A stretch of DNA of 64,000 nt. It comes from a virus. Taxonomy: Duplodnaviria; Caudoviricetes. A model generated the notes under the pieces. The model searched no databases. It was not told the DNA's origin and saw only the letters and a program-made list of their open reading frames with translations. How positions within the stretch are numbered: the stretch's first letter is position 1; each line of letters opens with the position of its first letter. This document shows positions 1 to 64,000 of this stretch, piece by piece. The position numbers were made by a program, and so were the translations under genes. The DNA is taken from IMG/VR virus record IMGVR_UViG_3300018914_000001, positions 32,001 through 96,000 of that record. One strand, 5' to 3'.

Positions 1-347
1 GCGTAGATGTCATCCCAACGTCCATACTCTTCGAACAGGTGGAGATTCTTTTTGAGAACGTCAGCGTAAGGCTGATTCATTCCCATATATCGAACGATCA
101 CGCGGAACAGTCTGCGTTCACCTTGACCACCACGAATGTCGCGGAAGTAGAAGAGTGCCTTCAGTGCCAGTAGTGCATCTTCAGAGAATGCTTTTGTGAA
201 AGCTCTGATGATGGATTGCTCGTCACGTTGACGCATTGCACCGCCAGTAGCAAAGAAGTCCAGTACATCACTCTTTGTAGTACGATGAGCGAGAGCGCCA
301 TTCTCAGTGTGCGCGAAGTTAGTTGCATTTTTCAGGTGTTCCAACAT
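1..347 (-). CDS. DUF2828 family protein (TROVE/Ro60-like, vWA-associated), runs off window edge
   Basis: Hand translation MLEHLKNATNFAHTENGALAHRTTKSDVLDFFATGG...FYFRDIRGGQGERRLFR...EYGRWDD; TENG/LDFF/RDxRGGxGER/YGxWxD motifs; RBS GGAG upstream. Confidence 0.8.
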   Translation of the reverse strand, partial: MLEHLKNATNFAHTENGALAHRTTKSDVLDFFATGGAMRQRDEQSIIRAFTKAFSEDALLALKALFYFRDIRGGQGERRLFRVIVRYMGMNQPYADVLKKNLHLFEEYGRWDDIY

Positions 348-383
348 TAAAATCATCTCCTTGTTTTCTAATTGGAATCCTGC

Positions 384-455
384 TAGACGCTTTGCACATT
401 TGTCGTTGTGCGAAAAGAGATTTTTGGAGACAATGTGTACTGCTGTAAGCGTCTA
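384..455 (-). ncRNA. ACAGCA-bulged stem RNA, copy 1
   Basis: TAGACGCTT-ACAGCAG...AAGCGTCTA terminal stem. Confidence 0.6.
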
Positions 456-479
456 ATCAAGATTTATAAAACTTTATAC

Positions 480-569
480 TAGGCACAATTCTTGGGGAAT
501 TGAACCCCTGAATTTCCTTGGAAGGGAAATTTGCATCCACGCAGTAGTTGTGTTTGCTGTATGTGCCTA
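480..569 (-). ncRNA. ACAGCAA-bulged stem RNA, copy 2 (Gly-UCC anticodon-like arm plus T-arm)
   Basis: TAGGCACAT-ACAGCAA...TTTCC-CTTCCAA-GGAAA...GGGG-TTCAATT-CCCC...TGTGCCTA. Confidence 0.7.
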
Positions 570-573
570 TTTT

Positions 574-648
574 TGGCGAGTATGCAATGGAGTTCAACCA
601 TTGTGCCTGTGGTTACGCGACCAAGGACAGGCTTAATCTTTCACACTC
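574..648 (-). ncRNA. tRNA-like RNA lacking a D-arm, encoded CCA end
   Basis: Acceptor GAGTGTG/CATACTC+G+CCA; T-like arm CAATGG-TTGAACT-CCATTG; one long central stem. Confidence 0.6.
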
Positions 649-650
649 AT

Positions 651-680
651 AGGACGCGCATGAGAGAGTCGAACTCTCAA
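651..680 (-). pseudogene. tRNA 3' half remnant
   Basis: T-arm GAGAG-TTCGACT-CTCTC followed by ATGCGCGTCCT, with no matching 5' half. Confidence 0.45.
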
Positions 681-689
681 CAGTGATAT

Positions 690-764
690 TGGTGCGGGAG
701 ACAGGACTCGAACCTGCATAGGCTAGCTCCCAAGGCTAGTGGTCAACCTTTGACCCACTCCCAC
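690..764 (-). tRNA. tRNA-Pro(TGG)
   Basis: Cloverleaf; anticodon arm CTAGC-CTTGGGA-GCTAG; CCA end. Confidence 0.85.
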
Positions 765-996
765 ATAAAATCTGTGCGGGCTGTTCTTTGGCGACAACCC
801 GCCTTTACCACATGTATACTTTAGCCAATGGTCATGACTTCCGCTATCGCATACAGTACAATCTAGTGCGTCAGATTGTTTACGGAAAGGTTTTTCAATC
901 AACTAGTATCGCGGAAACCTTCGAACCTATGCCCTCATCCCCTTTGGCACGTGTGGCTCTCCCCGCAAAACCATGAGAGCTTTCCCATCTCACTAC

Positions 997-1119
997 CTAA
1001 CAGTCGCCACCGCCACTGTCACAGCTTCCATTGTCAGAGCCGCCATCATCGCCGCCCCAATCACCTCCACCGCCACCAGTTGGGCGCGGTCTACGCTTTG
1101 TGTTGTTGAATCGTTCCAT
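997..1119 (-). CDS. 40-aa Gly/Asp-rich peptide
   Basis: GGAGG RBS; MERFNNTKRRPRPTGGGGGDWGGDDGGSDNGSCDSGGGDC. Confidence 0.55.
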   Translation of the reverse strand: MERFNNTKRRPRPTGGGGGDWGGDDGGSDNGSCDSGGGDC

Positions 1120-1154
1120 TGTACAACGCCTCCAAATATTTGTTAGGTATTACT

Positions 1155-1229
1155 TGGCACACCCTGCTGGAGTCGAACCAACGTCTCAGGATTCGTAGTC
1201 CTGCGCTCTATCCATTGAGCTAAGGATGT
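1155..1229 (-). tRNA. tRNA-Arg(ACG)
   Basis: Canonical cloverleaf; CAGGA-CTACGAA-TCCTG; CCA. Confidence 0.93.
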
Positions 1230-1273
1230 ATAAGGTGGAAGCTCAAAGCTACGACTTCCACCAAAGCTTTGAT

Positions 1274-1365
1274 GATGAGGATTGAGAGGACTCGAACCTC
1301 CACGAAGCCGCTAAGCCTCACACCCGCCACATGGATGCGCGTCTGCCAATTTCGCCACATTCCTC
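1274..1365 (-). tRNA. Atypical tRNA with GTG (His) anticodon, Leu-like D-arm and long variable arm
   Basis: GAGGAATG/CAATCCTC acceptor (G-1:C73-like); CATCC-ATGTGGC-GGGTG; variable arm GAGGC..GCTTC; T-loop TTCGAGT; no encoded CCA. Confidence 0.6.
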
Positions 1366-1367
1366 AT

Positions 1368-1449
1368 AGGCTCAGGGGGTTGGATTCGAACCAACGAACA
1401 GCGAGTCGCGACACTCACACTGGCATCTGCCGCTTAATGCTACCCCTGA
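1368..1449 (-). tRNA. tRNA-like gene, anticodon undetermined (extended, bulged anticodon arm)
   Basis: Acceptor TCAGGGG/CCCCTGA; D-stem GCAT/ATGC; T-arm GTTGG-TTCGAAT-CCAAC. Confidence 0.6.
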
Positions 1450-1460
1450 ATAGATAATAA

Positions 1461-1790
1461 TTGCTGACTATTCAGCCACGCAGTAACCCATAGGTCAATC
1501 ATACCAAGCACCCATAGACTGTTAATCGTGGATTTAATCGAACTTTCGAAACCTCAGTCCTAAGCTTTGACTCGCCCTATCATTTGGGCATTCAAGAAGA
1601 ATTTTGAGTCTTCAGCTTTAACCACTTGAACTTTGAGATTTGAGCTTTCATCAGCATTTGTAGAATTTCATCAAATATGATGTAACCTCAATATCTTTTT
1701 CCTGAATAAAGGAAACCAAGTAGTTAGATACTATTTTAACGTAAATAGTGGACGAGTATTGAGTTTATGAGTGTTTCGAATAGCCAGCAA
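1461..1790 (-). ncRNA. Putative ~330-nt structured RNA with 7-nt AARNYTC tandem repeats
   Basis: Terminal 13-bp stem TTGCTGGCTATTC/GAATAGTCAGCAA; repeat run at 1599-1648; no ORF. Confidence 0.55.
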
Positions 1791-1821
1791 TCAGTTTATG
1801 TAACCCTGACTAGTAAACTAC

Positions 1822-2445
1822 CTAGTCAGGAATCACAATTTTGGTGATCGTGTTGCTTTCAGACAGAGTAAAATCAACTTCGTTCAAGAACTCAGCGATT
1901 TCCTTCTCCATCTTCTCAATCTTCTCACGAAGATTGTTGACAGAAACGAGCTTCGCTTGGTTCTGCTCCAAGAAGGGCTTGGACGTAGACTCGTATTGCT
2001 CTGTCGAGACTTTGGTGTCCTTGCCGAACGTGGACTTAATCAGTTCGTCAAGACGAATCTGAACTTGCTCATTCTCACGTTCAACTCTTGCAACAGCTTG
2101 GTTATACTCAGTGCGAAGCTTGCTCAGCAAGGTCTGCTCATAGACAATCGAAGACTTGCGCTCGATTGCTTCTGCAACAGACATCTCTTTGCCGCCAATC
2201 GTAACCATCGTTACAGCGTTAGACGCTACGATGGCAGACTTGATAGCCTTACGGCGTTCCATCAAGTCAAGGATAGATTGCAAGTGAGATTCTTGCTTCT
2301 TCACGAACTCATCGTTCGAGGTGTAGCCAGTAACCACTTTCTTGCCAGTGGTCATTACAGCGAACTTTCCGCTGTGAATCGTGCTGTTGATACGCGAGTC
2401 AAGCAATTTCAACTCTGCAAGACCGCGAGTTACAGAAATATCCAT
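1822..2445 (-). CDS. Coiled-coil protein, DIP1984/DUF6847-like
   Basis: ISVTRGLAELKLL...SNAVTMV.IGGKEMSVAEAIERK...VDFTLSESNTITKI pattern; family recalled from memory. Confidence 0.6.
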   Translation of the reverse strand: MDISVTRGLAELKLLDSRINSTIHSGKFAVMTTGKKVVTGYTSNDEFVKKQESHLQSILDLMERRKAIKSAIVASNAVTMVTIGGKEMSVAEAIERKSSIVYEQTLLSKLRTEYNQAVARVERENEQVQIRLDELIKSTFGKDTKVSTEQYESTSKPFLEQNQAKLVSVNNLREKIEKMEKEIAEFLNEVDFTLSESNTITKIVIPD

Positions 2446-2482
2446 GTGGATGATTCCACCTTTCGTTTGAATTTTGAATATA

Positions 2483-2573
2483 TGGCGGCGGGTGAGGGGA
2501 TCGAACCCCCGCTACAGTTCTCCTGTAGTCACCTGTTTTCAAGACAGGAGCATTACCACTCTGCCAACCCGCC
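2483..2573 (-). tRNA. tRNA-Ser(TGA)
   Basis: CCTGT-CTTGAAA-ACAGG; long variable arm; G73; CCA. Confidence 0.92.
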
Positions 2574-2580
2574 ATATTGT

Positions 2581-2972
2581 TGTGAGCCAGCCAGCACGAT
2601 CCGTTACTAGCCAACCCACAACCGAATTGTGTTAGCCCCACCATCTACATCATCACTCGCTCTCGCGAATCTTTGCGTACTGCCACTTGTAGGAGCTACC
2701 TACTTCGCCGTACTGCTATGCCAAAGGGATGATGCCCACGCTAACACTCACGCACTGAGTAGGATTTTATTTGCAGTGTGTGACCTCGCCTGATTAGCCT
2801 TGCGACTCATCCCTACTGACTATCGCAATGTTACACTAACGCATTTTCAGGCTACAACTTGCATGAGATTTCGGACACTCCGACCACTCAATGTTGACGT
2901 GACATAACACAATCATCAAAGTCTCACTGAGAAGACTTGTATCATTAGGCAATTGCCTGTGTGATACTCACA
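2581..2972 (-). ncRNA. Putative ~390-nt large structured ncRNA (ROOL/GOLLD-class candidate)
   Basis: Ends pair (TGTGAG/CTCACA); multiple hairpins; loop-loop complement GTAGGGAT/ATCCTAC; lies within the tRNA cluster; no credible ORF. Confidence 0.55.
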
Positions 2973-2980
2973 AAATTTGC

Positions 2981-3035
2981 TAGGCGCATTCATTCCTCTA
3001 TGCACGAAGTTTGGTTTGATTGCTGTTAGCGCCTA
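2981..3035 (-). ncRNA. ACAGCAA-bulged stem RNA, copy 3
   Basis: TAGGCGCTA-ACAGCAAT...ATGCGCCTA. Confidence 0.65.
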
Positions 3036-3043
3036 TGACTGGG

Positions 3044-3343
3044 TTACTTACCCCAAATTCTTGTGATGATTTTATGACCTTTTTCGTCACGTTTGAACCA
3101 GTCAGGTTTGTGCATTAATGGCGGTTTCTGGCGAAAGTTCACCAGAAGATGAACGTCTGCTTTGTCGCCAGTGACTTTGAAGCCCTCAGACTTCAATTTT
3201 GCCACCCAATCAGCGGCATTGTCTTCCGCTTCAGAGCGTGTTGCACCAGCATCTTGCAGAATAACATCTTTTTCAGTCACTTCAATAGTGTCGCCAATCT
3301 TATTACGCTTGGTGACATGTGCAGTTGCGTAAAACTTATTCAT
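3044..3343 (-). CDS. hypothetical protein
   Basis: ORF with AAGGAGTG RBS. Confidence 0.75.
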   Translation of the reverse strand: MNKFYATAHVTKRNKIGDTIEVTEKDVILQDAGATRSEAEDNAADWVAKLKSEGFKVTGDKADVHLLVNFRQKPPLMHKPDWFKRDEKGHKIITRIWGK

Positions 3344-3380
3344 ATAATACACTCCTTTAGGGGTGAATTTTCGAGATCAC

Positions 3381-3448
3381 AAGACGCTGTTTGCTTGGGT
3401 GCAAAATTAAAAGTTTTGTCCAATAGTTGTAGTTGCTGTAAGCGTCCT
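3381..3448 (-). ncRNA. ACAGCAA-bulged stem RNA, copy 4 (Lys-UUU anticodon-like arm)
   Basis: AGGACGCTT-ACAGCAA...CAAAA-CTTTTAA-TTTTG...AGCGTCTT. Confidence 0.7.
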
Positions 3449-3453
3449 TTGCT

Positions 3454-3541
3454 TGGCGGGTAGAACAGGATTCGAACCTGTGGGGCTGTGACACCCACCA
3501 GCTTTCCAAGCTGGCTCTTTAAACCACTCAGACATCTACCC
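3454..3541 (-). tRNA. tRNA-Ser(GGA)
   Basis: CCAGC-TTGGAAA-GCTGG; variable arm; CCA. Confidence 0.93.
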
Positions 3542-3548
3542 ATTTCAA

Positions 3549-3641
3549 TGGCGGATGGAGAGGGATTCGAACCCTCGCGGCAACTCATCGTCACCCTAGC
3601 TGGTTAGCAACCAGCCCTCTTCACCACTTGAGTACCCATCC
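3549..3641 (-). tRNA. tRNA-Ser(GCT)
   Basis: GCTGG-TTGCTAA-CCAGC; variable arm; CCA. Confidence 0.93.
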
Positions 3642-3646
3642 ATCAC

Positions 3647-3702
3647 TAGGCACTATCACATGTTCGATTAAAAGTCGAGTGTGTAATTGCTGTTAGTGCC
3701 TA
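3647..3702 (-). ncRNA. ACAGCAA-bulged stem RNA, copy 5 (Lys-UUU anticodon-like arm)
   Basis: TAGGCACTA-ACAGCAAT...TCGA-CTTTTAA-TCGA...TAGTGCCTA. Confidence 0.7.
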
Positions 3703-3709
3703 TATAGTT

Positions 3710-4162
3710 TTAGGTCACATGTGACCATAATTTGTATCTTCGTATTGCTGATATAGTTGAATGATGAACCCCATATTTTAATGCCAAGGAAGTATTCGTA
3801 CTTACCTTATCACTTCTGATTGCTCGAACGTCATCCTCTGTTAGTGTAGATTGAGGATTCTTGTTACCTTTCGTTGAACGATCACGTTCAACCATATCAT
3901 GCATATTTTGAACATGTGTTCCTAGTTCAAGATGTTCAGGATTAATGCACATTGGGTTGTCACATTTATGACGAACTAACATGTTATCAGGTATTTCACC
4001 AAAACATTGTTCGTAAATATGCCTGTGCATATAAGTTTTAATACGTATGCCTTTAATCATCTGTTGATGTAAGATATAGCCATCTTTCTTACGCGAGGCA
4101 TGAGATGTACAGATAAAGCAGTTATTCTCATCAATAACGAACTCTACTGGCTTTCTACTCAT
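3710..4162 (-). CDS. HNH homing endonuclease
   Basis: MHRHIYE...VRHKCDNPMCINPEHLELGTHVQN; C-terminal HTH; GGAGG RBS before MSRKP. Confidence 0.9.
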   Translation of the reverse strand: MSRKPVEFVIDENNCFICTSHASRKKDGYILHQQMIKGIRIKTYMHRHIYEQCFGEIPDNMLVRHKCDNPMCINPEHLELGTHVQNMHDMVERDRSTKGNKNPQSTLTEDDVRAIRSDKVSTNTSLALKYGVHHSTISAIRRYKLWSHVT

Positions 4163-4187
4163 CTCATTCACCTCCTTTGAAAATCTG

Positions 4188-4264
4188 TGGAGGCGCATGG
4201 GGGAATCGAACCCTCCGAATCGTAGATTGAAAGTCTACTGTGTTATCCACTTCACCAATGCGCC
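4188..4264 (-). tRNA. tRNA-Glu(TTC)
   Basis: GTAGA-CTTTCAA-TCTAC; cloverleaf; CCA. Confidence 0.9.
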
Positions 4265-4272
4265 ATACTTCG

Positions 4273-4346
4273 TGGAGACAGGAATGGGATTCGAACCCAC
4301 TAACCTTAGAGTTGCAATCCAAGTCCAGTCCAAACTGGCTCCTGCC
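4273..4346 (-). tRNA. tRNA-Cys(GCA)
   Basis: Loop TTGCAAC; U73 discriminator; CCA; slightly atypical D region. Confidence 0.82.
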
Positions 4347-4351
4347 ATGAT

Positions 4352-4411
4352 TGGGGAGAGGATGCGGATTTGCACCGCTCCTAGGATACTAGCTCGAAAG
4401 CCATCCTCTCC
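4352..4411 (-). ncRNA. 60-nt mini tRNA-like RNA with CCA
   Basis: 9-bp stem GGAGAGGAT/ATCCTCTCC+CCA; T-like arm GCGG-TGCAAAT-CCGC. Confidence 0.55.
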
Positions 4412-4418
4412 ATGATAC

Positions 4419-4484
4419 TAGGCGCAATCACTTGGTTCACAGATTGTTAGTCCGTTATATAGCGAGAATTGCTGTTTGCGCCTA
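4419..4484 (-). ncRNA. ACAGCAA-bulged stem RNA, copy 6 (CU-AAC-AA loop)
   Basis: TAGGCGCAA-ACAGCAAT...ACGGA-CTAACAA-TCTGT...TTGCGCCTA. Confidence 0.68.
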
Positions 4485-4498
4485 CAATAATCAGAGGA

Positions 4499-4684
4499 TT
4501 AATCTAAATCATTGCTGATAACGTTTATCTTGTCGTAACCAATTGTAAAGCGTTTAAACCTTAATGTCAACTTCTTTGAGTCTTTCCAATTACCACAAGA
4601 GGTACAATAAGCAACTCTGCCATGTTCTACGTTAGTGAAATTGTCTTCACTTCCGCATTCGCAGACAACTATCAACTTTATCAT
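4499..4684 (-). CDS. small Zn-ribbon protein
   Basis: CECG...CTSC motifs. Confidence 0.6.
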   Translation of the reverse strand: MIKLIVVCECGSEDNFTNVEHGRVAYCTSCGNWKDSKKLTLRFKRFTIGYDKINVISNDLD

Positions 4685-4727
4685 GGCATTATCGCCCCTT
4701 TCATTACCCGAAGTAGTGACATTTACT

Positions 4728-4756
4728 ATCTTACCACATTGCCGCCAACCTGTCAA
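4728..4756 (-). promoter_or_regulatory. sigma-A promoter reading into the tRNA cluster
   Basis: TTGACA-17-TAAGAT with extended -10 TG. Confidence 0.7.
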
Positions 4757-5041
4757 CATCTTTTTTGTCAGAGTATCGGGCTTGCAATAAGTAAAGGATT
4801 TTGTGAGTCGTTTGAGGAGATGCGCGACTCCTCCTCAAACTCAAAGCTCTCATCTCTGTGCAAAAGCAAAGTGCATTCAATCTCCATCTTATGAAGAGTG
4901 TAGGGGCACTATTCAGAAAGCAAGTGGAGATTGATTTGAAGGATGCCCTTGGCTCATCCTTACATTCACTATGTTATCATACCATTGCGCTAGTGTCAAC
5001 AACAAATTTTGGAGTCTTTTCGCAAAAGTACGGGAATTTTT

Positions 5042-5119
5042 AAAAAGGTGGCATACCTTTTTGTAGGTATGCCCAATGGAGAGAAGAGGAGATAGATATG
5101 TAGCTCAGTTCCTGCTACT
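5042..5119 (-). ncRNA. Putative ~78-nt sRNA with CU-rich anti-SD tract
   Basis: Promoter TTGACA-17-TATGAT (5125-5153); CTCCTCTTCTCTCC; terminator GGCATACCT/AGGTATGCC+T5. Confidence 0.55.
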
Positions 5120-5149
5120 CTTTTATCATACCATCATCTAATAGAGATG

Positions 5150-5566
5150 TCAACTCTCCTCGTTTCCTTTTTTCTCGTTACATCGGGTACACATAGGCTG
5201 GTAGTTTTCAATTACGTCCAGCCCCCCTTTAGAACGTGGAATAATATGGTCTTTGGTCATTAAAACCTCATTTCCATCTTCATCCAACGCATAGAGGTTA
5301 AAGTGATAATTGCGATCATACTCAGAGTGCTTCTCCTTGGCAAAGAAGGCTCCTTTGATACCGCATGTTACGCAATCGCAACCCTTTTCCTTGAAGACAT
5401 ACAAGCGTTGAGATGACATCTTGATCTCGTCACCATCAAAGTTGTAACGAAGCTTCTCGTAGCGAGTTTTACCATCCACAATAGACTTGACATGTCCACG
5501 TGGACGATCAGGGCAAACAATATGAGGCAATACAGCTTCAAGCGGATAGATGCTTTTGCGAATCAT
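5150..5566 (-). CDS. HNH endonuclease
   Basis: CVTCG...MTKDHIIPRSKGG...NYQPMCTRCNEKKG. Confidence 0.88.
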   Translation of the reverse strand: MIRKSIYPLEAVLPHIVCPDRPRGHVKSIVDGKTRYEKLRYNFDGDEIKMSSQRLYVFKEKGCDCVTCGIKGAFFAKEKHSEYDRNYHFNLYALDEDGNEVLMTKDHIIPRSKGGLDVIENYQPMCTRCNEKKGNEES

Positions 5567-5667
5567 ATAGCCTCCCCCTTTGCTTCATTGCAAGTTTTAC
5601 ACATTGGTGATTCCTCCTAGAAAAAATATATCCCTATCATATAAAATAATAGGGATAATGTCAATAG

Positions 5668-6708
5668 TTATTTTGCACTAGTATCTGCTTCGTGAAGAAA
5701 CATCAGCTTTTGGAACGTTTGCTCTCCTACAAAGTTTTTGAATTTTTCGACTGCTTTTTCTTTCACGTCTTTATATTGCATCAAACGCATATGATATTGA
5801 ACAAGTTCAACAACACGCAATATGGTGTCGATATCATAGCCCCATCTTTGCAGAACAAGAGCCGCAATTTGAGCAGAAACATTCTCATGCCCAATAAAAT
5901 TTGCATAGCGACCATTAAATTCCTTGGTGTAGCCTTTACCTACATCATGGAACAGAGCCGCAAGCATCATCTCTGTTTTGCCCTCAGACATGCCAAAGAC
6001 CTGTTCATAATGCTCATAGGTATAACTCATGGCATGATAGATGTGTCTGGAGACAGAAAAGGCATGGTATTTGCTGTCCTGCGGAAGATTGATACATGGC
6101 TTAAACTCAGGCGCGAGAGTGAGAAGCCAATTAAAGAATTTGTCGTGTTCAATAGCCCCAAATTGAGAAAGAGTAGCATCAACAGCATGACGCCAATCGA
6201 CACGAATTGGGTCTACAAACTTCATAAATTTAATCAAGTCCCACCCCTCAGAATATGTAGGAACTTGCAATCCTTTATACATTTTTCTGATGACTTCTTC
6301 GCCCACAGAACGATCACGAATGCTATCTCTGAAAATACACTTTCCAACAGACGTGTTGAAGTACACAGCGGTAGCCGCAAGGTGATGCTTTGCCATTTCC
6401 TTCAGCAGAGAAGTGCGCCGCTTAGCAGAGGTGTTGGTAGCATCATAAATTACGTTGATGCCTTTCTGAAGGTTTTCTTTAACACGACTATGCAAAAGTT
6501 CAAAGACTTTAGCATGAGATTCGCCTACAGTCTCGCAATTGGGCAGAAGTTGCGTAGCCTCATCTCCTGACAACTCTTTCCGAATATCATCAGAGGAAAG
6601 CCATACAGTATTTTCTTTATTCTCTTGCATGTACCGCTTTGCCCATGTGGTTTTACCAGAAGCAGGAAGACCTACCAAAACGATCAATTCACCTTTATTC
6701 GACATCAT
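5668..6708 (-). CDS. Polynucleotide kinase (AAA_33) fused to HD phosphohydrolase (RNA end-healing)
   Basis: GLPASGKTT P-loop; DATN; H...ALFHDVGK...GHENVSA...HM HD motifs; start placed after GGAG RBS. Confidence 0.85.
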   Translation of the reverse strand: MMSNKGELIVLVGLPASGKTTWAKRYMQENKENTVWLSSDDIRKELSGDEATQLLPNCETVGESHAKVFELLHSRVKENLQKGINVIYDATNTSAKRRTSLLKEMAKHHLAATAVYFNTSVGKCIFRDSIRDRSVGEEVIRKMYKGLQVPTYSEGWDLIKFMKFVDPIRVDWRHAVDATLSQFGAIEHDKFFNWLLTLAPEFKPCINLPQDSKYHAFSVSRHIYHAMSYTYEHYEQVFGMSEGKTEMMLAALFHDVGKGYTKEFNGRYANFIGHENVSAQIAALVLQRWGYDIDTILRVVELVQYHMRLMQYKDVKEKAVEKFKNFVGEQTFQKLMFLHEADTSAK

Positions 6709-7129
6709 CAATCGCTCCTCCGTCATAATGGTAATCAAGGTAATAATAGTAATCGTAACATCCTCTGCATCCATCAGCAAATTCTCCACGTGAAAATGTT
6801 GCTGAAGTTCCATCTGTAAATTTCAGTGTTACAGATTCTGCTTCGATACCGCCAGCGTCAGTAATTTCATCAAGAGCTACATCTTCAATCGTCTTACCCT
6901 TCATCTTCTGAAGTCTTTGAACTATGTAGTCTATCTGCCTCTGACGTTTTTGTTTCTCTTGCTCTTTTTTAACACGTTCTGCTTCTTGCTGTGCTAAGGC
7001 TCTCTCCCTAGATTTTTTAGCAAGCTCCCTTTCATTGCAAGCACCGCATTTGCCAAACCTCTGACTTTCGAATGTTGACATTGCGCTACCGCAATTACAA
7101 AATGATATGCCATTCAAACTACTAATCAC
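6695..7129 (-). CDS. hypothetical protein (Cys-rich N-terminus)
   Basis: ORF overlapping neighbours in operon style. Confidence 0.65.
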   Translation of the reverse strand: MISSLNGISFCNCGSAMSTFESQRFGKCGACNERELAKKSRERALAQQEAERVKKEQEKQKRQRQIDYIVQRLQKMKGKTIEDVALDEITDAGGIEAESVTLKFTDGTSATFSRGEFADGCRGCYDYYYYLDYHYDGGAIDDVE

Positions 7130-7472
7130 TCTCCTTTCTTACACCTACTTTCTCCCATACAGATTTTCCAAGCTCATAACCAAGCCTAAAATCCTCAATC
7201 TTCAGAACAAGTTGACAGCTTTGTTCGCTATCGCCGTCAAACCCACAAATAACTCCACGCACAAAATCCTGTCCAAATTCCCCCATCGCAACATGAATAA
7301 TATCAACATTGACTCCCTTTCTACGAATATCAAATTTCTTTTCATAGTAGGCTCCAAGGGCACAAGCACAGCCATTTCTCAGAGTTAAACGTTGGCGTGG
7401 AGTCAGTCCAGTCTCCTCGTATGCTTGAACAATTTCTTCAACAGTTGGAAAAGTCACTTTATGCTTGTTCAT
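7122..7472 (-). CDS. hypothetical protein
   Basis: ORF from MNKHKV with GGAG RBS. Confidence 0.65.
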   Translation of the reverse strand: MNKHKVTFPTVEEIVQAYEETGLTPRQRLTLRNGCACALGAYYEKKFDIRRKGVNVDIIHVAMGEFGQDFVRGVICGFDGDSEQSCQLVLKIEDFRLGYELGKSVWEKVGVRKESD

Positions 7473-7515
7473 TTTTCTCCACCCTTTCGTTGTAGGATTA
7501 GCAAGTTCAGCGAGA

Positions 7516-8694
7516 TCAGTTTTTTCTCGTATCAAAGTACCATTTTGCGGCTGTTTTTCGAATTTCAAGTTCAGTTTCTTTGTTGTCATACATGAGGAAT
7601 GCAAGACCACGAACGTATTTGCCATCTTCATTTTGCGTTTGCTCCATGACAAATTTGGCGTAATCCTTTCTCGACTGGCACTCTTCGCTCAGAGAATAAG
7701 TCCAGATATAGCCAGCCGCACATTCAAACTTTGCAGAAACAGAGCAGAGCAAATCTTGAAGCTCCTCAATTTCTGCGCGAAACTCTTCTGGCACAGCAGT
7801 AATAAGATCATTAAGTTTGCCTTCAACCCACGATTGAACTATTCGCTTTTTGGAGAGTCCATAGGCAATTCTATGGACTTTCATGTATTCGTCACCCTTT
7901 ACTTTCAAGCGAAGCACCGCACCGTCATCAAGCACCCAACGAAGTACGAAACCTTCCTCAGAGTAATGAAGTGTTTTGGCTTTAGCTACAATCTCCTCAA
8001 TTGTGCCTTCAACCTTTTTAGTTACTGGCAGGTTGAAAGATGAACCAAGAGCACTGAGGGTGCTGTAGCCAAAGTCAAAACCTGTAAATCTATTTGTTGC
8101 ACCAATTAATACTAAATCGGTAAAATCATATGGTACAACAACCTTTGTTTCAGGGTGAATAATTTCGCACATAAGAGTGAGAGCGATATATGTCCCACTA
8201 CGAAGGAAAAGGCTGTTAGAACGACTGTATTTATCATCCCAAATCTGTTGTGCAATTTGCGATTGAGGAGAGGTGAAACTGCCGCGAGTAGCCCAACGAA
8301 TCTTTCCATCCAGCCTGTACATGATGCCTAGGGAACCATCTTGTTTAATAGTGATTTCAGGCTTTGGCGCAATTTTTACTCCCGCAATATAACCATTGTT
8401 GGTTATCTTAGTGCGCGGAATCATTGCGTCAAAAGCAGGATTTTCGCCATAGTTGAAAAACTTGGGAAAAGGTCTAGCAAGAACTTCACCAGTTTTTTCG
8501 TTAAGAATCAATCCTCTACATTGAATGTTTATGCCGTTCCATTGGCGTGAATAAACAAGTTCAGGTGTATAGTTTAAAAGAATAACATCAGAGTTTTCAG
8601 GATGCCGAATGAGATTGACGTTACCCTTCTCCACTTCTATCATGTACTGTTCTTTGGTTGGTATAGTGCCATTGAGTTTCATTGATACAATCAC
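7516..8694 (-). CDS. T4 Rnl1-like RNA ligase
   Basis: CRGLI, RPFPKFFN, motif I KQDGSLG, EGFVL, LKVK. Confidence 0.9.
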   Translation of the reverse strand: MIVSMKLNGTIPTKEQYMIEVEKGNVNLIRHPENSDVILLNYTPELVYSRQWNGINIQCRGLILNEKTGEVLARPFPKFFNYGENPAFDAMIPRTKITNNGYIAGVKIAPKPEITIKQDGSLGIMYRLDGKIRWATRGSFTSPQSQIAQQIWDDKYSRSNSLFLRSGTYIALTLMCEIIHPETKVVVPYDFTDLVLIGATNRFTGFDFGYSTLSALGSSFNLPVTKKVEGTIEEIVAKAKTLHYSEEGFVLRWVLDDGAVLRLKVKGDEYMKVHRIAYGLSKKRIVQSWVEGKLNDLITAVPEEFRAEIEELQDLLCSVSAKFECAAGYIWTYSLSEECQSRKDYAKFVMEQTQNEDGKYVRGLAFLMYDNKETELEIRKTAAKWYFDTRKN

Positions 8695-8730
8695 TCTCCC
8701 ATTGTTTATTAGATGTATAGCCTGATAAAA

Positions 8731-8985
8731 CTATTCAAGCTCACCACATCCCATTACTGTTTTCCCATCTGTAGAGTAAACAGGCGACAAGCTATTTGAG
8801 TGAGAACGACTTCTGAAATAGAAACATCCAGTCTCCTTGTGTTTAACTATGTCATACATTCCATATCCTTCGTAAACAACGCCATCTCGTACAAGAAGTA
8901 AATCGCTATTAGAGGTTGCGCTGTTGGCACTACATCCAATAGCTAACATCGAAAGAGTCAGAATAAAAACAAAATTTTTGTTCAT
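8731..8985 (-). CDS. putative lipoprotein
   Basis: Signal peptide with LAIGC lipobox; HKETGCFY motif. Confidence 0.7.
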   Translation of the reverse strand: MNKNFVFILTLSMLAIGCSANSATSNSDLLLVRDGVVYEGYGMYDIVKHKETGCFYFRSRSHSNSLSPVYSTDGKTVMGCGELE

Positions 8986-9060
8986 AAGATAACCCCCTAA
9001 AAGATCGCTTTTCTGTATAGCATGATAATGGGGTAGTTTCCTACCCCACACCATTTTTAT

Positions 9061-9855
9061 TTACTTTACAATGCCTTTAGCACGTGCATTCTTCAACCAT
9101 TGAGGAAACTTGTACAACATCTTTTGGTATAGTTCGTCCTCACTCATTTTCAAGAAGTCATTCATAGAGAAAAAGCCTACATTGTCCAGCTTGCTTGCTT
9201 GCTGAAGGAAGTTGAATCCAAAGCCTATTCCTACGAATTGAAAGAAGATAGGAAGGTCTTTGGTAGCTTCCAACAGGCGCATAGCCTTTTCCCTGTCTTG
9301 ATTTTCTCCATCTGTGACAATCATTACATATGCAGGTTCTTCGACAGTTTCAATGGCGGTAGAGCCATCTTGCTTTTTGTTAAATCCAAAGATTTTTCCA
9401 ATCCCACCAAGGATACTGTTAAGTACGTTTTTAGCGGAGGCGGGTAAGATGCCAGTGCTGGCGTACTTGTCGATTACAGCCTGAATGGATGGTGCATATG
9501 CAGTTCCTCCATCAGTGCCATATCTTCTGTACAGATTGTCAGCGTAACCATAGAAGTCATCTTTACTCAGTTCGCCAATGTCAACGACAGAATGGTTCAG
9601 CAAGAACATGTCGATTGCTCCATTGTCATCAAAGCGAACACCAAGAGCCAGAAGCTTGTCTATAATAGCTTGTACAGTTCCATTGCGGAACATCCCATCC
9701 ATAGAAGGAGAGTAATCAGTGACAAGAGCTACTTTTGCCTTCTGTCCATTCAATCCGCAAACCTCAACAGCTTTTTGTGCAACCTTTTGAAGATTAACAA
9801 ACTGTTGCTGTGCTTCGGCCTTACCAAGATTTACTTTATAAAAAGGTTGAGACAT
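9061..9855 (-). CDS. vWA domain protein (TerF-like vWA)
   Basis: MIDAS DYSPSM; GGTAY; IVTDGE; PIFFQFVGIG; DNVGFF. Confidence 0.85.
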   Translation of the reverse strand: MSQPFYKVNLGKAEAQQQFVNLQKVAQKAVEVCGLNGQKAKVALVTDYSPSMDGMFRNGTVQAIIDKLLALGVRFDDNGAIDMFLLNHSVVDIGELSKDDFYGYADNLYRRYGTDGGTAYAPSIQAVIDKYASTGILPASAKNVLNSILGGIGKIFGFNKKQDGSTAIETVEEPAYVMIVTDGENQDREKAMRLLEATKDLPIFFQFVGIGFGFNFLQQASKLDNVGFFSMNDFLKMSEDELYQKMLYKFPQWLKNARAKGIVK

Positions 9856-9857
9856 TT

Positions 9858-10415
9858 TTATACTCCTCCTTGTTTGTCTACAGCCAAAAGACTGGTGACA
9901 ATTTCATTTACCATCTTGCCATCTGCTTTGCCTTTAACAAGAGGCATCAGTTTGCCCATCAGCTTGCCTTTATCAGAAGTGCTGTAGTAGTCGTGAGCTT
10001 CCATAATGCTCATGACCAAACCCTTTACTTCGTCATAGGACATTTGCTGAGGCATGAATTCCATCAGCAGTTTAATACTGTGTTCTTTCTCCATGCGAAT
10101 GCCAGCGTGAGTATTCGCTTTTTCATACTGTTGCGGATCAAATTCATCAGTGATTGCTACAGACTCAGGCAGAGCGTCGAGCATATCTTGATGAGATTTG
10201 ATTTCCTTTTTTACAACAGCAATAAACTCGTCTTCTGTGAGATCACGCCGCATCGCCTTTTCAGCTTTTTGCACAGCGTCTTTCAAGCCGCGATATGTAG
10301 ACAGACGGTTCTTTTCGGTTCCATCAGTCCAATCGCGCCCAATTTTACGAACATCTTGCATGGCGGTTTTGATAAGCCCCTCGATGCTGGAGTTGTATTT
10401 TTGATACAGACTCAT
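9858..10415 (-). CDS. GatB/YqeY domain protein
   Basis: RLSTYRGLK...VKKEIKS...MPQQMS...GKLMGKLMPLVKGKADGKMVNEIV. Confidence 0.85.
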   Translation of the reverse strand: MSLYQKYNSSIEGLIKTAMQDVRKIGRDWTDGTEKNRLSTYRGLKDAVQKAEKAMRRDLTEDEFIAVVKKEIKSHQDMLDALPESVAITDEFDPQQYEKANTHAGIRMEKEHSIKLLMEFMPQQMSYDEVKGLVMSIMEAHDYYSTSDKGKLMGKLMPLVKGKADGKMVNEIVTSLLAVDKQGGV

Positions 10416-10486
10416 TTCGACATCCTCCTTGTATTCAATTATTCCTCTACTAATAATATAAGGATTAGCAAAGGAATTGTCAACCC

Positions 10487-11056
10487 CTAAATACGAAATT
10501 TTTCTATTGAATTGATGGCTTTATTAAGAACTTTTAGTTCATCGGCTAATATTGACAACTTTGCCCTGCATTCTTCAATATGATTAATTTCCGTTGATGT
10601 ATTTAATGTATCAAGACATTCATTAATTTTTGCCCTTATGATTTCGCGTCTAAGCGCATAATCAAATTCAGGCGGGACAACAACTTCTTTATAAATATTG
10701 TCATCCATAATATGTCCAGATAATATTTTTACCCTGTAAATATGGTCATTTTTAGAGTAGAATTTTTCTGCATCAAGAGCAAGCATTTCTATAAATTTAT
10801 CTAGGATCAGTATAAAATCAGCATCTTTTCTAGATATACGAAGCTTCTCTATTAAAATGCTAACACAACTTCCTTTTCCAGCGTAATTATGAACATGAAT
10901 GATATATTCATCCAAACTACTAAAAGAAATGATTAATGAATCTCCTTTGATAGTAGTCTTACAGAGAATATATTGTTTTGCGAAATGAAACCATTTTTCA
11001 AATTTTTCTTTGCTAGCCTCCCCTATAATATTTACATAACTAACAAGTTTGTTCAT
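10487..11056 (-). CDS. hypothetical protein
   Basis: ORF with GGAGAGG RBS. Confidence 0.7.
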   Translation of the reverse strand: MNKLVSYVNIIGEASKEKFEKWFHFAKQYILCKTTIKGDSLIISFSSLDEYIIHVHNYAGKGSCVSILIEKLRISRKDADFILILDKFIEMLALDAEKFYSKNDHIYRVKILSGHIMDDNIYKEVVVPPEFDYALRREIIRAKINECLDTLNTSTEINHIEECRAKLSILADELKVLNKAINSIEKFRI

Positions 11057-11461
11057 TTCTTATCACCTCTCCTTTTATGCTTTACTATATTTCATTTCAT
11101 TCGTCTTCAAATCAAATTCAGCAAAGAGGTAACTTCCATCCTTCTCAATCTTAGCCCATCTAGATTGAATTTTACCACCACACGAACATTTGATTTTTTC
11201 TTTCTGTCGAATTTCGATTTGACCACATGATTTACACCAATTCACCAATTGAAGCATAGTTCTACACACCCTCTCATTTAGGCAAATAGCAAAAAGAATA
11301 TAAGACACATAATGATAAAAGCTCCAATCCATCTAATACAACGCCACACCAATTTAAAACAAAAAATAATAGCCATTAATATAATTTGCAAAATGTACGC
11401 TGGCAACATTAACAAAGTCCACAACCCAATAATCATTTTATTGAGAAATTTTTGATACATT

Positions 11462-12274
11462 TTATCCCTCTCCTGCAATTAGTTTTTCGCGTACACGTTG
11501 CCAAAATGGATGTGGGCGGTAACGTGCAAACTTTATTTTTTTATCTGCAAGTTGCACTGTTATTTTGTATACATTTCCAACATCAACTTTTTTTCCATCA
11601 ATTCCAATTACATAATCATTTCTATTATTTGGAATGTATATATCAAGTGTTTCTCCCCTGCCTAAAATCATAGGATTGTTTAGTATCTTAAACTTAACAT
11701 TGCTAATCCACGCCACCCCATTTACTTGCATACAATCCAAGGATGGATGATATATAGCACCGCCTAAAGAATGATTATATGCTGTAGAACCACATGGAGC
11801 GGACACTACAATGCCATCTCCATGCGCGACTTCAAATGGTTGTTCATTTACAAATAAAGACGCAACAAGTGTGTTGAAGTCAGTAGCCTTTATAGCTAAA
11901 TCATTAGCACTGTAGAAGGTGTGAATGCCTTCTTCCTTTGTTACAATGTCAACTCTGATTGTCGTGTAATCCGCAATCTCTGGCTCACCTTGTATCATCA
12001 TTTCAGCAAGCCTATGATATTCTTCTTTACCCCAATCAGCAAAAAAGCCCAAGGTTCCAGTGTGAATGCCTACGTAAGTACAATCGAATTGGTATTTATG
12101 AAACGCTCTTAATACTGTTCCATCTCCACCAACACAGATTACACACTGAGGTTTGTCACTCAATTCCCAGCCAGCACCTTGCAATCTGTGCAACATTTGG
12201 TCACGAACATTGACGCTATGATAATCTCCTTCATCCTTGATAATTATGTTAAACGTTTTCTTTTCGTTTTTCAT
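11462..12274 (-). CDS. nadK: NAD kinase
   Basis: GGDGT, GTLGF, GDGIVVSAPCGSTAYNHSLGG motifs. Confidence 0.92.
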   Translation of the reverse strand: MKNEKKTFNIIIKDEGDYHSVNVRDQMLHRLQGAGWELSDKPQCVICVGGDGTVLRAFHKYQFDCTYVGIHTGTLGFFADWGKEEYHRLAEMMIQGEPEIADYTTIRVDIVTKEEGIHTFYSANDLAIKATDFNTLVASLFVNEQPFEVAHGDGIVVSAPCGSTAYNHSLGGAIYHPSLDCMQVNGVAWISNVKFKILNNPMILGRGETLDIYIPNNRNDYVIGIDGKKVDVGNVYKITVQLADKKIKFARYRPHPFWQRVREKLIAGEG

Positions 12275-12354
12275 AAACACACTCCCATTCATCTAATTAT
12301 CTAAAGGTTATCATAATAATCTAAGATATCATAATAACTCATTATATCACCCTT

Positions 12355-12624
12355 TTATTCAAATGGAATACTTCTGTAGTCAATCATTCGATCACGAATT
12401 TTAACCCCATCAGTAGGTAATAAATATTTTAATATTTTTCCATCATACTCTAAAGATTTTGCTTCACAGTTGGAGGAGCCATGCTTATCCACAAGCTCCC
12501 ATGCAACCTCTCGCGGATAATATGTTAGCCCACCATCTTTAGGAATCAAAGTGTATCCAATAACGACAGGAATAACGCTCCCTTCCTGTTTCTTAGCAAC
12601 TGCATTAACAAGTTTGTAGTTCAT
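12355..12624 (-). CDS. hypothetical protein
   Basis: ORF with RBS. Confidence 0.7.
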   Translation of the reverse strand: MNYKLVNAVAKKQEGSVIPVVIGYTLIPKDGGLTYYPREVAWELVDKHGSSNCEAKSLEYDGKILKYLLPTDGVKIRDRMIDYRSIPFE

Positions 12625-12629
12625 GTTGT

Positions 12630-13235
12630 TTACACTCCTAGTTCTTTTTTTAGGTTGCCAAGCATAAGTTTGATCTCCTCTGGTGTAAAACGTTCGTATC
12701 CCACAGGTTCATTTCGATATGCGAATCTGTTGATATAGACATCCTTACTCTTCAGTTCTTGGTCGCTGAATTGGTATAAGAGAAGACATGTAGGCTCATC
12801 ACTGGCAATAATACTGTGAATCGTTTGAGTATCACAATAGTATCCCTGACCAGCAGTGTAAATGTTGCTAGTCTCTATGTCAAGCCCAAGATTTGCTTGA
12901 AAAATCAAACGTTGATCTCTAGGCTTGTACCAATCATAGGTATATTTCCTATAGTCATAACCTTCACCTTCTACAAAAGTGTCATGTTGTACAGAGCCAT
13001 ATAACACTTCTGTAGTGAAATTATAGCCATGATTGTGCGGATTTACAAGGTGTACACCTTTGGCTTCGATCAGCTCAGGAATGAGAAAAAAGAGTTTCAT
13101 GTTCATCTTCTCGCTCCTGAACAGGTCGATGTACCACAACCCTTTTGCGTGATAATCCTTGAAAGAGTTTTGAATACAAGACTTCATGGAAAGTTGGTCG
13201 ATCAAATTTGCTACGATGTGCTTGGCTATGCTCAT
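12630..13235 (-). CDS. hypothetical protein, possible cupin fold
   Basis: PHNHGYNF.TEVLYG...TIHSI His pattern. Confidence 0.6.
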   Translation of the reverse strand: MSIAKHIVANLIDQLSMKSCIQNSFKDYHAKGLWYIDLFRSEKMNMKLFFLIPELIEAKGVHLVNPHNHGYNFTTEVLYGSVQHDTFVEGEGYDYRKYTYDWYKPRDQRLIFQANLGLDIETSNIYTAGQGYYCDTQTIHSIIASDEPTCLLLYQFSDQELKSKDVYINRFAYRNEPVGYERFTPEEIKLMLGNLKKELGV

Positions 13236-13334
13236 TGTAACATTACCTCCTAGTCGAAAACTCTTACGATCAGTTTAAATATCCCATAAACCAACCAGCC
13301 AACAGCTTCGATCAAATCAGAGATGATTGGAATA

Positions 13335-13526
13335 TCAATCTTGCGATTTCGCTTCTTCATCTTCCTCAGCCTCCATACAAGTTTTCTCTTTCCCTTTTAA
13401 TAAATCTTGATACTCCTTACTACATCTTAGCACTTCACATCTTGGGCAGGGGGAAATGATGAAGAGTTTCCCTGCATAGATACATTTTTCTCCAGACACG
13501 TAAATGCAGTCTTTGGGCATTGCCAT
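13335..13526 (-). CDS. small Cys-rich protein
   Basis: GGAGG RBS. Confidence 0.55.
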   Translation of the reverse strand: MAMPKDCIYVSGEKCIYAGKLFIISPCPRCEVLRCSKEYQDLLKGKEKTCMEAEEDEEAKSQD

Positions 13527-13539
13527 TAGTTGTTTCCTC

Positions 13540-13743
13540 CTAGAATATGAGTAATGCGAGAAAGAACAATGGAGTTAGCATAACTGCATACCAGAATCCA
13601 AAGACGAAAAATGCCACAACAAACTTCATGGGCGTTGAAGTTACACGCCTTCCATTGAAAGAGAATTTACCATTACTAAATTGCATGAAGAATGCGGTAA
13701 GAAACGTTATGACGATCCAAAGTAAGAAAAACTTAATGAACAT
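13540..13743 (-). CDS. small membrane protein
   Basis: Two hydrophobic segments. Confidence 0.65.
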   Translation of the reverse strand: MFIKFFLLWIVITFLTAFFMQFSNGKFSFNGRRVTSTPMKFVVAFFVFGFWYAVMLTPLFFLALLIF

Positions 13744-13903
13744 TATATCACCCTCTCAATTTAGAATTAAAGGCACACCAAGTTTTAAAGCTTAATGGTT
13801 TTTCATATTCTTTTTTACATCTTCTGACATACAACCTATACCTCAATTTCAACCACCAACTCATTACGCCCCTCCTCTCTAAAATTCCTGTTTTATCGAG
13901 AGC

Positions 13904-14095
13904 TTAAATCCTATTTCGCAAATGTTTGCCACGTCTTTCTTTAAACCAACGCCTAATCGCTCTTTTAGCAAGCCACTTCGTTGGCTCGAAGCCACAACCG
14001 CAGACTGCCACATGAGTTTTTACACCTCTGTTAACAATATACCAGTAAAAACCAAAGTCTTTATCCGTTTCGATTTTACCAACATATCTTTTCAA
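13904..14095 (-). CDS. hypothetical protein
   Basis: ORF with GAGG RBS. Confidence 0.55.
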   Translation of the reverse strand: MKRYVGKIETDKDFGFYWYIVNRGVKTHVAVCGCGFEPTKWLAKRAIRRWFKERRGKHLRNRI

Positions 14096-14245
14096 TTATT
14101 TCATCCCTCTCGATAAAAATTTTCTTTTAACGGAAATTACAACACTAAGATCACTTTGTAAAGTATAGCTGTCGTATCCTTCCGCATCTGTTACAGATAC
14201 TTTGTTGGAGCGCACTCAGATGGGCTACAAGAGTCTGTTATAGAA

Positions 14246-14632
14246 CTAACCTTTTATTGATTTTAATGCGCCACTAATAGAACTAGAAATTCGTTTTGTG
14301 GCACTGCCAATAAACTCTGGTGTTATATCGCCATGAGACTTTATGCAGTCTCTTAAAGCACCAGCGATCAATTTATCAAGTGCCTCCACTTTAAGTTTAT
14401 CAACCTCCTCTATACTAACAATTCTAGTTTCTGCAATTTTTTTAATCTTTCTTCGCTCTTTTAATACTTTTACCACCTTGTTGTCATCTTGATTGTAAAG
14501 AATTTTCTTGTACGCAATTCCGTCGATTCCTACACACATTAAAATATGTGTAATTCCTCTCCCTTGTGCCTTAATGATGTTTACATTTGCACACTTTGAT
14601 TCTTGTAATAACTCAGTTAGCAATTTTTCCAT
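14246..14632 (-). CDS. hypothetical protein
   Basis: ORF with RBS. Confidence 0.65.
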   Translation of the reverse strand: MEKLLTELLQESKCANVNIIKAQGRGITHILMCVGIDGIAYKKILYNQDDNKVVKVLKERRKIKKIAETRIVSIEEVDKLKVEALDKLIAGALRDCIKSHGDITPEFIGSATKRISSSISGALKSIKG

Positions 14633-14692
14633 GAGATCACCCTTTTCATAAAATCAATATTTCATTGGAATTGTTTAATTTGTCACAGATTT

Positions 14693-15133
14693 CTAATCTG
14701 TGACCTCTTCTAATAAGGCAAGAGCCTTTTTATATTTATCTGCCCTCTTGATATCCTTATCTGTAATATCTTTTAGTCTAGATAAATCTAAGTTATCTTT
14801 TAGGTCAAGAATCTTTACTCTACGTGCTACTTTATTTTTAGATAACCTGATTATAAATTCCTTATAAGACTCGCCCTTCTGTTTAGTAAGGCAAAGCACT
14901 GCTTCAATGATTTCTTCTGAAAATCCTTCTCTGCGTAAATCATGAATATTAATACAAGTATCTTCGACAACATCGTGTAAGACTGCTACACAACGATCAA
15001 TTTCATTTTTTGCTTTAATCATTAGCCTCAAAGGATGAAGGATATATTGCTCTCCAGCTTTATCTAATTGACCTGCATGAGCTTTTGTTGCTAAGATAAT
15101 TGCCTTACTAAGTTGATTCATTTCTATATCCAT
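14693..15133 (-). CDS. HD-domain protein, (p)ppGpp hydrolase-like (small alarmone hydrolase family)
   Basis: AHAGQLDKAGEQYILHP...LHDVVEDT...VKILDLKDN. Confidence 0.85.
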   Translation of the reverse strand: MDIEMNQLSKAIILATKAHAGQLDKAGEQYILHPLRLMIKAKNEIDRCVAVLHDVVEDTCINIHDLRREGFSEEIIEAVLCLTKQKGESYKEFIIRLSKNKVARRVKILDLKDNLDLSRLKDITDKDIKRADKYKKALALLEEVTD

Positions 15134-15333
15134 CTTTTGTTCATCCTTTCGTTTTACTCTAAGAAATGTATCCTTTTTCATGTAGAGAGATGAGGAGTTC
15201 AGCCTGAGATATCTTACCTTGCTGTATCCAGTATTCAATAGAGCCTTCTATCATGCTCTCCAGCTTTTTCTTGTCTGATTCAAGGTTGGTTTTTATAAAG
15301 TCAATCATGTTTGACATGATAATTCTCCTTCCT

Positions 15334-15777
15334 TTAAGTTGTCAAGTCATACCTACAACTACAATTTCCGCATGTTATTGTAGTGCCATCTGGAAACTCG
15401 TGTGCAGAAAAATCGTTTTTGCTTTCATTAATTGTATCAGATATGCTAGCATAGTCTTCATAGACTACACCAGTATCTGAATGTTTACTCGCAGTTCTCT
15501 TCAATTCATACTCAGAAGTCATACCACAATTCTCACATGAGATTTTCAATATGAATTTCATATGAGGGTCTTTATTATCAACTGTTACTGATTTAACATC
15601 TTCAGGTTGGAACCAATCTTTCAATTCGTCACCGCGCCACAAACTTATAAATAAGGTTCCTTCTGCATCTGCTCCATATTCAAATTCCTCTCCATCACTT
15701 TTGGTAATAACTCCATGATTAGTAGTGATGTCTTGTACTTTTCTCCAATTTATTTTCATACACTCATCATGAGTCAT
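15334..15777 (-). CDS. hypothetical protein with Zn-ribbon
   Basis: CENC...CGNC. Confidence 0.65.
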   Translation of the reverse strand: MTHDECMKINWRKVQDITTNHGVITKSDGEEFEYGADAEGTLFISLWRGDELKDWFQPEDVKSVTVDNKDPHMKFILKISCENCGMTSEYELKRTASKHSDTGVVYEDYASISDTINESKNDFSAHEFPDGTTITCGNCSCRYDLTT

Positions 15778-15982
15778 CTCTTTCACCTCTGAGGAAGAGT
15801 TCAAGCGTATTGCTCTTCATTGCCTCTTTCGGAATAGCCTTATGAGCAGGAGTAATGTTCCATCCTACTATCTCTCCATTTTGAAACACTGGTGTAGCAC
15901 CATTGCACAACCCCATCTTTGGGCTAACATTCGTGTAGAAGTCATCAAGCTCACTTTTAGACACGTCTCTAGCTATGAACAT
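15767..15982 (-). CDS. hypothetical protein
   Basis: GGAGGAG RBS. Confidence 0.6.
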   Translation of the reverse strand: MFIARDVSKSELDDFYTNVSPKMGLCNGATPVFQNGEIVGWNITPAHKAIPKEAMKSNTLELFLRGERDDS

Positions 15983-16562
15983 CTTGCACTCCTCCTGTTT
16001 GGATCAGTTTAATAGCTTTTTCTCCAGAGCTAGTTAGACTATACCATCTATGACTTCCTGCCTCCCAATAGCTTACTAACTCTTTGTTACGCAACTGACG
16101 CAGAGAGTATGTGACGATCTCCAATTCTGAAGAGTGAGTTGATACCATGATCTCCATAGGAGTAATGCGTGGATTCGCCGCAAGACAAAAAAGAACACTC
16201 TTCTCATGCAGTGATAGCGACAAGCAGGTTTTAACAAACTGCTCCAACGCCATCCAGTAGATAATCATTTGGCTTATACCATGAGCTAGTCCTAGGTTAA
16301 AACTCTGAAGGTCGCTAGGACGTTCATCATAGATTGTTTGTTCTAAAAGATAGCGAATATTATCTAGAGTAGAAGTATCTTTTGTATGCAACATTTCTGA
16401 TGTATACTGCATTACTGCCAAGAGATGGTCTGTAACCTCTTCTTTGTTAGAAAGCTCCTTCCACTTAATAAGCGACTTCAAAATTAAAGAGTCCATTGTC
16501 CTATCCTTCCTTCTCATGGAAGACGGGCTAGAGATAACCCCTAGCCCGTCTTGGCGCGTCAT
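15969..16562 (-). CDS. protein with C-terminal MarR-like winged helix
   Basis: VTYSLRQLRNKELV...YSLTSSGEKA; alternative start at 16496. Confidence 0.6.
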   Translation of the reverse strand: MTRQDGLGVISSPSSMRRKDRTMDSLILKSLIKWKELSNKEEVTDHLLAVMQYTSEMLHTKDTSTLDNIRYLLEQTIYDERPSDLQSFNLGLAHGISQMIIYWMALEQFVKTCLSLSLHEKSVLFCLAANPRITPMEIMVSTHSSELEIVTYSLRQLRNKELVSYWEAGSHRWYSLTSSGEKAIKLIQTGGVQDVHS

Positions 16563-17407
16563 TCTCCTTTTAATAATACCTTATGCCTCTTATGCCTGTC
16601 AAGAAGATTCTTACACTTCTCACAAACAGATATGCATATATCAGCGGTACGAACTTCGCCTTTTTTCATTTCTTTTTTTGTCATAACGACAGTAGCTGGC
16701 TGTCTGCATATTGTGCAACTATACCCATCCCTTTCAAGTACAACCTCTCGCAAAGGACGCTGTTTCTTGTGAAGTTTAATTGTATCTCTGCTAACAACAA
16801 CAGCACGATTCTCGCTCACTTCTTTAATCGCATCTTTCATGTCGTACTTCATAGGCTTGTCCTTGTCTAGCCAGTCAGCATACACCCAAGCAAATTTCAA
16901 GGATTCGTCAAGAGTGGGAACCTGAACCTCTTCAAGCTTCTCTTCAAACTCTTTAAGCTCTCCCTGTTTTGCTTCGCGTTGAACAATCCGTATATGCTCA
17001 TTTTTAAAATAGCTAGCCCAGACATCAGCTTGTCCATGTGAATACTTCTGTAGACTGATAACGTTGGCATCCACAGCGCCTATAACGCTCTCCATTGTCG
17101 CAATCAATCCTTTGATATCAAGAGAAGCCAAGATTAGCGTTAGGTTATCAAGTTCACGCTTCACCACTCTGCGGCGACGAAGGATTGCTTGCTGTCTTTT
17201 TAAAAGGTTATGGCTTTTACTTACATGGACAAGTTCTGTTACTTCAATTTCATGATAAAGATTGGATAGATCAGACTGTAGTCCTTCAAGTTCATATGCA
17301 AATTCAGAGTATTTATCTCTGATGCCCCTCAATGTCTCCAGTAATGTTTTTATAAATTGCTGAGATTCAAGGGTAACGTCCGCATATGTTTTTATCTTAG
17401 TAGTCAT
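16559..17407 (-). CDS. coiled-coil protein with degenerate HNH-like C-terminus
   Basis: REVVLERDGYSCTIC...CEKC without the HNH His; GGAGG RBS. Confidence 0.65.
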   Translation of the reverse strand: MTTKIKTYADVTLESQQFIKTLLETLRGIRDKYSEFAYELEGLQSDLSNLYHEIEVTELVHVSKSHNLLKRQQAILRRRRVVKRELDNLTLILASLDIKGLIATMESVIGAVDANVISLQKYSHGQADVWASYFKNEHIRIVQREAKQGELKEFEEKLEEVQVPTLDESLKFAWVYADWLDKDKPMKYDMKDAIKEVSENRAVVVSRDTIKLHKKQRPLREVVLERDGYSCTICRQPATVVMTKKEMKKGEVRTADICISVCEKCKNLLDRHKRHKVLLKGE

Positions 17408-17465
17408 GACGCGCCCTCCTCCTTGTTGTATAAATTTCTCTTTTAGTGCGATAATGGAAAGGAGC

Positions 17466-17732
17466 TTATTTAAGATTAAACTCCTTTTTAATCGCGTCAA
17501 GGTCTGCTTGACTTCTGTAGGTGCGAATATGCATATCGCCATACACACAGCCAACATCAATTCCATCATTTCTAAGAATGATGTTATTTTCGTATTTGAT
17601 AACAGAGTCACCAGTAATGTAGTGCCCATCCTTGATGACGATATATCGTACACCATCGTCACCAGAGGAACAGCCAGTCAACATAAGCATTGTGACAACC
17701 AATATCGACAGAGTTTTTTTCATTTTACTCAC
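17466..17732 (-). CDS. putative lipoprotein
   Basis: LTGC lipobox. Confidence 0.7.
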   Translation of the reverse strand: MSKMKKTLSILVVTMLMLTGCSSGDDGVRYIVIKDGHYITGDSVIKYENNIILRNDGIDVGCVYGDMHIRTYRSQADLDAIKKEFNLK

Positions 17733-17785
17733 GACCTTTCAAGAGGTTTAAACTTTAGGAGGGCTTTGTTAGCCCTCCCTACCTA

Positions 17786-18097
17786 TTAGTTAGGATACAC
17801 GCCAATGAGCGAAATACTAAATTTAATAGGTGAAAATTTGTACTTGCGAAAAGAGTTTGATAAATGTTTTAACACTTCTTGACGTGGCGCTTCAGCACAA
17901 CGCACAACAACCAGTGGATTGCTATCAGATTCTTTGACAACCTCCTGCTCTAATGCTGTCATGTCAAACACATGATGAACAGTGGCAAAAGTCTCTTCAT
18001 GCTTAATGCGAACTTTCGATAGGTTGCCCTCAATGTCTGAAAAAGCTTTCTTCGCCGCCGTTGATGCTTCTTGTGTGGCTTGCATCTTATCAGCCAA
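17786..18097 (-). CDS. hypothetical protein
   Basis: GGAGG RBS. Confidence 0.65.
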   Translation of the reverse strand: MADKMQATQEASTAAKKAFSDIEGNLSKVRIKHEETFATVHHVFDMTALEQEVVKESDSNPLVVVRCAEAPRQEVLKHLSNSFRKYKFSPIKFSISLIGVYPN

Positions 18098-18210
18098 AGC
18101 TTATACCTCCTTCTCGGTTACAATAATCTTTGTATTAGTAGAATAAAACAGAACAGGGGAATCCGTCAAGCTTTTTCTTAGCGGCTTCCCCTGTAAGTTT
18201 GGTTAACATA

Positions 18211-19242
18211 TTAAATTGCATGAACCTTAGCATAAACCTCTTGTGGGTCAATGCCATAAAGTTTCGTAATCACTTCTTCGTTGATGTACTCTTTCATGTT
18301 CCAGATGTGATTGATGTTGAATTTCTCAGCAACTTTATTCAAGAGTTCTTTGTTTATTTCGCCATAGATCATCATAAGCTCTTTGGCATAGTAGATCATG
18401 CCAGAGCGTACAATGTCTTTAGCAGTCAGATTTCGGTATTCAAAACCTGCTCTATTCCTCACCTGTTCGATACGATGAGTGATAAGGTCTTTTTTGGCAG
18501 GTGCATCATAAGTCTTATTGCGATTGGCAACAGCGCGAACAACATAATCATTGTCAATCAAGTCAATGGTTCGCGGAATATTGGCGGGTATGCTGTCATC
18601 CATATCTCCATTGTCTTTGTAGTAGACCTTTACTTTAATTGCCTCTTCCACCGCCTTAATTGTGCGCGGATGAACAGCCATATGGTAAGGTTCGCCCTGA
18701 GCGTTCGTTCTTGCAGTAAGACGAAGAACACTGCCAGAGAGAACGTCTTGTTTTTTAAGATTGCGGATTTCCGAAAACTCCTTGCCTTGAACACCTTCGA
18801 ACAACAAGTAGAAGGGGATTGCGTCTTGCGGATTTTCACAAAAGTCAGCAAGCGTCATGATCTCATCAAAAGAGTAGTACTCTCTTACAGTTTCGTCGGC
18901 AAATTGGTTCCACCACTCTCTGCCGACAGTTGCCAGTGGATTAAATTTTCGCAAGTTCATGGTAACAGCCCAAGAAAAATAACTGCTGAGAATGCGCCCA
19001 TACGTGCGGGCATTGCCAAGAGTTGAAGGGTTCAGAGTCTTCATCAGAGATGTAACCTCTGCTACGTTAAATTCTGCCAACTCTTTCTTAAGTGCCTCTT
19101 CAAAGTTGCGGCACTTCTCTAAAAGAAGCTTGTAGTCAGCTCGTGTGCTGTCTTTTTTGATTGTTTGCAAAAATGCTTCCTTGCGTTCTTGCGCATACAT
19201 TGTTTTAGCTTCCGTTTGTCCTTCTTGAATGGTCATAACCAT
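18211..19242 (-). CDS. Tyrosine-recombinase-fold protein with degenerate catalytic motifs (SPbeta YopR/MrpR-like repressor)
   Basis: SAM-like N-terminus; LLFEGVQGKEFSEIRNL in place of GxRxxE; KDIVRSG in place of HxLRH. Confidence 0.75.
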   Translation of the reverse strand: MVMTIQEGQTEAKTMYAQERKEAFLQTIKKDSTRADYKLLLEKCRNFEEALKKELAEFNVAEVTSLMKTLNPSTLGNARTYGRILSSYFSWAVTMNLRKFNPLATVGREWWNQFADETVREYYSFDEIMTLADFCENPQDAIPFYLLFEGVQGKEFSEIRNLKKQDVLSGSVLRLTARTNAQGEPYHMAVHPRTIKAVEEAIKVKVYYKDNGDMDDSIPANIPRTIDLIDNDYVVRAVANRNKTYDAPAKKDLITHRIEQVRNRAGFEYRNLTAKDIVRSGMIYYAKELMMIYGEINKELLNKVAEKFNINHIWNMKEYINEEVITKLYGIDPQEVYAKVHAI

Positions 19243-19414
19243 TCCCTCCTGCCAAAGTAATGTTTGCTGTTTGCTAGCATTAAAGTGGTGCTGTTGTAAC
19301 CACCCTTACATTATCATTATATGCAGTTGGGCTTGGTTTATACCATAGGAGTTCGCTGGAAGCATAAAATTTTAGCCCAACTTTCAAGGGGAGGGAAGCC
19401 CTGCCCCTTGAAAT

Positions 19415-19942
19415 TTACCCATTGCCTTGCTGGTCTTTATAGCGACTAATGATGTCATCCAACAGAACGGGACGATAGTTGGTTTTTTCCACAGACACGT
19501 TCACATATTGTTTGCTGTCGTAGCTTAACGTGTGCAAATGTCCATGAATATTCACATAAGGCATCGCATCGCTCAGGAACACAGGCTCATGAGACAGAAT
19601 GAAAAAACCGCCGTAGATGATAGGGTAAGGGCTTACCTCATCAAAGCCAACATCCTTCCACCATTGGATGTTTTGTCCTCTGTCATGGTTCCCAAGGATT
19701 AATGTTTTGTGACCATTCAAAAGGCTGACAATGCCTCTTGTCTTGTTCTGGTTGAGGAATGAGAAGTCACCAAGGACAAACACACTATCCTCTGTGGCAA
19801 CCACATCGTTCCAGCTTTTGATAAGCTCATCGTCCATTGCTCTTGCAGACTTGAATGGTCTTCCAAAATACCTGATGATCTCCTCATGACCAAAATGCGG
19901 GTCAGAGTAAACGAAAGTTCTAGGCGAGGTCATCATACCCAT
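19415..19942 (-). CDS. calcineurin-like metallophosphoesterase
   Basis: SDPHFGH, LGDF, GNHD, HGHLH. Confidence 0.9.
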   Translation of the reverse strand: MGMMTSPRTFVYSDPHFGHEEIIRYFGRPFKSARAMDDELIKSWNDVVATEDSVFVLGDFSFLNQNKTRGIVSLLNGHKTLILGNHDRGQNIQWWKDVGFDEVSPYPIIYGGFFILSHEPVFLSDAMPYVNIHGHLHTLSYDSKQYVNVSVEKTNYRPVLLDDIISRYKDQQGNG

Positions 19943-20267
19943 GAATGCCCTCCTCCTTATCCTCATCTTCTTCGCTTTGGAAGGGATTCATACCTTGCTT
20001 TACTGCCGCAACATCCCATTCGTCAAATTGGTCACGCTCTTTAACAATCATATTGATGTCAGAACCTTCGAGAATGGGTAGACGTTTGATCTCCAGCAGA
20101 AGAGAAGAGACATTGTTCTCCATCAATCTTGCATACGCCACTAGTTGCAACTCAGTATCGGCAAGTTTGCCATCTATTCTGCTATCTTCGAGACGCTTCA
20201 GAAAAGCTTGAAAAGCTTGCTTCTCTTTTTGAAACTGCTTTTCAAATTGACTTAGGACAGTTACCAT
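19920..20267 (-). CDS. hypothetical protein
   Basis: ORF coupled to downstream gene. Confidence 0.7.
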   Translation of the reverse strand: MVTVLSQFEKQFQKEKQAFQAFLKRLEDSRIDGKLADTELQLVAYARLMENNVSSLLLEIKRLPILEGSDINMIVKERDQFDEWDVAAVKQGMNPFQSEEDEDKEEGIHGYDDLA

Positions 20268-20325
20268 TTAACTCAGCCTCCATCTTTGGCTTCCTAGGTC
20301 TTACCTCTGTCTTTTTCTCAGTTTA

Positions 20326-20805
20326 CTATTGAACAGAGGTATTGTCAACAGCCTTTTCCAGCAATTGAAACAATTTCATTTTACTGAAAGCATCAAGAGA
20401 AAGGAGGGATTGCAATTGCTCAGTTTGCAATTCAGATATGAGTATGTCAGCTACAAGCTCAGGGGTAGCGCCAACTCTCTCCTTTTGTGTCAACTCTTCT
20501 TCTGCCCTTCTCGCAAGACGAATAGCCTCTCTGTATTGATCTTCAGTCACTTCAACGCCTTTTATGTTGAACCATTTGCGTTTCGTGATGTTTTTCTCTA
20601 CAATACGCGAGAAGTAGCCGTATGATGCCTTATACCTATACTCCCTCATCTTTCCATTCTTATCAGCCTTTCGAACATTGATGAGTTCAACAGCCAAAGG
20701 CTTAGGCGCAATAGTCAAGGCATAGGCGCATGAAGCGTTCAGGTCATCATCTTTGTCCAACACTAGAGAGATGTGTTTGTCTTCATAAGATAAGTAAATC
20801 TGCAT
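20326..20805 (-). CDS. hypothetical protein
   Basis: ORF from MQIYLS. Confidence 0.7.
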   Translation of the reverse strand: MQIYLSYEDKHISLVLDKDDDLNASCAYALTIAPKPLAVELINVRKADKNGKMREYRYKASYGYFSRIVEKNITKRKWFNIKGVEVTEDQYREAIRLARRAEEELTQKERVGATPELVADILISELQTEQLQSLLSLDAFSKMKLFQLLEKAVDNTSVQ

Positions 20806-20873
20806 ACAAATACCCCCATAAGGAGAAAGAGGAGGTGGGTGCAATAACCTCCTCCTCTTGTCGCCGTTATTTG

Positions 20874-22199
20874 TTAGAGATTCAATTCTTCAGCTTGCTT
20901 CCCTGCTTCATCTTCTTCTTTCGCTTCGATCACAGGAGCAGGGTCAAGAGTACTGGTTACTGCGACTTCAGTCTGAACAGTCGTTTGCGGCTCTACATCA
21001 ATCGGCTTGCCATCTTCGCCCTCTTTCCACATCGGCTCAGGACGCACCTCACTATTTTCAGCTTTCGGCTCTTCAGCTTTCGGCTCTTCAGCTTTATCAT
21101 TATTGACAGGAGACGATGCCGCCGCCAAGCCAGTGGGCGTTATGCCCTTCTTCGGTTCTTGGTATTGGAACGTTGCACCGCCACGTGCCAATACTTCTTC
21201 TACCCATTTCAGGACGATTTTGATACGTTTGGTCACTTTGTCTTTCTTAGCAGTGCCAGAACCAGTGGTTTCAGTGTAATGGGAGTATTTATAGCTCCCA
21301 GCAAGCGTTTCCTTCTTCTTGATCTTGTAGAAGAAGTATTCGACCATACCGCCAAACTGCTTGGGAGTCCAACCAGCATCCAAGCAACGCGAAGCCATGA
21401 TGTAGATGGATGGAATTTGTGCCTTGCGGAGCATACTGTATTGGTCAGGAAAAGAATCGCCCATGAACTTGAACACTTGACGAATGCGGTTATTCTTCTC
21501 AGCGTCCATACCTTTTTCGTTCAGGTTGACAGCGAATGCGCGAATGTCATCCCCGCCGAAGCCAGTGGTCATTTTGCTGTAGTCCTCTGCGTACTCCAAC
21601 ATCATAGCGGAAAGAATGACTTCTTCGTCTTGGAAGCGATTGCGCTGATTGTCAGTGAGGTTAGAGGAATGTTTCATGAAATAGTATTCCCCTACCTCCT
21701 GCACGAAGTTCATGACTTCAGTGCCAGCCATAACGCGGGTGAGTTCCACTTTTGTCAGAGATTCGCCATTATTGAGGCGGATAAACAGTTCTTCGATTTC
21801 ATCATCCGTGATGTCAGTATAGGTGAAGAAGAACAGTTTGTATTCCTTGATCTTGTCTTTCAGCACGTCAGGCAGTTGGCTGTAGAACAAACCTTTGATT
21901 TCGTAACGATTGCCGTTGACAATCGCGTCAGGAGTCGAAGCGTCCAGTTTGAACTGATCTGCAACGTAGCGGAGGATAGTGGTGAGGCGTTGTTTGCCAT
22001 CCAAAACGTCCATTGCTTCGCCTTCACCCAAGATTGCGTGAATGGGATTGGTGGGGAAGCCAATGATAACAGAGTGCATAAACAGAGAGCGGCGGGCGTC
22101 TTTCCAAACTTCGTTACGCTGAATTGCCATTTCAAAGTTCAGGTTTTCTTCGTTGCGCATCAGTTGTGCTACCATTACGTGGTCAGTCAAATATTTCAT
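20874..22199 (-). CDS. DUF262 (ParB-like/GmrSD N-terminal) domain protein
   Basis: IQRNEVW...SLFMHSVIIGFPTNPI...VLDGKQRLTT...ELFIRLNNG; acidic tail. Confidence 0.85.
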   Translation of the reverse strand: MKYLTDHVMVAQLMRNEENLNFEMAIQRNEVWKDARRSLFMHSVIIGFPTNPIHAILGEGEAMDVLDGKQRLTTILRYVADQFKLDASTPDAIVNGNRYEIKGLFYSQLPDVLKDKIKEYKLFFFTYTDITDDEIEELFIRLNNGESLTKVELTRVMAGTEVMNFVQEVGEYYFMKHSSNLTDNQRNRFQDEEVILSAMMLEYAEDYSKMTTGFGGDDIRAFAVNLNEKGMDAEKNNRIRQVFKFMGDSFPDQYSMLRKAQIPSIYIMASRCLDAGWTPKQFGGMVEYFFYKIKKKETLAGSYKYSHYTETTGSGTAKKDKVTKRIKIVLKWVEEVLARGGATFQYQEPKKGITPTGLAAASSPVNNDKAEEPKAEEPKAENSEVRPEPMWKEGEDGKPIDVEPQTTVQTEVAVTSTLDPAPVIEAKEEDEAGKQAEELNL

Positions 22200-22457
22200 G
22201 AGTTAACATCCTTTCTGCCCTCTTTGTGGGGCATCGAATTTTTTTATTTTGGTGAGGGTCTTGCTTCGCTCAACCCTTGATTTCATCTTACTACAAGTTT
22301 ATCCAATTTGCAAGGGTTTTATGCGATTTTCTTCAAAAACTTTTTCAGTAATGCGGAGTGAGGAGAAAGCCCATCACTAACGCCGCAAGGAGGAAGCATA
22401 TCATAGTCTTTGCAAAGCACCATGCTCCATAGCTTAAACCCCATCTTCCACGCCCTT

Positions 22458-22745
22458 TCAACGAAGTTTGCCGCCCCCTTTCGCCTTCTTACTCTTCTTC
22501 TTTTCCTCATGTCGCTTAAACGCTTCAATCTCACGTCTATCCCATACAGGAGTCGCGGCAAGATATGCGATAGGCTTAGGGAAAATCTTAGAGTATTCTG
22601 GACGCTTTTCAGGGTTTAGGTAGTTCCTGATAGTTGTATGGGATACTCCAAGGTAATCCATCACCTCTTTGAATCCCATCAGGTTTTCAGGGGCTACCAA
22701 GCGCGAAGTAGGACGTTTGAGCTTGATGGTTTTCACTATCAACAA
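22458..22745 (-). CDS. HTH DNA-binding protein (AlpA/excisionase-like)
   Basis: LMGFKEVMDYLGVSHTTI...FPKPI...PVWDRREIE. Confidence 0.75.
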   Translation of the reverse strand: MLIVKTIKLKRPTSRLVAPENLMGFKEVMDYLGVSHTTIRNYLNPEKRPEYSKIFPKPIAYLAATPVWDRREIEAFKRHEEKKKSKKAKGGGKLR

Positions 22746-22833
22746 GGTTCACCCCTTACATAATTCATTATATGCGTTTCGTTGCTCTTTATGCAAGAGC
22801 TTTTGGAAATATTTTTTGAGGTGCGATATCCGC

Positions 22834-22987
22834 TTTTGGGAGTTAAAAGGGTAACTGGACAACCTCCTCTTTAATATATCGTTTGAGGTTATATTTTATA
22901 TTTCTTATCGGTATATATCTCTAATATATAAATACTTAACGATATATTAGAGAAGAGGTTGGATAGTTACCCTTTTAGTCTCTAAAA
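22834..22987. repeat. Long imperfect inverted repeat (~50-bp arms), related to 56604-56744
   Basis: TAAAAGGGTAACTGGACAACCTCCTCTTTAATATATCGTT ... AACGATATATTAGAGAAGAGGTTGGATAGTTACCCTTTTA. Confidence 0.8.
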
Positions 22988-23061
22988 CACTCTCGCGGTA
23001 AGACTGCTCAAAGAAGGTTTTGAATCGCTTCTTGGCCGCCTAGGAGCCTCACAGAGAGGCT

Positions 23062-23328
23062 TTAAGTGGAGGGTAGGTACTTGGGTGTTCCCGCCTCCAT
23101 TCTTTGGTTTAGACGAACATGAATCTGTACGCTATCAAGCTTGATGTTATGAAGAACGCATTCTTCGCCGTATACAGACTGCAAATATTCATACAGTTGT
23201 TTGGCGAAAGCCACATCTTCATCAGCATTGTCAAAAACGACAAACCCATTAATGTCAAGCTCATTAAAGATTCGAGCAAGCTTAGATGGATTAATATTTT
23301 TAGACTTATGATAAGTGGTCATTAACAC
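23062..23328 (-). CDS. hypothetical protein
   Basis: ORF with RBS. Confidence 0.65.
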   Translation of the reverse strand: MLMTTYHKSKNINPSKLARIFNELDINGFVVFDNADEDVAFAKQLYEYLQSVYGEECVLHNIKLDSVQIHVRLNQRMEAGTPKYLPST

Positions 23329-23334
23329 ACCCCT

Positions 23335-23586
23335 TTATAATGGAAATAATTTTCTCTCCAAAAATTTTACATCAAGTTCAGCAACAAGTCTGCTATGGGG
23401 CTTACCACTTACATAAACAGTTGATTCACTAGGTATTCCGTTAATGTAAGCAGTATCGCCATCAAGGTTAAGCTCTGATAAGCCAATGATACCCTGATAT
23501 GTCTTTTGGAGATATTTCTTTCCAGCTTTTGACAAGAGCCAAAGCTGATTAATTTCAACACCTTTACTCTTGACAGTATCGCTCAC
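23335..23586 (-). CDS. hypothetical protein
   Basis: GGAGG RBS. Confidence 0.65.
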   Translation of the reverse strand: MSDTVKSKGVEINQLWLLSKAGKKYLQKTYQGIIGLSELNLDGDTAYINGIPSESTVYVSGKPHSRLVAELDVKFLERKLFPL

Positions 23587-23605
23587 GATACCCCACCTCC
23601 CTTAA

Positions 23606-23902
23606 TTAAGTAATCCATCCTTTGAATGGGTCGCGCATCAGGTTAAAGCGATCTCCTTCCCATTCATCACACTCCCCATTTGATTCATTGCACATTGTTT
23701 CAACTTTAACAAGTTGACTCTTTTCCCAATACTCAACAAGGATAAAAGTAAAGTCGTGAATCTTGGGAATTTCAGATGTCAACTTAAAGAAGTCGAAAAC
23801 AGCATCATTACACTCATCTTTGTCGGCTCCAACATAAATCGTTCTATCGCCAGATGAATGAAGCAACTTAGCCTTAGCAATAAGAGTTTGCATAAATACC
23901 AT
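23606..23902 (-). CDS. hypothetical protein
   Basis: GGAG RBS. Confidence 0.65.
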   Translation of the reverse strand: MVFMQTLIAKAKLLHSSGDRTIYVGADKDECNDAVFDFFKLTSEIPKIHDFTFILVEYWEKSQLVKVETMCNESNGECDEWEGDRFNLMRDPFKGWIT

Positions 23903-23996
23903 CTCCTTATTTAATTTAGCGGCATTAACTCCACCCCTTAAATCATTGAATGGATGATTTAAGGGCTAGAGGGAAGGGTTAACCCTTCCATTAGCC

Positions 23997-24953
23997 TTAT
24001 TTAATTAAGCCAGTAGGACGTTGAATATTTTTACCAGCCTTTTGACCAGCGCCATATGCGGCGGCATTGCCATACCGCCTCTGACGTTGAGAAGCCTTCA
24101 TTTTATGACTAGTGAAGCCTTTAGAAAGCTCCTCCCAGTATTGCTTGACTGGCTCAACGATAACCAAAGCGGTAGACTGAGCAACTTCGTCAGTAACTTC
24201 CACTTCTTCATCGTTATCCCACAGTTCGTCATCATCTTCCAGAAACTGGTCAGGGGTGAAATTCCGCAAGTCTCTGATGAGGATGTACTTGGGCTTTCCT
24301 TCTTCGTCGCTGGTCAGGATTTTCTTCGTGCCCTCTGGCAGAGCAAGGAGTTTATTCTTAGCAAGGAGTTTAATATCCTCTTTAAGTTGCTCCTTGAACT
24401 TCTGCTCAATGCCATTAACAAAACCAGAGAGCCAGTCATGACGCAACTTTTCTTGATCTGACTTCTTTTTAGCGATAGGCACAAGATTTTTGCGAAGTTT
24501 CCAGACATAACCCTCTGACATGTGCATGGCTACCTGCTGGGCAAAATCAAACAGTTCAGCCGCGAATTGGGCATCGCTTTCCAGCCCAACAAAGACAGCC
24601 CTATAACGTTCTTCTTTTGCCCAATCAATATAGTAGTAGCAACGGAAGGCTTTTGCGAGTACCCTTGCCAAGTTAGACTCGAACCAAGTCCATTCATAGT
24701 GATTTATAGTGCGCCACTCGACAACCTTTTGTTCTTTCTTTTCTTCTATTACTTTTTTAGCTTTTTCAATTTCTGCCTCAGTGATGTTATGTTTCAACAT
24801 CAGCTTATAGGCGAGCTTCATTGCATTTTGAGCTTCACCTTTTTGGCGGTCATCGTTACCTTTCAGGATAGAATCCTTCAAGGCGTGAAGCTTCTGAATC
24901 TGAAGAATAACATCATTGCGGTCTTTGCTTTGTTTGCTTTCGTTTTGTTCCAT
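23997..24953 (-). CDS. DUF2786-domain protein
   Basis: IQKLHAL...EAQNAMKLAYKLMLKHNI...FVGLESD...GFVNG...AYGAG. Confidence 0.75.
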   Translation of the reverse strand: MEQNESKQSKDRNDVILQIQKLHALKDSILKGNDDRQKGEAQNAMKLAYKLMLKHNITEAEIEKAKKVIEEKKEQKVVEWRTINHYEWTWFESNLARVLAKAFRCYYYIDWAKEERYRAVFVGLESDAQFAAELFDFAQQVAMHMSEGYVWKLRKNLVPIAKKKSDQEKLRHDWLSGFVNGIEQKFKEQLKEDIKLLAKNKLLALPEGTKKILTSDEEGKPKYILIRDLRNFTPDQFLEDDDELWDNDEEVEVTDEVAQSTALVIVEPVKQYWEELSKGFTSHKMKASQRQRRYGNAAAYGAGQKAGKNIQRPTGLIK

Positions 24954-24961
24954 GTGAAACG
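24946..24961. promoter_or_regulatory. parS-like site (2 mismatches)
   Basis: TGTTCCATGTGAAACG. Confidence 0.5.
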
Positions 24962-25075
24962 CTCTCCTTTCGTATTACCTCTTGCTTCTTATTATAGTCG
25001 ATACGTTGCCATTTATGCAACCCCTTTTGCAAAAAAAATAAAAAGGAATGAGCGAATAGCCCATTCCTTAAAAAG

Positions 25076-25711
25076 TTAACCTTGCACTTCACCTGGTACA
25101 CGTTTCAGCTTGCTTGTTTCAATTCCCAGCACACCAGAATTGTCGAAGTTGACAGAGGCGAAGGACTTATCTTCGCTCAGAGCGACGATGTTTCCGTATT
25201 GGGTAGTAAACCCTTCGAAAACAACTCTGTCACCATCTTGCGGAATCCATTCATCCTCCTCCACAGATGTTTCCGCCACATCCCAGCCTTTGGGCATATA
25301 ATGCTCCATTGTCGTCTGAGCATTCGCATGAGCTTTTTTAGTAGTGGCTTCTTCACGTTTCATCAGCATGAGCAAGGGAGCCAACATGAAGGCTTCCAGA
25401 ATTTGGATGTCCTCTGCATACTCATCAGAGGAGGAAAGTGCAATGGTCTTCAGGTTTTCCCATGCTCTGAAGACCTCCAGAACGTTTTGACTTGCGGGCA
25501 TGATCTCCTCTACTTTGACGCGCAACGCCCCGCCTCCCGCCATAGCGACATAGAGGGCATTTTCATCAATGCCGCCAGCCTCAGTTTCAGGCAGAATTTC
25601 CATAATTTTCGGCTCTTCTAAGCCTGCCTCTTTCTCGCATAGCAGGATGCCCTTTTCAATCATTGCCAGCAGAGTTCTAATCATTATTAATAACCTCCTC
25701 ATTTTTTTCAT
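25076..25711 (-). CDS. hypothetical protein
   Basis: ORF on the coding strand; start uncertain. Confidence 0.65.
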   Translation of the reverse strand: MKKMRRLLIMIRTLLAMIEKGILLCEKEAGLEEPKIMEILPETEAGGIDENALYVAMAGGGALRVKVEEIMPASQNVLEVFRAWENLKTIALSSSDEYAEDIQILEAFMLAPLLMLMKREEATTKKAHANAQTTMEHYMPKGWDVAETSVEEDEWIPQDGDRVVFEGFTTQYGNIVALSEDKSFASVNFDNSGVLGIETSKLKRVPGEVQG

Positions 25712-25996
25712 TTTTATTCGACTACACTATATTATATACGACAAAGAGCAGGTTAATTCCTGCTCTTTCGCAAATTTTTTTATTTATTTTTCATTAATGC
25801 ACATACATGACTTGATGGTAAATACGCTCAGCAACCACTGCCAAAATAACAACAGCCGCTACAGTAGTCCAAAAGATGTCTTGTTTTTTAGTCATTTTGT
25901 TCACCTCCCCTTGGTAGTCAGACTTATTTGCAATGTCTTTTTTACGATTTCCCGCATATACATTAAAACAAGAGCCGCGATATGCTGGGCAAGGGT

Positions 25997-26221
25997 TTAG
26001 CAGGGGTAGCCAGCTTCATCGAATCGTATCTCCTTTCTATTTGATTTAGCGCCAGACATTTGGGATTGGATGATACGCGCCGCATCTTTCCTATGTATGT
26101 CTGCCTTTACTTCAATAAAGTCAGAATGATAACGTTTCTCACTAATGCGAATCCCTGCTTGTTGTAGGATGAAAACTTGCTCACTAGTGAGAAAGAGAGT
26201 GGTATGTTTCACGTGGAACAA
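25997..26221 (-). CDS. hypothetical protein
   Basis: GGAG RBS; 5' end overlaps parS. Confidence 0.6.
   Translation of the reverse strand: MFHVKHTTLFLTSEQVFILQQAGIRISEKRYHSDFIEVKADIHRKDAARIIQSQMSGAKSNRKEIRFDEAGYPC
26205..26220. promoter_or_regulatory. parS (Spo0J/ParB site)
   Basis: TGTTTCACGTGGAACA, i.e. TGTTCCACGTGAAACA on the minus strand, the Bacillus consensus. Confidence 0.85.
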
Positions 26222-26453
26222 CGCTCCTTAGTCGAGTTTCATCAATAAGCGGTCGCTAATTTCGGACAAGACAAGCACACCAATGAAAATTAACGCTTCC
26301 ATTATTTCACTTCCTTTCTCTTTGTAAGAACAATCATAGCAGGAACACCAAACCCTATCGCTAACAGGCAAATTATAACAAACCAGTTGGAAGCAGTCAA
26401 GGCGAATTTTCCTCCTAATTAACTCTTCTCTAAAAGTCTGCTTTTATTGAATT

Positions 26454-26828
26454 TCATTTTTTAAAAATGCGTTTCTTTTTTTGGAGCTTCCCTCCAAAGC
26501 TAATTTTAACTTTCATTTCCGTTGAACTTTTCCATTTAACTTTAATCCTCCTCCTTTTGACTTCTTTCTCTCGAATAACAATTTCCAGTCCAAGCTCATC
26601 CAAAACTTTTAACAGTGTACCAATGGTATAATTTTTACCACTAGTAATTCGCGCAATTTGAGTATAACTAAGATTTGGAATTTTTGCGGCTAAGGTTCTA
26701 AGGGACAGCCCGCTATCATCCATAGCTTCTTTTATGGCTTCAGAGATTTGGAGTTTAGGCTTTTCGATTGCATAATACTCGTTAGGAATCGCACCAAACT
26801 CTTTCGGAAATTCTTCTTGTTTTTTCAT
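26454..26828 (-). CDS. XRE-family HTH regulator
   Basis: GLSLRTLAAKI..SYTQIARITSGKNYTIGTLLKV. Confidence 0.8.
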   Translation of the reverse strand: MKKQEEFPKEFGAIPNEYYAIEKPKLQISEAIKEAMDDSGLSLRTLAAKIPNLSYTQIARITSGKNYTIGTLLKVLDELGLEIVIREKEVKRRRIKVKWKSSTEMKVKISFGGKLQKKKRIFKK

Positions 26829-26849
26829 TTTACTTACCTCTTTTCTTGT

Positions 26850-27053
26850 TTAAAAATTAACTAGAACGCCTTCAGAATAAAGAATGTCAAACACTTCACC
26901 ATAAACTTCTTTAACTCCTTGATATTCTTCAGGAGCCAGTCCTACCAACAGGTCAGCCAGTGCCATTGCTTCTTGCCTAGAGGGTTGCCCCTCCAGTAAC
27001 ATATAAGTATAAGCTAGCCCAAACAAAGTTAAAGCACGTGCGTATTTAGACAT
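26850..27053 (-). CDS. hypothetical protein
   Basis: GGAGG RBS. Confidence 0.65.
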   Translation of the reverse strand: MSKYARALTLFGLAYTYMLLEGQPSRQEAMALADLLVGLAPEEYQGVKEVYGEVFDILYSEGVLVNF

Positions 27054-27055
27054 GC

Positions 27056-27307
27056 TTACTCCTCCCCATATTTTAATTTCATTATTTCTTCTAAAGCCTG
27101 ATTAACTCGCACATTTACTTCATACGGTTGGACTTTTGCCTTCTCCTTCTTTGACTCAATATGAAGCGTTCTTTTCTTGCAGTTTACACACCAATTATGT
27201 TTTCTATGTCCTTCGCTTCTTGTTCGCGATTTTCTTCTATGAATCCTAATCTCTTTGCCGCATTTAGTGCAAGTAATATAAGAGTAAGCCAAACGCTTTT
27301 GATGCAT
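27056..27307 (-). CDS. Zn-ribbon protein (L33-like)
   Basis: CTKCG...RSEGHRKHNWCVNCK. Confidence 0.65.
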   Translation of the reverse strand: MHQKRLAYSYITCTKCGKEIRIHRRKSRTRSEGHRKHNWCVNCKKRTLHIESKKEKAKVQPYEVNVRVNQALEEIMKLKYGEE

Positions 27308-27409
27308 TTAAAACCTCTCCCCTATCTTGTCATGGTTTTCCTCCCAAAGTTTTTAATTAGCTCCCCTGCCTTTTTCAAGACAAGGGAGCTAATTTGTTAT
27401 CGTTTATTA

Positions 27410-28639
27410 CTATTCTTCATTCTGCGTGATCCTCCCAATTTCGATTTTCAGGTGGAATTTGCCACCGCGCTTAACGATCTCAACAGCTTCTGACAACAGG
27501 ACAAGCAGTGTATCTCCATTTACCCCATGCAAGGAAGCAGACAGCCCCACGTTCGCGCAGGGAGAGGCTTCCACATTTGCATGTGCGACAACAGGCAGTG
27601 TTTCCAGAACAGGCGGTACTTCCAAAACAGATGCCGCCGCCGCTTGCTGAAGCCCTGTTGCAATTTCGTTCTGCCCTTGTTTAGATTCTAATTGCTTAGC
27701 GATATACGCCTCAACAGCGTCTTTAATTGAAGCGTCAGGCTTGATGTCTTCCGACTTGGAATGAAACTTATACGTTGCGACAGTATTTTGTCCGACACCC
27801 AAAATGATTGCGATGTCTTTTGCCTTCAATTGCGGATAGTTTTCATTGATAAACTTTACCTGAGAAATTTTGGGGTTTGCTTTTGTCATGTTTTCCATCT
27901 CCTTAATGATTGGTTTGTTGATTTTGGGTGCGTCTTTTATTGTTTCAATCTTAGGTGTTTCAATCTTAGGTGTTGGAGGGATAATTTTTTTAGCGATAGG
28001 CTTATTAACTAACTTAGGATTAAGATTAACAATCTTAGGCTTGTTAACAACTCCTTCGCCTTTTTCAATATACCGCTTGATACGATTCCTAAGTCTTTTG
28101 CAAATTCTACTAATATAAGATTGAGAAATACCTAAAGCATTTCCAATCTCTACTTGTGTTTTTCCCTCCTCAAATTTCATAATTATAATTAAGCGATCTC
28201 TTTCAGGGAGTGAAAAAACAAAATCTTTCACACTAGTTGAGATCATGCTTAATTCAACTTCATCTTCAATATTTTCATCTGAAGGGATTATCTCCCTAAG
28301 CGTAATCCCATTTCCATTACCGTCTGTAATTAGAATCCTGTCTAATGAATCAATGTAAGCATGTTTCTTATTCCTTCTAAGAAACATTAAAATTTCATTT
28401 ATCATACAACGAGATGAGTATGTAGCAAACTTGATGTCTTTGCTGGGGTCAAAGGTGTGATAAGCTTTTAGGAATCCAATTTGAGCATATCCTGCTAAAT
28501 CGTCGATTTCTACATTGGTGTTGGCGAATTTTTTAGCAATATAGAAGGAGAATTTTTTGTTGGATTCGAAAAACTCTCTTTCCGCCTCTTTATCGCCAGC
28601 TTTAGCTTTAACTATCAACTCTTCGTTTTTAAGTTGCAT
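27410..28639 (-). CDS. RNA polymerase sigma factor, SigE/SigK-like, with long C-terminal extension
   Basis: DDLAGYAQIGFLKAYHTFD...KFATYSSRCMINEILMFLRR...KTQVEIGNALGISQSYISR. Confidence 0.9.
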   Translation of the reverse strand: MQLKNEELIVKAKAGDKEAEREFFESNKKFSFYIAKKFANTNVEIDDLAGYAQIGFLKAYHTFDPSKDIKFATYSSRCMINEILMFLRRNKKHAYIDSLDRILITDGNGNGITLREIIPSDENIEDEVELSMISTSVKDFVFSLPERDRLIIIMKFEEGKTQVEIGNALGISQSYISRICKRLRNRIKRYIEKGEGVVNKPKIVNLNPKLVNKPIAKKIIPPTPKIETPKIETIKDAPKINKPIIKEMENMTKANPKISQVKFINENYPQLKAKDIAIILGVGQNTVATYKFHSKSEDIKPDASIKDAVEAYIAKQLESKQGQNEIATGLQQAAAASVLEVPPVLETLPVVAHANVEASPCANVGLSASLHGVNGDTLLVLLSEAVEIVKRGGKFHLKIEIGRITQNEE

Positions 28640-28666
28640 ATGTCACCCCGCTACTACTCACTTGGC

Positions 28667-28987
28667 TTACAGCCTTTTGAGTCTCGCTTTCATAAATTTT
28701 TGAACCTCTTCTGCGCAACACTTGCGGATATGGGGATAAAAATTTTCAGGGGGTATATCCTGAATACCTTGAACACCGCGAACAAGTCCCACTGTAGCAA
28801 CACTTACGTAATCTTCCAATGGGATGATATTGTGCACTGCATAAAATCTTGCCGCACATTTGACTACTGTACGCAAACTTCGTTCGATCAGCACGTCACG
28901 CGCCGCTTCATTGGGAAGTTTTCTTTGCAAGAAAGCAATTTCTTTGACATTCAATTCTACTGGCAGATTATCAACATTTACAACCAT
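28667..28987 (-). CDS. sigma region-2-like stand-alone protein
   Basis: ARDVLIERSLRTVVKCAARF...LEDYVSVATVGLVRGV. Confidence 0.6.
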   Translation of the reverse strand: MVVNVDNLPVELNVKEIAFLQRKLPNEAARDVLIERSLRTVVKCAARFYAVHNIIPLEDYVSVATVGLVRGVQGIQDIPPENFYPHIRKCCAEEVQKFMKARLKRL

Positions 28988-29005
28988 TATCTTTCTCCCC
29001 TTTTT

Positions 29006-29554
29006 TTAAATTTTTCCTTCTCCTTTACATCTAAAGCATATACCGTTTTCAATATGGCTATAGGCTGAAATGTTGCCATCGCCATTACATCTAGGACAAG
29101 TCCGAAGTTGTCTTTTTGTCGCTCTTCGCCATGCCTCAGTACAACTAGGTTTCTTGCAATAGATAAAAAGCTCCTCATCAATGTTGATAGACTCATTGTA
29201 AACATCTATTTCGCATCCACATCGCCAGCAAATTTTGATAAGAGATTCTTTTGGTAGTTCTGGCGGTAGCTCTTCTTTGAAGATTCGTTTTCGTGCTTGA
29301 GCCTCAAACTTATCGTAACCATCTTTAATCTTTTTAAGTTCGCCAATACGTGTAAACGAGAAGTATTCAAAGTTTCCATTCTTATGAATGCGAACCTTAA
29401 TTTCTCCACGCTCAGGAAGCATTGCGTCTGCAAAGACTTCCCTGCCACCTAGAATAAGGGTGACAGGGAACCAATGCTCTTTGTATTGAGTCAGCAACTC
29501 CCCCACTTGACTTTGAATCTGCTCAGTTAAGGTCTGCTGTTTCACGTGGAACAT
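29006..29554 (-). CDS. Zn-finger protein
   Basis: CWRC, CPRCNGDG, CFRCKGEG; GGAGG RBS. Confidence 0.7.
   Translation of the reverse strand: MFHVKQQTLTEQIQSQVGELLTQYKEHWFPVTLILGGREVFADAMLPERGEIKVRIHKNGNFEYFSFTRIGELKKIKDGYDKFEAQARKRIFKEELPPELPKESLIKICWRCGCEIDVYNESINIDEELFIYCKKPSCTEAWRRATKRQLRTCPRCNGDGNISAYSHIENGICFRCKGEGKI
29538..29553. promoter_or_regulatory. parS (Spo0J/ParB site)
   Basis: TGTTTCACGTGGAACA. Confidence 0.85.
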
Positions 29555-29569
29555 ACCTCCCTTCATGGC

Positions 29570-29938
29570 TTAGTGGTGTAGTATACGATCAATTGCATTG
29601 ATGAGCAATTGCATTGACTGCTCTCTTTGCTTATCCCAAACCATTACTGTTTTGATTTTAAAGACAAACCCGCGCTTAACACAGGATAATAACATATCTT
29701 CATATATAATGTATCTGTGCTGTCTGTAGTCAATCAAGACTCTGCCTTGTTGCGCGGCTTCCTCTAAAAATCTTTGGATGGCTGTTTCTCTGCTTTTTAT
29801 GCCGTCTCTTTCCATAATTCTGAGTAGGTCAGGTTCGCGATTGGTTACTTTGCGCCATTCGTATTCACGAATAAACCTCTTCTCTAACCTCAGAACACTA
29901 TGGGCAGTTGCTTCGTAGCGAGAGGGGTTAAAGACCAC
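29570..29938 (-). CDS. hypothetical protein
   Basis: ORF coupled to S1 gene. Confidence 0.65.
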   Translation of the reverse strand: MVFNPSRYEATAHSVLRLEKRFIREYEWRKVTNREPDLLRIMERDGIKSRETAIQRFLEEAAQQGRVLIDYRQHRYIIYEDMLLSCVKRGFVFKIKTVMVWDKQREQSMQLLINAIDRILHH

Positions 29939-30947
29939 CTCCGTCTAGTTTTTTCTCAATCTTCTCAGCAAACAGCAATCCAAGGTCAATACTGAAGTCT
30001 GTGCCGAACATTGCCATGCACACATCAAACATAGAGTACTTTTCGACAAGTTCAACAAACTTCGCTCTTGCCTCAGGAGAGAGCGGAGTGTGAATAGTTT
30101 TGTTAACCCATTCTTCAATACGTTGGAACTCTTTTTCATTGTAGCTGTTAGTAGCAATCGCGGTTCTGCTCATGTCTTCTCTCTCCTTAATTTTCATGTC
30201 TTGCTCTTCAGGCGCAATTTCGACTTTAAGAACAGGGGCTTGCATTTCTTTTACTACAGGCTGTTGCGGAGTTGCAATAGCGGCTTCAGCGGTTGCCGCC
30301 ACTTCTGAAGTGGTCGATTCTTCTGTAAAACTAAACCGCTCTTTCAACTGACGCGCTAAATCTTCATTGCCTTGAAGTTCATCTAGCTTGAAGGTTGTTT
30401 TCGTCTTTCCGTCTGTTTTCTTGTCATAATCAGGCAAAAGATGGGCATATTGTTTAGTAGAAAGTTCGTATCGTATTTGCCCACCCTCTCTATCTTCTAT
30501 TTTGACAACATCAGCCTTCACTTTATCGCCAACATTGAAGTAGCGAGACGCATTTTGAGTGAAAGATTTCATGATATTTCTGACATGGACAACACCATTA
30601 TCGCCGTTCGGGAGGCTTACGAATGCGCCCCAAGATTCGACACGTGTAACTTCGCCCTCGATTACATCGCCTACCTTGATAGCGATTTCTCTCTCCTCTT
30701 CTTGTAACTCGATCTGCTGTTCTTGCTGACTCTCTTGCAAACCACCGTTCTCCCAATCCTTCTTGATAGAGTAGTAGATATTTTGCATGTAACCTTTGTC
30801 TACTCCGAATTGTTCAGAAGAAGAGCGCAAAAATTCTGCTAAAGAACCACGCACTTGAAAGGCATTCTCGCTTAGTTTATTTCGAACAATCTTGGTGAAC
30901 TCCTCCTTCCAGTTTTCAACTTTGGTTTCAGTGGCAGTATTTGTCAT
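29928..30947 (-). CDS. S1 RNA-binding domain protein
   Basis: KVGDVIEGEVTRVESWGAFVSL...GVVHV...FNVGDKVKADV. Confidence 0.85.
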   Translation of the reverse strand: MTNTATETKVENWKEEFTKIVRNKLSENAFQVRGSLAEFLRSSSEQFGVDKGYMQNIYYSIKKDWENGGLQESQQEQQIELQEEEREIAIKVGDVIEGEVTRVESWGAFVSLPNGDNGVVHVRNIMKSFTQNASRYFNVGDKVKADVVKIEDREGGQIRYELSTKQYAHLLPDYDKKTDGKTKTTFKLDELQGNEDLARQLKERFSFTEESTTSEVAATAEAAIATPQQPVVKEMQAPVLKVEIAPEEQDMKIKEREDMSRTAIATNSYNEKEFQRIEEWVNKTIHTPLSPEARAKFVELVEKYSMFDVCMAMFGTDFSIDLGLLFAEKIEKKLDGGGL

Positions 30948-31077
30948 GTTGAAAGCTCCTTTCAGTAAGAACTAATGTCAGTCTAGCATAAACTTTCACG
31001 TTGCGCAATACTAAATTTTTGCCTATAACAGACAAACCACATGGGTTAAACTAGATTTAACCCATGTAATTCACCTG

Positions 31078-31272
31078 TTAATCAATCTTCTTGATGAGCT
31101 TCACAAGCTCATTGGAGATGGTAAAGGAACAGCCAGCAACTGCCATGCCGTTGGATGGGTTAACACCTGAGATGTAAGTGTTATCGTCCATTTTCTTATA
31201 ATACCAATCCAGCGAACCATCATTCCCCAAAAGCTCACATCCAGCCTCTTTCAACTCTTCTACATTGAACAT
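31078..31272 (-). CDS. hypothetical protein
   Basis: GGAGGTG RBS before MFNVEE. Confidence 0.65.
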   Translation of the reverse strand: MFNVEELKEAGCELLGNDGSLDWYYKKMDDNTYISGVNPSNGMAVAGCSFTISNELVKLIKKID

Positions 31273-31273
31273 T

Positions 31274-31759
31274 CTATTCACCTCCTTGCCCAAACAGTTT
31301 GTTGAGATCAAGCTTTTCCCAAACAAACTGTTCTTTTCTGAGGTTGTCAACCTGAGTCATATGCATCACCAGCGTCTTCTCCAGATTCTGAAACAGCGTT
31401 TCAACTCTGTTATGACGCTTGGTTACGCTGTTGGGGTTGAAGTGTACCGCTCTGTAGCCCATCTCACCATTGAATCCCCGCCAGCGTTGCACAACCCGTA
31501 CAGCATCCGCGCCAATGTCTCTGGTATGATGGTCAGCCAGCGATACACTAGAGTAGATCAACAGGTCGATCCAAGGTTTTTTAGTCGGAACACTGTAGAC
31601 ATGCTCCCAAGTGTTGGGGATTTGGTGTGTCACATCTTCAGCTTTCCAACTGTCCTTGTCTTCTTTGTTTCGTTTGAAGAACAATTTGTTTTTAACCATG
31701 ATGCCGTTAACTTCATAAACAAATTGTTTATTAGAGAACTTTCTGTAGTCAGCCGCCAT
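31274..31759 (-). CDS. hypothetical protein
   Basis: ORF; IYSSV...RDIGADAVRV motif. Confidence 0.7.
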   Translation of the reverse strand: MAADYRKFSNKQFVYEVNGIMVKNKLFFKRNKEDKDSWKAEDVTHQIPNTWEHVYSVPTKKPWIDLLIYSSVSLADHHTRDIGADAVRVVQRWRGFNGEMGYRAVHFNPNSVTKRHNRVETLFQNLEKTLVMHMTQVDNLRKEQFVWEKLDLNKLFGQGGE

Positions 31760-32180
31760 TGATATTACCCCCTGATTGTTTATTCAATTCTAATTGAAGC
31801 TTTTCCCTTCTTTTTACTAAACCTCTTTTTCGTTTTTCAATTTGATTTTTAGTTCTAGTGATGTCTTCTCTTGTTCTTGAGATATTCTCTTTACGGACTT
31901 CCGAAATATCGAAGTTAAATCTGGCTTGCTCTGAACGCATCTTTTCTTCATCTTCAAGTCTCTCCAAGTATTTCTCTTGCCTTTCTAGCATATCTTCGTA
32001 TCTTCTCAACATTCTTTCTGCAAATTCTACCTTGCGCTTCAAACGTACAACCTTCTCATTATTAAAGAGATTTTTGATTTCTGTAAAAATATCGTCATCT
32101 TCTTTTTGCGTAGCGTTATTTTTTTTGGCTATCTCATACCAAAGAGAGATTCGTTCCATTTGTTCTTTGGATATGTCCAT
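31749..32180 (-). CDS. coiled-coil hypothetical protein
   Basis: ORF with RBS. Confidence 0.7.
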   Translation of the reverse strand: MDISKEQMERISLWYEIAKKNNATQKEDDDIFTEIKNLFNNEKVVRLKRKVEFAERMLRRYEDMLERQEKYLERLEDEEKMRSEQARFNFDISEVRKENISRTREDITRTKNQIEKRKRGLVKRREKLQLELNKQSGGNINGG

Positions 32181-32182
32181 CG

Positions 32183-32686
32183 TTACCCCTCCTCTGCTAA
32201 CACATTAGTCGCCTTTGCAAGCTCTGTTAAACGAATGTTAACATTCTTGCGTCTAGCAGTTGCCGCCGTGTAAGCCATTTTGTAATTGTCAGATGGCCTA
32301 CTAAGGAAAGTGTGAAGGTTAAACACAAACTCATCACACAGAATGCCCTTGTTCTTAGCCGCAAGAGCTACTACAATCACTGGAGCCAGTAGCTTAGTAG
32401 AGTATCGTTTGTGATTGTTTAGCGCGGGATTCAGCTCATAACCAATAGAGAGATAGAGAAGGGCGTTCCATACCTTCTCTTGAAGCTTTAGGGGGATTCC
32501 ACAGTTATTCTCTCCAAGCCATTGTTTCATGTTGGCAGTGCCAATGTCGCCTTCTCCACCGCCAATCAGATATGCCGCTTGAACACAAACTAGAGCCTTC
32601 ACATCTTGCGGTACAGGGCGACGAAACCCTTCCCAAAATGTAAGGCGGGATACATCATCAACAAAGTCTTTTGTTCCCTGATTCAT
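32183..32686 (-). CDS. hypothetical protein, similar to C-terminal domain of 20874..22199
   Basis: Shared FV..V...F and Y....T..TA....V..R patterns. Confidence 0.65.
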   Translation of the reverse strand: MNQGTKDFVDDVSRLTFWEGFRRPVPQDVKALVCVQAAYLIGGGEGDIGTANMKQWLGENNCGIPLKLQEKVWNALLYLSIGYELNPALNNHKRYSTKLLAPVIVVALAAKNKGILCDEFVFNLHTFLSRPSDNYKMAYTAATARRKNVNIRLTELAKATNVLAEEG

Positions 32687-32981
32687 CTTAGTCCCTCCCT
32701 AGGGCATAGGTATCGCTCACTGTTGCTTAGTATAGCATCTAGGTTGCTGTTTATGCAACTATACGATAGCAGATAGCAAACGATTTTTGTTCTGCCTCTG
32801 CCTCCTTCAACGCTTGCGTGAGCGTAGCCGCCTCCTTAACAATTTTAACGCCATTGGTTAGCATGACAAGTACTTTCATTAAACTACATCTCCTGTTATG
32901 AATATTGAGCAATGTCTCATGCTCTATGTGCCTCCATTACAAGCTGTAATAGAGGTTAAGAACATAAGAAAAGCAGGGCTG

Positions 32982-33203
32982 TTAACCCTGCTTTTGCTTC
33001 CTGTCATATTCTCTTAATGCTTCTTCTCCTTTTGCAGTATAAGTCAGAATACCATTCCCTTGTGTGATGTAGCCGCGATCCACAAGGGCACGTAAAGTGT
33101 TATGCGGCACTGATGAGGCTGGAACAGAAGCCCCTTTCCTGCCTTTTACAATGATAATACGCAGATGAAAAGCTTGTGTTTTAGTGATTACACCCTTACC
33201 CAT
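32982..33203 (-). CDS. small winged-helix-like protein
   Basis: TLRALVDRGYI...TYTAKGEEAL. Confidence 0.6.
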   Translation of the reverse strand: MGKGVITKTQAFHLRIIIVKGRKGASVPASSVPHNTLRALVDRGYITQGNGILTYTAKGEEALREYDRKQKQG

Positions 33204-33580
33204 TTGATTTTTCCCTCCTGTCATTCCTTTTAGGATCATGCTCCTTGCAATACATTCTCCCTTTGACGATATAGCTAGGGATTTTCTTGCAAATTACACA
33301 TTCGCCCATAACGTCTTTGAAGTGAAGAGATTCCATTTTCTAACCTCCTATTGACCACTAATGTAGAGAACTTTCTTGCCTGTATCACGCTCATAAACCG
33401 TAATGTTAGCTATTTAACCATTTTCTCCATTTCTTATTCTTTGTTAGCTTAGTGAACAATCCAAAGGATAAGAAGTCATAGGTTGAATCCATGATTTCGA
33501 ATTGCCAATATCTTAATATTGATTTACAGAGAGATTTTAATTTCCTCTTCACAATACTCCCCCTTTATAAAAGTAAGAAT

Positions 33581-33919
33581 TTATCTAACATTCTTTAACC
33601 GAAGTCTCTCTAGTTCGCTTACTGCTTGTTCTCTTGATCTTTCCATTAAAATAAATGTAGAGTCGATGGTGTCAATCAGATTTGTTAACATTGCAATTCT
33701 TTGTTTCAGTTTGTTTTGGATTTCTTTTTGCGTTGCTTTAATCCATTCCCCTTTGAATAATAGCGAATGTGCCACTATTTCATCATTGTGGAGCCACCTT
33801 AATTCCCAATTCCCTAGCGGTAGCAAGTTTACATATGCCACATTTTCATGTTCTTCATCGTCTTGACAAACAAACTTAAATTCATTCCCTTGTCTAGCAT
33901 CATCAAAAACACTAATCAA
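33581..33919 (-). CDS. hypothetical protein
   Basis: GAGGTG RBS. Confidence 0.65.
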   Translation of the reverse strand: MISVFDDARQGNEFKFVCQDDEEHENVAYVNLLPLGNWELRWLHNDEIVAHSLLFKGEWIKATQKEIQNKLKQRIAMLTNLIDTIDSTFILMERSREQAVSELERLRLKNVR

Positions 33920-33952
33920 TTAATCATCACCTCATTGAATAAATCTAACCTT

Positions 33953-34222
33953 TTACGAAAACTTGACTTCAATCTCCTTTACGTCTTCTAGGTTATTCCA
34001 TCCCTTAGAAAGTATCAGTTCGATGTGCCCAACCATACAATGAGGATTTGTAAACTGCGAAACGTAAGGACTTGCAAAGAATCCATTGCCAGTCAAGATT
34101 AGCAATCGCACACCGAAGCATTCGGTCAACTTGACAGCGAATTTACATTCATTACATTCAAAAATGATCTCTTCATTGATGACCATATTCAGAAAGCGAT
34201 TAGCAAGCGAATCTCTTGTCAT
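33953..34222 (-). CDS. hypothetical protein
   Basis: AAGGAGTGTT RBS. Confidence 0.65.
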   Translation of the reverse strand: MTRDSLANRFLNMVINEEIIFECNECKFAVKLTECFGVRLLILTGNGFFASPYVSQFTNPHCMVGHIELILSKGWNNLEDVKEIEVKFS

Positions 34223-34258
34223 TGTCAACACTCCTTTAATCCTGATGAAATCAACGAT

Positions 34259-34459
34259 TTATTGAAACCATTTAATTGCGTTTACGTCAAGGTGCTCTCC
34301 ATCTACGACTTCAATGAAACGTTTGTAGAACTCCCCAGATTGTACTACTTTCCACTGGGCTGTTTCTTTGTCGATGCCTACGAGCAGTTTGTCTGGCTCT
34401 ACATCAAATACATACCAGTCATGCACCATTCCAAACATTACACCTTTTGCGCTTTTCAT
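34259..34459 (-). CDS. hypothetical protein
   Basis: AAGGAGTGTT RBS. Confidence 0.65.
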   Translation of the reverse strand: MKSAKGVMFGMVHDWYVFDVEPDKLLVGIDKETAQWKVVQSGEFYKRFIEVVDGEHLDVNAIKWFQ

Positions 34460-34553
34460 TTTCAGAACACTCCTTCAACAAGTTTAATTCCTATTTTGAT
34501 TAAACTGCTCATCTAAGCCCCATAGTTTTCTATGAGGCTTAGTCAACAGTCAA

Positions 34554-36830
34554 TCACATTACAGCATCTGTTGCGCTTTCTACAGGCAAATTTTGCTCTC
34601 CATCAGGATCAATGTCGCCTTCCCATTGGTCTTCAGTCAGCCCCATTTCTTCTACGAATCGAGAGATTCCGTAACCCTTGCCATTGAAGTATTGAACACT
34701 AGAGATGTTGACTAGTTGTTCGCCACGTGTAACCGCGACATAAGCTAGGTTGCGCTCAGATTCGACAGCCAAGTCACCTTCCTCAATAACCTTGTAGTGC
34801 GGGAGCAATCCTTCACTCATGCCTACTGCGAACACTGCTTTAAACTCCAAGCCTTTGGACTTGTGAATGGTCATTAACTGCACACCATTAATGTCTTCCT
34901 TACGCTTAGAGGTCATTTGGTCAATGTAATCAAGAAACTCGTGAATATCATCGAAGCGAGACATTGCATGTTTTAGTGTTTCAATGTTAGCTAACTGAGT
35001 GTTGTCTTCATCGTCAGACTCTTCATCATCTTGTTCAGTGAAATAGTCTCTAAAGCCAACCTCCTCTAGCAAATAGTCGATAGCCTCTTCAGGAGATTTA
35101 CTTTCATCGTTAACGATAAGGCGAAGCCCCTCAATAGCTTCTTTGAGCTTGGATACTCCTTTCTTCCAATTTTCTAGCACCCAATGCTTTTCATGCTTAA
35201 CAAGTTCCATGCCAATGTAATACTTTTTCTTGGTAGCTTTAACAGCATTTAAAAACTCTTGCCCAAGGAACCTGTTGCGGCTGTCATTTTTATCTTCAAA
35301 CTGAGGGGTGTTGTAAACGTAAAGAAAGGCCAAGTTGTCATTCGGATTGACCGCCAATTTAAGATAATTGACAATCGTTTTGACCTCTTTGCGTTCATAG
35401 AAGCTCATGCCGCCATGAATGACGTAAGAGATACCCCTAGAGATTAACTCATTCTCAAACGCCACGCATTGCGCGTTTGTACGGTAAAGAATGACTTGAT
35501 CTTTTAGCTCAATGCCGTTTTTATCATTGAGCAGTTCAACTTCTTCAACTACTCCTGCCGCTTCCTCTTGTTCATCATAATACTCTTTGAAGCTAACCAC
35601 TTTGTCATCGCCCTGTTTGTGAGGAATAAGACGTTTCGGAATGCGGAACGTGTTATTCTCAATGAGCATGTTAGCTCTGTTAAGAATATCTGGCATTGAG
35701 CGGTAGTTATTTTCAAGAGGAATTTGAGTAAGTTCAACCTCTTTGTTGTAGCCGAGTTGCTTTAAGTAAAGATTCATAAACTCATTGAACTTGATAAACA
35801 TTTCTGGTTTAGCACCTCTAAAGCGGTACATTGATTGGTCATCGTCTCCAACAATTTGAAGGTGCATCTTAGGGTATGCAAGCATGATTGCCAGCTTGTA
35901 TTGTAAGAGGTTATTGTCTTGTGTCTCATCTACCATGATGTACTGATACTGCGCTTGATAGGATTCAAGACTTTTCCTGTTACTTTCAAACAGATTGACT
36001 AAATTAAAAATCAGGTCATCCAAGTCCATGCACTGGCATTCCCATTTTTTATTTTCATATGCCTGATACATGTCAATGTAGTGAGCCATTAGAGGATTGG
36101 TAGCGTGTCGATTGGTAAACTCGATAGCGTCAATACCCTCATTTTTTGCAAGCCCAATCACCCTAAGGAATTGAGGAATTTTAGTACGTTCTAAACGTTG
36201 ACGTTGCTCATCATCTAAGCCGCTGGATTTGAGGAGTGCATTTTTGCAGTCTTGTACGAGCTTACGTTGCTTCCAGCCCATTACAAGCTCACCCACAATA
36301 TCACCCTTAGCTTTACCGCTTTCACCTTTGCCTTTAGTGAATACCGCCGCCAAATGATGTTTGGTTTCCTTGTATTCTCTAGCCAGAATACGATAGGCGA
36401 TAGAGTGAGTAGTGCCCATTGTAATATGGCTAATTGCCGCTGGAGAGATGATTTTACTTAAACGTTCTTTGATCTCTTCGGCGGCTTTTTTGGTGAATGT
36501 GGTCGCAAGAATGGCAGAAGGGTGAATGCCAAGGCATTCAACCATAAAGCCAATTCTGTTAACCATGACAGTGGTTTTTCCAGAACCAGCAACAGAGGTG
36601 ATTTGTACTGCCGCCTGTACTGTAGTTACTGCCTTGAATTGAGAAGGGTTGAGCTTCGACAGGCGTTCAATCCACTTGTCTTTCAACTCATCCCATAAAG
36701 GCGCAAGCCCTGACTTGGCGCGTTCAGTATCCACGTGCGTCCAGAACTCTTCCCAAGACAGCCACTGAATAGGTTCTCTTCCTTCAATGAACGCCTTCTC
36801 ATTGAACTTTTTGACGTTCTCCCAAAACAT
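34554..36830 (-). CDS. pcrA: UvrD/PcrA-family SF1 DNA helicase
   Basis: AGSGKT, TFTKKAA, DETQD, VGDDDQSMYRFRGA, NYRS, LYRTN, TIHKSKGLEF, YVAVTR. Confidence 0.95.
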   Translation of the reverse strand: MFWENVKKFNEKAFIEGREPIQWLSWEEFWTHVDTERAKSGLAPLWDELKDKWIERLSKLNPSQFKAVTTVQAAVQITSVAGSGKTTVMVNRIGFMVECLGIHPSAILATTFTKKAAEEIKERLSKIISPAAISHITMGTTHSIAYRILAREYKETKHHLAAVFTKGKGESGKAKGDIVGELVMGWKQRKLVQDCKNALLKSSGLDDEQRQRLERTKIPQFLRVIGLAKNEGIDAIEFTNRHATNPLMAHYIDMYQAYENKKWECQCMDLDDLIFNLVNLFESNRKSLESYQAQYQYIMVDETQDNNLLQYKLAIMLAYPKMHLQIVGDDDQSMYRFRGAKPEMFIKFNEFMNLYLKQLGYNKEVELTQIPLENNYRSMPDILNRANMLIENNTFRIPKRLIPHKQGDDKVVSFKEYYDEQEEAAGVVEEVELLNDKNGIELKDQVILYRTNAQCVAFENELISRGISYVIHGGMSFYERKEVKTIVNYLKLAVNPNDNLAFLYVYNTPQFEDKNDSRNRFLGQEFLNAVKATKKKYYIGMELVKHEKHWVLENWKKGVSKLKEAIEGLRLIVNDESKSPEEAIDYLLEEVGFRDYFTEQDDEESDDEDNTQLANIETLKHAMSRFDDIHEFLDYIDQMTSKRKEDINGVQLMTIHKSKGLEFKAVFAVGMSEGLLPHYKVIEEGDLAVESERNLAYVAVTRGEQLVNISSVQYFNGKGYGISRFVEEMGLTEDQWEGDIDPDGEQNLPVESATDAVM

Positions 36831-36978
36831 TATAACAACTCCTTTTTGTACGGTCTGATGGGCATAGCATCCCCAATGTTTCTATTGTACTATACCCTCC
36901 TGATTATTGCAAGGAATATTTAGCGAAATTGCTTGCTAAATAGCACCCACCATTTAGATGAGTGCTATTAATAAGCAA

Positions 36979-37410
36979 TCAGTGTTGGCTATTTAGAAGC
37001 GCAATCATTTCTTCTAACTCTTCCTCTTTTATGTGATAGATGCAAAAATAAAATTCATCATTGATGTCATTGCCATACTTGATAATAGCTTTTAAGCGAT
37101 TGTAACCACTTACAAGAACGAATTTATTTCTGTCTTCATTGTAAGCAAAGTGTATATCAGGAGTGATAGGGTATCCATTTCGTCTTAATTCTATCAACTC
37201 CTGAAGTTCTTTTTCAGGAGGCAGGGCATGTTGTAATAACTCTTTTGCTGATTCTACATCATCGAAGCCCATTTTTTCTAGCAGACTTTTTACTTGAGAG
37301 TAGTGAACATGAGAGCTGTAAACAAGCATATCTTCTTTAGATAAGCGAAAGTTAATCCTAAATTTAATACCATCAATCTCATAGAACTTTTTGATTTGGT
37401 TATCTTTCAT
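36979..37410 (-). CDS. hypothetical protein with ParB/DUF262-like motif
   Basis: FVLVSGYNRLKAI; AAGGAGTGTT RBS. Confidence 0.65.
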   Translation of the reverse strand: MKDNQIKKFYEIDGIKFRINFRLSKEDMLVYSSHVHYSQVKSLLEKMGFDDVESAKELLQHALPPEKELQELIELRRNGYPITPDIHFAYNEDRNKFVLVSGYNRLKAIIKYGNDINDEFYFCIYHIKEEELEEMIALLNSQH

Positions 37411-37454
37411 TTGCCAACACTCCTTTTGCTATTGATAACTGCTCAATTCCACAT

Positions 37455-37470
37455 TGTTTCACGTGAAACA
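37455..37470. promoter_or_regulatory. parS inside cassette hairpin
   Basis: TGTTTCACGTGAAACA perfect palindrome. Confidence 0.85.
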
Positions 37471-37491
37471 ATGTGGTGTTCAACAGTCATA

Positions 37492-37656
37492 TTAAGAACT
37501 TAGTGTAACGCTTTTATGCTCTTTCCAATCCTTGTATTCAAAGGGGTATCTTTTACATGCTCTTTCAAATTTTTCCCTTGCCTCCTCTTCTGTGTCTGCC
37601 ATACAAAAATCAACAGCAACTTTTTTACTAGTGACTGCCTTCCACCATTTTGACAT
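37492..37656 (-). CDS. cassette ORF, 54 aa
   Basis: Hand translation MSKWWKAVTSKK... Confidence 0.55.
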   Translation of the reverse strand: MSKWWKAVTSKKVAVDFCMADTEEEAREKFERACKRYPFEYKDWKEHKSVTLSS

Positions 37657-37659
37657 AAA

Positions 37660-37830
37660 TCACCAACCCCTTCCAGATTTGTATTTGCCATCCTGTACAG
37701 ATTTGCAGATAGCGGCATCATATCCTGCGTCTCTACACTTACGGTAGCTATCGTTGTGATTGCCACTGCACCCTGCCAGCAGGATAGCCGCAACGCTAAT
37801 GATGACAACGAACTTAGAGAGCTTTTCCAT
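37660..37830 (-). CDS. cassette ORF, small lipoprotein
   Basis: MEKLSKFVVIISVAAILLAGC lipobox; GGAGTGTG RBS. Confidence 0.7.
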   Translation of the reverse strand: MEKLSKFVVIISVAAILLAGCSGNHNDSYRKCRDAGYDAAICKSVQDGKYKSGRGW

Positions 37831-37968
37831 GTTAACACACTCCTAGTTAAATTTGTAGTCATAAGCCGATAGTCCCCATTCTATTCCAGAATCAGTAGCT
37901 ATATACCTACGTCTGCAAAATTAACTGCTCAATCGAACAGCATTATACAACGCTGTTCTGTTCAACAG

Positions 37969-38250
37969 TCAAGAGAATCGCGCAGGAATTTGATTCAATG
38001 CATACATAACGAGATTGTAAATGTCCACGTTGCCTTCAGACGGTTCGATGTCCCAACCTCTATCGTAGTTGCATACATTCTCTATCTGCAACTTAGAAAC
38101 CCTTCCATTATCAATACCAAACATTGAACCAATATCAAACACTTTAGCAGAAAATTTAATTCCATTTACATTACCGCTAACCCAATTCGACTTAGAATCG
38201 AAATAAAGATTAATGATGTTACCGTTTACTTCGATAGTTTGAGTTATCAT
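37969..38250 (-). CDS. cassette ORF, DUF7678-like
   Basis: FSAKVFDIGSMFGIDNGRVSKL...NYDRGWDIEP. Confidence 0.7.
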   Translation of the reverse strand: MITQTIEVNGNIINLYFDSKSNWVSGNVNGIKFSAKVFDIGSMFGIDNGRVSKLQIENVCNYDRGWDIEPSEGNVDIYNLVMYALNQIPARFS

Positions 38251-38302
38251 TATAAACACTCCTTTAATTTTTATTTGAGCTATTAACTGCTCAATCTTGC
38301 AC

Positions 38303-38318
38303 TGTTCCACATGGAACA
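38303..38318. promoter_or_regulatory. parS-like site inside cassette hairpin
   Basis: TGTTCCACATGGAACA. Confidence 0.65.
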
Positions 38319-38334
38319 GTGCAATGTTCAACAG

Positions 38335-38517
38335 TTAGGGCTTTTCTTGGCTCTCAGCAATCAACTCTGAGAGCGGGCGAACAGGGATAATCAGCAAACT
38401 CCCATCTCTTCGCATGTCAGTCTTGTATTGACCGCCGCCCAACTGCTTGTTGATGGCTTCCAAGTCTACAGAGGCAGTACCATCAGGAGTAAACTTTACA
38501 AAGTCCATTTTCTCCAT
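38335..38517 (-). CDS. cassette ORF
   Basis: AGGAGTGTT RBS; stop inside repeat. Confidence 0.7.
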   Translation of the reverse strand: MEKMDFVKFTPDGTASVDLEAINKQLGGGQYKTDMRRDGSLLIIPVRPLSELIAESQEKP

Positions 38518-38604
38518 ATTTAACACTCCTTTTATTTTTGGTAACAGTATTAACTGTTCCATATACTAGGCGTTAACATAGCAGTTAACGCCTGTTAGCA
38601 ACAG

Positions 38605-38856
38605 CTAATTTTGTTTTTTGTAGAACTCCTCTAATTCTTCATCATAGTTTGACTCTACCCATTCAAGAATACAGTAACCCCCTTCCTCTATAATGGACTC
38701 TGAAGGGAAATATTGATCTTCACTTCTGTTATCTAAAGTGAAAATAACAACATTTGTCTTTTTATCAGACACCACTAGTTTTTTATATTCGAACCAACCC
38801 ACTTTGCAATACTGATATTCAACTTTAATTTTATCTTTAAATTTCCATTCGATCAT
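38605..38856 (-). CDS. cassette ORF
   Basis: RBS; stop inside repeat. Confidence 0.7.
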   Translation of the reverse strand: MIEWKFKDKIKVEYQYCKVGWFEYKKLVVSDKKTNVVIFTLDNRSEDQYFPSESIIEEGGYCILEWVESNYDEELEEFYKKQN

Positions 38857-38934
38857 AAGATTAGCTCCTTTATATTTTGTTAACTGCTCAATCGTACCCT
38901 CTCACTAATAGCAGAAAAGGGTACTGTTCAACAG

Positions 38935-39168
38935 TTAAAAAGGAAGGCAATTGCATCCTTGCGTCCCTTTGCAATGCTCACCCCAACATTTATTAACGTT
39001 CGCTGGCGGCTTAGGGTGTATGCAGTTAAACTTAAAAGCAACATGTTCATACTTGACGTAAAAGGGTACGCCGCGCCTTTTCCTGCTCTTTTTGTACTCT
39101 AAGTCAGTCATTCCATTACTGCCTACTTCCTCCTCACCCATCAGTTCCCAATGTCTCCAATCGCGCAT
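38935..39168 (-). CDS. cassette ORF (Cys-rich C-terminus)
   Basis: Stop inside repeat. Confidence 0.65.
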   Translation of the reverse strand: MRDWRHWELMGEEEVGSNGMTDLEYKKSRKRRGVPFYVKYEHVAFKFNCIHPKPPANVNKCWGEHCKGTQGCNCLPF

Positions 39169-39291
39169 ATTAACAACCGCCTTTCAGGGTCATTGTTACC
39201 AACTTCGATTTTTTTTAACCATTTAGTCTCCTCCTTTACTTTAATTTAACCACTCAATCGCCCTCATCCTGTAGATGAAGGCTGTCAATGG

Positions 39292-39528
39292 TTAAAGGTA
39301 TCTACGAGTGCAAAACTCTACTCTTTTTAATACTTCTTCTAAGGCAGATGTATAGCCAGCAAAAACAGGACTATCATTCAACTGTCTTAACGTATAACGA
39401 ATTTCGATTAAATAATGAAATGCCACATCACCACTGATATGCCCCGCATTAACATCCTTTGAAATACTATCTATTCGCTCATTGTAGATTCGTGCCAATT
39501 CAACTAAAGCATCTGCCATATTTTTCAT
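39292..39528 (-). CDS. cassette ORF
   Basis: RBS; stop inside repeat. Confidence 0.7.
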   Translation of the reverse strand: MKNMADALVELARIYNERIDSISKDVNAGHISGDVAFHYLIEIRYTLRQLNDSPVFAGYTSALEEVLKRVEFCTRRYL

Positions 39529-39622
39529 ACTTAGTCACTCCTTAAAAGGTTACTTTCATAGAGTTTAACTGCTCAATCGAGTGCTATGGTTTACATAGCA
39601 CTCTGTTCAACAGTTAAAGTCT

Positions 39623-39826
39623 TTACCGTTGCCTTTCTGGTAAATGAACCTGCTCCATTCCAAGCTGAATGGTTTGTTCAATAGTAACAGAGACTTTCAC
39701 ACTTCCGTCTCTGTAGAGGCGAATTGTGTCGCCTCCTTCAAACCATAGCTCGATATAGTCAAGTGCCTGATGTGTTTTTTGCAGGGTTTTACCTTCAAAG
39801 GTATTGATTCCTACTTCTTTTGCCAT
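39623..39826 (-). CDS. cassette ORF
   Basis: RBS; flanked by repeats. Confidence 0.7.
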   Translation of the reverse strand: MAKEVGINTFEGKTLQKTHQALDYIELWFEGGDTIRLYRDGSVKVSVTIEQTIQLGMEQVHLPERQR

Positions 39827-39911
39827 TGTTTATCACTCCTAGTTTAAATTTAACTGCTCAACTGAGTACCTTATATTGTAAGGTACTCTATCAGCGGTCA
39901 ATATAGAGTCC

Positions 39912-40088
39912 TTAAATTAGGTTGTGTTCTTTTGCGATGCTTGCCACGTCTTCCATACTTTGTTGAGACATATATACACATGACTCTCCTTTCTCTACTC
40001 TGTACTCTCTTGTCTCTATATCTTGTGAGACTAAGCACTCTCCATTGTTATACCATCTTTCAATAATCTTTTGAATTAACTCTTCCAT
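39912..40088 (-). CDS. cassette ORF, 58 aa
   Basis: Hand translation MEELIQKIIERWYNNG...; GGAGG RBS. Confidence 0.6.
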   Translation of the reverse strand: MEELIQKIIERWYNNGECLVSQDIETREYRVEKGESCVYMSQQSMEDVASIAKEHNLI

Positions 40089-40161
40089 TCAACCTTCCTC
40101 CTTGTTTGTAAATTTAACTGCTCAATGAACCGCCTTAACTTATAAGGCGGTCTATCAACAG

Positions 40162-40584
40162 CTAACCGTTAAGAAGTTTGAATAGTGCCTCTTCATTCAC
40201 ATCTGTAGTATAGATGTGAATGTGAATGTTATGATTGATAAGCACATCTTTAAAACTTTCGTGAACTGTCAATTCATCCCCTTCCATAAAAGTGTATTGA
40301 CCTAGACTAAGAATGGCATTGAGACTTATTACACCCTCTAGCAACGTATATCGGTTGCTGATAGTGTTGTATGTGTAAACGATATCAATACTCAATGGCT
40401 CTCTTGCTTCGCGAATCCATTTCTGAACTTTTTCGTATTTCACAATATTAGTAGCCTGAATGTCGCTTCGCTCTGTCGGAAGCCCCAACTGTTGCACTAG
40501 CGGAAGCACATAGGGATGCAGGATAGAAGTCATGAAATGATTCTTTTCAATTTGCACAAATTCAGCTACATTGTTTTTAAACAT
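40162..40584 (-). CDS. cassette ORF
   Basis: AGGAGTGTT RBS; stop inside repeat. Confidence 0.72.
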   Translation of the reverse strand: MFKNNVAEFVQIEKNHFMTSILHPYVLPLVQQLGLPTERSDIQATNIVKYEKVQKWIREAREPLSIDIVYTYNTISNRYTLLEGVISLNAILSLGQYTFMEGDELTVHESFKDVLINHNIHIHIYTTDVNEEALFKLLNG

Positions 40585-40659
40585 TGTCAACACTCCTTAG
40601 TTGTTTTTAACTGCTCAATTGAACACCCTAGAGTATAAGGTGCTCTGTTCAACAGTCAG

Positions 40660-40851
40660 TTATGCTTGGTAAATCTTCAATTGTTCTTCAAATTTGTAGA
40701 CACGTTCCATGCATTCATAATACTTTTGCAACCAGAAGTCTTTATTCTGATAATGCGGACTTTCAAACCTTTTAAGGCAACTTTCTGCATTTCTCAATGC
40801 TAATTCAATATTTTGTTCGAGTATGCAAATTTCAACGTACCATCTGTTCAA
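40660..40851 (-). CDS. cassette ORF
   Basis: Flanked by repeats. Confidence 0.65.
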   Translation of the reverse strand: MNRWYVEICILEQNIELALRNAESCLKRFESPHYQNKDFWLQKYYECMERVYKFEEQLKIYQA

Positions 40852-40921
40852 TTAAATCAACCCCTTATATTTTTAACTGCTCAATTGAACACATTACATT
40901 GTAATGTGTTCTGTTCAACAG

Positions 40922-41170
40922 TTAGGGCACATAGTTCATTTCAATTGAAACCTCATTAAGCAAGCACCATGTATAAACCATGCCAGCAATGTATTTTGAC
41001 TTGCACTCTTCCACCTTGCCCTTTAACACTAGTGTTCCCCATCCATTTTGCTCAGGTCGTTTAAATAATACCACCTCATCTGTAAAGTGCTTTACGAATC
41101 CACCAAGTCTACGCATATCGCTAGTATTGATTTTAGCTACTCCAATTTCCCATTCTTCAACATAAGCCAT
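40922..41170 (-). CDS. cassette ORF
   Basis: AGGAGTGTT RBS; stop inside repeat. Confidence 0.7.
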   Translation of the reverse strand: MAYVEEWEIGVAKINTSDMRRLGGFVKHFTDEVVLFKRPEQNGWGTLVLKGKVEECKSKYIAGMVYTWCLLNEVSIEMNYVP

Positions 41171-41245
41171 TGTTAACACTCCTTTGTAATTGTTTAACTG
41201 CTCAATCACCCACGCTTATTAGGTTAAGTGTGGGTTGTTCAACAG

Positions 41246-41515
41246 TTAAGAGCATGGTTCAAATTTTAACCTATGTGCAAAACAATAACCATTGATCCAG
41301 ATTTTTAGTCTTTCCTGAAACTGTTTACTTGCAACGGCTTGATCTGTTAGATGAATGTAAAAACTTACAACATCTCTAACTGCATCTTCGATGATTTCAT
41401 AGCCGTAGCTTAGGGTGATACCCATTTCCATCTTAACATCATTGACAAGCATTAAACGATGTGCTTGACTAATTTTTTTAACATATCCAATTCTTACTTT
41501 ATCTTGCATTTTCAA
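41246..41515 (-). CDS. cassette ORF
   Basis: RBS; stop inside repeat. Confidence 0.7.
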   Translation of the reverse strand: MKMQDKVRIGYVKKISQAHRLMLVNDVKMEMGITLSYGYEIIEDAVRDVVSFYIHLTDQAVASKQFQERLKIWINGYCFAHRLKFEPCS

Positions 41516-41582
41516 TCACTCCCTTGGTTATTATTCAACTGTTCAATCGAACACTCTATATTTAGAGTGCTCTGTTCAACAA

Positions 41583-41867
41583 TTAAATAACTTTATAATC
41601 ACGTGCTACAATATTTTCAGCACATCCGAATGTTTTACCTGTATTAAGATTGCGAAGATTGAAAACTCTATAATCAGGCTTTCCAGTAGGATAGCCATGA
41701 CTGTCAACATGTACCTCCATCCAATGTCCTTCAACATGGTATACATCACCGCTTATGATGCATTGAACATTCATGCCGTCTTGTAGGAACTCAGAGCGTC
41801 CTTCTAAATCTTGCCCCAACATTTCCTGAATCATGATACGATGTTTTCTTTTTAACAAGGCAAACAC
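41583..41867 (-). CDS. cassette ORF
   Basis: Stop inside repeat; start uncertain. Confidence 0.65.
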   Translation of the reverse strand: MFALLKRKHRIMIQEMLGQDLEGRSEFLQDGMNVQCIISGDVYHVEGHWMEVHVDSHGYPTGKPDYRVFNLRNLNTGKTFGCAENIVARDYKVI

Positions 41868-41936
41868 TCCTTAGATATGATAATTGCTCAATTACCCGCA
41901 CTATTAAAATGCGGGCTGTTCAACAGTTATCTCTGT

Positions 41937-42116
41937 TTAAATCTTGTTGATATTAAAAAATCCTTCTTCGATAAAGCCTGTTATTTTCTGTTTTTCTTGA
42001 AGGTCTAACGAATAAGGTCTGATGGGAAGTTCATTTCCATCAGACAATTTAGCCATGTATCCATATTGACCTTGGAATTTTTTGACAACTGTAGCAATGT
42101 AAGTTTTCTTTTTCAT
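41937..42116 (-). CDS. cassette ORF, 59 aa
   Basis: Hand translation MKKKTYIATVVKKFQG...; AGGAGTGTT RBS. Confidence 0.65.
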   Translation of the reverse strand: MKKKTYIATVVKKFQGQYGYMAKLSDGNELPIRPYSLDLQEKQKITGFIEEGFFNINKI

Positions 42117-42194
42117 AATTGAACACTCCTTAATATCATTTGAGTTTAAACGCTCAATCGCACACCTTAAACATTAAGGTGTGCTGTTCAACGT

Positions 42195-42434
42195 TTAATA
42201 GTCTACAGTGTCGCCACCCTCATCGTTTATCGTGAAAGTATGGTTCAACCCCTGCTGTTTTGCCCATTCCCTTAGTTGGTCTACAGTTTCGTAAACGTCT
42301 TCCTCTTCAAACAGGGTGCAGTCAGGATATTCCGCGCAAAAAGCAACGCCTGTAATATTCCCCTGCTTATCGCGACTGATTCGCTTGACATACTCTAAAT
42401 TTTCATTGGAGATAGCGAAGTTTTCGTTAGTCAT
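42195..42434 (-). CDS. cassette ORF
   Basis: AGGAGTGTT RBS; stop inside repeat. Confidence 0.7.
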   Translation of the reverse strand: MTNENFAISNENLEYVKRISRDKQGNITGVAFCAEYPDCTLFEEEDVYETVDQLREWAKQQGLNHTFTINDEGGDTVDY

Positions 42435-42476
42435 ATTGAACACTCCTTAGATTTTAATAACTGCTCAATGAAGTTG

Positions 42477-42492
42477 TGTTCCACGTGGAACA
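42477..42492. promoter_or_regulatory. parS inside cassette hairpin
   Basis: TGTTCCACGTGGAACA. Confidence 0.8.
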
Positions 42493-42507
42493 CAACTCTG
42501 TCAACAG

Positions 42508-42864
42508 TTATACTTCGATCTCATCTTGCGTGTACTTGCCACGCAAGCACGAAATGGTGTTTAGGATGTACTCGCAACGCTCTTTGTAATTCCATGTATT
42601 CCAGAAGTCAGCGGGAAAATCTTGACTGTTTTGAAAGAACGTTTCATCCATGATGTCAGCAGATGAAAGCACGTGAACGCCAGCGTATCCCCTTTTGTCA
42701 TTTTCGCTGTAGAGGACGTAAAACAATTCTCCGTTTACTTCCCATTCGTACCATTCGCCGCTGTCCTCACTACCTATTGAGGAAGTAGCCTCCTCAAAGA
42801 TTTCCTCATGAACAGTCAGTTGAATGTTGATAACAGAGGCTTGCTTGACATTGATACTCAACAT
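42508..42864 (-). CDS. cassette ORF (acidic)
   Basis: GGAGG RBS; stop inside repeat. Confidence 0.7.
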   Translation of the reverse strand: MLSINVKQASVINIQLTVHEEIFEEATSSIGSEDSGEWYEWEVNGELFYVLYSENDKRGYAGVHVLSSADIMDETFFQNSQDFPADFWNTWNYKERCEYILNTISCLRGKYTQDEIEV

Positions 42865-42865
42865 T

Positions 42866-43099
42866 TTACATTACCTCCTCTATTGTAACACCAGTTTTAA
42901 CAACTTGAATTTCAACACCAACATTAGAAGGGTTAAACGGCCTATCAACTTTTCGCCTCTTATTAATTTTAAACTTATTAGTAAGAGGTTTAATATTGAG
43001 ATTGTCGCCATCAACCTCTTCTACATATGCGTAGAAATTGTTAATGGGATTCTCGTATTGAATTAGAATAACGTCACCTTGCTTAACCTGTTCTGTCAT
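42866..43099 (-). CDS. cassette ORF
   Basis: AGGAGTGTT RBS. Confidence 0.7.
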   Translation of the reverse strand: MTEQVKQGDVILIQYENPINNFYAYVEEVDGDNLNIKPLTNKFKINKRRKVDRPFNPSNVGVEIQVVKTGVTIEEVM

Positions 43100-43212
43100 G
43101 TTGTTAACACTCCTTTGTTGATAAACTTAATCGCACTCACTTGTAAAATGAGTGCTGTTAAGTACATCATAAGTTTACTTTAATGAATTGAATAATTGTT
43201 ACACTTAATTCT

Positions 43213-43392
43213 TTACTTGTGCTTAGGGGCATCCATTTGCTTCCTTTTAGTTTTAAGTACACCTTTCCCCTGACTACCTTGCCCACAACTCGTATCATGA
43301 TTCTCTGCCCCTTTTTTTCGCCGTTGAGCCTCTTTTAAACCTTGTCTATAGGCATCTTCGATGTCTTTAGCGTTGAACTCAGAGATAGACAT
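43213..43392 (-). CDS. cassette ORF
   Basis: GGAGG RBS before MSISEF. Confidence 0.55.
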   Translation of the reverse strand: MSISEFNAKDIEDAYRQGLKEAQRRKKGAENHDTSCGQGSQGKGVLKTKRKQMDAPKHK

Positions 43393-43465
43393 TGCAACCC
43401 CTCCTAGTGTATGGCTTAAAAGCTCAATTGCCCTCACTTATATTTAAATGAAGGCTGTTCAACTT

Positions 43466-43684
43466 TTAATTCTCATCATGTACGGTAAAAGAGTAGCCTA
43501 ATTTGTTAAGTAAGTGCATTATCATCCACGACAATTCTTTGTCGTAAAATATATAGGACTCTTCATACTTATCAGTTGTTTTGACATCTCCATTGGGCAA
43601 GAGTCCAGCGTAATATAGCTTTTTGTTGTCATCATGCAAATACCAACCGTTAAATTCCTCTAATTCGATAAACTCTTCTACCAT
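43466..43684 (-). CDS. cassette ORF
   Basis: AGGGGTGTT RBS; stop inside repeat. Confidence 0.7.
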   Translation of the reverse strand: MVEEFIELEEFNGWYLHDDNKKLYYAGLLPNGDVKTTDKYEESYIFYDKELSWMIMHLLNKLGYSFTVHDEN

Positions 43685-43753
43685 AGTTAACACCCCTTAA
43701 ATTTAGTGTAACACCATTCGACACACGAGCCTGTCGTGCGTCTTAGCTGTCAA

Positions 43754-44050
43754 CTATTTGAGAAACAAGCACCCATAAGAGAAGATAAAAATGTCATGCC
43801 CAGCTTCCTTAAATGCCTGTTGGATTTCCAGATTATCACTAAACTTGATTTTTTCTTTCTCCATCCAACTTAATGAGTTAAGATACTCTGATGTCAAGCC
43901 TATACGTTTGATACTAACATTATCTAAGTTAAGTGCATACTCATATTGTTGAATTAACTCAGGTAGAGTGTCAAATTTAGACTCACCTTCACACCAACTA
44001 TTGACAGCGTTATACCAGCCTACAGCGATACCATATTTTTTAATCATCAA
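43754..44050 (-). CDS. cassette ORF
   Basis: AGGAGTGTT RBS. Confidence 0.7.
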   Translation of the reverse strand: MMIKKYGIAVGWYNAVNSWCEGESKFDTLPELIQQYEYALNLDNVSIKRIGLTSEYLNSLSWMEKEKIKFSDNLEIQQAFKEAGHDIFIFSYGCLFLK

Positions 44051-44114
44051 AACACTCCTTTCAAATTAACAAACTTAATCACGTCCACCTATTAGATGGA
44101 CGCTGTTAAGTGAG

Positions 44115-44300
44115 TTAATCTTTAAAGGGAACTCCTGTTTGACATCCATTAACAGGGCAAATATATATGCATCCTTTGTACATAACACCATCAATGATGG
44201 GAATAAAATCTTCTCCATATTCCGCTTGTGTTTCTTCATTCCATTCACGTTCATCAGAAACGGCACTGCAAGCAGGACATTGAACGTTATTTTGACTCAT
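44115..44300 (-). CDS. cassette ORF, Zn-ribbon
   Basis: CPAC...CPVNGC; GGAGG RBS. Confidence 0.7.
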   Translation of the reverse strand: MSQNNVQCPACSAVSDEREWNEETQAEYGEDFIPIIDGVMYKGCIYICPVNGCQTGVPFKD

Positions 44301-44368
44301 TTAATCAACTCCTCCTTTATTTAACAACTCAATCACGTTCACCTGTTAGATGAACGTTGTTCAGTGTG

Positions 44369-44602
44369 TTAAATGCGACTATGATTTTTAAGATAGTCTT
44401 CTATCTCATTCCAAATTGAAGAGATGTAAGGTATTTTAAATCCATAATCAATAGAAATTAGCTTTCGCTCTTTTATAACAAAAGTAAATTCATGCCGATG
44501 TGAACACTCATTGTAATAAAACTCTATCACACCCACAAAATCCCCTTCACCATCTTTGATAATATCGACAAATTCGTATAATTTTTCACCCATGCCTACC
44601 AC
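44369..44602 (-). CDS. cassette ORF
   Basis: Stop inside repeat. Confidence 0.65.
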   Translation of the reverse strand: MVGMGEKLYEFVDIIKDGEGDFVGVIEFYYNECSHRHEFTFVIKERKLISIDYGFKIPYISSIWNEIEDYLKNHSRI

Positions 44603-44686
44603 CCCCTTCTTATCGTTAAAATACTTGTTTTATAGAGCTTAACTGCTCAATTAAGTCCCTTATGAAATAAGGGACTCTATCAACAG

Positions 44687-44911
44687 TTACGCAAAGTCTA
44701 ATTCATAATCATACAAAGAGAAAGGAATGTTGGTTCCATCTTCTGTTTGCAAGTCATAGAGCGCACATCCTGCGGTTTCATCGAATCCTCTGTGTTCATC
44801 TCGACTAGTTGCCACACTTGCTACGGTAAGAACCATACCCATGTATTCTTCATAGTTTTCATTGTCACTGTCAATTACCACTTCATCACCAACATTAAAG
44901 TTTTGAATCAT
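44687..44911 (-). CDS. cassette ORF (SH3/KOW-like)
   Basis: FNVGDEVVI...PFSLYDYEL. Confidence 0.7.
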   Translation of the reverse strand: MIQNFNVGDEVVIDSDNENYEEYMGMVLTVASVATSRDEHRGFDETAGCALYDLQTEDGTNIPFSLYDYELDFA

Positions 44912-44983
44912 TTTGATAACACCCCCTAATTTTATTAACTGCTCAATTAAACACCCTAGCTTGTAGGGTGTTCTGTTCAACAG

Positions 44984-45220
44984 TTAAAATTGGTTTATTT
45001 TTTTCCAAAATTTTTCAAAGTCTTCATCAACCTTATCCTGATATTCCCATTTAAACAGTGTGTGGAATTTTTGCTTGGTTATTACCTCACTTCCGTTCTC
45101 CAAGAAAACCATCACCATTACTTCTTCTTCTCCTTGCACATCTTCAGCGTAATATTCACCACCAATTACAATAAAACTTTCGCCAACTAAAGTCGATTGT
45201 TGAGCAATAACTTTATACAT
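44984..45220 (-). CDS. cassette ORF
   Basis: AGGGGTGTT RBS; stop inside repeat. Confidence 0.7.
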   Translation of the reverse strand: MYKVIAQQSTLVGESFIVIGGEYYAEDVQGEEEVMVMVFLENGSEVITKQKFHTLFKWEYQDKVDEDFEKFWKKINQF

Positions 45221-45290
45221 ACCAACACCCCTTTTTGTTAAGTTGACTGTTCAATTAGTTACAGGAGTATTCCTGTAACCTGTTCAACAG

Positions 45291-45593
45291 TCATATAGTC
45301 TTTCTGCACAACCCTTTCACAATACACGTGTTACACATTGCAACGCCTTCCTCAGTGAGACTTCCACATTCGCAATTGCGTGTAATTGTCTTAATAAGGC
45401 TGTCAATTGCCGCTTCAGCCTTACTAAGACCTCTGTAAGTAGTTTCTGTGATAATGGTTCTATCTTTTCTCAGGTGTCTTACGATCAACGTCTTAGGGCT
45501 AGGATTAACCACTATAACATTTTCAATTTGAGGATGTACCCACGCGCTTCCAAGCTGAACGAATCCGTTTTCTCCTAGCTTTTCTTTGAGCAT
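45291..45593 (-). CDS. cassette ORF
   Basis: RBS; C-terminal CECG..CNTC. Confidence 0.7.
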   Translation of the reverse strand: MLKEKLGENGFVQLGSAWVHPQIENVIVVNPSPKTLIVRHLRKDRTIITETTYRGLSKAEAAIDSLIKTITRNCECGSLTEEGVAMCNTCIVKGLCRKTI

Positions 45594-45661
45594 ATTTATC
45601 ACTCCTTGTAATTGTTAACTGCTCAATCGCCCACACTGTTTAAATGTGAGCTGTTCAACAG

Positions 45662-45931
45662 TTATTTACGTTTCGGCTTGCCTTCCTCATCGTATGTGTC
45701 AGGATCAGCGCCAGTGCAATTCCAACCAAACATGGAACCCATCTCCATAGCCGCTCTTTGGGCTTTAGTAACGCCCAAGGTAGCGTTTAATTCATCCGCT
45801 GGGCGTTGATCTTTGCTTTTCCAGAAGCCCATTTCACCGCGCTTCAGCAGGATAATTTCACCTGTACTGCGAAGCGTTCCGTAACAAAACTCAGGCAATT
45901 TGTGTTCAATTTCATGATAAAAAACAGTCAT
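45662..45931 (-). CDS. cassette ORF, conserved small domain recalled from mobile-element proteins
   Basis: ADELNATLGVTKAQRAAMEMGSMFGW...ADP. Confidence 0.7.
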   Translation of the reverse strand: MTVFYHEIEHKLPEFCYGTLRSTGEIILLKRGEMGFWKSKDQRPADELNATLGVTKAQRAAMEMGSMFGWNCTGADPDTYDEEGKPKRK

Positions 45932-46010
45932 TTAAAACACCCCTTTAATGTATTAGCTTGATTAACAAGCTCAATCGCACCTACTTAATAAGTAGGTGCT
46001 GTTCAGCAAG

Positions 46011-46316
46011 TTAAATATCATATAGATCAATTGCATTATTAGGATTAAGAATTTTAATTTGAGTCCTCACCTGTTCATGGCATCCATTGCCCGCATTGCG
46101 CCAAAATTGGAAGGTTGCATACTCTTTTAGTCTTCTCCAATCAACTTTCTCAATTGTATGATAAGATTCATTGAATAGAATATCAATGTCTTCTTTTGGG
46201 ATAGTATCGCACGTTAACATATAACTGAGAATGTTTTGAGCAAAATCCTTGTCCTCAAACAGCACTAACCCATGAATGGCTGTTCTCATGTTGCGATAAT
46301 TAATAGCATAAATCAT
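46011..46316 (-). CDS. cassette ORF
   Basis: RBS; stop inside repeat. Confidence 0.7.
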   Translation of the reverse strand: MIYAINYRNMRTAIHGLVLFEDKDFAQNILSYMLTCDTIPKEDIDILFNESYHTIEKVDWRRLKEYATFQFWRNAGNGCHEQVRTQIKILNPNNAIDLYDI

Positions 46317-46393
46317 ATTCAGCACCCCTTTTCACCTTGTGTTTTAACAAGCTCAATTAGAAGGTTAACGCTGTTAACCTTCTTATCAGCATG

Positions 46394-46633
46394 TTAATTA
46401 ATGTAAGCCAGCGAAACTTCAATTTCTTTGCTGTTGAGGACTTGAATTTTCTTATCGAACATTTCCACGTCATCTTCATAGCTTTTCATCCCTGCCATGA
46501 CAACGCGCTGGACAGCTTTAGGAAGACACGAAAATTGTGTAGTAAGAATAAACGATTCAAGCTCTTCAATATCACGCTCTAAGCCCGCCTTGCTCTTAAT
46601 CATGTTGTACTTTTTGTCACGTTGAAATTCCAT
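46394..46633 (-). CDS. cassette ORF
   Basis: GGAGAGTG RBS before MEFQRD. Confidence 0.65.
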   Translation of the reverse strand: MEFQRDKKYNMIKSKAGLERDIEELESFILTTQFSCLPKAVQRVVMAGMKSYEDDVEMFDKKIQVLNSKEIEVSLAYIN

Positions 46634-47097
46634 ATTTAGCACTCTCCCTAGAATTGGTAGCTTAATTGCTCCATTGGTGGACACTTTAACAGTGTTCACC
46701 TAGCAACAATTAATGATTGTAATGCTGTTTAATATCTTTCAATACGGGCACAACATACTTCTTGAGGAGGTATAGGATGCCGTGTCCAATACCCATTCCA
46801 GCAACCCATGATGCAATTGCTACAACGTCATTCATTTGAAATTCCTCCATATGCGTTTAATAGCGCGTTTAATTTTGTCGAAGAGGGTTTTACGTTTGCC
46901 TATCACTTTCATGCTGTAGCTCCTCTATTTAATGATAATTGCACCGTTAACATAAAGATTTTTAAAATCTTGTTGTCGTTTCCACTTGGAGGCAAGTAAA
47001 ATAAGTTGCTTCCTAGTTAACAACATTTGCACCTCCTTTTATTGTATTAACTAACACCATCAGAGGCTAGATAAAACTCTAGCCTCTTAGCTGTTAG

Positions 47098-47421
47098 TTA
47101 GTCTTCTAAATAGTAGTTTGTCGGCACGTTTCCAACTAATGTAACATGATTCCCATTGGTATCATGCCAAATATACCATTTCACATGTTGTTCTAACGTC
47201 TCACCCTTGATTAAAAGCTCTTGCGGATCAATATTAGAATCGTGCGGCAAATAGATAGTCGCGTGACCATCACATTGCACCTCATCCCAATCTATGTTCC
47301 CCTCCTCATCCATTGGCATTTCACCGTTATAAATGGCTTTTTCACAATGTTCGCAAAAATGCGGTAAACCCTCCATATTTTCCCAATTAAGGTGATTACC
47401 ATTTGTGAATTTAGCTTCCAT
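47098..47421 (-). CDS. cassette ORF
   Basis: AGGAGTGTT RBS. Confidence 0.72.
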   Translation of the reverse strand: MEAKFTNGNHLNWENMEGLPHFCEHCEKAIYNGEMPMDEEGNIDWDEVQCDGHATIYLPHDSNIDPQELLIKGETLEQHVKWYIWHDTNGNHVTLVGNVPTNYYLED

Positions 47422-47507
47422 TTTAAAACACTCCTTTAAGTGTAGTTAGTGTTCATATTAATTAACACCATTAAACAGCCTATCAACTAGGCTGTTTTAG
47501 CTGTTAA

Positions 47508-47813
47508 TTACCAAAATTGAGCCATTTTAATTCGTCTTTTATACTCTTCTGCTTTAATACAACTGTGTGCACCTCTCTCTTTCATCCATCTTTCAACCAC
47601 TTCCCTTATATATTTAGGTATGGTTTCCCACGTCTTGCCCGCTGTAATACCTTCATAAACACCCATAGGCTCAGATGTAAGGGCGATAGTGGGCACATCT
47701 TTGACGATTATAAAACCATAGTCAGACCTGCCATACTTATGGTATCTAGCAATGGTTACTTGACCATTAAGAACACAATATACACACCAGTACTTATTTT
47801 CGAATAAGATCAT
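47508..47813 (-). CDS. cassette ORF
   Basis: GGAGTGTT RBS. Confidence 0.72.
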   Translation of the reverse strand: MILFENKYWCVYCVLNGQVTIARYHKYGRSDYGFIIVKDVPTIALTSEPMGVYEGITAGKTWETIPKYIREVVERWMKERGAHSCIKAEEYKRRIKMAQFW

Positions 47814-47892
47814 TTAAAACACTCCCTTGGAATTGTGAATTAACAACTCAATCAGCCTTAACATATTGCTGTTAAGGCTTATCAGTAGTTAA

Positions 47893-48306
47893 TTAACCAT
47901 AAATAAGCTCACCAAACAGGGCATATTGGAAAATGCAGTCATACGTGGTAGCGTCTGCATTTTCTAGGTCACAATCGAAAGGGCGTTCCATAGCATTCAG
48001 TTTAATGCCATCAAGGAGCTTTTTCTTTGTAAGCCGCAAGTCCTTTCCATCGTACTCTTCCACGTCACGGAAAACCACACTCTTGCGATTCAAAAGCAGA
48101 TGAGTTATCCATTGAGAGAGCGGAATACCCTTTGGCTTATCATCCCATTCCTTGCGGTCATTCTGAATTTGCGCCCAATAGTTAGTTCCACCCTCTACCG
48201 CGCCACAGATAACATTGTCAATGTCGTTTGCTGTCAAATTCAGAACGCTCTTTCCGTTGCGGACAGTTGCAATCACCTTTTCGGAATCGAAGTTGATAAG
48301 TGGCAT
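47893..48306 (-). CDS. cassette ORF, conserved phage protein
   Basis: AVEGGTNYWA...DADxxDCIFQYALFGELIYG-type motif. Confidence 0.75.
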   Translation of the reverse strand: MPLINFDSEKVIATVRNGKSVLNLTANDIDNVICGAVEGGTNYWAQIQNDRKEWDDKPKGIPLSQWITHLLLNRKSVVFRDVEEYDGKDLRLTKKKLLDGIKLNAMERPFDCDLENADATTYDCIFQYALFGELIYG

Positions 48307-48382
48307 ATAAAACACTCCTTTAGTATTTTAGTTAACACCATTAGACATATGATAAACTCATATGCCTTAGCTGTTAACTTTA

Positions 48383-48586
48383 TCAAACAGTGATGGACTC
48401 TATTTCCTCAAACTTAAATGTAAACTCCTGTACACCTTCTACCGTTTCATAGGCTAGTGTGACTGAATTTTTACAAATATCTAATACGTCACCATGCACA
48501 CATGCGCCGTCTCCATGAATAGTAACCATGCGACCATTTGCATATGCTTCTACAATCATGTTTAAGATATTCTCATATTGACTCAT
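48383..48586 (-). CDS. cassette ORF
   Basis: AGGGGTGTT RBS. Confidence 0.7.
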   Translation of the reverse strand: MSQYENILNMIVEAYANGRMVTIHGDGACVHGDVLDICKNSVTLAYETVEGVQEFTFKFEEIESITV

Positions 48587-48656
48587 ATATTAAACACCCC
48601 TTTAGTAATAATAATTAACACCATTGGAGCCACTATTGGTTAGTGACTCTTAGCTG

Positions 48657-48830
48657 TTAATTAAATCTTCCCTTATCCAATGCCCTTTGAAGATTGCGAG
48701 AGCGTCCCCTATCATGTCTAGCCGCCCCCAATTCACAACGAATTATAAAGGAGATGATGTAAGCGTAGTCATCAAATCGCTTATTAACACGAAAATCACG
48801 TTTAAATCTAGCTAGATCGCGCATTTGCAT
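48657..48830 (-). CDS. cassette ORF, 57 aa, basic
   Basis: Hand translation MQMRDLARFKR...; stop inside repeat. Confidence 0.55.
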   Translation of the reverse strand: MQMRDLARFKRDFRVNKRFDDYAYIISFIIRCELGAARHDRGRSRNLQRALDKGRFN

Positions 48831-48903
48831 TATGATATGCTCCTTTAATTATTAATTTAAATGCACAATTGCGCCCACTCATAGAGTGGACGCTGTTACG
48901 CAT

Positions 48904-49116
48904 TTAATTTTCATCATACCACACTTGACACTCTTCCCAAGTCACAAGGTCACACATTTCCTCATTCTGGTAAAACATCATGCGGATTCGATAGGCAATA
49001 CCTTCCACAAGATACCATTCATGTAATGATAAGGCGATTTGAAGAAGGTGAATTACCTCAGATTTACTCCATCTCTTTTTGGTTTTAAGAGATTCAATTA
49101 ACTGCTGTTTATTCAT
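48904..49116 (-). CDS. cassette ORF
   Basis: AGGAGTGTT RBS. Confidence 0.7.
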   Translation of the reverse strand: MNKQQLIESLKTKKRWSKSEVIHLLQIALSLHEWYLVEGIAYRIRMMFYQNEEMCDLVTWEECQVWYDEN

Positions 49117-49191
49117 GTGTAACACTCCTTTAGAGTAACATGTTTAACATGCTCTATTGAGCGAGTAATTTTTACTCACTCTAACAACATG

Positions 49192-49329
49192 CTAAATCAT
49201 GTCTCCATGACAGCCTATGTCATACTGTTCATAGCACTCTTTGCATTCAACACGTACTGCATCCTCATCAACAAGAATGATTCCATCGTGACAACCACAA
49301 TCGCATATGAACAAAATTCTAAAATCCAT
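49192..49329 (-). CDS. cassette ORF, 45-aa Zn-ribbon
   Basis: MDFRILFICDCGC...CKEC; AGGAGTGTT RBS. Confidence 0.6.
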   Translation of the reverse strand: MDFRILFICDCGCHDGIILVDEDAVRVECKECYEQYDIGCHGDMI

Positions 49330-49412
49330 TTACAACACTCCTTAATCAATTGTAGTAAGAGGTTAATTCCTCCAGTGGTTACATTAACAACGTTAATGTA
49401 ACCTAGCAGGAA

Positions 49413-49577
49413 TTAGAATTTGTCTTGTGAATCAATCCATTCTTCAGCCTCTTGCACACTGTCGCATTCCCATTCTAATTGCCCATCTTTGAAAATCCAG
49501 ATGGGATAACTAGCCTCATCACGTGCGGTAGTTTCTTTGATAATGTGACCTTTGTATTGTTTAATTTTCTTTGCCAT
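49413..49577 (-). CDS. cassette ORF, 54 aa
   Basis: MAKKIKQYKGHII...EAEEWIDS. Confidence 0.65.
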   Translation of the reverse strand: MAKKIKQYKGHIIKETTARDEASYPIWIFKDGQLEWECDSVQEAEEWIDSQDKF

Positions 49578-49646
49578 GTTTAACCACTCCTTTTAATTAA
49601 CTGCTCAATTGCCCATTACAGTATAGCTGTAATGGGCTATCAACGG

Positions 49647-49973
49647 TTAATTGGAGAAAATTTTCATGTAATAATATTCGTAAGTGAATTTAATTTTCTC
49701 TGTCACAACTCTACGCATATCGAGCATAGAATTAGACATCCTGTTATCTTCCAAGAGCTTAACAGCCTTCATCCCTTCCGCGATTTCCCAAAGAGAATTT
49801 GCAAGACGTTTTTCCTCTTGCAACATGTTATCCCATTTCTCTTCAGAAAGAGGAGAGTTGTTGAATGTACTTAACATTTCACTGAACATGTTTACATAGA
49901 CATCTTCAAAAATATTTTTTCCACCAAATTTAAAATTAAATTCAGCAATGTTAATATTAACTTTGTTAGACAT
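49647..49973 (-). CDS. cassette ORF
   Basis: AGGAGTGTT RBS before MSNKVN. Confidence 0.7.
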   Translation of the reverse strand: MSNKVNINIAEFNFKFGGKNIFEDVYVNMFSEMLSTFNNSPLSEEKWDNMLQEEKRLANSLWEIAEGMKAVKLLEDNRMSNSMLDMRRVVTEKIKFTYEYYYMKIFSN

Positions 49974-50059
49974 ACAAAACACTCCTTTAGTGTTAGTGTT
50001 AGTAGCATTTAACATGCTCTAGTGGATGGTTTACGTGTGTAAACCATCCTAACAGCAGG

Positions 50060-50386
50060 TTAAACAGAGAGTTCGAAATAGTTCTTGTTTTCGTTTTCGT
50101 CATTGCAAACAATGATTAACATGTTGTTTTCAGTGATACTGAAGTGGCTGACAGGCAGATACAAACCTTCATAAATAAGAATGTATTCATTGGTAGCGTT
50201 GTACATAGCGTAGCCATCAGAAGATGTATAAGCCAAGCCAAAAAAGTCAGACATGGAAGTAGTAAAACGATACCCATGTTCCTCTTCCATCCATTCAGCT
50301 AACATTGCCTCAATGCCGTGAAGTTCAATGTTGCTCATATCTTTTTTGAAGTTAACATTAAGTTGTTCAATTTTTCTGATTTCCAT
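50060..50386 (-). CDS. cassette ORF
   Basis: AGGGGTGTT RBS; stop inside repeat. Confidence 0.72.
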   Translation of the reverse strand: MEIRKIEQLNVNFKKDMSNIELHGIEAMLAEWMEEEHGYRFTTSMSDFFGLAYTSSDGYAMYNATNEYILIYEGLYLPVSHFSITENNMLIIVCNDENENKNYFELSV

Positions 50387-50459
50387 TTAATAACACCCCT
50401 TAATTTTATTTAAAAGCTCAATCACTTACTACAGCGCGACTGTAGTAAGCTATCAGCAA

Positions 50460-50630
50460 TTAAATAATAGTCATCATATGCGGTGCAACAGCAACGCGCC
50501 GCATGTAGGTGTTGTTAGATTCTAACCTAATTTCTTCTGCTACGCTCTCATGCTCCCAAGATTCAGTGTGTTCAGCGTAGTTTTCAGCGTCAATTGCTTC
50601 AATCAATTCATCTTCAAATGTGTATACCAT
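50460..50630 (-). CDS. cassette ORF, 56 aa, acidic
   Basis: MVYTFEDELIEAID...; stop inside repeat. Confidence 0.6.
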   Translation of the reverse strand: MVYTFEDELIEAIDAENYAEHTESWEHESVAEEIRLESNNTYMRRVAVAPHMMTII

Positions 50631-50700
50631 TTAAAATCACTCCTAATTAGTTTTAAAAGCAAAATGACCGCTACCAGTGTTGATAGCGGCTGTTTCACTT

Positions 50701-50937
50701 TTAATACTGTTTAATACCTGCTTCATTGAGCCATTGAAACAGTTCCCAAGGGTAGTTAAATTCCATTTGAAAAGAACCTACTGTAGAATCATCGTCACTT
50801 AATTCTGTAAATACTGCTTTAATTCTTAACCCCTCATCTGTGAAGGCATCAATTTTAAATCTTTTATCAACTTCAGCTTGATAAAGTTGACCTGTAAATG
50901 AGAAGTTAAAAGCACCAGTCACGAATAAATGTTTCAT
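50701..50937 (-). CDS. cassette ORF
   Basis: GGAGTGTG RBS before MKHLFV. Confidence 0.7.
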   Translation of the reverse strand: MKHLFVTGAFNFSFTGQLYQAEVDKRFKIDAFTDEGLRIKAVFTELSDDDSTVGSFQMEFNYPWELFQWLNEAGIKQY

Positions 50938-51008
50938 ATTTAACACACTCCTTAATGTGATTAACAGCAAAATTACTGCTACCAATGTTGATAGCAGTTG
51001 TTTCGATG

Positions 51009-51197
51009 TTAAGCGTTGTCTAATATCTCTAACAATTCTTGTAATACAAGTTTAAAATAAATACGTTCACTTACGACTGCCCGCCACTTCTTTGCCTCTC
51101 CTTCCATCTCCTTCTTCTCGCAAGAAAGGAGAAGAGATCGAGCAATTTCGATAGACTTACTTACATCGTCAATTTGTTTCATAAGATATTCTCTCAT
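51009..51197 (-). CDS. first cassette ORF of the array
   Basis: GGAGTGTG RBS before MREYL. Confidence 0.7.
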   Translation of the reverse strand: MREYLMKQIDDVSKSIEIARSLLLSCEKKEMEGEAKKWRAVVSERIYFKLVLQELLEILDNA

Positions 51198-51209
51198 ATT
51201 TAACACACT

Positions 51210-52238
51210 CCTTAGTTGAGTTAAAGTGCTGTTGATGAGTTCCGTTTTAGAAACGCATTAACAGCCCATTAAATCAGGCTGTAGAGACTTAATGGAAGAG
51301 GGGGAGAGGAACAGCAATACCCTGCTCTGCAATTGGTTCTAACTTCCAGTTTGCACCTACAAGTATTCTAAATCACGTTCCGCGCCGCCACGCTGTAGGC
51401 TCTAACCTTCCGTTTGCACCCATTGTTGGGACTTACATTGCTGTCTCCTCTCCCTCTCTCCCCTGTCTCGTTTGGAGTGTTAGGAGTGTTAGGAGTTGGC
51501 CTATTCCGCGCTCGTTTGGTGTATCACGCTGTTACACGCTTTCCCATTCTCGACCGCTTGACGCGCTTCACTGCCTCCCTCAACCATTCGCAAGCCACCT
51601 GAAGCATGACTCTGTTGACTAGTCGAGACAAGCCCTATAGCAAGCTATAGGCGTATCGTCGCACGTTCCCTTGGATTCCTCTACCTCTTTGCCTAACTCA
51701 CTGTCGCGCTTAACAGCGTGGACAGGAGACAAGTCCCTTATGGTTTGCTTCACGTATGGTATCGGACGTTAACAGACCTAGCAGGGATAGCAAGAGGATA
51801 GAGGCAGTTCAATGCCTATCCAATCAGGCTACAGTTTGAAGTTGTCAAGGTGCAGTAAAACGGTTAATCCCTCACGTTAGCTTGGGCCTCGATACAGTGA
51901 AGTGGACGGCAACTGCACAAACTTGCCTATAGATCAGCAAGCCCGCCATCAACCACCCTGCTAACGTGCCTCCTCTCGTTTCGTTAGGATTTCACCCCTC
52001 ACCTATGGTGTATCATGCCCTTTGACTGCCCTTTGAAGTCCCCGCCTATAGGGATGGTTCTGGCAATCTCTAGCCATGAGCCTCTAGGACTCTTGGAGTG
52101 ATTTAGACTAGTCGCACAGTGGGTTTTCAGGCTTGCATACGCCATGTTGCACCTGAACCTGTTGGCTGACTAGCATTGCGGTCTATTCAATTCTCTATTC
52201 GGTTGGTGTTGCGTCTTGCGTGTGTTGCGTGTGTTGCG
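51210..52238 (-). ncRNA. ~1-kb ORF-free 5' leader / putative structured RNA of the cassette operon
   Basis: Downstream of sigma-A promoter; visibly GC-richer than flanks; hairpins, internal repeats and tandem anti-RBS motifs. Confidence 0.5.
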
Positions 52239-52243
52239 AGATC

Positions 52244-52272
52244 AGAATAGCACACACGAACGATAATTGCAA
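52244..52272 (-). promoter_or_regulatory. sigma-A promoter of leader/cassette operon
   Basis: TTGCAA-17-TATTCT with extended -10 TG. Confidence 0.6.
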
Positions 52273-52411
52273 ATTCGTACATAATGTTCGTGTTTTTGGC
52301 TATTGATACGCTAAATTCGTGCTATAGTGTGGGGAAAGATGGCCAAAACACGAACATTTGTTTATTGGATAGTCAAGAACTAAACTTCTTCGGAGGGTTA
52401 AATGGATATTT

Positions 52412-52624
52412 TTCGACAAAAACTGACATAAGAAATAGGTCTTCAGACCCTTGACGAAATAGGTTGTAGCACTCAGATTAGAAACATTTTAGTCAAAATG
52501 GGACTTTAGCCCTAAACAAAATAGGACTCTAGACCTATTTTTAGATATTCGTCTAAATGTTTTTTTGGGACTTTAGACTAGACATAATTCTTCAAATTAC
52601 GACAAGTTTCGACAATTTTCGACA
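52412..52624. promoter_or_regulatory. Cluster of Spo0A (0A) boxes
   Basis: TTCGACA at 52412, 52608 and 52618 (plus TACGACA at 52598, 10-bp phased); TGACGAA at 52452. Confidence 0.55.
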
Positions 52625-52789
52625 GCATTCTACAGCTTAACATTATTAATGAACGGGTGTTCATAAATTTTTTTGTTTACAAATTGTGTCTATTTCACAC
52701 ACAATTTTCGCTGTCTGCATGGTCAGACTGCATGGGTAGACTCCCCTAGAAATGCCCTCTACAGCCTCTATAAGCCTCTCTGAGCGGTT

Positions 52790-53310
52790 TTACCCCCTAC
52801 ATAGGTATAATCCCTACCCCCTAGAGCAAAAGGGCAAAAGAAAGCGGTTTCAGAGTTAACGTATTAACTAAGTATTCCGATATGGTTAGTAGGAATTATA
52901 ATATTACCAATAGCAATAGTCGGAATTAAATATTAGTTATACATATCATATTTCTATCTATTTATATGGAATTAATGAAATTTATACTTGACATCCTATA
53001 ATTAACACAAATATACGAACATTTTATTGATGCTAGTGCGTATTGTTCGTATTTTGGGATACCCCCATGTAAGCGCTTTCATTGCCTCTCTAATGCGTTT
53101 ATTATTGCGCTCTACCTTAGGTATCACCTACCTTTGGGAAATTGAATACAGAGGAAATATGGAAAATACCTATACCCCCTATATGCCATACCCCCATAGG
53201 GTATACAGCATACCCCATATAGGTATCTAGAAACCTAGGTATATCAAGGATTATTCCTATCTTGACAAATGGAGAATGTCTAACTCTGCCATATACCCCC
53301 ATAGGGTATA
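52790..53310. repeat. Degenerate ATACCCC(C)ATAGG repeats
   Basis: Several copies, e.g. 53188-53205, 53210-53226, 53293-53310. Confidence 0.6.
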
Positions 53311-54241
53311 TATAGAGAGAATATTTGGAATTGTTTATTTCCCATACGCAACTCTATAGTAAATCAGTGATTAAGTTAATATTTATTATAATGTCATAAT
53401 AATAAAGGGAAAAGTAACATTAAGTAAATGTTAGAAAAAAATTCCATCCAGTATAGATGAAATAAGTAAATAACTGATTTGATTAGAAGAGGTTAATATT
53501 TATGATGAGTAGGATAAAGTAAATATCAACAAGAGAAATATAAATTTATAATAATACTAACTAAGCGTTGAATCATAGAAGTAATATTGAAGTAAGTAAA
53601 TAACTAGTATAATAAGGAAAGAGTAAAGAGAGTAACAAAAGAACACTACAAGATGTGTTAATAAAAGTAAGAGGCATTGTGTGAGAGGTGCTTGAAATAT
53701 ATATGAATAAAAAGAATTAATAGGATTAACATAGGTAAGTAAGCAGGTAGTGAAGTAAACGCTTAGATGTGTGTGAGTGAATGTGAGTAACAATGGAATA
53801 TATTAGGTTATGTTAGGTTATATTAATGTTATGTTAATATAAATATGGGGTAATGTGAATAGTGGTAATGTTGGGATAAGTGGGAATTTGTGTGGGGGAG
53901 TAGTCAGCCCCCGCGCTCCTGTTAATATATACGACACTAAAATTAATTTACTTTCCCTTGCTTCTTCGTAAACACGCATAGCAACAGTCAATTAATCGCG
54001 TTTGAATGTGTTAATGAATCGACGCTGAGCTAAGATCCCTGTACTCAGTCTATTATTACACAAAGATCATTAAAACTATTTACATCTATAAGCATTTAAT
54101 ACATAATGTCATCAAATGGTTTTTAGGTGACATCGGGAGGGGGGTGGTTTACACTTAAACAGTCAATAAGTTTACGGCCTACTGCCGCAGGTATTCCACC
54201 ACGACAGGCTACTATAAGCCACCCCTCCAACCCATCAGCCC

Positions 54242-54445
54242 CTATAATTTCCCTTTTACAATCCACCATACAATCTGCTTGACTAAATACCTCTTTGTTG
54301 ACATTCTGTATTCGCCATGTTGATTAGGGTGAAACTCATTTGCTAACTCATGCAATTGTGGCACTTCCATCTGATTTAATACTGAATAAAGAGCATAAAT
54401 ATCCCCTGTGTTTTTATACAGCTTTACGAGCGCATCTTTATTCAT
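54242..54445 (-). CDS. hypothetical protein
   Basis: AGGAGTG RBS. Confidence 0.65.
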   Translation of the reverse strand: MNKDALVKLYKNTGDIYALYSVLNQMEVPQLHELANEFHPNQHGEYRMSTKRYLVKQIVWWIVKGKL

Positions 54446-54547
54446 GACAACCCACTCCTTTTTTGCTAGGTAATTTTTACTCTTTTATAATTTTAGATAA
54501 TATCGCTTTCGTATAATGCTTTTACTATCAAGACTTAACATTGGATC

Positions 54548-54618
54548 AAATAAAGGAGCCTCCTGATATGAGGCTCCCTAGGGAGGCGTACCGAGATCAA
54601 GAAAGCCTCCAAAGCACA
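54548..54618 (-). ncRNA. putative sRNA
   Basis: Extended -10 TGGTATGAT; hairpin GGAGGC..GCCTCC; terminator GGAGCCTC/GAGGCTCC+T. Confidence 0.45.
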
Positions 54619-54668
54619 TATGTATCATACCATAATGCGATACTGGAAATACACAGGTGTTTATTACC

Positions 54669-54792
54669 AAAATAAAAAGACCCCCTGCTTCTAGTCAGGG
54701 GGATGGACTATTCATGTCCATGATAGAATTGTGGGCAAAATGTGCATACATATCAGGTGCATCTGATATTTTGCCAAAGGCAATATGCACTT
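54669..54792 (-). ncRNA. putative sRNA
   Basis: TTGACA-18-TATTAT promoter; nested stems; terminator CCCCCTG/CAGGGGG+T5. Confidence 0.5.
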
Positions 54793-55017
54793 AATATATA
54801 ATATCAGAAGGTAGCTTAAAATGTCAAGTGGAAAAATATAACAGTTTACTCCTAGACGAAAATAGCTTATACTAATAAGAACTCAGCAATGCATGAGTTA
54901 ACATCCATTGAGTCACCCTGCGCCAAACGATGTGCAGGGTGCTTTTGTATGCATAAGAGTAGAGAAGGGGGGTATATTAAAACCAGAAGATATAAAACAT
55001 ACAAAGGGGTGTATGAT

Positions 55018-55203
55018 ATGGTGAATACAGGGCAGTATATTGCGAAAGGTGTTGTTTGCATCGAAGATGCTATATCAATCAAGAGATTTGCACGTGAATT
55101 TGCAGACAATGAAGGCTCCAGCGATATACAATTTGCCGCTCTGGAACGCTTTGCAGAAGAACTCGAAAAAGCATTTTGCGTAGGAGAGTATAAAAAAAGA
55201 TGA
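55018..55203 (+). CDS. hypothetical protein
   Basis: AGGGGTG RBS before MVNTG. Confidence 0.6.
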   Translation: MVNTGQYIAKGVVCIEDAISIKRFAREFADNEGSSDIQFAALERFAEELEKAFCVGEYKKR

Positions 55204-55307
55204 ACGAAGAGCTAGCAAAGCAAGCGGTGAGAATAATAATTATAGCCATTTCTCTACTAATATTAATTGACATTTTATTCCCAAAGAAGAAAAAGGACAC
55301 TTGTTAG
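55200..55307 (+). CDS. 35-aa membrane peptide
   Basis: MNEELAKQAVRIIIIAISLLILIDILFPKKKKDTC; ATGA coupling. Confidence 0.5.
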   Translation: MNEELAKQAVRIIIIAISLLILIDILFPKKKKDTC

Positions 55308-55319
55308 AGTGTCCTTTTT
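55290..55319. terminator. bidirectional intrinsic terminator
   Basis: AAAAAGGACACT-loop-AGTGTCCTTTTT between convergent genes. Confidence 0.75.
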
Positions 55320-55356
55320 ACTTGCAGGTTAATTTCAGAAGAATAATAACCATGTC

Positions 55357-55575
55357 TCACGCCTCTTTAAATTCAGAATTATTTACTTCTTCACTATTTT
55401 CCACCTCAGGATAAAATTTAACCTCATATGCGCCATTAAGGATAGCCAAAGTAGTTTCTGTCAGACGATTACTGGTGGCGTTGTCAAACTCTCGAATCTC
55501 TTCGCCGCTGATGAGTTTGCAAACATTTGACAAATACTCTTCTGTTAAACGTTTAATTTCATCATACCTGTTCAT
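55357..55575 (-). CDS. hypothetical protein
   Basis: GGAGGAG RBS. Confidence 0.65.
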   Translation of the reverse strand: MNRYDEIKRLTEEYLSNVCKLISGEEIREFDNATSNRLTETTLAILNGAYEVKFYPEVENSEEVNNSEFKEA

Positions 55576-55817
55576 TGAACAACTCCTCCTTGTTATCGGG
55601 TATTTGGCTTACATCACCATATTATGCCCAAAACCTCATTTAAACACCCAAGTACGAGCAAAAATTTCTCTTCCATTATATAGAACAATTTCACTCCCAC
55701 CCCTTGCTTTACCAGATCGGTGAAACCCTATCGCGCATGAAAACCAGTTGCTAGAAATGACAAGCTCTGTTATAATTCAGTACAAATAGTTCACCTTTTA
55801 GGGGGGAGTGCACCCAA

Positions 55818-56594
55818 ATGCAATTGAATATATTTAATGTTGTTAACTTTAATGAAGAGGAGGGAGGTATCTATATACCTAATGAGATATTTAATGATAT
55901 TCAAGGTAAGCTCAGTGAAATTTCTTCACATGTAGCGTTTGCCTATTCTTATTATTACTTAATCACCTATTTGTATAGGTTTACAAAGTACAGATTAGGA
56001 GAAGGTTATTTTACGCAAGCAAAATTAAAGGAGTTTTTAGGATATAGCGCTACTAACAAGAAGGTCGATTTCATCATAAAAAAGGGTGGGGTATTAGATG
56101 AATTAGGCTACACAGAGACGATTACCGACTACCCTATCGACTGGCATTCTAATGATCTTAACATGATTGTATTCAAATATGTGCGATCATTAAAGAGCGA
56201 AGAAATGCAGGACGTAAATAAATCTGAAGTGAACAGCAGAAACTTCAAAGCCAAGAAGCCTGTCAAGGCATTCATGCGTGAAGGCTATGAATGCGGCACA
56301 TTCTATGGAGTGGAAAACACACATTACATACCTGTATACGATTTCCTACAGTGCATGTACGATAAGGAGCTAGGTATTAATGCCTTCTATCTTTATGGGT
56401 TTCTTAGAATGATGTATGACAAGTTTCCTAGAGGATACAAAGTATCTGCTCCTGAGCTAATGGACTTGACAGGATTAAAAAGAAGCACTCTGTTTAAATA
56501 CATGAGGAAGCTTGAACAGGAGAAATTTATCTCTGTAACCTCTGTGAAGGTGGGAGACAAAAACTTTCCTAATGTGTATAAGGTGATTCGCTGA
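55818..56594 (+). CDS. putative replication initiator / HTH DNA-binding protein
   Basis: C-terminal wHTH (ELMDLTGLKRSTLFKYMRKLEQEKFI...PNVY); immediately followed by AT-rich palindrome. Confidence 0.6.
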   Translation: MQLNIFNVVNFNEEEGGIYIPNEIFNDIQGKLSEISSHVAFAYSYYYLITYLYRFTKYRLGEGYFTQAKLKEFLGYSATNKKVDFIIKKGGVLDELGYTETITDYPIDWHSNDLNMIVFKYVRSLKSEEMQDVNKSEVNSRNFKAKKPVKAFMREGYECGTFYGVENTHYIPVYDFLQCMYDKELGINAFYLYGFLRMMYDKFPRGYKVSAPELMDLTGLKRSTLFKYMRKLEQEKFISVTSVKVGDKNFPNVYKVIR

Positions 56595-56603
56595 ACTTTA
56601 GGT

Positions 56604-56744
56604 ACTAAAAGGTTAACTAGACAACCTCCTCTATAATATATCATTATAATATATAGATATATAATATAGGTGTATACTATAAAAAAGTAAATCTATATAT
56701 AAAGTGTACATTATACAGGAGTCCAAATAGTTAACCTTTTAGTA
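56604..56744. repeat. AT-rich imperfect inverted repeat, candidate origin; related to 22834-22987
   Basis: ACTAAAAGGTTAACTAGACAACCTCCTCTATAATATATC ... TAGTTAACCTTTTAGT. Confidence 0.7.
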
Positions 56745-56986
56745 TTCCAAGTGCATTTACATGGACAAAAGTCAAGTGGTCAATACATTGACAATCGGAC
56801 AAACTTATGATATGCTAAAAGCATCCCAAAAATTACTCCTCCTCCTTCCAGTGACATGGCGGCTTCTAGAGTTGGGATCGGAAGTAGAAGTCGCCTATAT
56901 TAATGAAGAAACACAGCTAAGACAACTTTACCAATATATTTTTTTATGGACTTGCAAGTTTTAGATTTATACTCATATAGTGTTAT

Positions 56987-57046
56987 CAAGATCAAGCAAG
57001 ATCGAGCAAAATCCTGTCAGATCAACCAAGATATAGAAAGATCGGA
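56987..57046 (+). repeat. tubC-like centromere: six phased 10-bp repeats
   Basis: CAAGATCAAG/CAAGATCGAG/CAAAATCCTG/TCAGATCAAC/CAAGATATAG/AAAGATCGGA. Confidence 0.7.
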
Positions 57047-57064
57047 TTAGGAGGTGATTACACT

Positions 57065-57367
57065 ATGGGCGACAATTACTTTAGCGAGGTGATTAAAAAA
57101 CTAACTATAGATGACATAAGCATTCTAGCCATCTTGCATGATGATGACGCAACCGAAGTATTCAAGGCTATGAAGGCCAGCCAAGTGTTGAAGGCAAGTG
57201 AAATGACAGAGGCTGTATTTCGCAAAGTGATTGTTAGGCTAGAGGCTACACGCTTCATCGAAAAAACCACATCTAGCAGACATACATCTATATACATTAC
57301 AGAATTTGGTCGCTCTGCTCTACTTGTGGGTGTTCAAAGTAAGATGAAAGGGGATGCTGACCAATGA
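57065..57367 (+). CDS. winged-helix protein, TubR-like adaptor
   Basis: MTEAVFRKVIVRLEATRFI...IYITEFG; lies between the repeats and the tubulin gene. Confidence 0.65.
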   Translation: MGDNYFSEVIKKLTIDDISILAILHDDDATEVFKAMKASQVLKASEMTEAVFRKVIVRLEATRFIEKTTSSRHTSIYITEFGRSALLVGVQSKMKGDADQ

Positions 57368-58491
57368 TTGGTGTAGTCGGAGTTGGCGGTTGTGGCGGCA
57401 ATATTGCTGATGAGGCGGCGAACTACAATTGTGCAGTGGCGGCAATTAACTTCTCTGAAAAGGACTTAGAATCATTAGAGAACATAAAGGCAAAGCTTCG
57501 TTTGACTGGTTCTGATGGAGTGGGGCGCAACAGAGAGTTGGCAAAATCGCTGTTTATTGACAGTCACGAAGTAGCAATCAATTTTGTAAAAGAGCAATTC
57601 GGAAGCTCTGCAATTGATGTAGTTGTAGTGGCGTTCTCCACCAGTGGCGGCTCTGGCTCTGGCATCGCACCTATGCTGATTGATATTTGTCACAGTGTTA
57701 TGCCTGAGAAAACATTCGTAGCAATGCCCATTATTCCTGACACAACGGAAGCTGATATCAGTCAGATTAACTGTGTCAAAGCGTTTGAAGAACTGTCGCG
57801 TTTAGACGTTGCCATTTTCCCAATCGACAATAACAAAATGAGGAATAAAACACCTAGTGTTGGAAAGAATAGACTATACGAAGCAGTCAATGCCTCTGCA
57901 ATGGGCTTGTTGTTCAAGGCGTATCACTACACTGAAAAGCATTCCAAAGATGGGAATTTTGACAAGAAAGACTTTATCAATGTTCTTCGCACCAAGGGGA
58001 TTGGGCTAATTTCTGAGGTGGACTTCGATACTACTGCCAAGGGTACTATCAATATATCCAAAGAAGGCATCGCACAAGCTGTGCAAAAGTCTTGGGACGA
58101 TTCGATTTTTGCCCCCATCGAATATGAGCAAGTGGTTAAAGCAAGCGTTATTTTCGATGGTGACGAAAACCACATGAAATTTCTCGACTACCAAGCAATC
58201 TTCTCCAAATTCGAAAGTGGTATGCCAATTTACCTTTATGATGGAAATTACCACGAAAGCACTGGTAAAATCATGACAGTCCTAACTGGTCTATCATGGT
58301 GTGTGACTCGCCTGTCGGAAATAGAAAATCTTATCTCCAACAGTCAACAGAAAATCAATTCAATCCTCTCTACTACCGCGAATCAATTCTATGAATCTAA
58401 AGCGGCAATTGATATGTTGTCGCAACTCCAACAACCTTCCAATCAACCCCCTCAAAAGATATCCGAACTAGTGAAAAAATGGAAAAGGTAA
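57364..58491 (+). CDS. tubZ: Tubulin/FtsZ-family GTPase (TubZ-like)
   Basis: GVGGCGGNIA, GSDGVGRN, signature SGGSGSG, T7-like NFDKKDF. Confidence 0.85.
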   Translation: MIGVVGVGGCGGNIADEAANYNCAVAAINFSEKDLESLENIKAKLRLTGSDGVGRNRELAKSLFIDSHEVAINFVKEQFGSSAIDVVVVAFSTSGGSGSGIAPMLIDICHSVMPEKTFVAMPIIPDTTEADISQINCVKAFEELSRLDVAIFPIDNNKMRNKTPSVGKNRLYEAVNASAMGLLFKAYHYTEKHSKDGNFDKKDFINVLRTKGIGLISEVDFDTTAKGTINISKEGIAQAVQKSWDDSIFAPIEYEQVVKASVIFDGDENHMKFLDYQAIFSKFESGMPIYLYDGNYHESTGKIMTVLTGLSWCVTRLSEIENLISNSQQKINSILSTTANQFYESKAAIDMLSQLQQPSNQPPQKISELVKKWKR

Positions 58492-58613
58492 TAGCTACAA
58501 GGAGGGGATAGAATTGGAACCCCTCCTTGTAGTAACAGACAGTTAAAACCAGCTTCCAGTCAACAGATAATCAGCAACAGAGGCCGCAATGTATCCAGCA
58601 ATCCATAATAGCG

Positions 58614-58643
58614 GCATATTTACACCCCCTTTCGGCATAGACT
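58614..58643 (+). promoter_or_regulatory. sigma-E-like sporulation promoter upstream of the transfer-like operon
   Basis: GCATATT-15-CATAGACT. Confidence 0.45.
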
Positions 58644-58781
58644 ACAGGTGTTTAGATGGGTGTTCAAATTATAATCTAAACACCTGTAGCCCTGTGAATC
58701 CTTTGCGGCTGTAAGAAAGTACCAGTCCCACTAAACAGCCGACTTTTACTATCGTAAAACTCTTCGAGGAGGGAACTGCCC

Positions 58782-59258
58782 ATGAAGTTCCTTAGAGATG
58801 GATCGGGGCAATTGACACTTGTTGCGGCACATTCTTCTGTGCCTGTCTCGCCTATCAAGGAAGGCCGCCGTGTTACTGCTTTTATCATGGACGTTCGTGA
58901 GCTTGTTCATACGTGGGACGAAAAGATTGAAAATTATGTAGACGAAGTTTTCTACAATCCAGCACGAATGAATGAGGCAGTGGTTTGGAATATCTTTCTG
59001 CATTACATCTTTCCTTGGATGCTAGACTTCTTCAAAGTTTTCTGCCTTTTCAAAGTTCTCACTGCATGGTTCAAAGACAGCGGGCAAGAAGGGCGTTTCG
59101 GTGGCAACGGCGGTGGTATGCAAGCGTTATACAAGTGGGGCGGTGCTTACTTCCTTTTCACACTCTCGCCGTTTGCATTTGAGCTAATCGACCAAGCAAG
59201 TCAGAAGATGTATCATGAGCTAATGAAAGATGGTTCGAAAGGGTGGACTCCCGAATGA
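58782..59258 (+). CDS. membrane protein (VirB2/pilin-like topology)
   Basis: Two hydrophobic segments; first gene of the operon. Confidence 0.6.
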   Translation: MKFLRDGSGQLTLVAAHSSVPVSPIKEGRRVTAFIMDVRELVHTWDEKIENYVDEVFYNPARMNEAVVWNIFLHYIFPWMLDFFKVFCLFKVLTAWFKDSGQEGRFGGNGGGMQALYKWGGAYFLFTLSPFAFELIDQASQKMYHELMKDGSKGWTPE

Positions 59259-60052
59259 TCGTCAAGATCAATGGGACAACAGCCGCCATTTACAATGTAA
59301 CTGCAACTTACGGCTCCATTGACCAATCTCATCTTACCCCTCACAGCGGTATTGACTTGGCGATGCCAGTAGGAACAGACATATTCAGCCCTGCCAGTGG
59401 CTACGTGCATTTGGTGGATTATGGCGACAAGAATATTGGAAAGGGTATTTTGCTCAAATTAGAAGATGGTCAACAGCTTGTACTTGGTCATCTATCGAAG
59501 TTTAACGTAAGAGATGGGCAATATGTCAATGTTGGGCAAAAGCTTGCTGAAAGTGGGAACACTGGCAATAGTGATGGAGCGCACTTACACCTTGGCTTAA
59601 TTGACCAGCATGGGAATTTTGCTGACCCATCTTACTATGAAAAGACTTTTCAGGACATTTCCACATTTCATCATCAGCTTGGCTCCTTCTATACCCAACA
59701 TGTGCCTGTCTCCTCTACACCTGCCATAACGTCTGCAAGTTCTGGCGACATGGACATGGGGTTTGTAGAGTCTGTAAAAGCAATTGGAGCTTTCTTTAAA
59801 GACCTACACAACGAAGGAGTGTTTTATGCAGTGTTCCACAAACACCTTGGCGAAGTTGTGGTAGACTGCATAAAGGCAACGCTCAGATTCATATTCCTTG
59901 ACTACAACGATGCTACTATGTTCATCCCTGCGTTACTATTCTTCCTTCTAACTTGCATGATTGGAAGAAATAGGACGACAAAATGGATTGTCCCACTCAT
60001 TTTTCTATTCTTTGTCACTCAATGCATCAAATATTCGCATATACTCGATTAG
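59255..60052 (+). CDS. M23 family peptidase with C-terminal TM helices
   Basis: HSGID...GHLS...SGNTGNSDGAHLH. Confidence 0.9.
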   Translation: MIVKINGTTAAIYNVTATYGSIDQSHLTPHSGIDLAMPVGTDIFSPASGYVHLVDYGDKNIGKGILLKLEDGQQLVLGHLSKFNVRDGQYVNVGQKLAESGNTGNSDGAHLHLGLIDQHGNFADPSYYEKTFQDISTFHHQLGSFYTQHVPVSSTPAITSASSGDMDMGFVESVKAIGAFFKDLHNEGVFYAVFHKHLGEVVVDCIKATLRFIFLDYNDATMFIPALLFFLLTCMIGRNRTTKWIVPLIFLFFVTQCIKYSHILD

Positions 60053-60063
60053 GAGGGAATAGA

Positions 60064-60231
60064 ATGAAATACCCACTTCTGGACAATGTGACGTTTTGGG
60101 TGAATGTTATTTCGTGGATTGCTCAGGGAGGGTTAGTTCTCTACTTTGTGGGAGGGAAAGCCCGCCGCTGGTATAAGGACTACAAGATGAGCGTGGAAGA
60201 AGAAGAGCTTTTTCAGAAGGAGGTGAATTAA
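60064..60231 (+). CDS. small membrane protein
   Basis: GGAGG RBS; MKYPLLDNVTFW... Confidence 0.65.
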   Translation: MKYPLLDNVTFWVNVISWIAQGGLVLYFVGGKARRWYKDYKMSVEEEELFQKEVN

Positions 60232-60232
60232 C

Positions 60233-63019
60233 GTGAAGTGGAGTCTGCCTTTTCTAAAAAAGCCAAAAGCTTTGGATTGGGAAAAGTTTTTTGAGCTGTA
60301 TCGAGAACCCGTAGTTACACTTTGCATCACACCAAATAATGCGCCAAAGGAAAAAATGAAAATGCCCTCTCACATGCGAGGGGGCGGCGGCTTCTATGGG
60401 AGGGATGAAGAGGACGAAGAGTTTGAAAGCAACAACATTCTGTCGATTATTTCTAGCTTGGCAACAAAGTTTTATCTGCCAGAAAGAGTTAGAATTATCG
60501 ACAAAAAGAAAGTCAAGGTTAAATTAAATGATTTAGTTAGTTTTAAAATTTGTGTAGAGAAAGGTATAATGAAATTTTATTTAACTGTTCCCAAGCGTTT
60601 TGAAAAATCATTTGTTAAAGCGATTCGAAACGATTGGAGTCAAGTGGATATAACACAAGTTGAGGAGAAAGTTATCAAATTTAATCCAAATAAAGCAAAA
60701 GCAATGGATGTTTTTCTTCGACACCATTACGCCTTATCTATCCAACACAATGGGGTTAAAGAAAGAATGGGAGGCATGAGGATTCAAAAAGAGAACATGT
60801 TTCAAAGTCAACTTGCATCTGTTGCCAGCCAAATGGATGACAATGACAAGCTTCTTGTGGACTTCAACATTACACCTGTTCTTGATGATTGGAGAGCAGA
60901 AGCAAAAGCTGTACTGAAGAACTTCAAGAATGGTCAGTCTGCAAGACGAGCTACCACACCTTTTCATGTAGCTTTATATAAAATAATGGACACACTGGTT
61001 GTTATCATGGAAGAGACAACAAAGCTCGTAGAAAGCTTTGCCACAAATGAGGAGGTGGAAGAGAAAAAGGACGAGCAACCATTTGAAATACAGTATTCAG
61101 ATCATAAGATCAAGCAAGATACACATGGATTCAAAACTCAGATCAGAGTTGTTGCAGAATCCAAAGATAGCAGAAAATCAAAGCACATTCTCAAGGGAGT
61201 CCAAACTGCTTTCGAACAATTAAATGGAGACAACAGCTTTGTATGTAAAGAGATCAAGACTCAAAATGGCATCAAAGTGACAATCAAAGCAGTTGAGGAA
61301 AACAAGCCTGTGCTTATGAAGCCTTCGAATCTGTTCTTTGAAGGCGAAATGAACAAGATGCTCACTTTGCCTAATCGCAAATTGCTGAAGGAATACAAAA
61401 AAGTTATTGACCAAGATGGACATACCAGAGCGGAAGTTGACAACGACTTCTTTGACTCTAATAAAGATGCTATACCATTCGCAATCACTCTTGATAAACA
61501 GCCTAAAACGCTCTATTTCGGCGGCTATGAGCGTGAATGGTGGACTGAGAAGGGGCGTAAGGCACTTAGCAAACAAGCTCTAGATGACAGATGTGAAATA
61601 AACGTTGTTTCTGGTAAAAAAGGCTCTGGTAAATCAGAATGGTTAAAAACGCAGATTTTGCATACGTTCGCCGCTGATGCAAAGAATCGCGAGGAATGGA
61701 AGATTCGAAGCAAAAGCGTGGTAGCATTTGATGTTGCAGATGGTCAAATTATAACTGACGTGTGGAATCTAATCCCTGAGTGGCTTAGGGACAGGGTTAT
61801 TATACTCAATCATTCTAATCATGCAAGACCTATACCACTTAACTTTGCTGATATTGAGGAATTTAACAAGGAGGTATTGCAAGACCCTGACTTTGCCTTT
61901 GAACTTGCTGAAATGGAAATGAAGCTAATTGAAGATGCAGTAGTAGGAGAAAAATCAATCAACGTACAGAACTGGCTTCCTTGGGCTTTGCAATGCGCTC
62001 ATATCGCTGATAAAGATTATGGGCTTCCAGAGGCTATTCGTATACTTGTAGACAACGATTTCAGAGAGCAAATTGCAACAAGCATCACTGACGAAGAGCT
62101 TCAAATGACTTTGGAGACATACAATGAAATGGCAAGTGAAGGTAAAAATAAGATCGTTGTAAATGCTATACAGAATAGACTTAACCAGCTTCGTAAAGAC
62201 AAGAAGTTATGGCAGTGCATTGCTCAAAGACCAATAAGAGACGAAAACGGAAAGTGCGAGATGAATTGGAGGAAGTGGATGGATGGTGATGAGGATGGCG
62301 CATATCTTGTTCTCATCTATATCCCTAAGAGTGGAGTAACGGAACAATTTAGACACTTCACCTTTGCTCACTACTTCGTAAAAATATGGAATGTTCTTCT
62401 TTCAAGGGAGAAGGGCTTCGCTGGTCGTGAGTATAGACCTGAAACCCTTGTGGTTGTGGATGAATTACATCAAATTGTTCATATCCCAATTGTTGTACGT
62501 GTATTACTGGACATCTTTAAAGAGGTTAGAAAATATTCTGGTCGATACACTTTTACTCTTCATGGTTGGTCTTCTCTTGCGTCTGCTGGAAGAAATGATG
62601 CAAGTGCAATTAAAAAGTCAATCATGGAGAATGGTTGTAATCTCATCTTCTTGCAAGGCGGTAGTGATATGTTTAGTGAATTTGAAGAGATTCTTGAACC
62701 TTATACAATGGCGGATTTTAACAATCTCATGAAGATGGAGCATTGCGGCATCTTCTCTATCAGATGGAAGGGGAAGACGCACAACTTCCAAGCGCACTTG
62801 CCGAAGATGACAGAAGCATATATGAAAAAATACGATAATATGGAGCTGAATAATCTGGCAAGTCTTGCTTCGAAGTACAGCAGAGACAGAGAAGATGTTC
62901 GTAAGGATATTCTCAACAGAATTAAGGATATGGCGAAGAACAGCATCAAGAATTACAATCAAGTAGAAATGGAGGATGGTCAAGATATTGATTCCTTGGG
63001 TGAGGAGGATGTAGCATGA
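60233..63019 (+). CDS. VirB4/VirD4/HerA-FtsK-like P-loop ATPase
   Basis: Walker A GKKGSGKS; Walker B VVVDELHQ; EVRKY arginine motif. Confidence 0.8.
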   Translation: MKWSLPFLKKPKALDWEKFFELYREPVVTLCITPNNAPKEKMKMPSHMRGGGGFYGRDEEDEEFESNNILSIISSLATKFYLPERVRIIDKKKVKVKLNDLVSFKICVEKGIMKFYLTVPKRFEKSFVKAIRNDWSQVDITQVEEKVIKFNPNKAKAMDVFLRHHYALSIQHNGVKERMGGMRIQKENMFQSQLASVASQMDDNDKLLVDFNITPVLDDWRAEAKAVLKNFKNGQSARRATTPFHVALYKIMDTLVVIMEETTKLVESFATNEEVEEKKDEQPFEIQYSDHKIKQDTHGFKTQIRVVAESKDSRKSKHILKGVQTAFEQLNGDNSFVCKEIKTQNGIKVTIKAVEENKPVLMKPSNLFFEGEMNKMLTLPNRKLLKEYKKVIDQDGHTRAEVDNDFFDSNKDAIPFAITLDKQPKTLYFGGYEREWWTEKGRKALSKQALDDRCEINVVSGKKGSGKSEWLKTQILHTFAADAKNREEWKIRSKSVVAFDVADGQIITDVWNLIPEWLRDRVIILNHSNHARPIPLNFADIEEFNKEVLQDPDFAFELAEMEMKLIEDAVVGEKSINVQNWLPWALQCAHIADKDYGLPEAIRILVDNDFREQIATSITDEELQMTLETYNEMASEGKNKIVVNAIQNRLNQLRKDKKLWQCIAQRPIRDENGKCEMNWRKWMDGDEDGAYLVLIYIPKSGVTEQFRHFTFAHYFVKIWNVLLSREKGFAGREYRPETLVVVDELHQIVHIPIVVRVLLDIFKEVRKYSGRYTFTLHGWSSLASAGRNDASAIKKSIMENGCNLIFLQGGSDMFSEFEEILEPYTMADFNNLMKMEHCGIFSIRWKGKTHNFQAHLPKMTEAYMKKYDNMELNNLASLASKYSRDREDVRKDILNRIKDMAKNSIKNYNQVEMEDGQDIDSLGEEDVA

Positions 63020-63909
63020 CCAAGAAAAAGGGTTGGTACGAGCGCGTGGAACAAGCGAGGATTACATCTGATTGGGTAAAGCTCAATTGTAATAACATTA
63101 CAGATAGAGAGATGGAATTGCTAAGAATCATTCACAAGAGGAAGTATGTACGGCGTGACCATTTAGAGGTTATCCATCCCGCTTACAGAGACATCCCGAA
63201 TGGAGCGATTGTGCTTAATCGCTCCATTCGTAAGCTTTTCGAAAAAATGTGCATTGACAAAGTGCATGAGCAAACAGGATATAAGGAAGGAAATAAACCA
63301 TGTATTGTAGCATTAGACAGAGCTGGGGCTATCATTCTTGGAGTGAGGTTTAATAGGCGTATTAAACAACACAAGACAGTTAAAGGTGGAAATATCCATG
63401 TTCATAAACGAGAAGTGCCCATTCAATTCTTTCATGTAAATGGTGTCAATCAACTAGAAGTGGATACTATAAGATTTTGCATTAAGAATGAATGGAAGTT
63501 AGTCAGATGGGATATAGAGGTTGCAAGAAAATTTATGTACAATAAAGAAAATATTAAACTTTCACCTGATGTTTTTATGATTATGGGCATAGGGAAAAAG
63601 CCATTGATTTCATTTGTGGAGTATGACACAGGAACAGAGGATAGAGGAAATTCTAAGAATTTTCCCATGATTGAGGAGAAATTAAATAAATACAGAAAAT
63701 TTAGGCAATCAGGACATTGGATGAAAGAAGGATGGTTCAAACGATTAAAAGAAGCAGGTTTTCCACTTATTATCTTTGTTACAGAAGATGAGAGACGATT
63801 AGACTTTGTAAAGAAAAAGGGAGATGAATTTAAGCTTCAAGTTGAGGTGGTTTTGTCAAAAGATTATATAAGGTTGCTAGAAAAATTAAAGGCTAACCTA
63901 TTAGGCTAG
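63016..63909 (+). CDS. Replication-relaxation (Replic_Relax) family protein
   Basis: ITDREMELL...LDRAG...H..GVNQ...PD...FVEYDTGTE...KLNKY...PLIIFVT. Confidence 0.8.
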   Translation: MTKKKGWYERVEQARITSDWVKLNCNNITDREMELLRIIHKRKYVRRDHLEVIHPAYRDIPNGAIVLNRSIRKLFEKMCIDKVHEQTGYKEGNKPCIVALDRAGAIILGVRFNRRIKQHKTVKGGNIHVHKREVPIQFFHVNGVNQLEVDTIRFCIKNEWKLVRWDIEVARKFMYNKENIKLSPDVFMIMGIGKKPLISFVEYDTGTEDRGNSKNFPMIEEKLNKYRKFRQSGHWMKEGWFKRLKEAGFPLIIFVTEDERRLDFVKKKGDEFKLQVEVVLSKDYIRLLEKLKANLLG

Positions 63910-64000
63910 CCTTTTCTTTATCATAAATTACAACAACTTTGTTGTCAATGAGCATGTCAATATAAATAATTTCACTCCCTTCTTCAATGATAACCCAAAA

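Follow-up and report, generated by a model that had tools for sequence, protein, structure and literature searches.

An array of 43 sense-strand RNA hairpins between small phage genes, probably an expanded form of an early-region signal of SPO1-like phages

Results

The window analyzed here is a stretch of 64,000 nucleotides from the 158,514-bp genome of a large phage of the Bacillus type. It contains a block of small genes and a helicase gene (Table 1). Distributed over these genes are 43 hairpin units, located between 34,502 and 51,011 and every one of them on the minus strand, which is the coding strand. A single ORF was found in about 38 of the 41 inter-hairpin intervals. Downstream of each unit follows a strong ribosome-binding site of the AAGGAG type and then the start codon, so that the array ORFs start 16-59 nt past the hairpin stem. 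The small ORFs had been described as mutually unrelated, and this was borne out: an all-versus-all blastp of the helicase together with 47 small ORFs (48 in total, with 37,500-37,862 as an alternative call) returned one weak pair. The G+C-richer segment next to the first array gene may be a structured leader or a non-coding RNA, and the promoter of the array may lie beyond it. Internal promoters were not enriched, with 65 promoter-like sites against 54.7 ± 7.7 expected in a sigma-70 scan that is blind to promoters of the phage's own sigma factor (27410-28639). The phage was also searched for an RNase III gene and has none of its own, which implies the host enzyme in any cleavage by RNase III.

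Table 1. Genes and hairpin units of the array, in window coordinates. Paired motifs are given as 5' arm/3' arm. R1 and R2 are the covariance models described in the text.
Feature	Position	Strand	Description	Support
G+C-richer segment	51250..52240	-	about 1 kb without credible coding ORF; adjoins first array gene upstream	
Small-ORF block	36979..51197	-	about 45 co-directional ORFs, 33-143 aa	
Unit 1	50962..51011	-	variant TCGAAACA/AATTTTGC; after first array gene	R1 E=0.0093; fold
Unit 2	50654..50703	-	variant GTGAAACAG/CATTTTGC; lower stem TAAAAG/CTTTTA	R1; fold
Unit 3	50411..50462	-	type B CTGATAG/ATTGAG	R1; R2; fold
Unit 4	50010..50062	-	type B CTGTTAG/CTAGAG; internal pair U-A	R1; fold
Unit 5	49598..49649	-	type B TTGATAG/ATTGAG	R1; R2; fold
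Unit 6	49364..49415	-	type B CTGCTAG/CTGGAG; internal pair C-G; lower stem TAATTC/GAATTA	R1; R2; fold
Unit 7	49146..49193	-	type B TTGTTAG/ATAGAG; internal pair U-A	R1; R2; fold
Unit 8	48858..48906	-	variant GCGTAACAG/AATTGTGC	R1; fold
Unit 9	48616..48659	-	type C ACAGCTAAG/AATGGTGT	R1; R2; fold
Unit 10	48333..48376	-	type C	R1; R2; fold
Unit 11	47841..47891	-	type B CTGATAA/ATTGAG	R1; fold
Unit 12	47463..47506	-	type C	R1; R2; fold
Unit 13	47050..47100	-	type C	by eye, missed by R1 and R2; fold
Unit 14	46663..46712	-	type B, SPO1 motif itself TTGCTAG/ATGGAG	R2 E=1.9e-5; fold
Unit 15	46345..46396	-	type B CTGATAA/ATTGAG	R1; fold
Unit 16	45963..46013	-	type A CTGAACAG/ATTGAG	R1; fold
Unit 17	45616..45664	-	type A TTGAACAG/ATTGAG	R1; fold
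Unit 18	45244..45293	-	type A; TGA stop; lower stem TGACTG/CAGTCA	R1; fold
Unit 19	44936..44986	-	type A	R1; fold
Unit 20	44640..44689	-	type B TTGATAG/ATTGAG; top match of SPO1/CP-51 model	R2 E=6.4e-8
Unit 21	44322..44371	-	type A variant CTGAACAA	R1; fold
Unit 22	44067..44117	-	variant CTTAACAG/ATTAAG; without G-G mismatch	R1; fold
Unit 23	43704..43753	-	type C	by eye; fold
Unit 24	43417..43468	-	type A; lower stem TAAAAG/CTTTTA	R1; fold
Unit 25	43119..43169	-	variant CTTAACAG/ATTAAG; upstream stop 46 nt off	R1; fold
Unit 26	42458..42510	-	type B2 TTGACAG/ATTGAG	R1; fold
Unit 27	42147..42197	-	type A; lower stem TAAACG/CGTTTA	R1; fold
Unit 28	41881..41929	-	type A	R1; fold
Unit 29	41536..41585	-	type A; lower stem with U-G pairs	R1; fold
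Unit 30	41195..41248	-	type A	R1; fold
Unit 31	40874..40924	-	type A; top R1 score, 76.5 bits	R1
Unit 32	40608..40658	-	type A	R1; fold
Unit 33	40115..40164	-	type B TTGATAG/ATTGAG	R2 E=6.6e-7
Unit 34	39851..39900	-	type B CTGATAG/GTTGAG	R1; R2; fold
Unit 35	39566..39616	-	type A	R1; fold
Unit 36	39247..39294	-	type B2 TTGACAG; lower stem TAACCA/TGGTTA	R1; R2; fold
Unit 37	38881..38937	-	type A; upper stem long	R1; fold
Unit 38	38551..38607	-	type B variant TTGCTAA/ATGGAA	R1; fold
Unit 39	38284..38337	-	type A	R1; fold
Unit 40	37922..37971	-	type A	R1; fold
Unit 41	37436..37489	-	type A; start of the originally predicted region	R1; fold
Unit 42	36930..36977	-	diverged outlier between last small gene and helicase gene	R1 E=0.00029; fold
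Helicase gene	34554..36830	-	UvrD/PcrA-type; between units 42 and 43; 43% identity to Bacillus phage CP-51 counterpart	
Unit 43	34502..34552	-	outlier directly after helicase stop	R1; fold

Matches to the motif TTAACTGCTCAAT with at most two mismatches occurred 29 times in the window, compared to 3.49 ± 1.78 in shuffled sequence, and none of 100 shuffles reached 29. With at most one mismatch, 16 matches were found in the whole genome, all within window positions 35.5-49.6 kb. A covariance model (R1) trained on 11 window units detected 41 units on the minus strand of the window, and units 13 and 23 were added by eye. When R1 was run on the whole 158.5-kb genome, 34 matches were obtained at E≤0.1, none of them beyond window positions 34.5-50.5 kb. 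Thus the repeat array proposed in the original prediction is real: 41 of the 43 units lie inside its coordinates (37436-51265), and the outlier copy that it placed at 34501-34553 corresponds to unit 43. Unit 42 is a second outlier that had gone unmentioned. The subtypes cluster by position, as had also been proposed; neighboring units had a mean score of 0.212 versus 0.134 over all pairs, a value reached in 0 of 10,000 permutations.

Each unit consists of a lower stem, a conserved mismatch with an internal loop and a variable upper stem of 9-12 bp. In the resulting imperfect duplex of about 23 steps, a G-G mismatch sits on top of the lower stem; then come one or two pairs that covary, and the upper stem is set off by a small, asymmetric internal loop. 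RNAfold alone returned this common fold in nearly all units, with stabilities of -16 to -31 kcal/mol. A stop triplet opens 40 of the 43 units (TAA in 31, TGA in seven, TAG in two). In 30 units, positions 1-3 are the stop codon of the upstream ORF itself, in agreement with the claim that the hairpin usually contains it; this stop lies at most 14 nt upstream in 12 units and 46 nt upstream in one.

The paired positions covary strongly. In a first alignment, 98.1% of the cells were paired (75.3 ± 1.2 after shuffling) and 14 of 19 pairs varied on both sides. Its covariation score was 0.677 versus 0.205, which none of 500 shuffles reached, and slid controls gave 0.05-0.11. A second alignment, in which the window units were aligned by the model from other phages, had 98.2% paired cells against 67.2 after shuffling and both-sided changes in 17 of 18 pairs. 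The isolated internal pair was AU 18 times, CG six times and UA once, and was never unpaired. The compensatory lower stems named in the original prediction were found in units 36, 27 and 2.

The hairpin structure is specific to the sense strand. Among 760 cells, GU pairs occurred 68 times on the coding strand and AC combinations six times, as expected from the earlier remark that G-U pairs fit this strand only. In 39 of 41 units the sense RNA folded more stably than its antisense counterpart, the mean difference being -5.7 kcal/mol. A variant strain differs from the reference by 10 SNPs and three small indels over about 18.5 kb. Two of the SNPs fall in hairpins, and on the sense strand each of them interchanges G-C and G-U: position 48886 in unit 8 changes from G-C to G-U, and position 34535 in unit 43 from U-G to C-G.

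The pattern TTGYTAG-N15-40-ATGGAG revealed hairpins between early genes of the phages SPO1 (five), SP8 (five) and CP-51 (four). These early-region hairpins (TTGCTAG-stem-ATGGAG) fold like the window units. A second covariance model (R2) was trained on 13 SPO1/SP8/CP-51 early-region hairpins only. Applied to the window, it gave 29 matches at E<1, of which 28 were minus-strand array units; 15 matches had E<0.01, the best being 6.4e-8. Units of type A, the commonest type, scored 12-24 bits with R2. In the reverse search, R1 did not recover the SPO1/CP-51 hairpins, apart from one match at E=0.31 with filters off; in SPO1 it gave just a 15-bit match (E=0.82) away from the hairpin sites. Judged by sequence and fold, the 43 units are assigned to the family of sense-strand RNA hairpins found between early genes of SPO1, SP8 and CP-51, with a link that is strong for the type B units only.

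Discussion

Most likely, this hairpin family represents the sites in SP82 early mRNA that have been mapped as targets of Bacillus subtilis RNase III, an equation for the SPO1 and SP8 hairpins that we base on secondary citations and elimination. The recovery of window units by R2 backs the earlier pointer to these sites. The target RNAs of SP82 carry internal loops, and Bs-RNase III cleaves them at a single position on the downstream side (PMC1935012). For SPO1, Stewart (1998) is cited as having reported sites of RNase III cleavage in the terminal redundancy (PMC3896407), and the SP82 ribosome-binding site has a stabilizing effect on the mRNA (PMC7509114, PMC11805744).

We consider it probable that a long polycistronic transcript is cut at the hairpins into stable one-gene mRNAs. 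Transcription would begin upstream of 51.2 kb and cover the block of about 16 kb of co-directional small genes in one long RNA or a few. Host RNase III would then make a single cut in the 3' side of each hairpin, close to the internal loop, as has been reported in SP82. The upstream fragment would retain the stop codon in the 5' arm, and its terminal hairpin would block 3' exonucleases. The downstream fragment would receive a new 5' end about 25-35 nt ahead of the start codon, where the strong polypurine ribosome-binding site may guard against RNase J1 like the SP82 5' stabilizer. If true, about 45 separately stable one-gene mRNAs would be produced without a promoter for each gene.

Sense-strand specificity and covariation suit any RNA function, and the hairpins might act without being RNase III substrates. 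They could be protective 3' stem-loops that stay uncut while another nuclease cuts nearby (selective RNA processing and stabilization), or binding sites for a phage protein that sets how strongly each small gene is translated or how stable its RNA is. The conserved G-G mismatch and the internal loop could serve protein recognition, and an orphan with one S1 domain and no match among the PHROG families is encoded at 29928-30947, downstream of the last hairpin by about 3.5 kb. However, no link between this protein and the hairpins was found. Furthermore, SPO1, SP8 and CP-51 share the hairpin family, and their early RNAs of this kind are reported in the literature to be cleaved by RNase III. In duplex length and internal loop, the units agree with classic RNase III substrates. 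Such other RNA-level roles are considered unlikely.

Less credit still is given to a role at the DNA level, in which the identical flanks of 13-14 nt and the hairpin would form recombination joints at which cassettes of one gene each could be gained, lost or rearranged, a role proposed for T4-type PeSL elements. Unrelated orphan ORFs, each bounded by a common element, and the positional clustering of subtypes would fit such joints. In addition, the variant strain carries 240 other letters in place of a 66-aa gene (34262-34483), and the replaced segment begins 15-19 nt downstream of hairpin 43. This replacement near an outlier hairpin is the sole hint for capture or shuffling. The coding strand is G-rich (the plus strand has a negative GC skew), and G excess usually marks the leading strand. 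If this rule holds here, the sense sequence is the lagging-strand template and could fold as single-stranded DNA. Against this, four metagenome assemblies revealed no rearrangement within the array, and homologues of array genes in the phages Spock and Sundance lack the hairpin (2 of 2). No recombinase lies beside the array, the two Xer-like enzymes being encoded about 13 and 36 kb past its upstream end, and a Y1 transposase is absent. No close relative is available for comparison, since helicase identity is 45% at most. Repeats required for expression would also recombine anyway as a side effect. The units are not PeSL-like because no promoter accompanies them. Cassette shuffling remains speculation. 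From the original interpretation the RNA-level role stands, supported by sense-strand structure, covariation and R2, while no test supports the cassette capture and shuffling platform.

Two further readings have very little probability. Stable hairpins immediately past stop codons could grade transcription over the array as intrinsic terminators or attenuators, but at least six T within 10 nt past the stem were present in just one of 43 units, and terminator-like sites were not enriched (13 vs 12.0 ± 3.7 expected). Moreover, 43 serial terminators without intervening promoters would leave the distal genes silent. Selfish REP- or MITE-like palindromes that spread inside the operon would explain the high copy number and the likeness of adjacent units, but hardly why all 43 copies share one orientation and one operon in fixed register with stop codon and ribosome-binding site. 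A RAYT/Y1 transposase is absent, and the family is kept at equivalent intergenic positions in distant phages.

A phage-borne integron with attC sites is almost certainly wrong, despite a superficial likeness (...TAAC stop, ...GTTAA end, about 50 nt, one-gene units) and two tyrosine recombinases in the genome. A search with the integron-integrase model found no integron integrase: both recombinases are Xer-like, and the better one scored 35.8 bits where 265 is the cut-off, over 44 C-terminal residues only. Of the 43 units, 10 contain GTTRRRY, four contain RYYYAAC and two contain both. attC acts via the bottom strand, but folding favored the sense (top) strand, and the Spock and Sundance homologues indicate that the hairpin does not move with the gene.

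In summary, processing of a polycistronic RNA remains the preferred reading, and the array is a much expanded known signal rather than a new gene-capture system. SPO1, SP8 and CP-51 carry about six hairpin copies each; in the phage studied here, 43 copies set about 45 small genes apart.

Organization of the hairpin array

Inspection of the window had pointed to an array of small genes bounded by a conserved hairpin, and this array proved to be real. A 13-nt core was found 29 times with at most two mismatches, compared with 3.5 expected occurrences. A search with R1, a covariance model built from 11 units of the window, detected 41 units on the minus strand within the window and none elsewhere in the genome. 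Two more were added by eye, resulting in a total of 43. All 43 units lie on the coding strand, all are intergenic and all are located within one 16.5-kb block; genes between about 33 and 51.2 kb are oriented on the minus strand without exception. Read on this strand, nearly every intergenic space has the stop codon inside a lower stem of 5–8 bp, followed by a conserved internal motif, a variable upper hairpin, a partner motif and the closing arm. A stop triplet opens 40/43 units, and unit positions 1–3 are the stop of the upstream ORF in 30/43. The start codon follows 16–59 nt past the stem, behind an AAGGAG-type ribosome-binding site; a polypurine motif (AAGGAG, GGAG or GGGG) was observed ahead of the start codon in 41 of the 43 units.

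About 38 of the 41 inter-hairpin intervals hold one ORF. The encoded proteins (33–143 aa) are orphans and, as had been claimed, unrelated to each other, with one weak paralogous pair among 48 ORFs. Pfam matched 1/46 array ORFs and PHROG 5/46, every one of the latter being of unknown function. The hairpin subtypes (types A, B and C, defined by their internal motif) cluster by position, an initial observation that turned out to be significant (0/10,000 permutations). Best-matching units are often 10–14 ranks apart. Block duplication as a source of this apparent periodicity was set aside, since the proteins are without paralogy. The circularly permuted 158,417-bp contig of one metagenome run starts and ends in unit 37, most likely an assembly break at the repeat.

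The units share one fold on the sense strand

Unaided RNAfold predictions gave one common fold in nearly all 43 units, with energies of −16 to −31 kcal/mol. This fold has a lower stem of about eight pairs, one mismatch (usually G-G), one or two pairs, an internal loop of 2-by-2 or 2-by-3 nucleotides and an upper stem of 9–12 pairs. The pattern ((((((((.((..(stem)..)).)))))))), or its type B equivalent, corresponds to an imperfect hairpin of about two helical turns.

Covariation was analyzed in two alignments. Among 25 units aligned by R1, 98.1% of the cells were paired, compared with 75.3 ± 1.2% in shuffles, and both sides change in 14/19 pairs. The covariation score was 0.677 for the units and 0.205 for shuffled alignments (reached in 0/500), with slid controls at 0.05–0.11. 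Alignment of 28 units by a model from other phages (R2, described below) resulted in 98.2% paired cells versus 67.2% when shuffled, a change on both sides in 17/18 pairs and a covariation score of 0.716 versus 0.212. The isolated internal pair in the 28-unit alignment was AU in 18 units, CG in 6 and UA in 1, and in no unit was it unpaired. Both alignments were fitted to the structure, which favours pairing; the unaided RNAfold folds concur.

The strand of the fold was evident from several measurements. The bias of G-U pairs to the coding strand, noted at the outset, was recovered, with 68 GU versus 6 A-C combinations among 760 cells. Sense RNA was more stable than antisense RNA in 39/41 units, the mean difference being 5.7 kcal/mol. 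A near-identical variant strain, present in one of four metagenome assemblies, has 10 SNPs over about 18.5 kb (one run). Two of these, at 34535 and 48886, fall within hairpins, and each is a G-C/G-U switch on the sense strand. Rfam searches returned no match at E ≤ 1 for window positions 33–53 kb and none at E ≤ 0.1 for the SPO1 and CP-51 early regions.

Kinship with hairpins of SPO1, SP8 and CP-51

The intergenic spaces of the SPO1 host-takeover module were folded, and five had the same hairpin layout with the motif GGTTGCTAG-stem-ATGGAGCC. The pattern TTGYTAG-N15-40-ATGGAG retrieved matching hairpins in SPO1 (5), SP8 (5) and CP-51 (4). All of these lie between small genes of the early region and are followed by a polypurine ribosome-binding site, and the upstream stop is often located in the lower stem. 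We infer that the TTGCTAG hairpins are most likely the mapped RNase III sites of SP82 and SPO1, in part by elimination, since the remaining stable hairpins that could be recognised between SPO1 genes are terminators followed by T-runs. RNA sites are not annotated in the GenBank records of SPO1, the SPP1 genome paper names SP82 only in regard to homing endonucleases, and the literature searched gave no match for SPO1 RNase III cleavage sites or for intergenic RNase III sites in Herelleviridae.

A second covariance model, R2, was built from 13 hairpins of SPO1, SP8 and CP-51 with no window sequence. An unfiltered search of the entire window with this model returned 29 matches at E < 1, 28 of which are minus-strand array units; 15 had E < 0.01, the best E-values being 6.4e-8, 6.6e-7 and 1.9e-5. 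Type B (TTG-N-TAG / AT-N-GAG; 12 units) bridges the window and the SPO1-type sets, and one type B unit has the SPO1 motif itself. Type A (TTGAACAG/ATTGAG) is the commonest with 17 units; it is one base longer and obtained lower R2 scores. Between types, the single pair past the mismatch switches in step: two window units share C-G with SPO1, two have U-A, and most have A-U. In the reverse test, the narrow R1 model did not find the hairpins of SPO1 and CP-51 (E = 0.31). Thus, the link between the window and SPO1 rests on R2 and the shared architecture. The preference of the original prediction for a role at the RNA level is supported by the sense-strand fold, the covariation and this family link.

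Copy number in other records

Searches of whole records with R2 revealed six hairpins each in SPO1, SP8 and CP-51. With filters off, the 14-kb SPO1 terminal region gave six sense-strand matches at E ≤ 0.1 (five strong) and 42 kb of CP-51 gave seven (four strong). Seven CP-51-like IMG/VR records contained 4–5 R2 hairpins each. An R2 survey returned zero matches in 29/36 virus records and in two 170-kb records, which shows only the absence of near-consensus SPO1-type copies. The same survey search found none of the units in the window phage's own genome, versus 28 at full sensitivity, so that diverged copies are missed and the survey zeros are weak evidence.

A strict pattern of the window consensus was absent from viral contigs, and a loose one gave at least 115 single chance matches there. 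Single matches to the consensus pattern were also obtained in metagenome contigs (34) and genome contigs (12), and R1 reported 6 of these 46 loci at E ≤ 0.1 with 21–22 bits. Most window units score 26–76 bits, and we take the 46 single-copy loci as chance matches rather than true family copies.

The phage and the surroundings of the array

The genome (158,514 bp with terminal repeats) encodes within the window a sigma factor, an S1-domain protein, a GmrSD-like protein, a tubulin-like protein, a UvrD-type helicase and eight tRNA genes. An RNase III gene is absent from the phage genome. Helicase identity was 43% with the enzyme of Bacillus phage CP-51 and about 41% with the enzymes of SPO1-like phages. 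Eight kilobases of the array were compared with 50,697 phage records, with no megablast match and one 35-nt chance match by blastn. A single-protein helicase query revealed no close relatives in viral contigs. An alignment-based search yielded 79 loci; identity of the IMG/VR helicase relatives was ≤45% throughout, and R1 found no matches in these loci. Because of the missing DNA-level likeness to the array and the low helicase identity, we regard the phage as distantly related to Herelleviridae and, so far, solitary. The phage is present as contigs in four biocrust metagenome runs of one study, from which the DNA may have come.

About 1 kb of G+C-richer sequence adjoins the first array gene on its upstream side. 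It contains no ORF of ≥65 aa, only short ones (62 aa on the plus strand, 44 and 48 aa on the minus strand), and folds better than 20/20 shuffles (z = −3.5). Rfam at E ≤ 1 and blastn against phage records gave no match to it. This region may be a large structured leader or an ncRNA. Two terminator-like hairpins lie no more than about 250 nt downstream of the region's best sigma-A-like promoter, which may drive a short RNA. A gene-poor stretch has iteron-like GGGGGTA(T) repeats with tubulin/FtsZ-like and Replic_Relax genes nearby; together these look like a plasmid-type replication and partition module in a phage of Herelleviridae size. Two Xer-like tyrosine recombinases are encoded outside the window and may serve dimer resolution of a plasmid-like form.

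Features of the array and its surroundings (window coordinates, i.e. bases 32,001–96,000 of the record, unless marked as genome)
Feature	Coordinates	Strand	Remark
8-tRNA gene cluster; phage-encoded GmrSD-N (DUF262) family protein	690-4346 and 20874-22199		
Single-S1-domain orphan protein, 339 aa	29928-30947	-	S1 = residues 90-167; no PHROG family; ~3.5 kb downstream of last hairpin
Hairpin array, 43 units	34502-51011	-	
Segment replaced in variant strain	34262-34483		66-aa gene
Unit 43	34502-34552	-	outlier just past helicase stop
Contig break in unit 37	38898-38927	-	
Type B unit with SPO1 motif	46663-46712	-	
Array gene with Spock homologue	50060-50386	-	46% identity
G+C-richer region	51250-52240	-	
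Iteron-like repeats, tubulin/FtsZ-like and Replic_Relax genes	52450-53300, 57364-58491, 63016-63909		
Best sigma-A-like promoter of region	54553-54827	-	TTGACA-18-TATTAT with TG, 11 of 12
Xer-like tyrosine recombinase 1	genome 96117-97154	-	below every curated NCBIfam cut-off
Xer-like tyrosine recombinase 2	genome 118775-119755	+	below every curated NCBIfam cut-off

Proposed processing of the array transcript

Bs-RNase III sites of SP82/SPO1 early mRNA have been described (Panganiban & Whiteley 1983, Mitra & Bechhofer 1994, Stewart et al. 1998, via passages of PMC1935012, PMC4838370 and PMC3896407). In a passage of PMC1935012, the SP82 target RNAs contain internal loops, and Bs-RNase III cleaves them at a single position on the downstream side. 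According to an excerpt of PMC4838370, SP82 sites are RNase III targets, classic sites being stable stem-loops that contain small bulges. A section of PMC3896407 credits Stewart 1998 with RNase III cleavage sites located in the terminal redundancy of SPO1, and sections of PMC7509114 and PMC11805744 credit Hue 1995 with an SP82 ribosome-binding-site stabiliser.

The array is best read as an at least seven-fold expansion, with new sequence variants, of this known phage RNA-processing hairpin. Its units have one fold, on one strand, belong to one family with the SPO1-type hairpins and stand in register with the stop codon and the ribosome-binding site, and internal promoters and terminators are not enriched. 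One long transcript would start upstream of 51.2 kb. Reading by eye upstream of the array gave only a weak promoter candidate near 52,27x, which matches at 8 of 12 positions and has an extended −10. Each hairpin would then be cut once by host RNase III, close to the internal loop on the 3′ side, a position about one helical turn from the loop. The upstream fragment would retain its stop codon in the 5′ arm and gain a 3′ hairpin. The downstream fragment would receive a 5′ end shortly ahead of its strong ribosome-binding site, which would block RNase J1. The conserved mismatch and loop may guard against a second cut in the 5′ arm that would strip the stop codon.

If this reading holds, the array represents the most extreme per-gene processing of phage mRNA found, with 43 sites compared with about 6 in SPO1, SP8 and CP-51, 4–5 in the seven CP-51-like records and 10 in T7. 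Joined with the copies from SPO1, SP8 and CP-51, the 43 natural variants would provide a covariation set for studying Bacillus RNase III recognition, for instance of the G-G mismatch, of the covarying single pair and of asymmetry in the loop. The hairpin family is missing from Rfam and could be added. The units are also candidate compact insulators for multi-gene expression in Bacillus.

Possible gene swapping at the hairpins

The original prediction had also proposed a platform for gene capture, and here the data did not follow it. Some turnover at the DNA level is favoured by unrelated orphan genes between identical flanks, by the positional clustering of subtypes (0/10,000 permutations) and by the variant strain, in which the gene next to hairpin 43 is replaced, the boundary lying 15–19 nt from the hairpin. 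In this strain (1/4 metagenome runs), 240 other letters stand in place of about 220, and the contig is fully divergent below 34231. However, the array interior is unchanged among the four assemblies (contigs of one study), no recombinase adjoins the array, and homologues of two array genes in phages Spock and Sundance have no hairpin. The Sundance homologue is part of a tightly packed operon without such a hairpin, and the Spock homologue is surrounded by small genes, each one with a repeated promoter module. A dedicated DNA-level cassette system at the hairpins is not supported. Since these homologues lack the hairpin, the intergenic module is part of the phage's mode of expression and not of the gene, opposite to attC.

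A combined scheme can be formulated, in which hairpin, stop codon and ribosome-binding site form a standard adaptor that both expresses small ORFs and allows their swapping. Foreign ORFs would be slotted into a promoterless operon that already provides processing and translation signals, by recombination of identical 13–14 nt flanks or by folding of sense single-stranded DNA on the lagging-strand template. The 43-unit array would then be a cassette platform built from an RNase III site, and the replacement at hairpin 43 and the subtype blocks would be its traces. We consider this scheme improbable.

Like the array hairpins, integron attC sites delimit units of one gene each by an imperfect palindrome of about 50 nt, in many cases with the stop codon inside it. 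The active folded strand of attC is the bottom strand. In the array, the sense (top) strand folds better in 39/41 units, i.e. the wrong strand for attC. The attC core sites RYYYAAC and GTTRRRY were found in 4/43 and 10/43 units, and both together in 2/43. Unlike attC, the window hairpin does not travel with its gene. No integron integrase was found beside the array; the two tyrosine recombinases, about 13 and 36 kb past its upstream end (given as genome positions in the table), are both Xer-like, and the better one scored 35.8 bits on the integron-integrase model TIGR02249, compared with a cut-off of 265.

The PeSL (promoter-early stem-loop) of T4-type phages is likewise a repeated intergenic stem-loop flanking small orphan early genes in a variable region, and reportedly carries an early promoter. 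In the array, the spacer of 16–59 nt from stem to start contains nothing but the ribosome-binding site and leaves no room for a promoter. The number of promoter-like sites within the array was at chance level (65 versus 54.7 ± 7.7 expected). Intrinsic terminators were rejected as well, with at least six T in the 10 nt after the stem in 1/43 units and 13 terminator-like sites versus 12.0 ± 3.7. REP/RAYT elements can be dismissed, the Y1 (RAYT) transposase PF01797 being unmatched and the copies confined to one 16.5-kb block.

Comparison with known systems

The array, read as a set of RNA-processing hairpins, is closest to the SPO1/SP82 sites. Both consist of intergenic sense-strand hairpins between small co-directional genes, with a lower stem, an internal motif TTG-N-TAG / AT-N-GAG that includes a G-G mismatch and a variable upper stem. 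In both, the stop codon is often within the lower stem (e.g. SPO1 gp57 and gp58) and a polypurine ribosome-binding site is close behind. SPO1, SP8 and CP-51 have roughly six copies each, counted by genome or by early region. The window phage has 43, and it has changed the motif to TTGAACAG/ATTGAG in type A and added the further types ACAGCTAAG/AATGGTGT. SPO1 mixes promoters with hairpins, whereas promoter-like sites in the window array do not exceed chance. In kinship, the window phage is only distant from the SPO1/SP82-type carriers (helicase identity 43–45%).

T7 has 5 early RNase III sites and 10 in all. Its early region (R0.3 to R1.3) produces a long transcript that is cut at hairpins into single-gene mRNAs, and an internal loop confines cleavage to one position on the 3′ side, leaving a protective 3′ hairpin (textbook; passages of PMC1935012). 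Both features are predicted here. The 43 sites of the array have no sequence relation to those of T7. The host enzyme is a different one, and mRNA decay follows other rules, which in Bacillus involve RNase J1 and ribosome-binding sites acting as 5′ stabilisers.

Spock (Bastillevirinae; NC_022763 148792-161103, locus 4290-10070) also has small orphan genes arranged in an array, between which a module recurs, and the homologue of one window array gene is among them. Here, a near-identical module of 63–93 nt occurs in 9/15 printed spacers between small genes and contains a TTGACT-17-TAAAAT/TACAAT-type promoter without a hairpin. Transcription would therefore start separately for each Spock gene, in place of the processing proposed for the window phage. 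In summary, arrays of small early genes appear in three designs in related phages, with a promoter per gene in Spock, promoters and hairpins in SPO1, and apparently hairpins only in the window phage.

Follow-up and report, generated by a model that had tools for sequence, protein, structure and literature searches.

Leaders that sequester the Shine-Dalgarno (SD) sequence in cis are known from riboswitch expression platforms, RNA thermometers and ribosomal-protein mRNAs. The locus described here lies in a 64,000-nucleotide window of a phage genome, comprising bases 32001-96000 of a virus record that is 158,514 bp long and carries direct terminal repeats; positions below are those of the window unless the genome is named. 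In it, a tract of three short sequences complementary to an SD stands upstream of a long block of small genes. The locus resembles the SD-sequestering leaders in that an upstream anti-SD strand is predicted to mask the RBS of the next gene, with alternative pairings deciding the outcome. It differs from them in that three anti-SD units stand in tandem and fit the consensus of a class of RBSs better than the nearest RBS, and in that the phage element sits in a 1-kb leader matching no Rfam family.

Antisense regulators can also arise from a leader, as in the c4 RNA of phages P1 and P7, a small, processed, leader-derived antisense RNA with one operon-specific target, and Rfam contains a c4 family. 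By position and complementarity, the present locus is like c4 in that the putative regulator precedes its target within one operon and could base-pair with an RBS further down. Unlike c4, the phage leader contains no detected tRNA-like element or Rfam match, and its candidate targets number up to 17-27. In Bacillus subtilis, the C-rich sRNAs RoxS and FsrA pair with target SDs through several single-stranded C-rich motifs, and the G-rich RosA acts as a sponge that neutralizes C-rich sRNAs (as described in the excerpt of PMC8216469 used here). Compared with that excerpt, a purine run with three GGAG in the phage leader would be the equivalent of a built-in sponge. RoxS and FsrA are, in the same excerpt, short independent sRNAs acting on host metabolism, whereas the phage tract has CUCC instead of C-runs, lies in an operon leader and has its candidate targets on its own transcript. 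When the locus was compared with the RoxS/FsrA/RsaE type, complementarity to several SDs was present, no terminator-like site (52237-51197, minus strand) and no Rfam match were found, and the accessibility of the tract varied with the folding model.

Two further systems bear on the helices of the locus. RNase III sites occur in the T7 and lambda N leaders. Bacillus RNase III also cuts the early mRNA of phage SP82 (according to the excerpt of PMC4838370 used here). The present phage is similar in that sequence prediction gives long helices in the putative early polycistronic RNA of a Bacillus-host phage, and a 27-bp leader helix and intercistronic hairpins of about 22-25 bp would both be of substrate size. 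Integron cassette arrays, in turn, consist of promoterless small ORFs with attC sites. The small ORFs of the phage are likewise each followed by an imperfect palindrome of 55-62 nt with conserved ...AAC / GTT... ends and a variable center; in contrast to integron arrays, the repeated unit includes a conserved RBS, and an excess of G-U pairs in its hairpin fits folding of the sense-strand RNA. Upstream of the array no integron integrase was detected, and the tyrosine recombinase at 18211-19242, 33 kb away, matched 0 NCBIfam families at E <= 0.001. The gene block was rejected as an integron on the grounds that it has no integron integrase and that its hairpins are RNA-like.

The phage and its block of small genes

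Judged by its proteins, the phage belongs with large siphoviruses of Bacillales such as the Tsamsa/Kenyattavirus kind. A 928-aa TrwB-like protein is 47-50% identical to counterparts in Bacillus phages BcoS-136, Tsamsa and others, and a 258-aa regulator is 29-42% identical to counterparts in Alicyclobacillus, Brevibacillus, Geobacillus and Bacillus phages. PHROG matches include, among others, a tubulin-like protein, a replication-nicking protein, a helicase, a sigma factor and an integrase. The identical phage is present as contigs in four biocrust metagenome runs, the sole difference being an inserted T at 52559 (run X2). No close relative was found in public data by a search with the helicase among 5.8 billion proteins, in which the top non-self homologue was 45-46% identical, and single-protein searches in viral contigs returned no relatives of the locus. 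The block of small genes is oriented toward the lower coordinates:

36979-51197, minus strand: block of small genes, roughly 35 in number (no PHROG family for 28 of the 30 tested)

These genes are separated by spacers of 64-94 nt that follow a common plan: the stop codon inside UUAACUGUUGAACAG, a variable stem-loop, GAUUGAGCAGUUAA, about 10 nt, AAGGAGUGUU, 3-6 nt and AUG. Each intercistronic module, roughly 75 nt long, thus includes both a hairpin and an extended RBS. In an alignment of 25 spacers, the two-part hairpin has 85% of its cells paired, compared with 63% in shuffles and 36-44% when the partners were slid, and its covariation (0.61 vs 0.25 in shuffles) was reached in 0 of 500 shuffles. 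Compensatory changes are seen in 13 of 15 pairs, and the RBS is unpaired in the consensus. The non-Watson-Crick cells are about 53 G-U and about 12 A-C by our tally, an excess that speaks for folding of the sense-strand RNA and against a fold of bottom-strand DNA. The modules were rejected as sigma-A promoters because they contain no hexamer pair at usable spacing, and a scan of the gene block gave no hexamer pair above 10/12.

Neither the module nor the RBS extension was found in the small genes of BcoS-136 and Tsamsa, in both of which the helicase directly abuts the partition block. Among the four relatives examined, the covarying hairpin modules are peculiar to this phage, and they stand on their own evidence. 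Pattern searches with the module plus RBS gave 19 stretches in viral contigs, all single chance or coding matches, and at least 116 stretches in metagenome contigs, where none among the matches listed resembled the gene block; a stricter pattern gave 1 match in genome contigs, by chance. Because the UGUU extension of the RBS is part of the repeated module, its conservation may reflect descent or homogenization as much as selection for pairing.

The anti-RBS tract in the putative leader

Upstream of the first small gene, GC content is 45-54% in 200-nt windows between 51250 and 52250 (about 50% over the putative leader) and 31-40% in the flanks. No long ORF occupies this GC-rich island, and a coding sequence was rejected as its explanation, the longest stop-to-stop frame, on the plus strand, being only 109 aa. 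Known RNA families, the large phage ncRNAs included, were rejected after covariance-model scans of island and leader gave no match: at Rfam gathering thresholds the window has 7 matches, all tRNA, and an E-value scan of 50900-52500 returned 7 weak matches, each far below its gathering score. A tRNA-like element was not found near the tract. In 200-nt windows across the island's upstream 700 nt, z values are only -0.3 to -0.9, which leaves the island as a whole unexplained.

The only promoter-like site that our hexamer scan found near there upstream of the tract is weak by consensus (8/12 plus TG) and falls below the threshold of a stricter promoter scan, which listed no minus-strand promoter in 50900-53200. 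A transcript initiated from it would start near 52237. Repeated CACGAA/TTCGTG motifs were noticed by eye around this site, and a perfect 14-bp inverted repeat (I4) lies just upstream of it. A terminator scan of the minus strand found no terminator-like site between 52237 and 51197, including between the tract and gene 1. Given the promoter-like site and the lack of a terminator-like site before gene 1, we take 52237-51198 as the leader of a long early operon, with the tract about 740 nt into it.

52244-52272, minus strand: candidate sigma-A-type promoter (TTGCAA, 17-nt spacer, TG-extended TATTCT; score 9 including TG in our hexamer scan)
51198-52237, minus strand: putative untranslated leader, 1,040 nt (from promoter and terminator scans, composition and an ORF scan)
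51474-51497, minus strand: tract of three tandem anti-RBS units, AACUCCU, AACACUCCU and AACACUCC (sequence, k-mer counts)
51497-51491, minus strand: tract unit 1, AACTCCT, a 7-mer variant complementary to AGGAGTT
51490-51482, minus strand: tract unit 2, AACACTCCT, the sole exact 9-nt complement of AGGAGTGTT
51481-51474, minus strand: tract unit 3, AACACTCC, an exact 8-mer of the complement of AGGAGTGTT
34234-49985, minus strand: span of the 17 exact AGGAGTGTT copies that serve as RBSs, the potential targets (motif counts)

An earlier note on this DNA had described the tract from the letters alone. Its reading of the minus strand from 51497 to 51474 as AACTCCT-AACACTCCT-AACACTCC is correct, and it was right that the tract is complementary to a class-specific RBS (unit 2 is the exact 9-nt complement of 17 minus-strand RBSs) and, judging by position and the putative leader, that it lies upstream of the block genes on the same strand. 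Its further statement that most cassette genes carry this RBS holds for the core of 6-7 nt (GGAGUG at 27 of 37 block start regions, counted by eye), while the full motif, GGAGUGUU, is present at about half of them (18 of 37).

All 17 minus-strand copies of AGGAGTGTT serve as RBS, 3-7 nt before a start codon, and shorter forms are more numerous on that strand (18 of GGAGTGTT, 29 of AGGAGTG). Among 173 SD-plus-start candidates in all, those of the form [AG]GGAG+TGT number 26, 21 of which are on the minus strand at 60-90 kb of the genome. Counting both strands, the window contains AACACTCC 21 times, compared with 1.71 +/- 1.40 in shuffles (0 of 100 reach 21); 18 of these matches lie opposite minus-strand RBSs, one lies opposite a plus-strand RBS (59816), and two are the tract itself. 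Three CTCC within 2-6 nt of each other occur nowhere else on either strand of the 158,514-bp genome. A k-mer antisense scan ranked the tract as the top site in the leader, a result whose genome-wide control is confounded because the antisense strands of other genes also bear RBS complements. We estimate the probability of one exact 8-mer by chance in a given 1,040-nt stretch at about 0.015, a figure left unmultiplied because the tandem copies may stem from a single slippage event. Pure chance is an unlikely origin of the tract, whose presence is confirmed.

The start regions of the block pair with the tract at a median of -13.7 kcal/mol and with the canonical anti-SD at -10.1 kcal/mol; for other genes the corresponding medians are -10.0 and -11.8 kcal/mol, and the mean canonical pairing is -10.4 in the block vs -11.6 elsewhere. 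The tract is preferred over the canonical anti-SD by 30 of 37 start regions in the block and by 61 of 158 elsewhere in the genome. Its 9-mer forms 9 bp with the consensus of 17 distal genes and 8 bp with the RBSs of the two nearest genes; this better fit to the distal consensus speaks most strongly for targets other than gene 1. When the whole leader was folded as a duplex with each start region, the products were long, full of loops and uninformative, and the RBS 9-mers are at about the 40th percentile of predicted accessibility.

Relatives of the leader itself were sought by blastn, with zero matches among 50,697 phage records and 72,556 plasmids and only chance matches of 14-21 nt (E 0.14 or worse) to the whole records of Geobacillus E3, Brevibacillus Sundance, Bacillus BcoS-136 and Tsamsa. 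A 15-nt pattern of the tract hit 28 stretches in viral contigs, with likeness never extending beyond the repeat itself. Tandem copies of similar 9-nt repeats are seen in unrelated viral contigs.

Predicted pairings around the tract

All structural evidence comes from thermodynamic prediction on a single sequence, in which pairs 260 nt apart are unreliable. Four elements take part in the predicted pairings downstream of and including the tract, the other three and an enclosed repeat being as follows:

51437-51463, minus strand: purine run (GGAG three times), then CAGCAAU; 5' side of a predicted long helix or, in the nascent RNA, partner of the tract (folding; inverted repeat I2)
51294-51318, minus strand: AUUGCUG, then pyrimidine run; 3' strand of the long helix (duplex folding)
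51335-51420, minus strand: two 23-nt direct repeats (51420-51398 and 51357-51335, 83% alike; repeat family D3) within the long-helix domain (repeat search)
51202-51213, minus strand: RBS of the first small gene (RBS-1), AAGGAGUGUGUU, with ATG at 51197; predicted to pair in cis with tract unit 2 or 3 (folding)

The long helix (51437-51463/51294-51318) comprises about 27 bp with two bulges and has a duplex energy of -37.9 kcal/mol. Its 186-nt domain is more stable than expected (z = -4.45, 0 of 200 shuffles as stable), and no other homopurine/homopyrimidine run in the genome is as GC-rich as its purine and pyrimidine runs. On the plus strand the helix is predicted to be just as stable (z -2.0 vs -2.3).

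The purine run had been placed correctly in the earlier note (GGGGAGAGAGGGAGAGGAG at 51463-51445), together with the suggestion that it sequesters the tract in cis. This agrees with the predicted nascent RNA, where each of the three CUCC pairs with one GGAG in a hairpin of -17.6 to -18.8 kcal/mol, and fails once the pyrimidine run at 51318-51294 has been made: at predicted equilibrium, the purine run favors the pyrimidine run over the tract by about 19 kcal/mol. Since tract and purine run would pair only before the pyrimidine run exists, cis sequestration is, in prediction, just an early or alternative state.

After formation of the long helix, the tract is predicted to be unpaired at the 97.7th percentile in a 281-nt context. 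Unit 2 or unit 3 can then form 8 contiguous pairs with RBS-1 (51205-51212). The pairing probability of RBS-1 in the leader alone is about 0.35 with unit 2 and about 0.35 with unit 3, and that of tract and RBS-1 approaches 1.0 when three genes are added to the leader. Likewise, the minimum free energy structure of the 326-nt domain (z = -3.5, 0 of 100 shuffles as stable) holds the 8-bp helix of tract and RBS-1, and blocking the SD changes its energy from -106.2 to -98.2 kcal/mol, a cost of 8 kcal/mol. In the leader as a whole, the accessibility of the tract units is unremarkable, at the 42nd-75th percentile with a 100-nt span and the 78th-95th with a 300-nt span. Together, the single-sequence predictions yield three mutually exclusive pairings: tract with purine run, purine run with pyrimidine run, and tract with RBS-1.

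A possible cis-acting switch and competing explanations

We infer that the tract is most likely a translation-control element. Our tentative choice for its mode of action, which we hold possible rather than probable, is that the tract forms the anti-SD arm of an RNA switch that is located in the last 300 nt of the leader and would act in cis on at least gene 1. Such a switch would have four arms with mutually exclusive pairings: the tract (CUCC three times), the purine run (GGAG three times), the pyrimidine run 120 nt further on, and RBS-1. While the RNA is being synthesized, the tract would pair with the purine run. The pyrimidine run, once made, would capture the purine run in the helix of about 27 bp, and the tract, then free, would pair with RBS-1 and mask the RBS of the first gene. 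Opening or cutting the long helix would reset the system, and host RNase III is the obvious candidate; alternatively, a factor binding the enclosed two-repeat domain may be the resetter. Neither an RNase III nor an S21 encoded by the phage was found. Because the helix lies between tract and RBS-1, a cut in it would disconnect the two and yield a 5' fragment that ends shortly after the tract, through which action in cis could shade into action in trans. Because it matches the consensus RBS of the block, the tract may also pair with other RBSs of the same long transcript. The 8 bp with RBS-1, compared with 9 bp with the distal consensus, are not what would be expected of a purely cis-acting element.

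The earlier note proposed action in trans, which we consider unlikely. Here, a leader fragment with the tract, released for example by an RNase III cut just 3' of the tract or outliving the mRNA, would pair with the shared extended RBS of about 18-27 early genes and repress them jointly. Unit 2 is an exact 9-nt complement of 17 RBSs but gives 8 bp with those of the two nearest genes, the presence of three units in tandem hints at multivalency, and the start regions of the block both bind the tract above the canonical anti-SD (30 of 37, against 61 of 158 elsewhere) and pair on average less strongly with the canonical anti-SD (mean -10.4 vs -11.6). Both parts of the idea have precedents, in the SD-pairing C-rich sRNAs of B. 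subtilis, as far as the excerpt above describes them, and in P1 c4. The scans, however, show no sign of a discrete RNA, neither a terminator-like site nor a tRNA-like processing signal nor an Rfam match. Three sites per transcript facing about 35 RBSs would require extra assumptions on stoichiometry, an intermolecular duplex of 9 bp is short, the RBS 9-mers are not unusually accessible in prediction (about the 40th percentile), and descent of the whole intercistronic module can explain the RBS extension. A private translation code built on the same pairing appears comparably improbable to us: about 18-27 genes share an SD extension (AGGAGUGUU) that would lower pairing with the ribosome while matching the triple anti-RBS of the leader, and, once the 27-bp helix has been cut or opened, the leader fragment would be the master repressor or timer of the block, with the purine run as its sponge.

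Pairing between tract and RBSs might instead be irrelevant. It is quite improbable, in our assessment, that the tract is only a folding partner of the purine run, serving leader architecture, processing or stability, with the RBS match as a by-product, which could arise because a CUCC-rich strand able to pair with a GGAG-rich one will always look like an anti-SD. The partnership of each of the three CUCC with a GGAG in the predicted nascent hairpin fits this reading, as does the mostly local pairing of the tract at a 100-nt span. Yet the RBS match runs past CUCC through ACAC and AA to the private UGUU extension, none of which the purine pairing needs, and the purine run itself prefers the pyrimidine run by about 19 kcal/mol at equilibrium. 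We likewise think it unlikely that the tract has no antisense role at all and is a chance 8-9-mer expanded by slippage, a tandem site for a protein binding double-stranded DNA, or a set of SD-like motifs on the plus strand. The chance of about 0.015 per 1,040-nt stretch is not negligible when a whole genome is read, and tandem 9-nt repeats of like type occur in unrelated viral contigs; on the other side, the 158 kb contain no second triple CTCC, and the tract is located exactly in the leader of the block with the matching private RBS. For the plus strand, three SD-like motifs precede a TTG-initiated open frame of 41 codons (51497-51622), with a 9/12 promoter-like site upstream (51200-51227). 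This frame, however, lies in 54%-GC sequence, unlike the genes of the phage, its TTG directly abuts the third SD-like motif, and its openness is its sole support; we give a plus-strand coding reading of the tract a low probability.

If the pairing of the tract with RBSs is not functional, what is left is a short tandem repeat within a GC-rich leader that has no explanation. If it is real, the tract system would be a variant of known antisense and anti-SD control. A functional pairing would mean that a large Bacillus-type phage times or limits translation of its early block of small genes by one RNA element rather than a protein, and that the RBS of each gene doubles as an address label. It would also give the phage a compact three-way RNA switch, made of an anti-SD, an SD-like decoy and a catcher of the decoy, with a possible link to host RNase III.

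Intercistronic elements of the small-gene block

Most intergenic spacers in the minus-strand block of small genes are occupied by a uniform module that combines a hairpin with a shared extended ribosome-binding site (RBS). The spacers 3' of the first two genes are of another type from the remaining modules:

36979-50460, minus strand: uniform intercistronic modules (example, 41177-41244)
50975-50998, minus strand: spacer after the first small gene; 10-bp hairpin, then a U-rich tail
~50655-50695, minus strand: spacer after the second small gene; 10-bp hairpin, then a U-rich tail

Each uniform module forms a two-part hairpin in which the flanks (UUAACUG...CAGUUAA) and the internal loop are conserved, while the inner stem is variable and covarying, and the shared RBS lies ~10 nt downstream of the hairpin. 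Such a layout resembles that of attC sites, but an excess of G-U pairs favours an RNA fold. We consider the modules candidate RNase III sites or processing or stability elements. In both spacers of the other type, the U-rich tail reads AAUUUUGCUGUUAAU or similar, and a terminator scan scored the spacer after the first gene as terminator-like. These two spacers are possibly attenuators that separate the first two genes from the remaining block.

The leader and its upstream edge

The leader, an inferred untranslated RNA ahead of the first small gene, carries two copies of UCAACAG (51229-51235 and 51612-51618, minus strand). This heptamer is the complement of CUGUUGA, a module motif found 17 times in the block mRNA, yet the match is ambiguous as evidence, since CUGUUGA is close to being a palindrome. 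On the plus strand, where the leader's tract of tandem anti-RBS units reads as three SD-like repeats, a TTG-initiated frame of 41 codons (51497-51622) starts directly 3' of these repeats. CA-rich direct repeats (GCAACACAC-like units; 52200-52237, minus strand) form the inferred leader 5' end.

A perfect 14-bp inverted repeat spans 52283-52358, its arms (52283-52296 and 52345-52358) separated by 48 nt, and further CACGAA/TTCGTG copies were recognized by eye within and near the candidate sigma-A-type promoter of the leader. Together, the inverted repeat and these copies are likely operator sites.

Divergent region and other genes in the window

Three iteron-like 17-nt repeats of the AAATAGGTCTTCAGACC family and an inverted copy are located at 52433-52540 in the divergent region, which adjoins a tubulin-like gene (57364-58491). 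These repeats are candidates for a centromere or an origin element. A candidate replication origin is the very AT-rich stretch at 53300-53900 (22-31% GC), where plus-strand GC skew is strongly positive (up to +0.84) and which coincides with the switch of gene strands.

The window also encodes a tRNA cluster, in which seven of the eight genes passed the Rfam gathering score:

690-4346, minus strand: cluster of eight tRNA genes (Pro, Arg, His, three Ser, Glu, Cys)

Residues 5-193 of a 409-aa protein (27410-28639, minus strand) resemble sporulation-type SigE/SigK sigma factors (E 2e-45, below equivalog cut-offs), and the protein has a further match in PHROGs to a family of phage sigma factors. 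In a 339-aa protein (29928-30947, minus strand), an S1 RNA-binding domain matches the CvfD/Ygs/GSP13 type of post-transcriptional regulator at E 4e-17, which falls below the curated cut-off. This protein is a candidate to bind RNA at the RBS, at the tract or in the modules.
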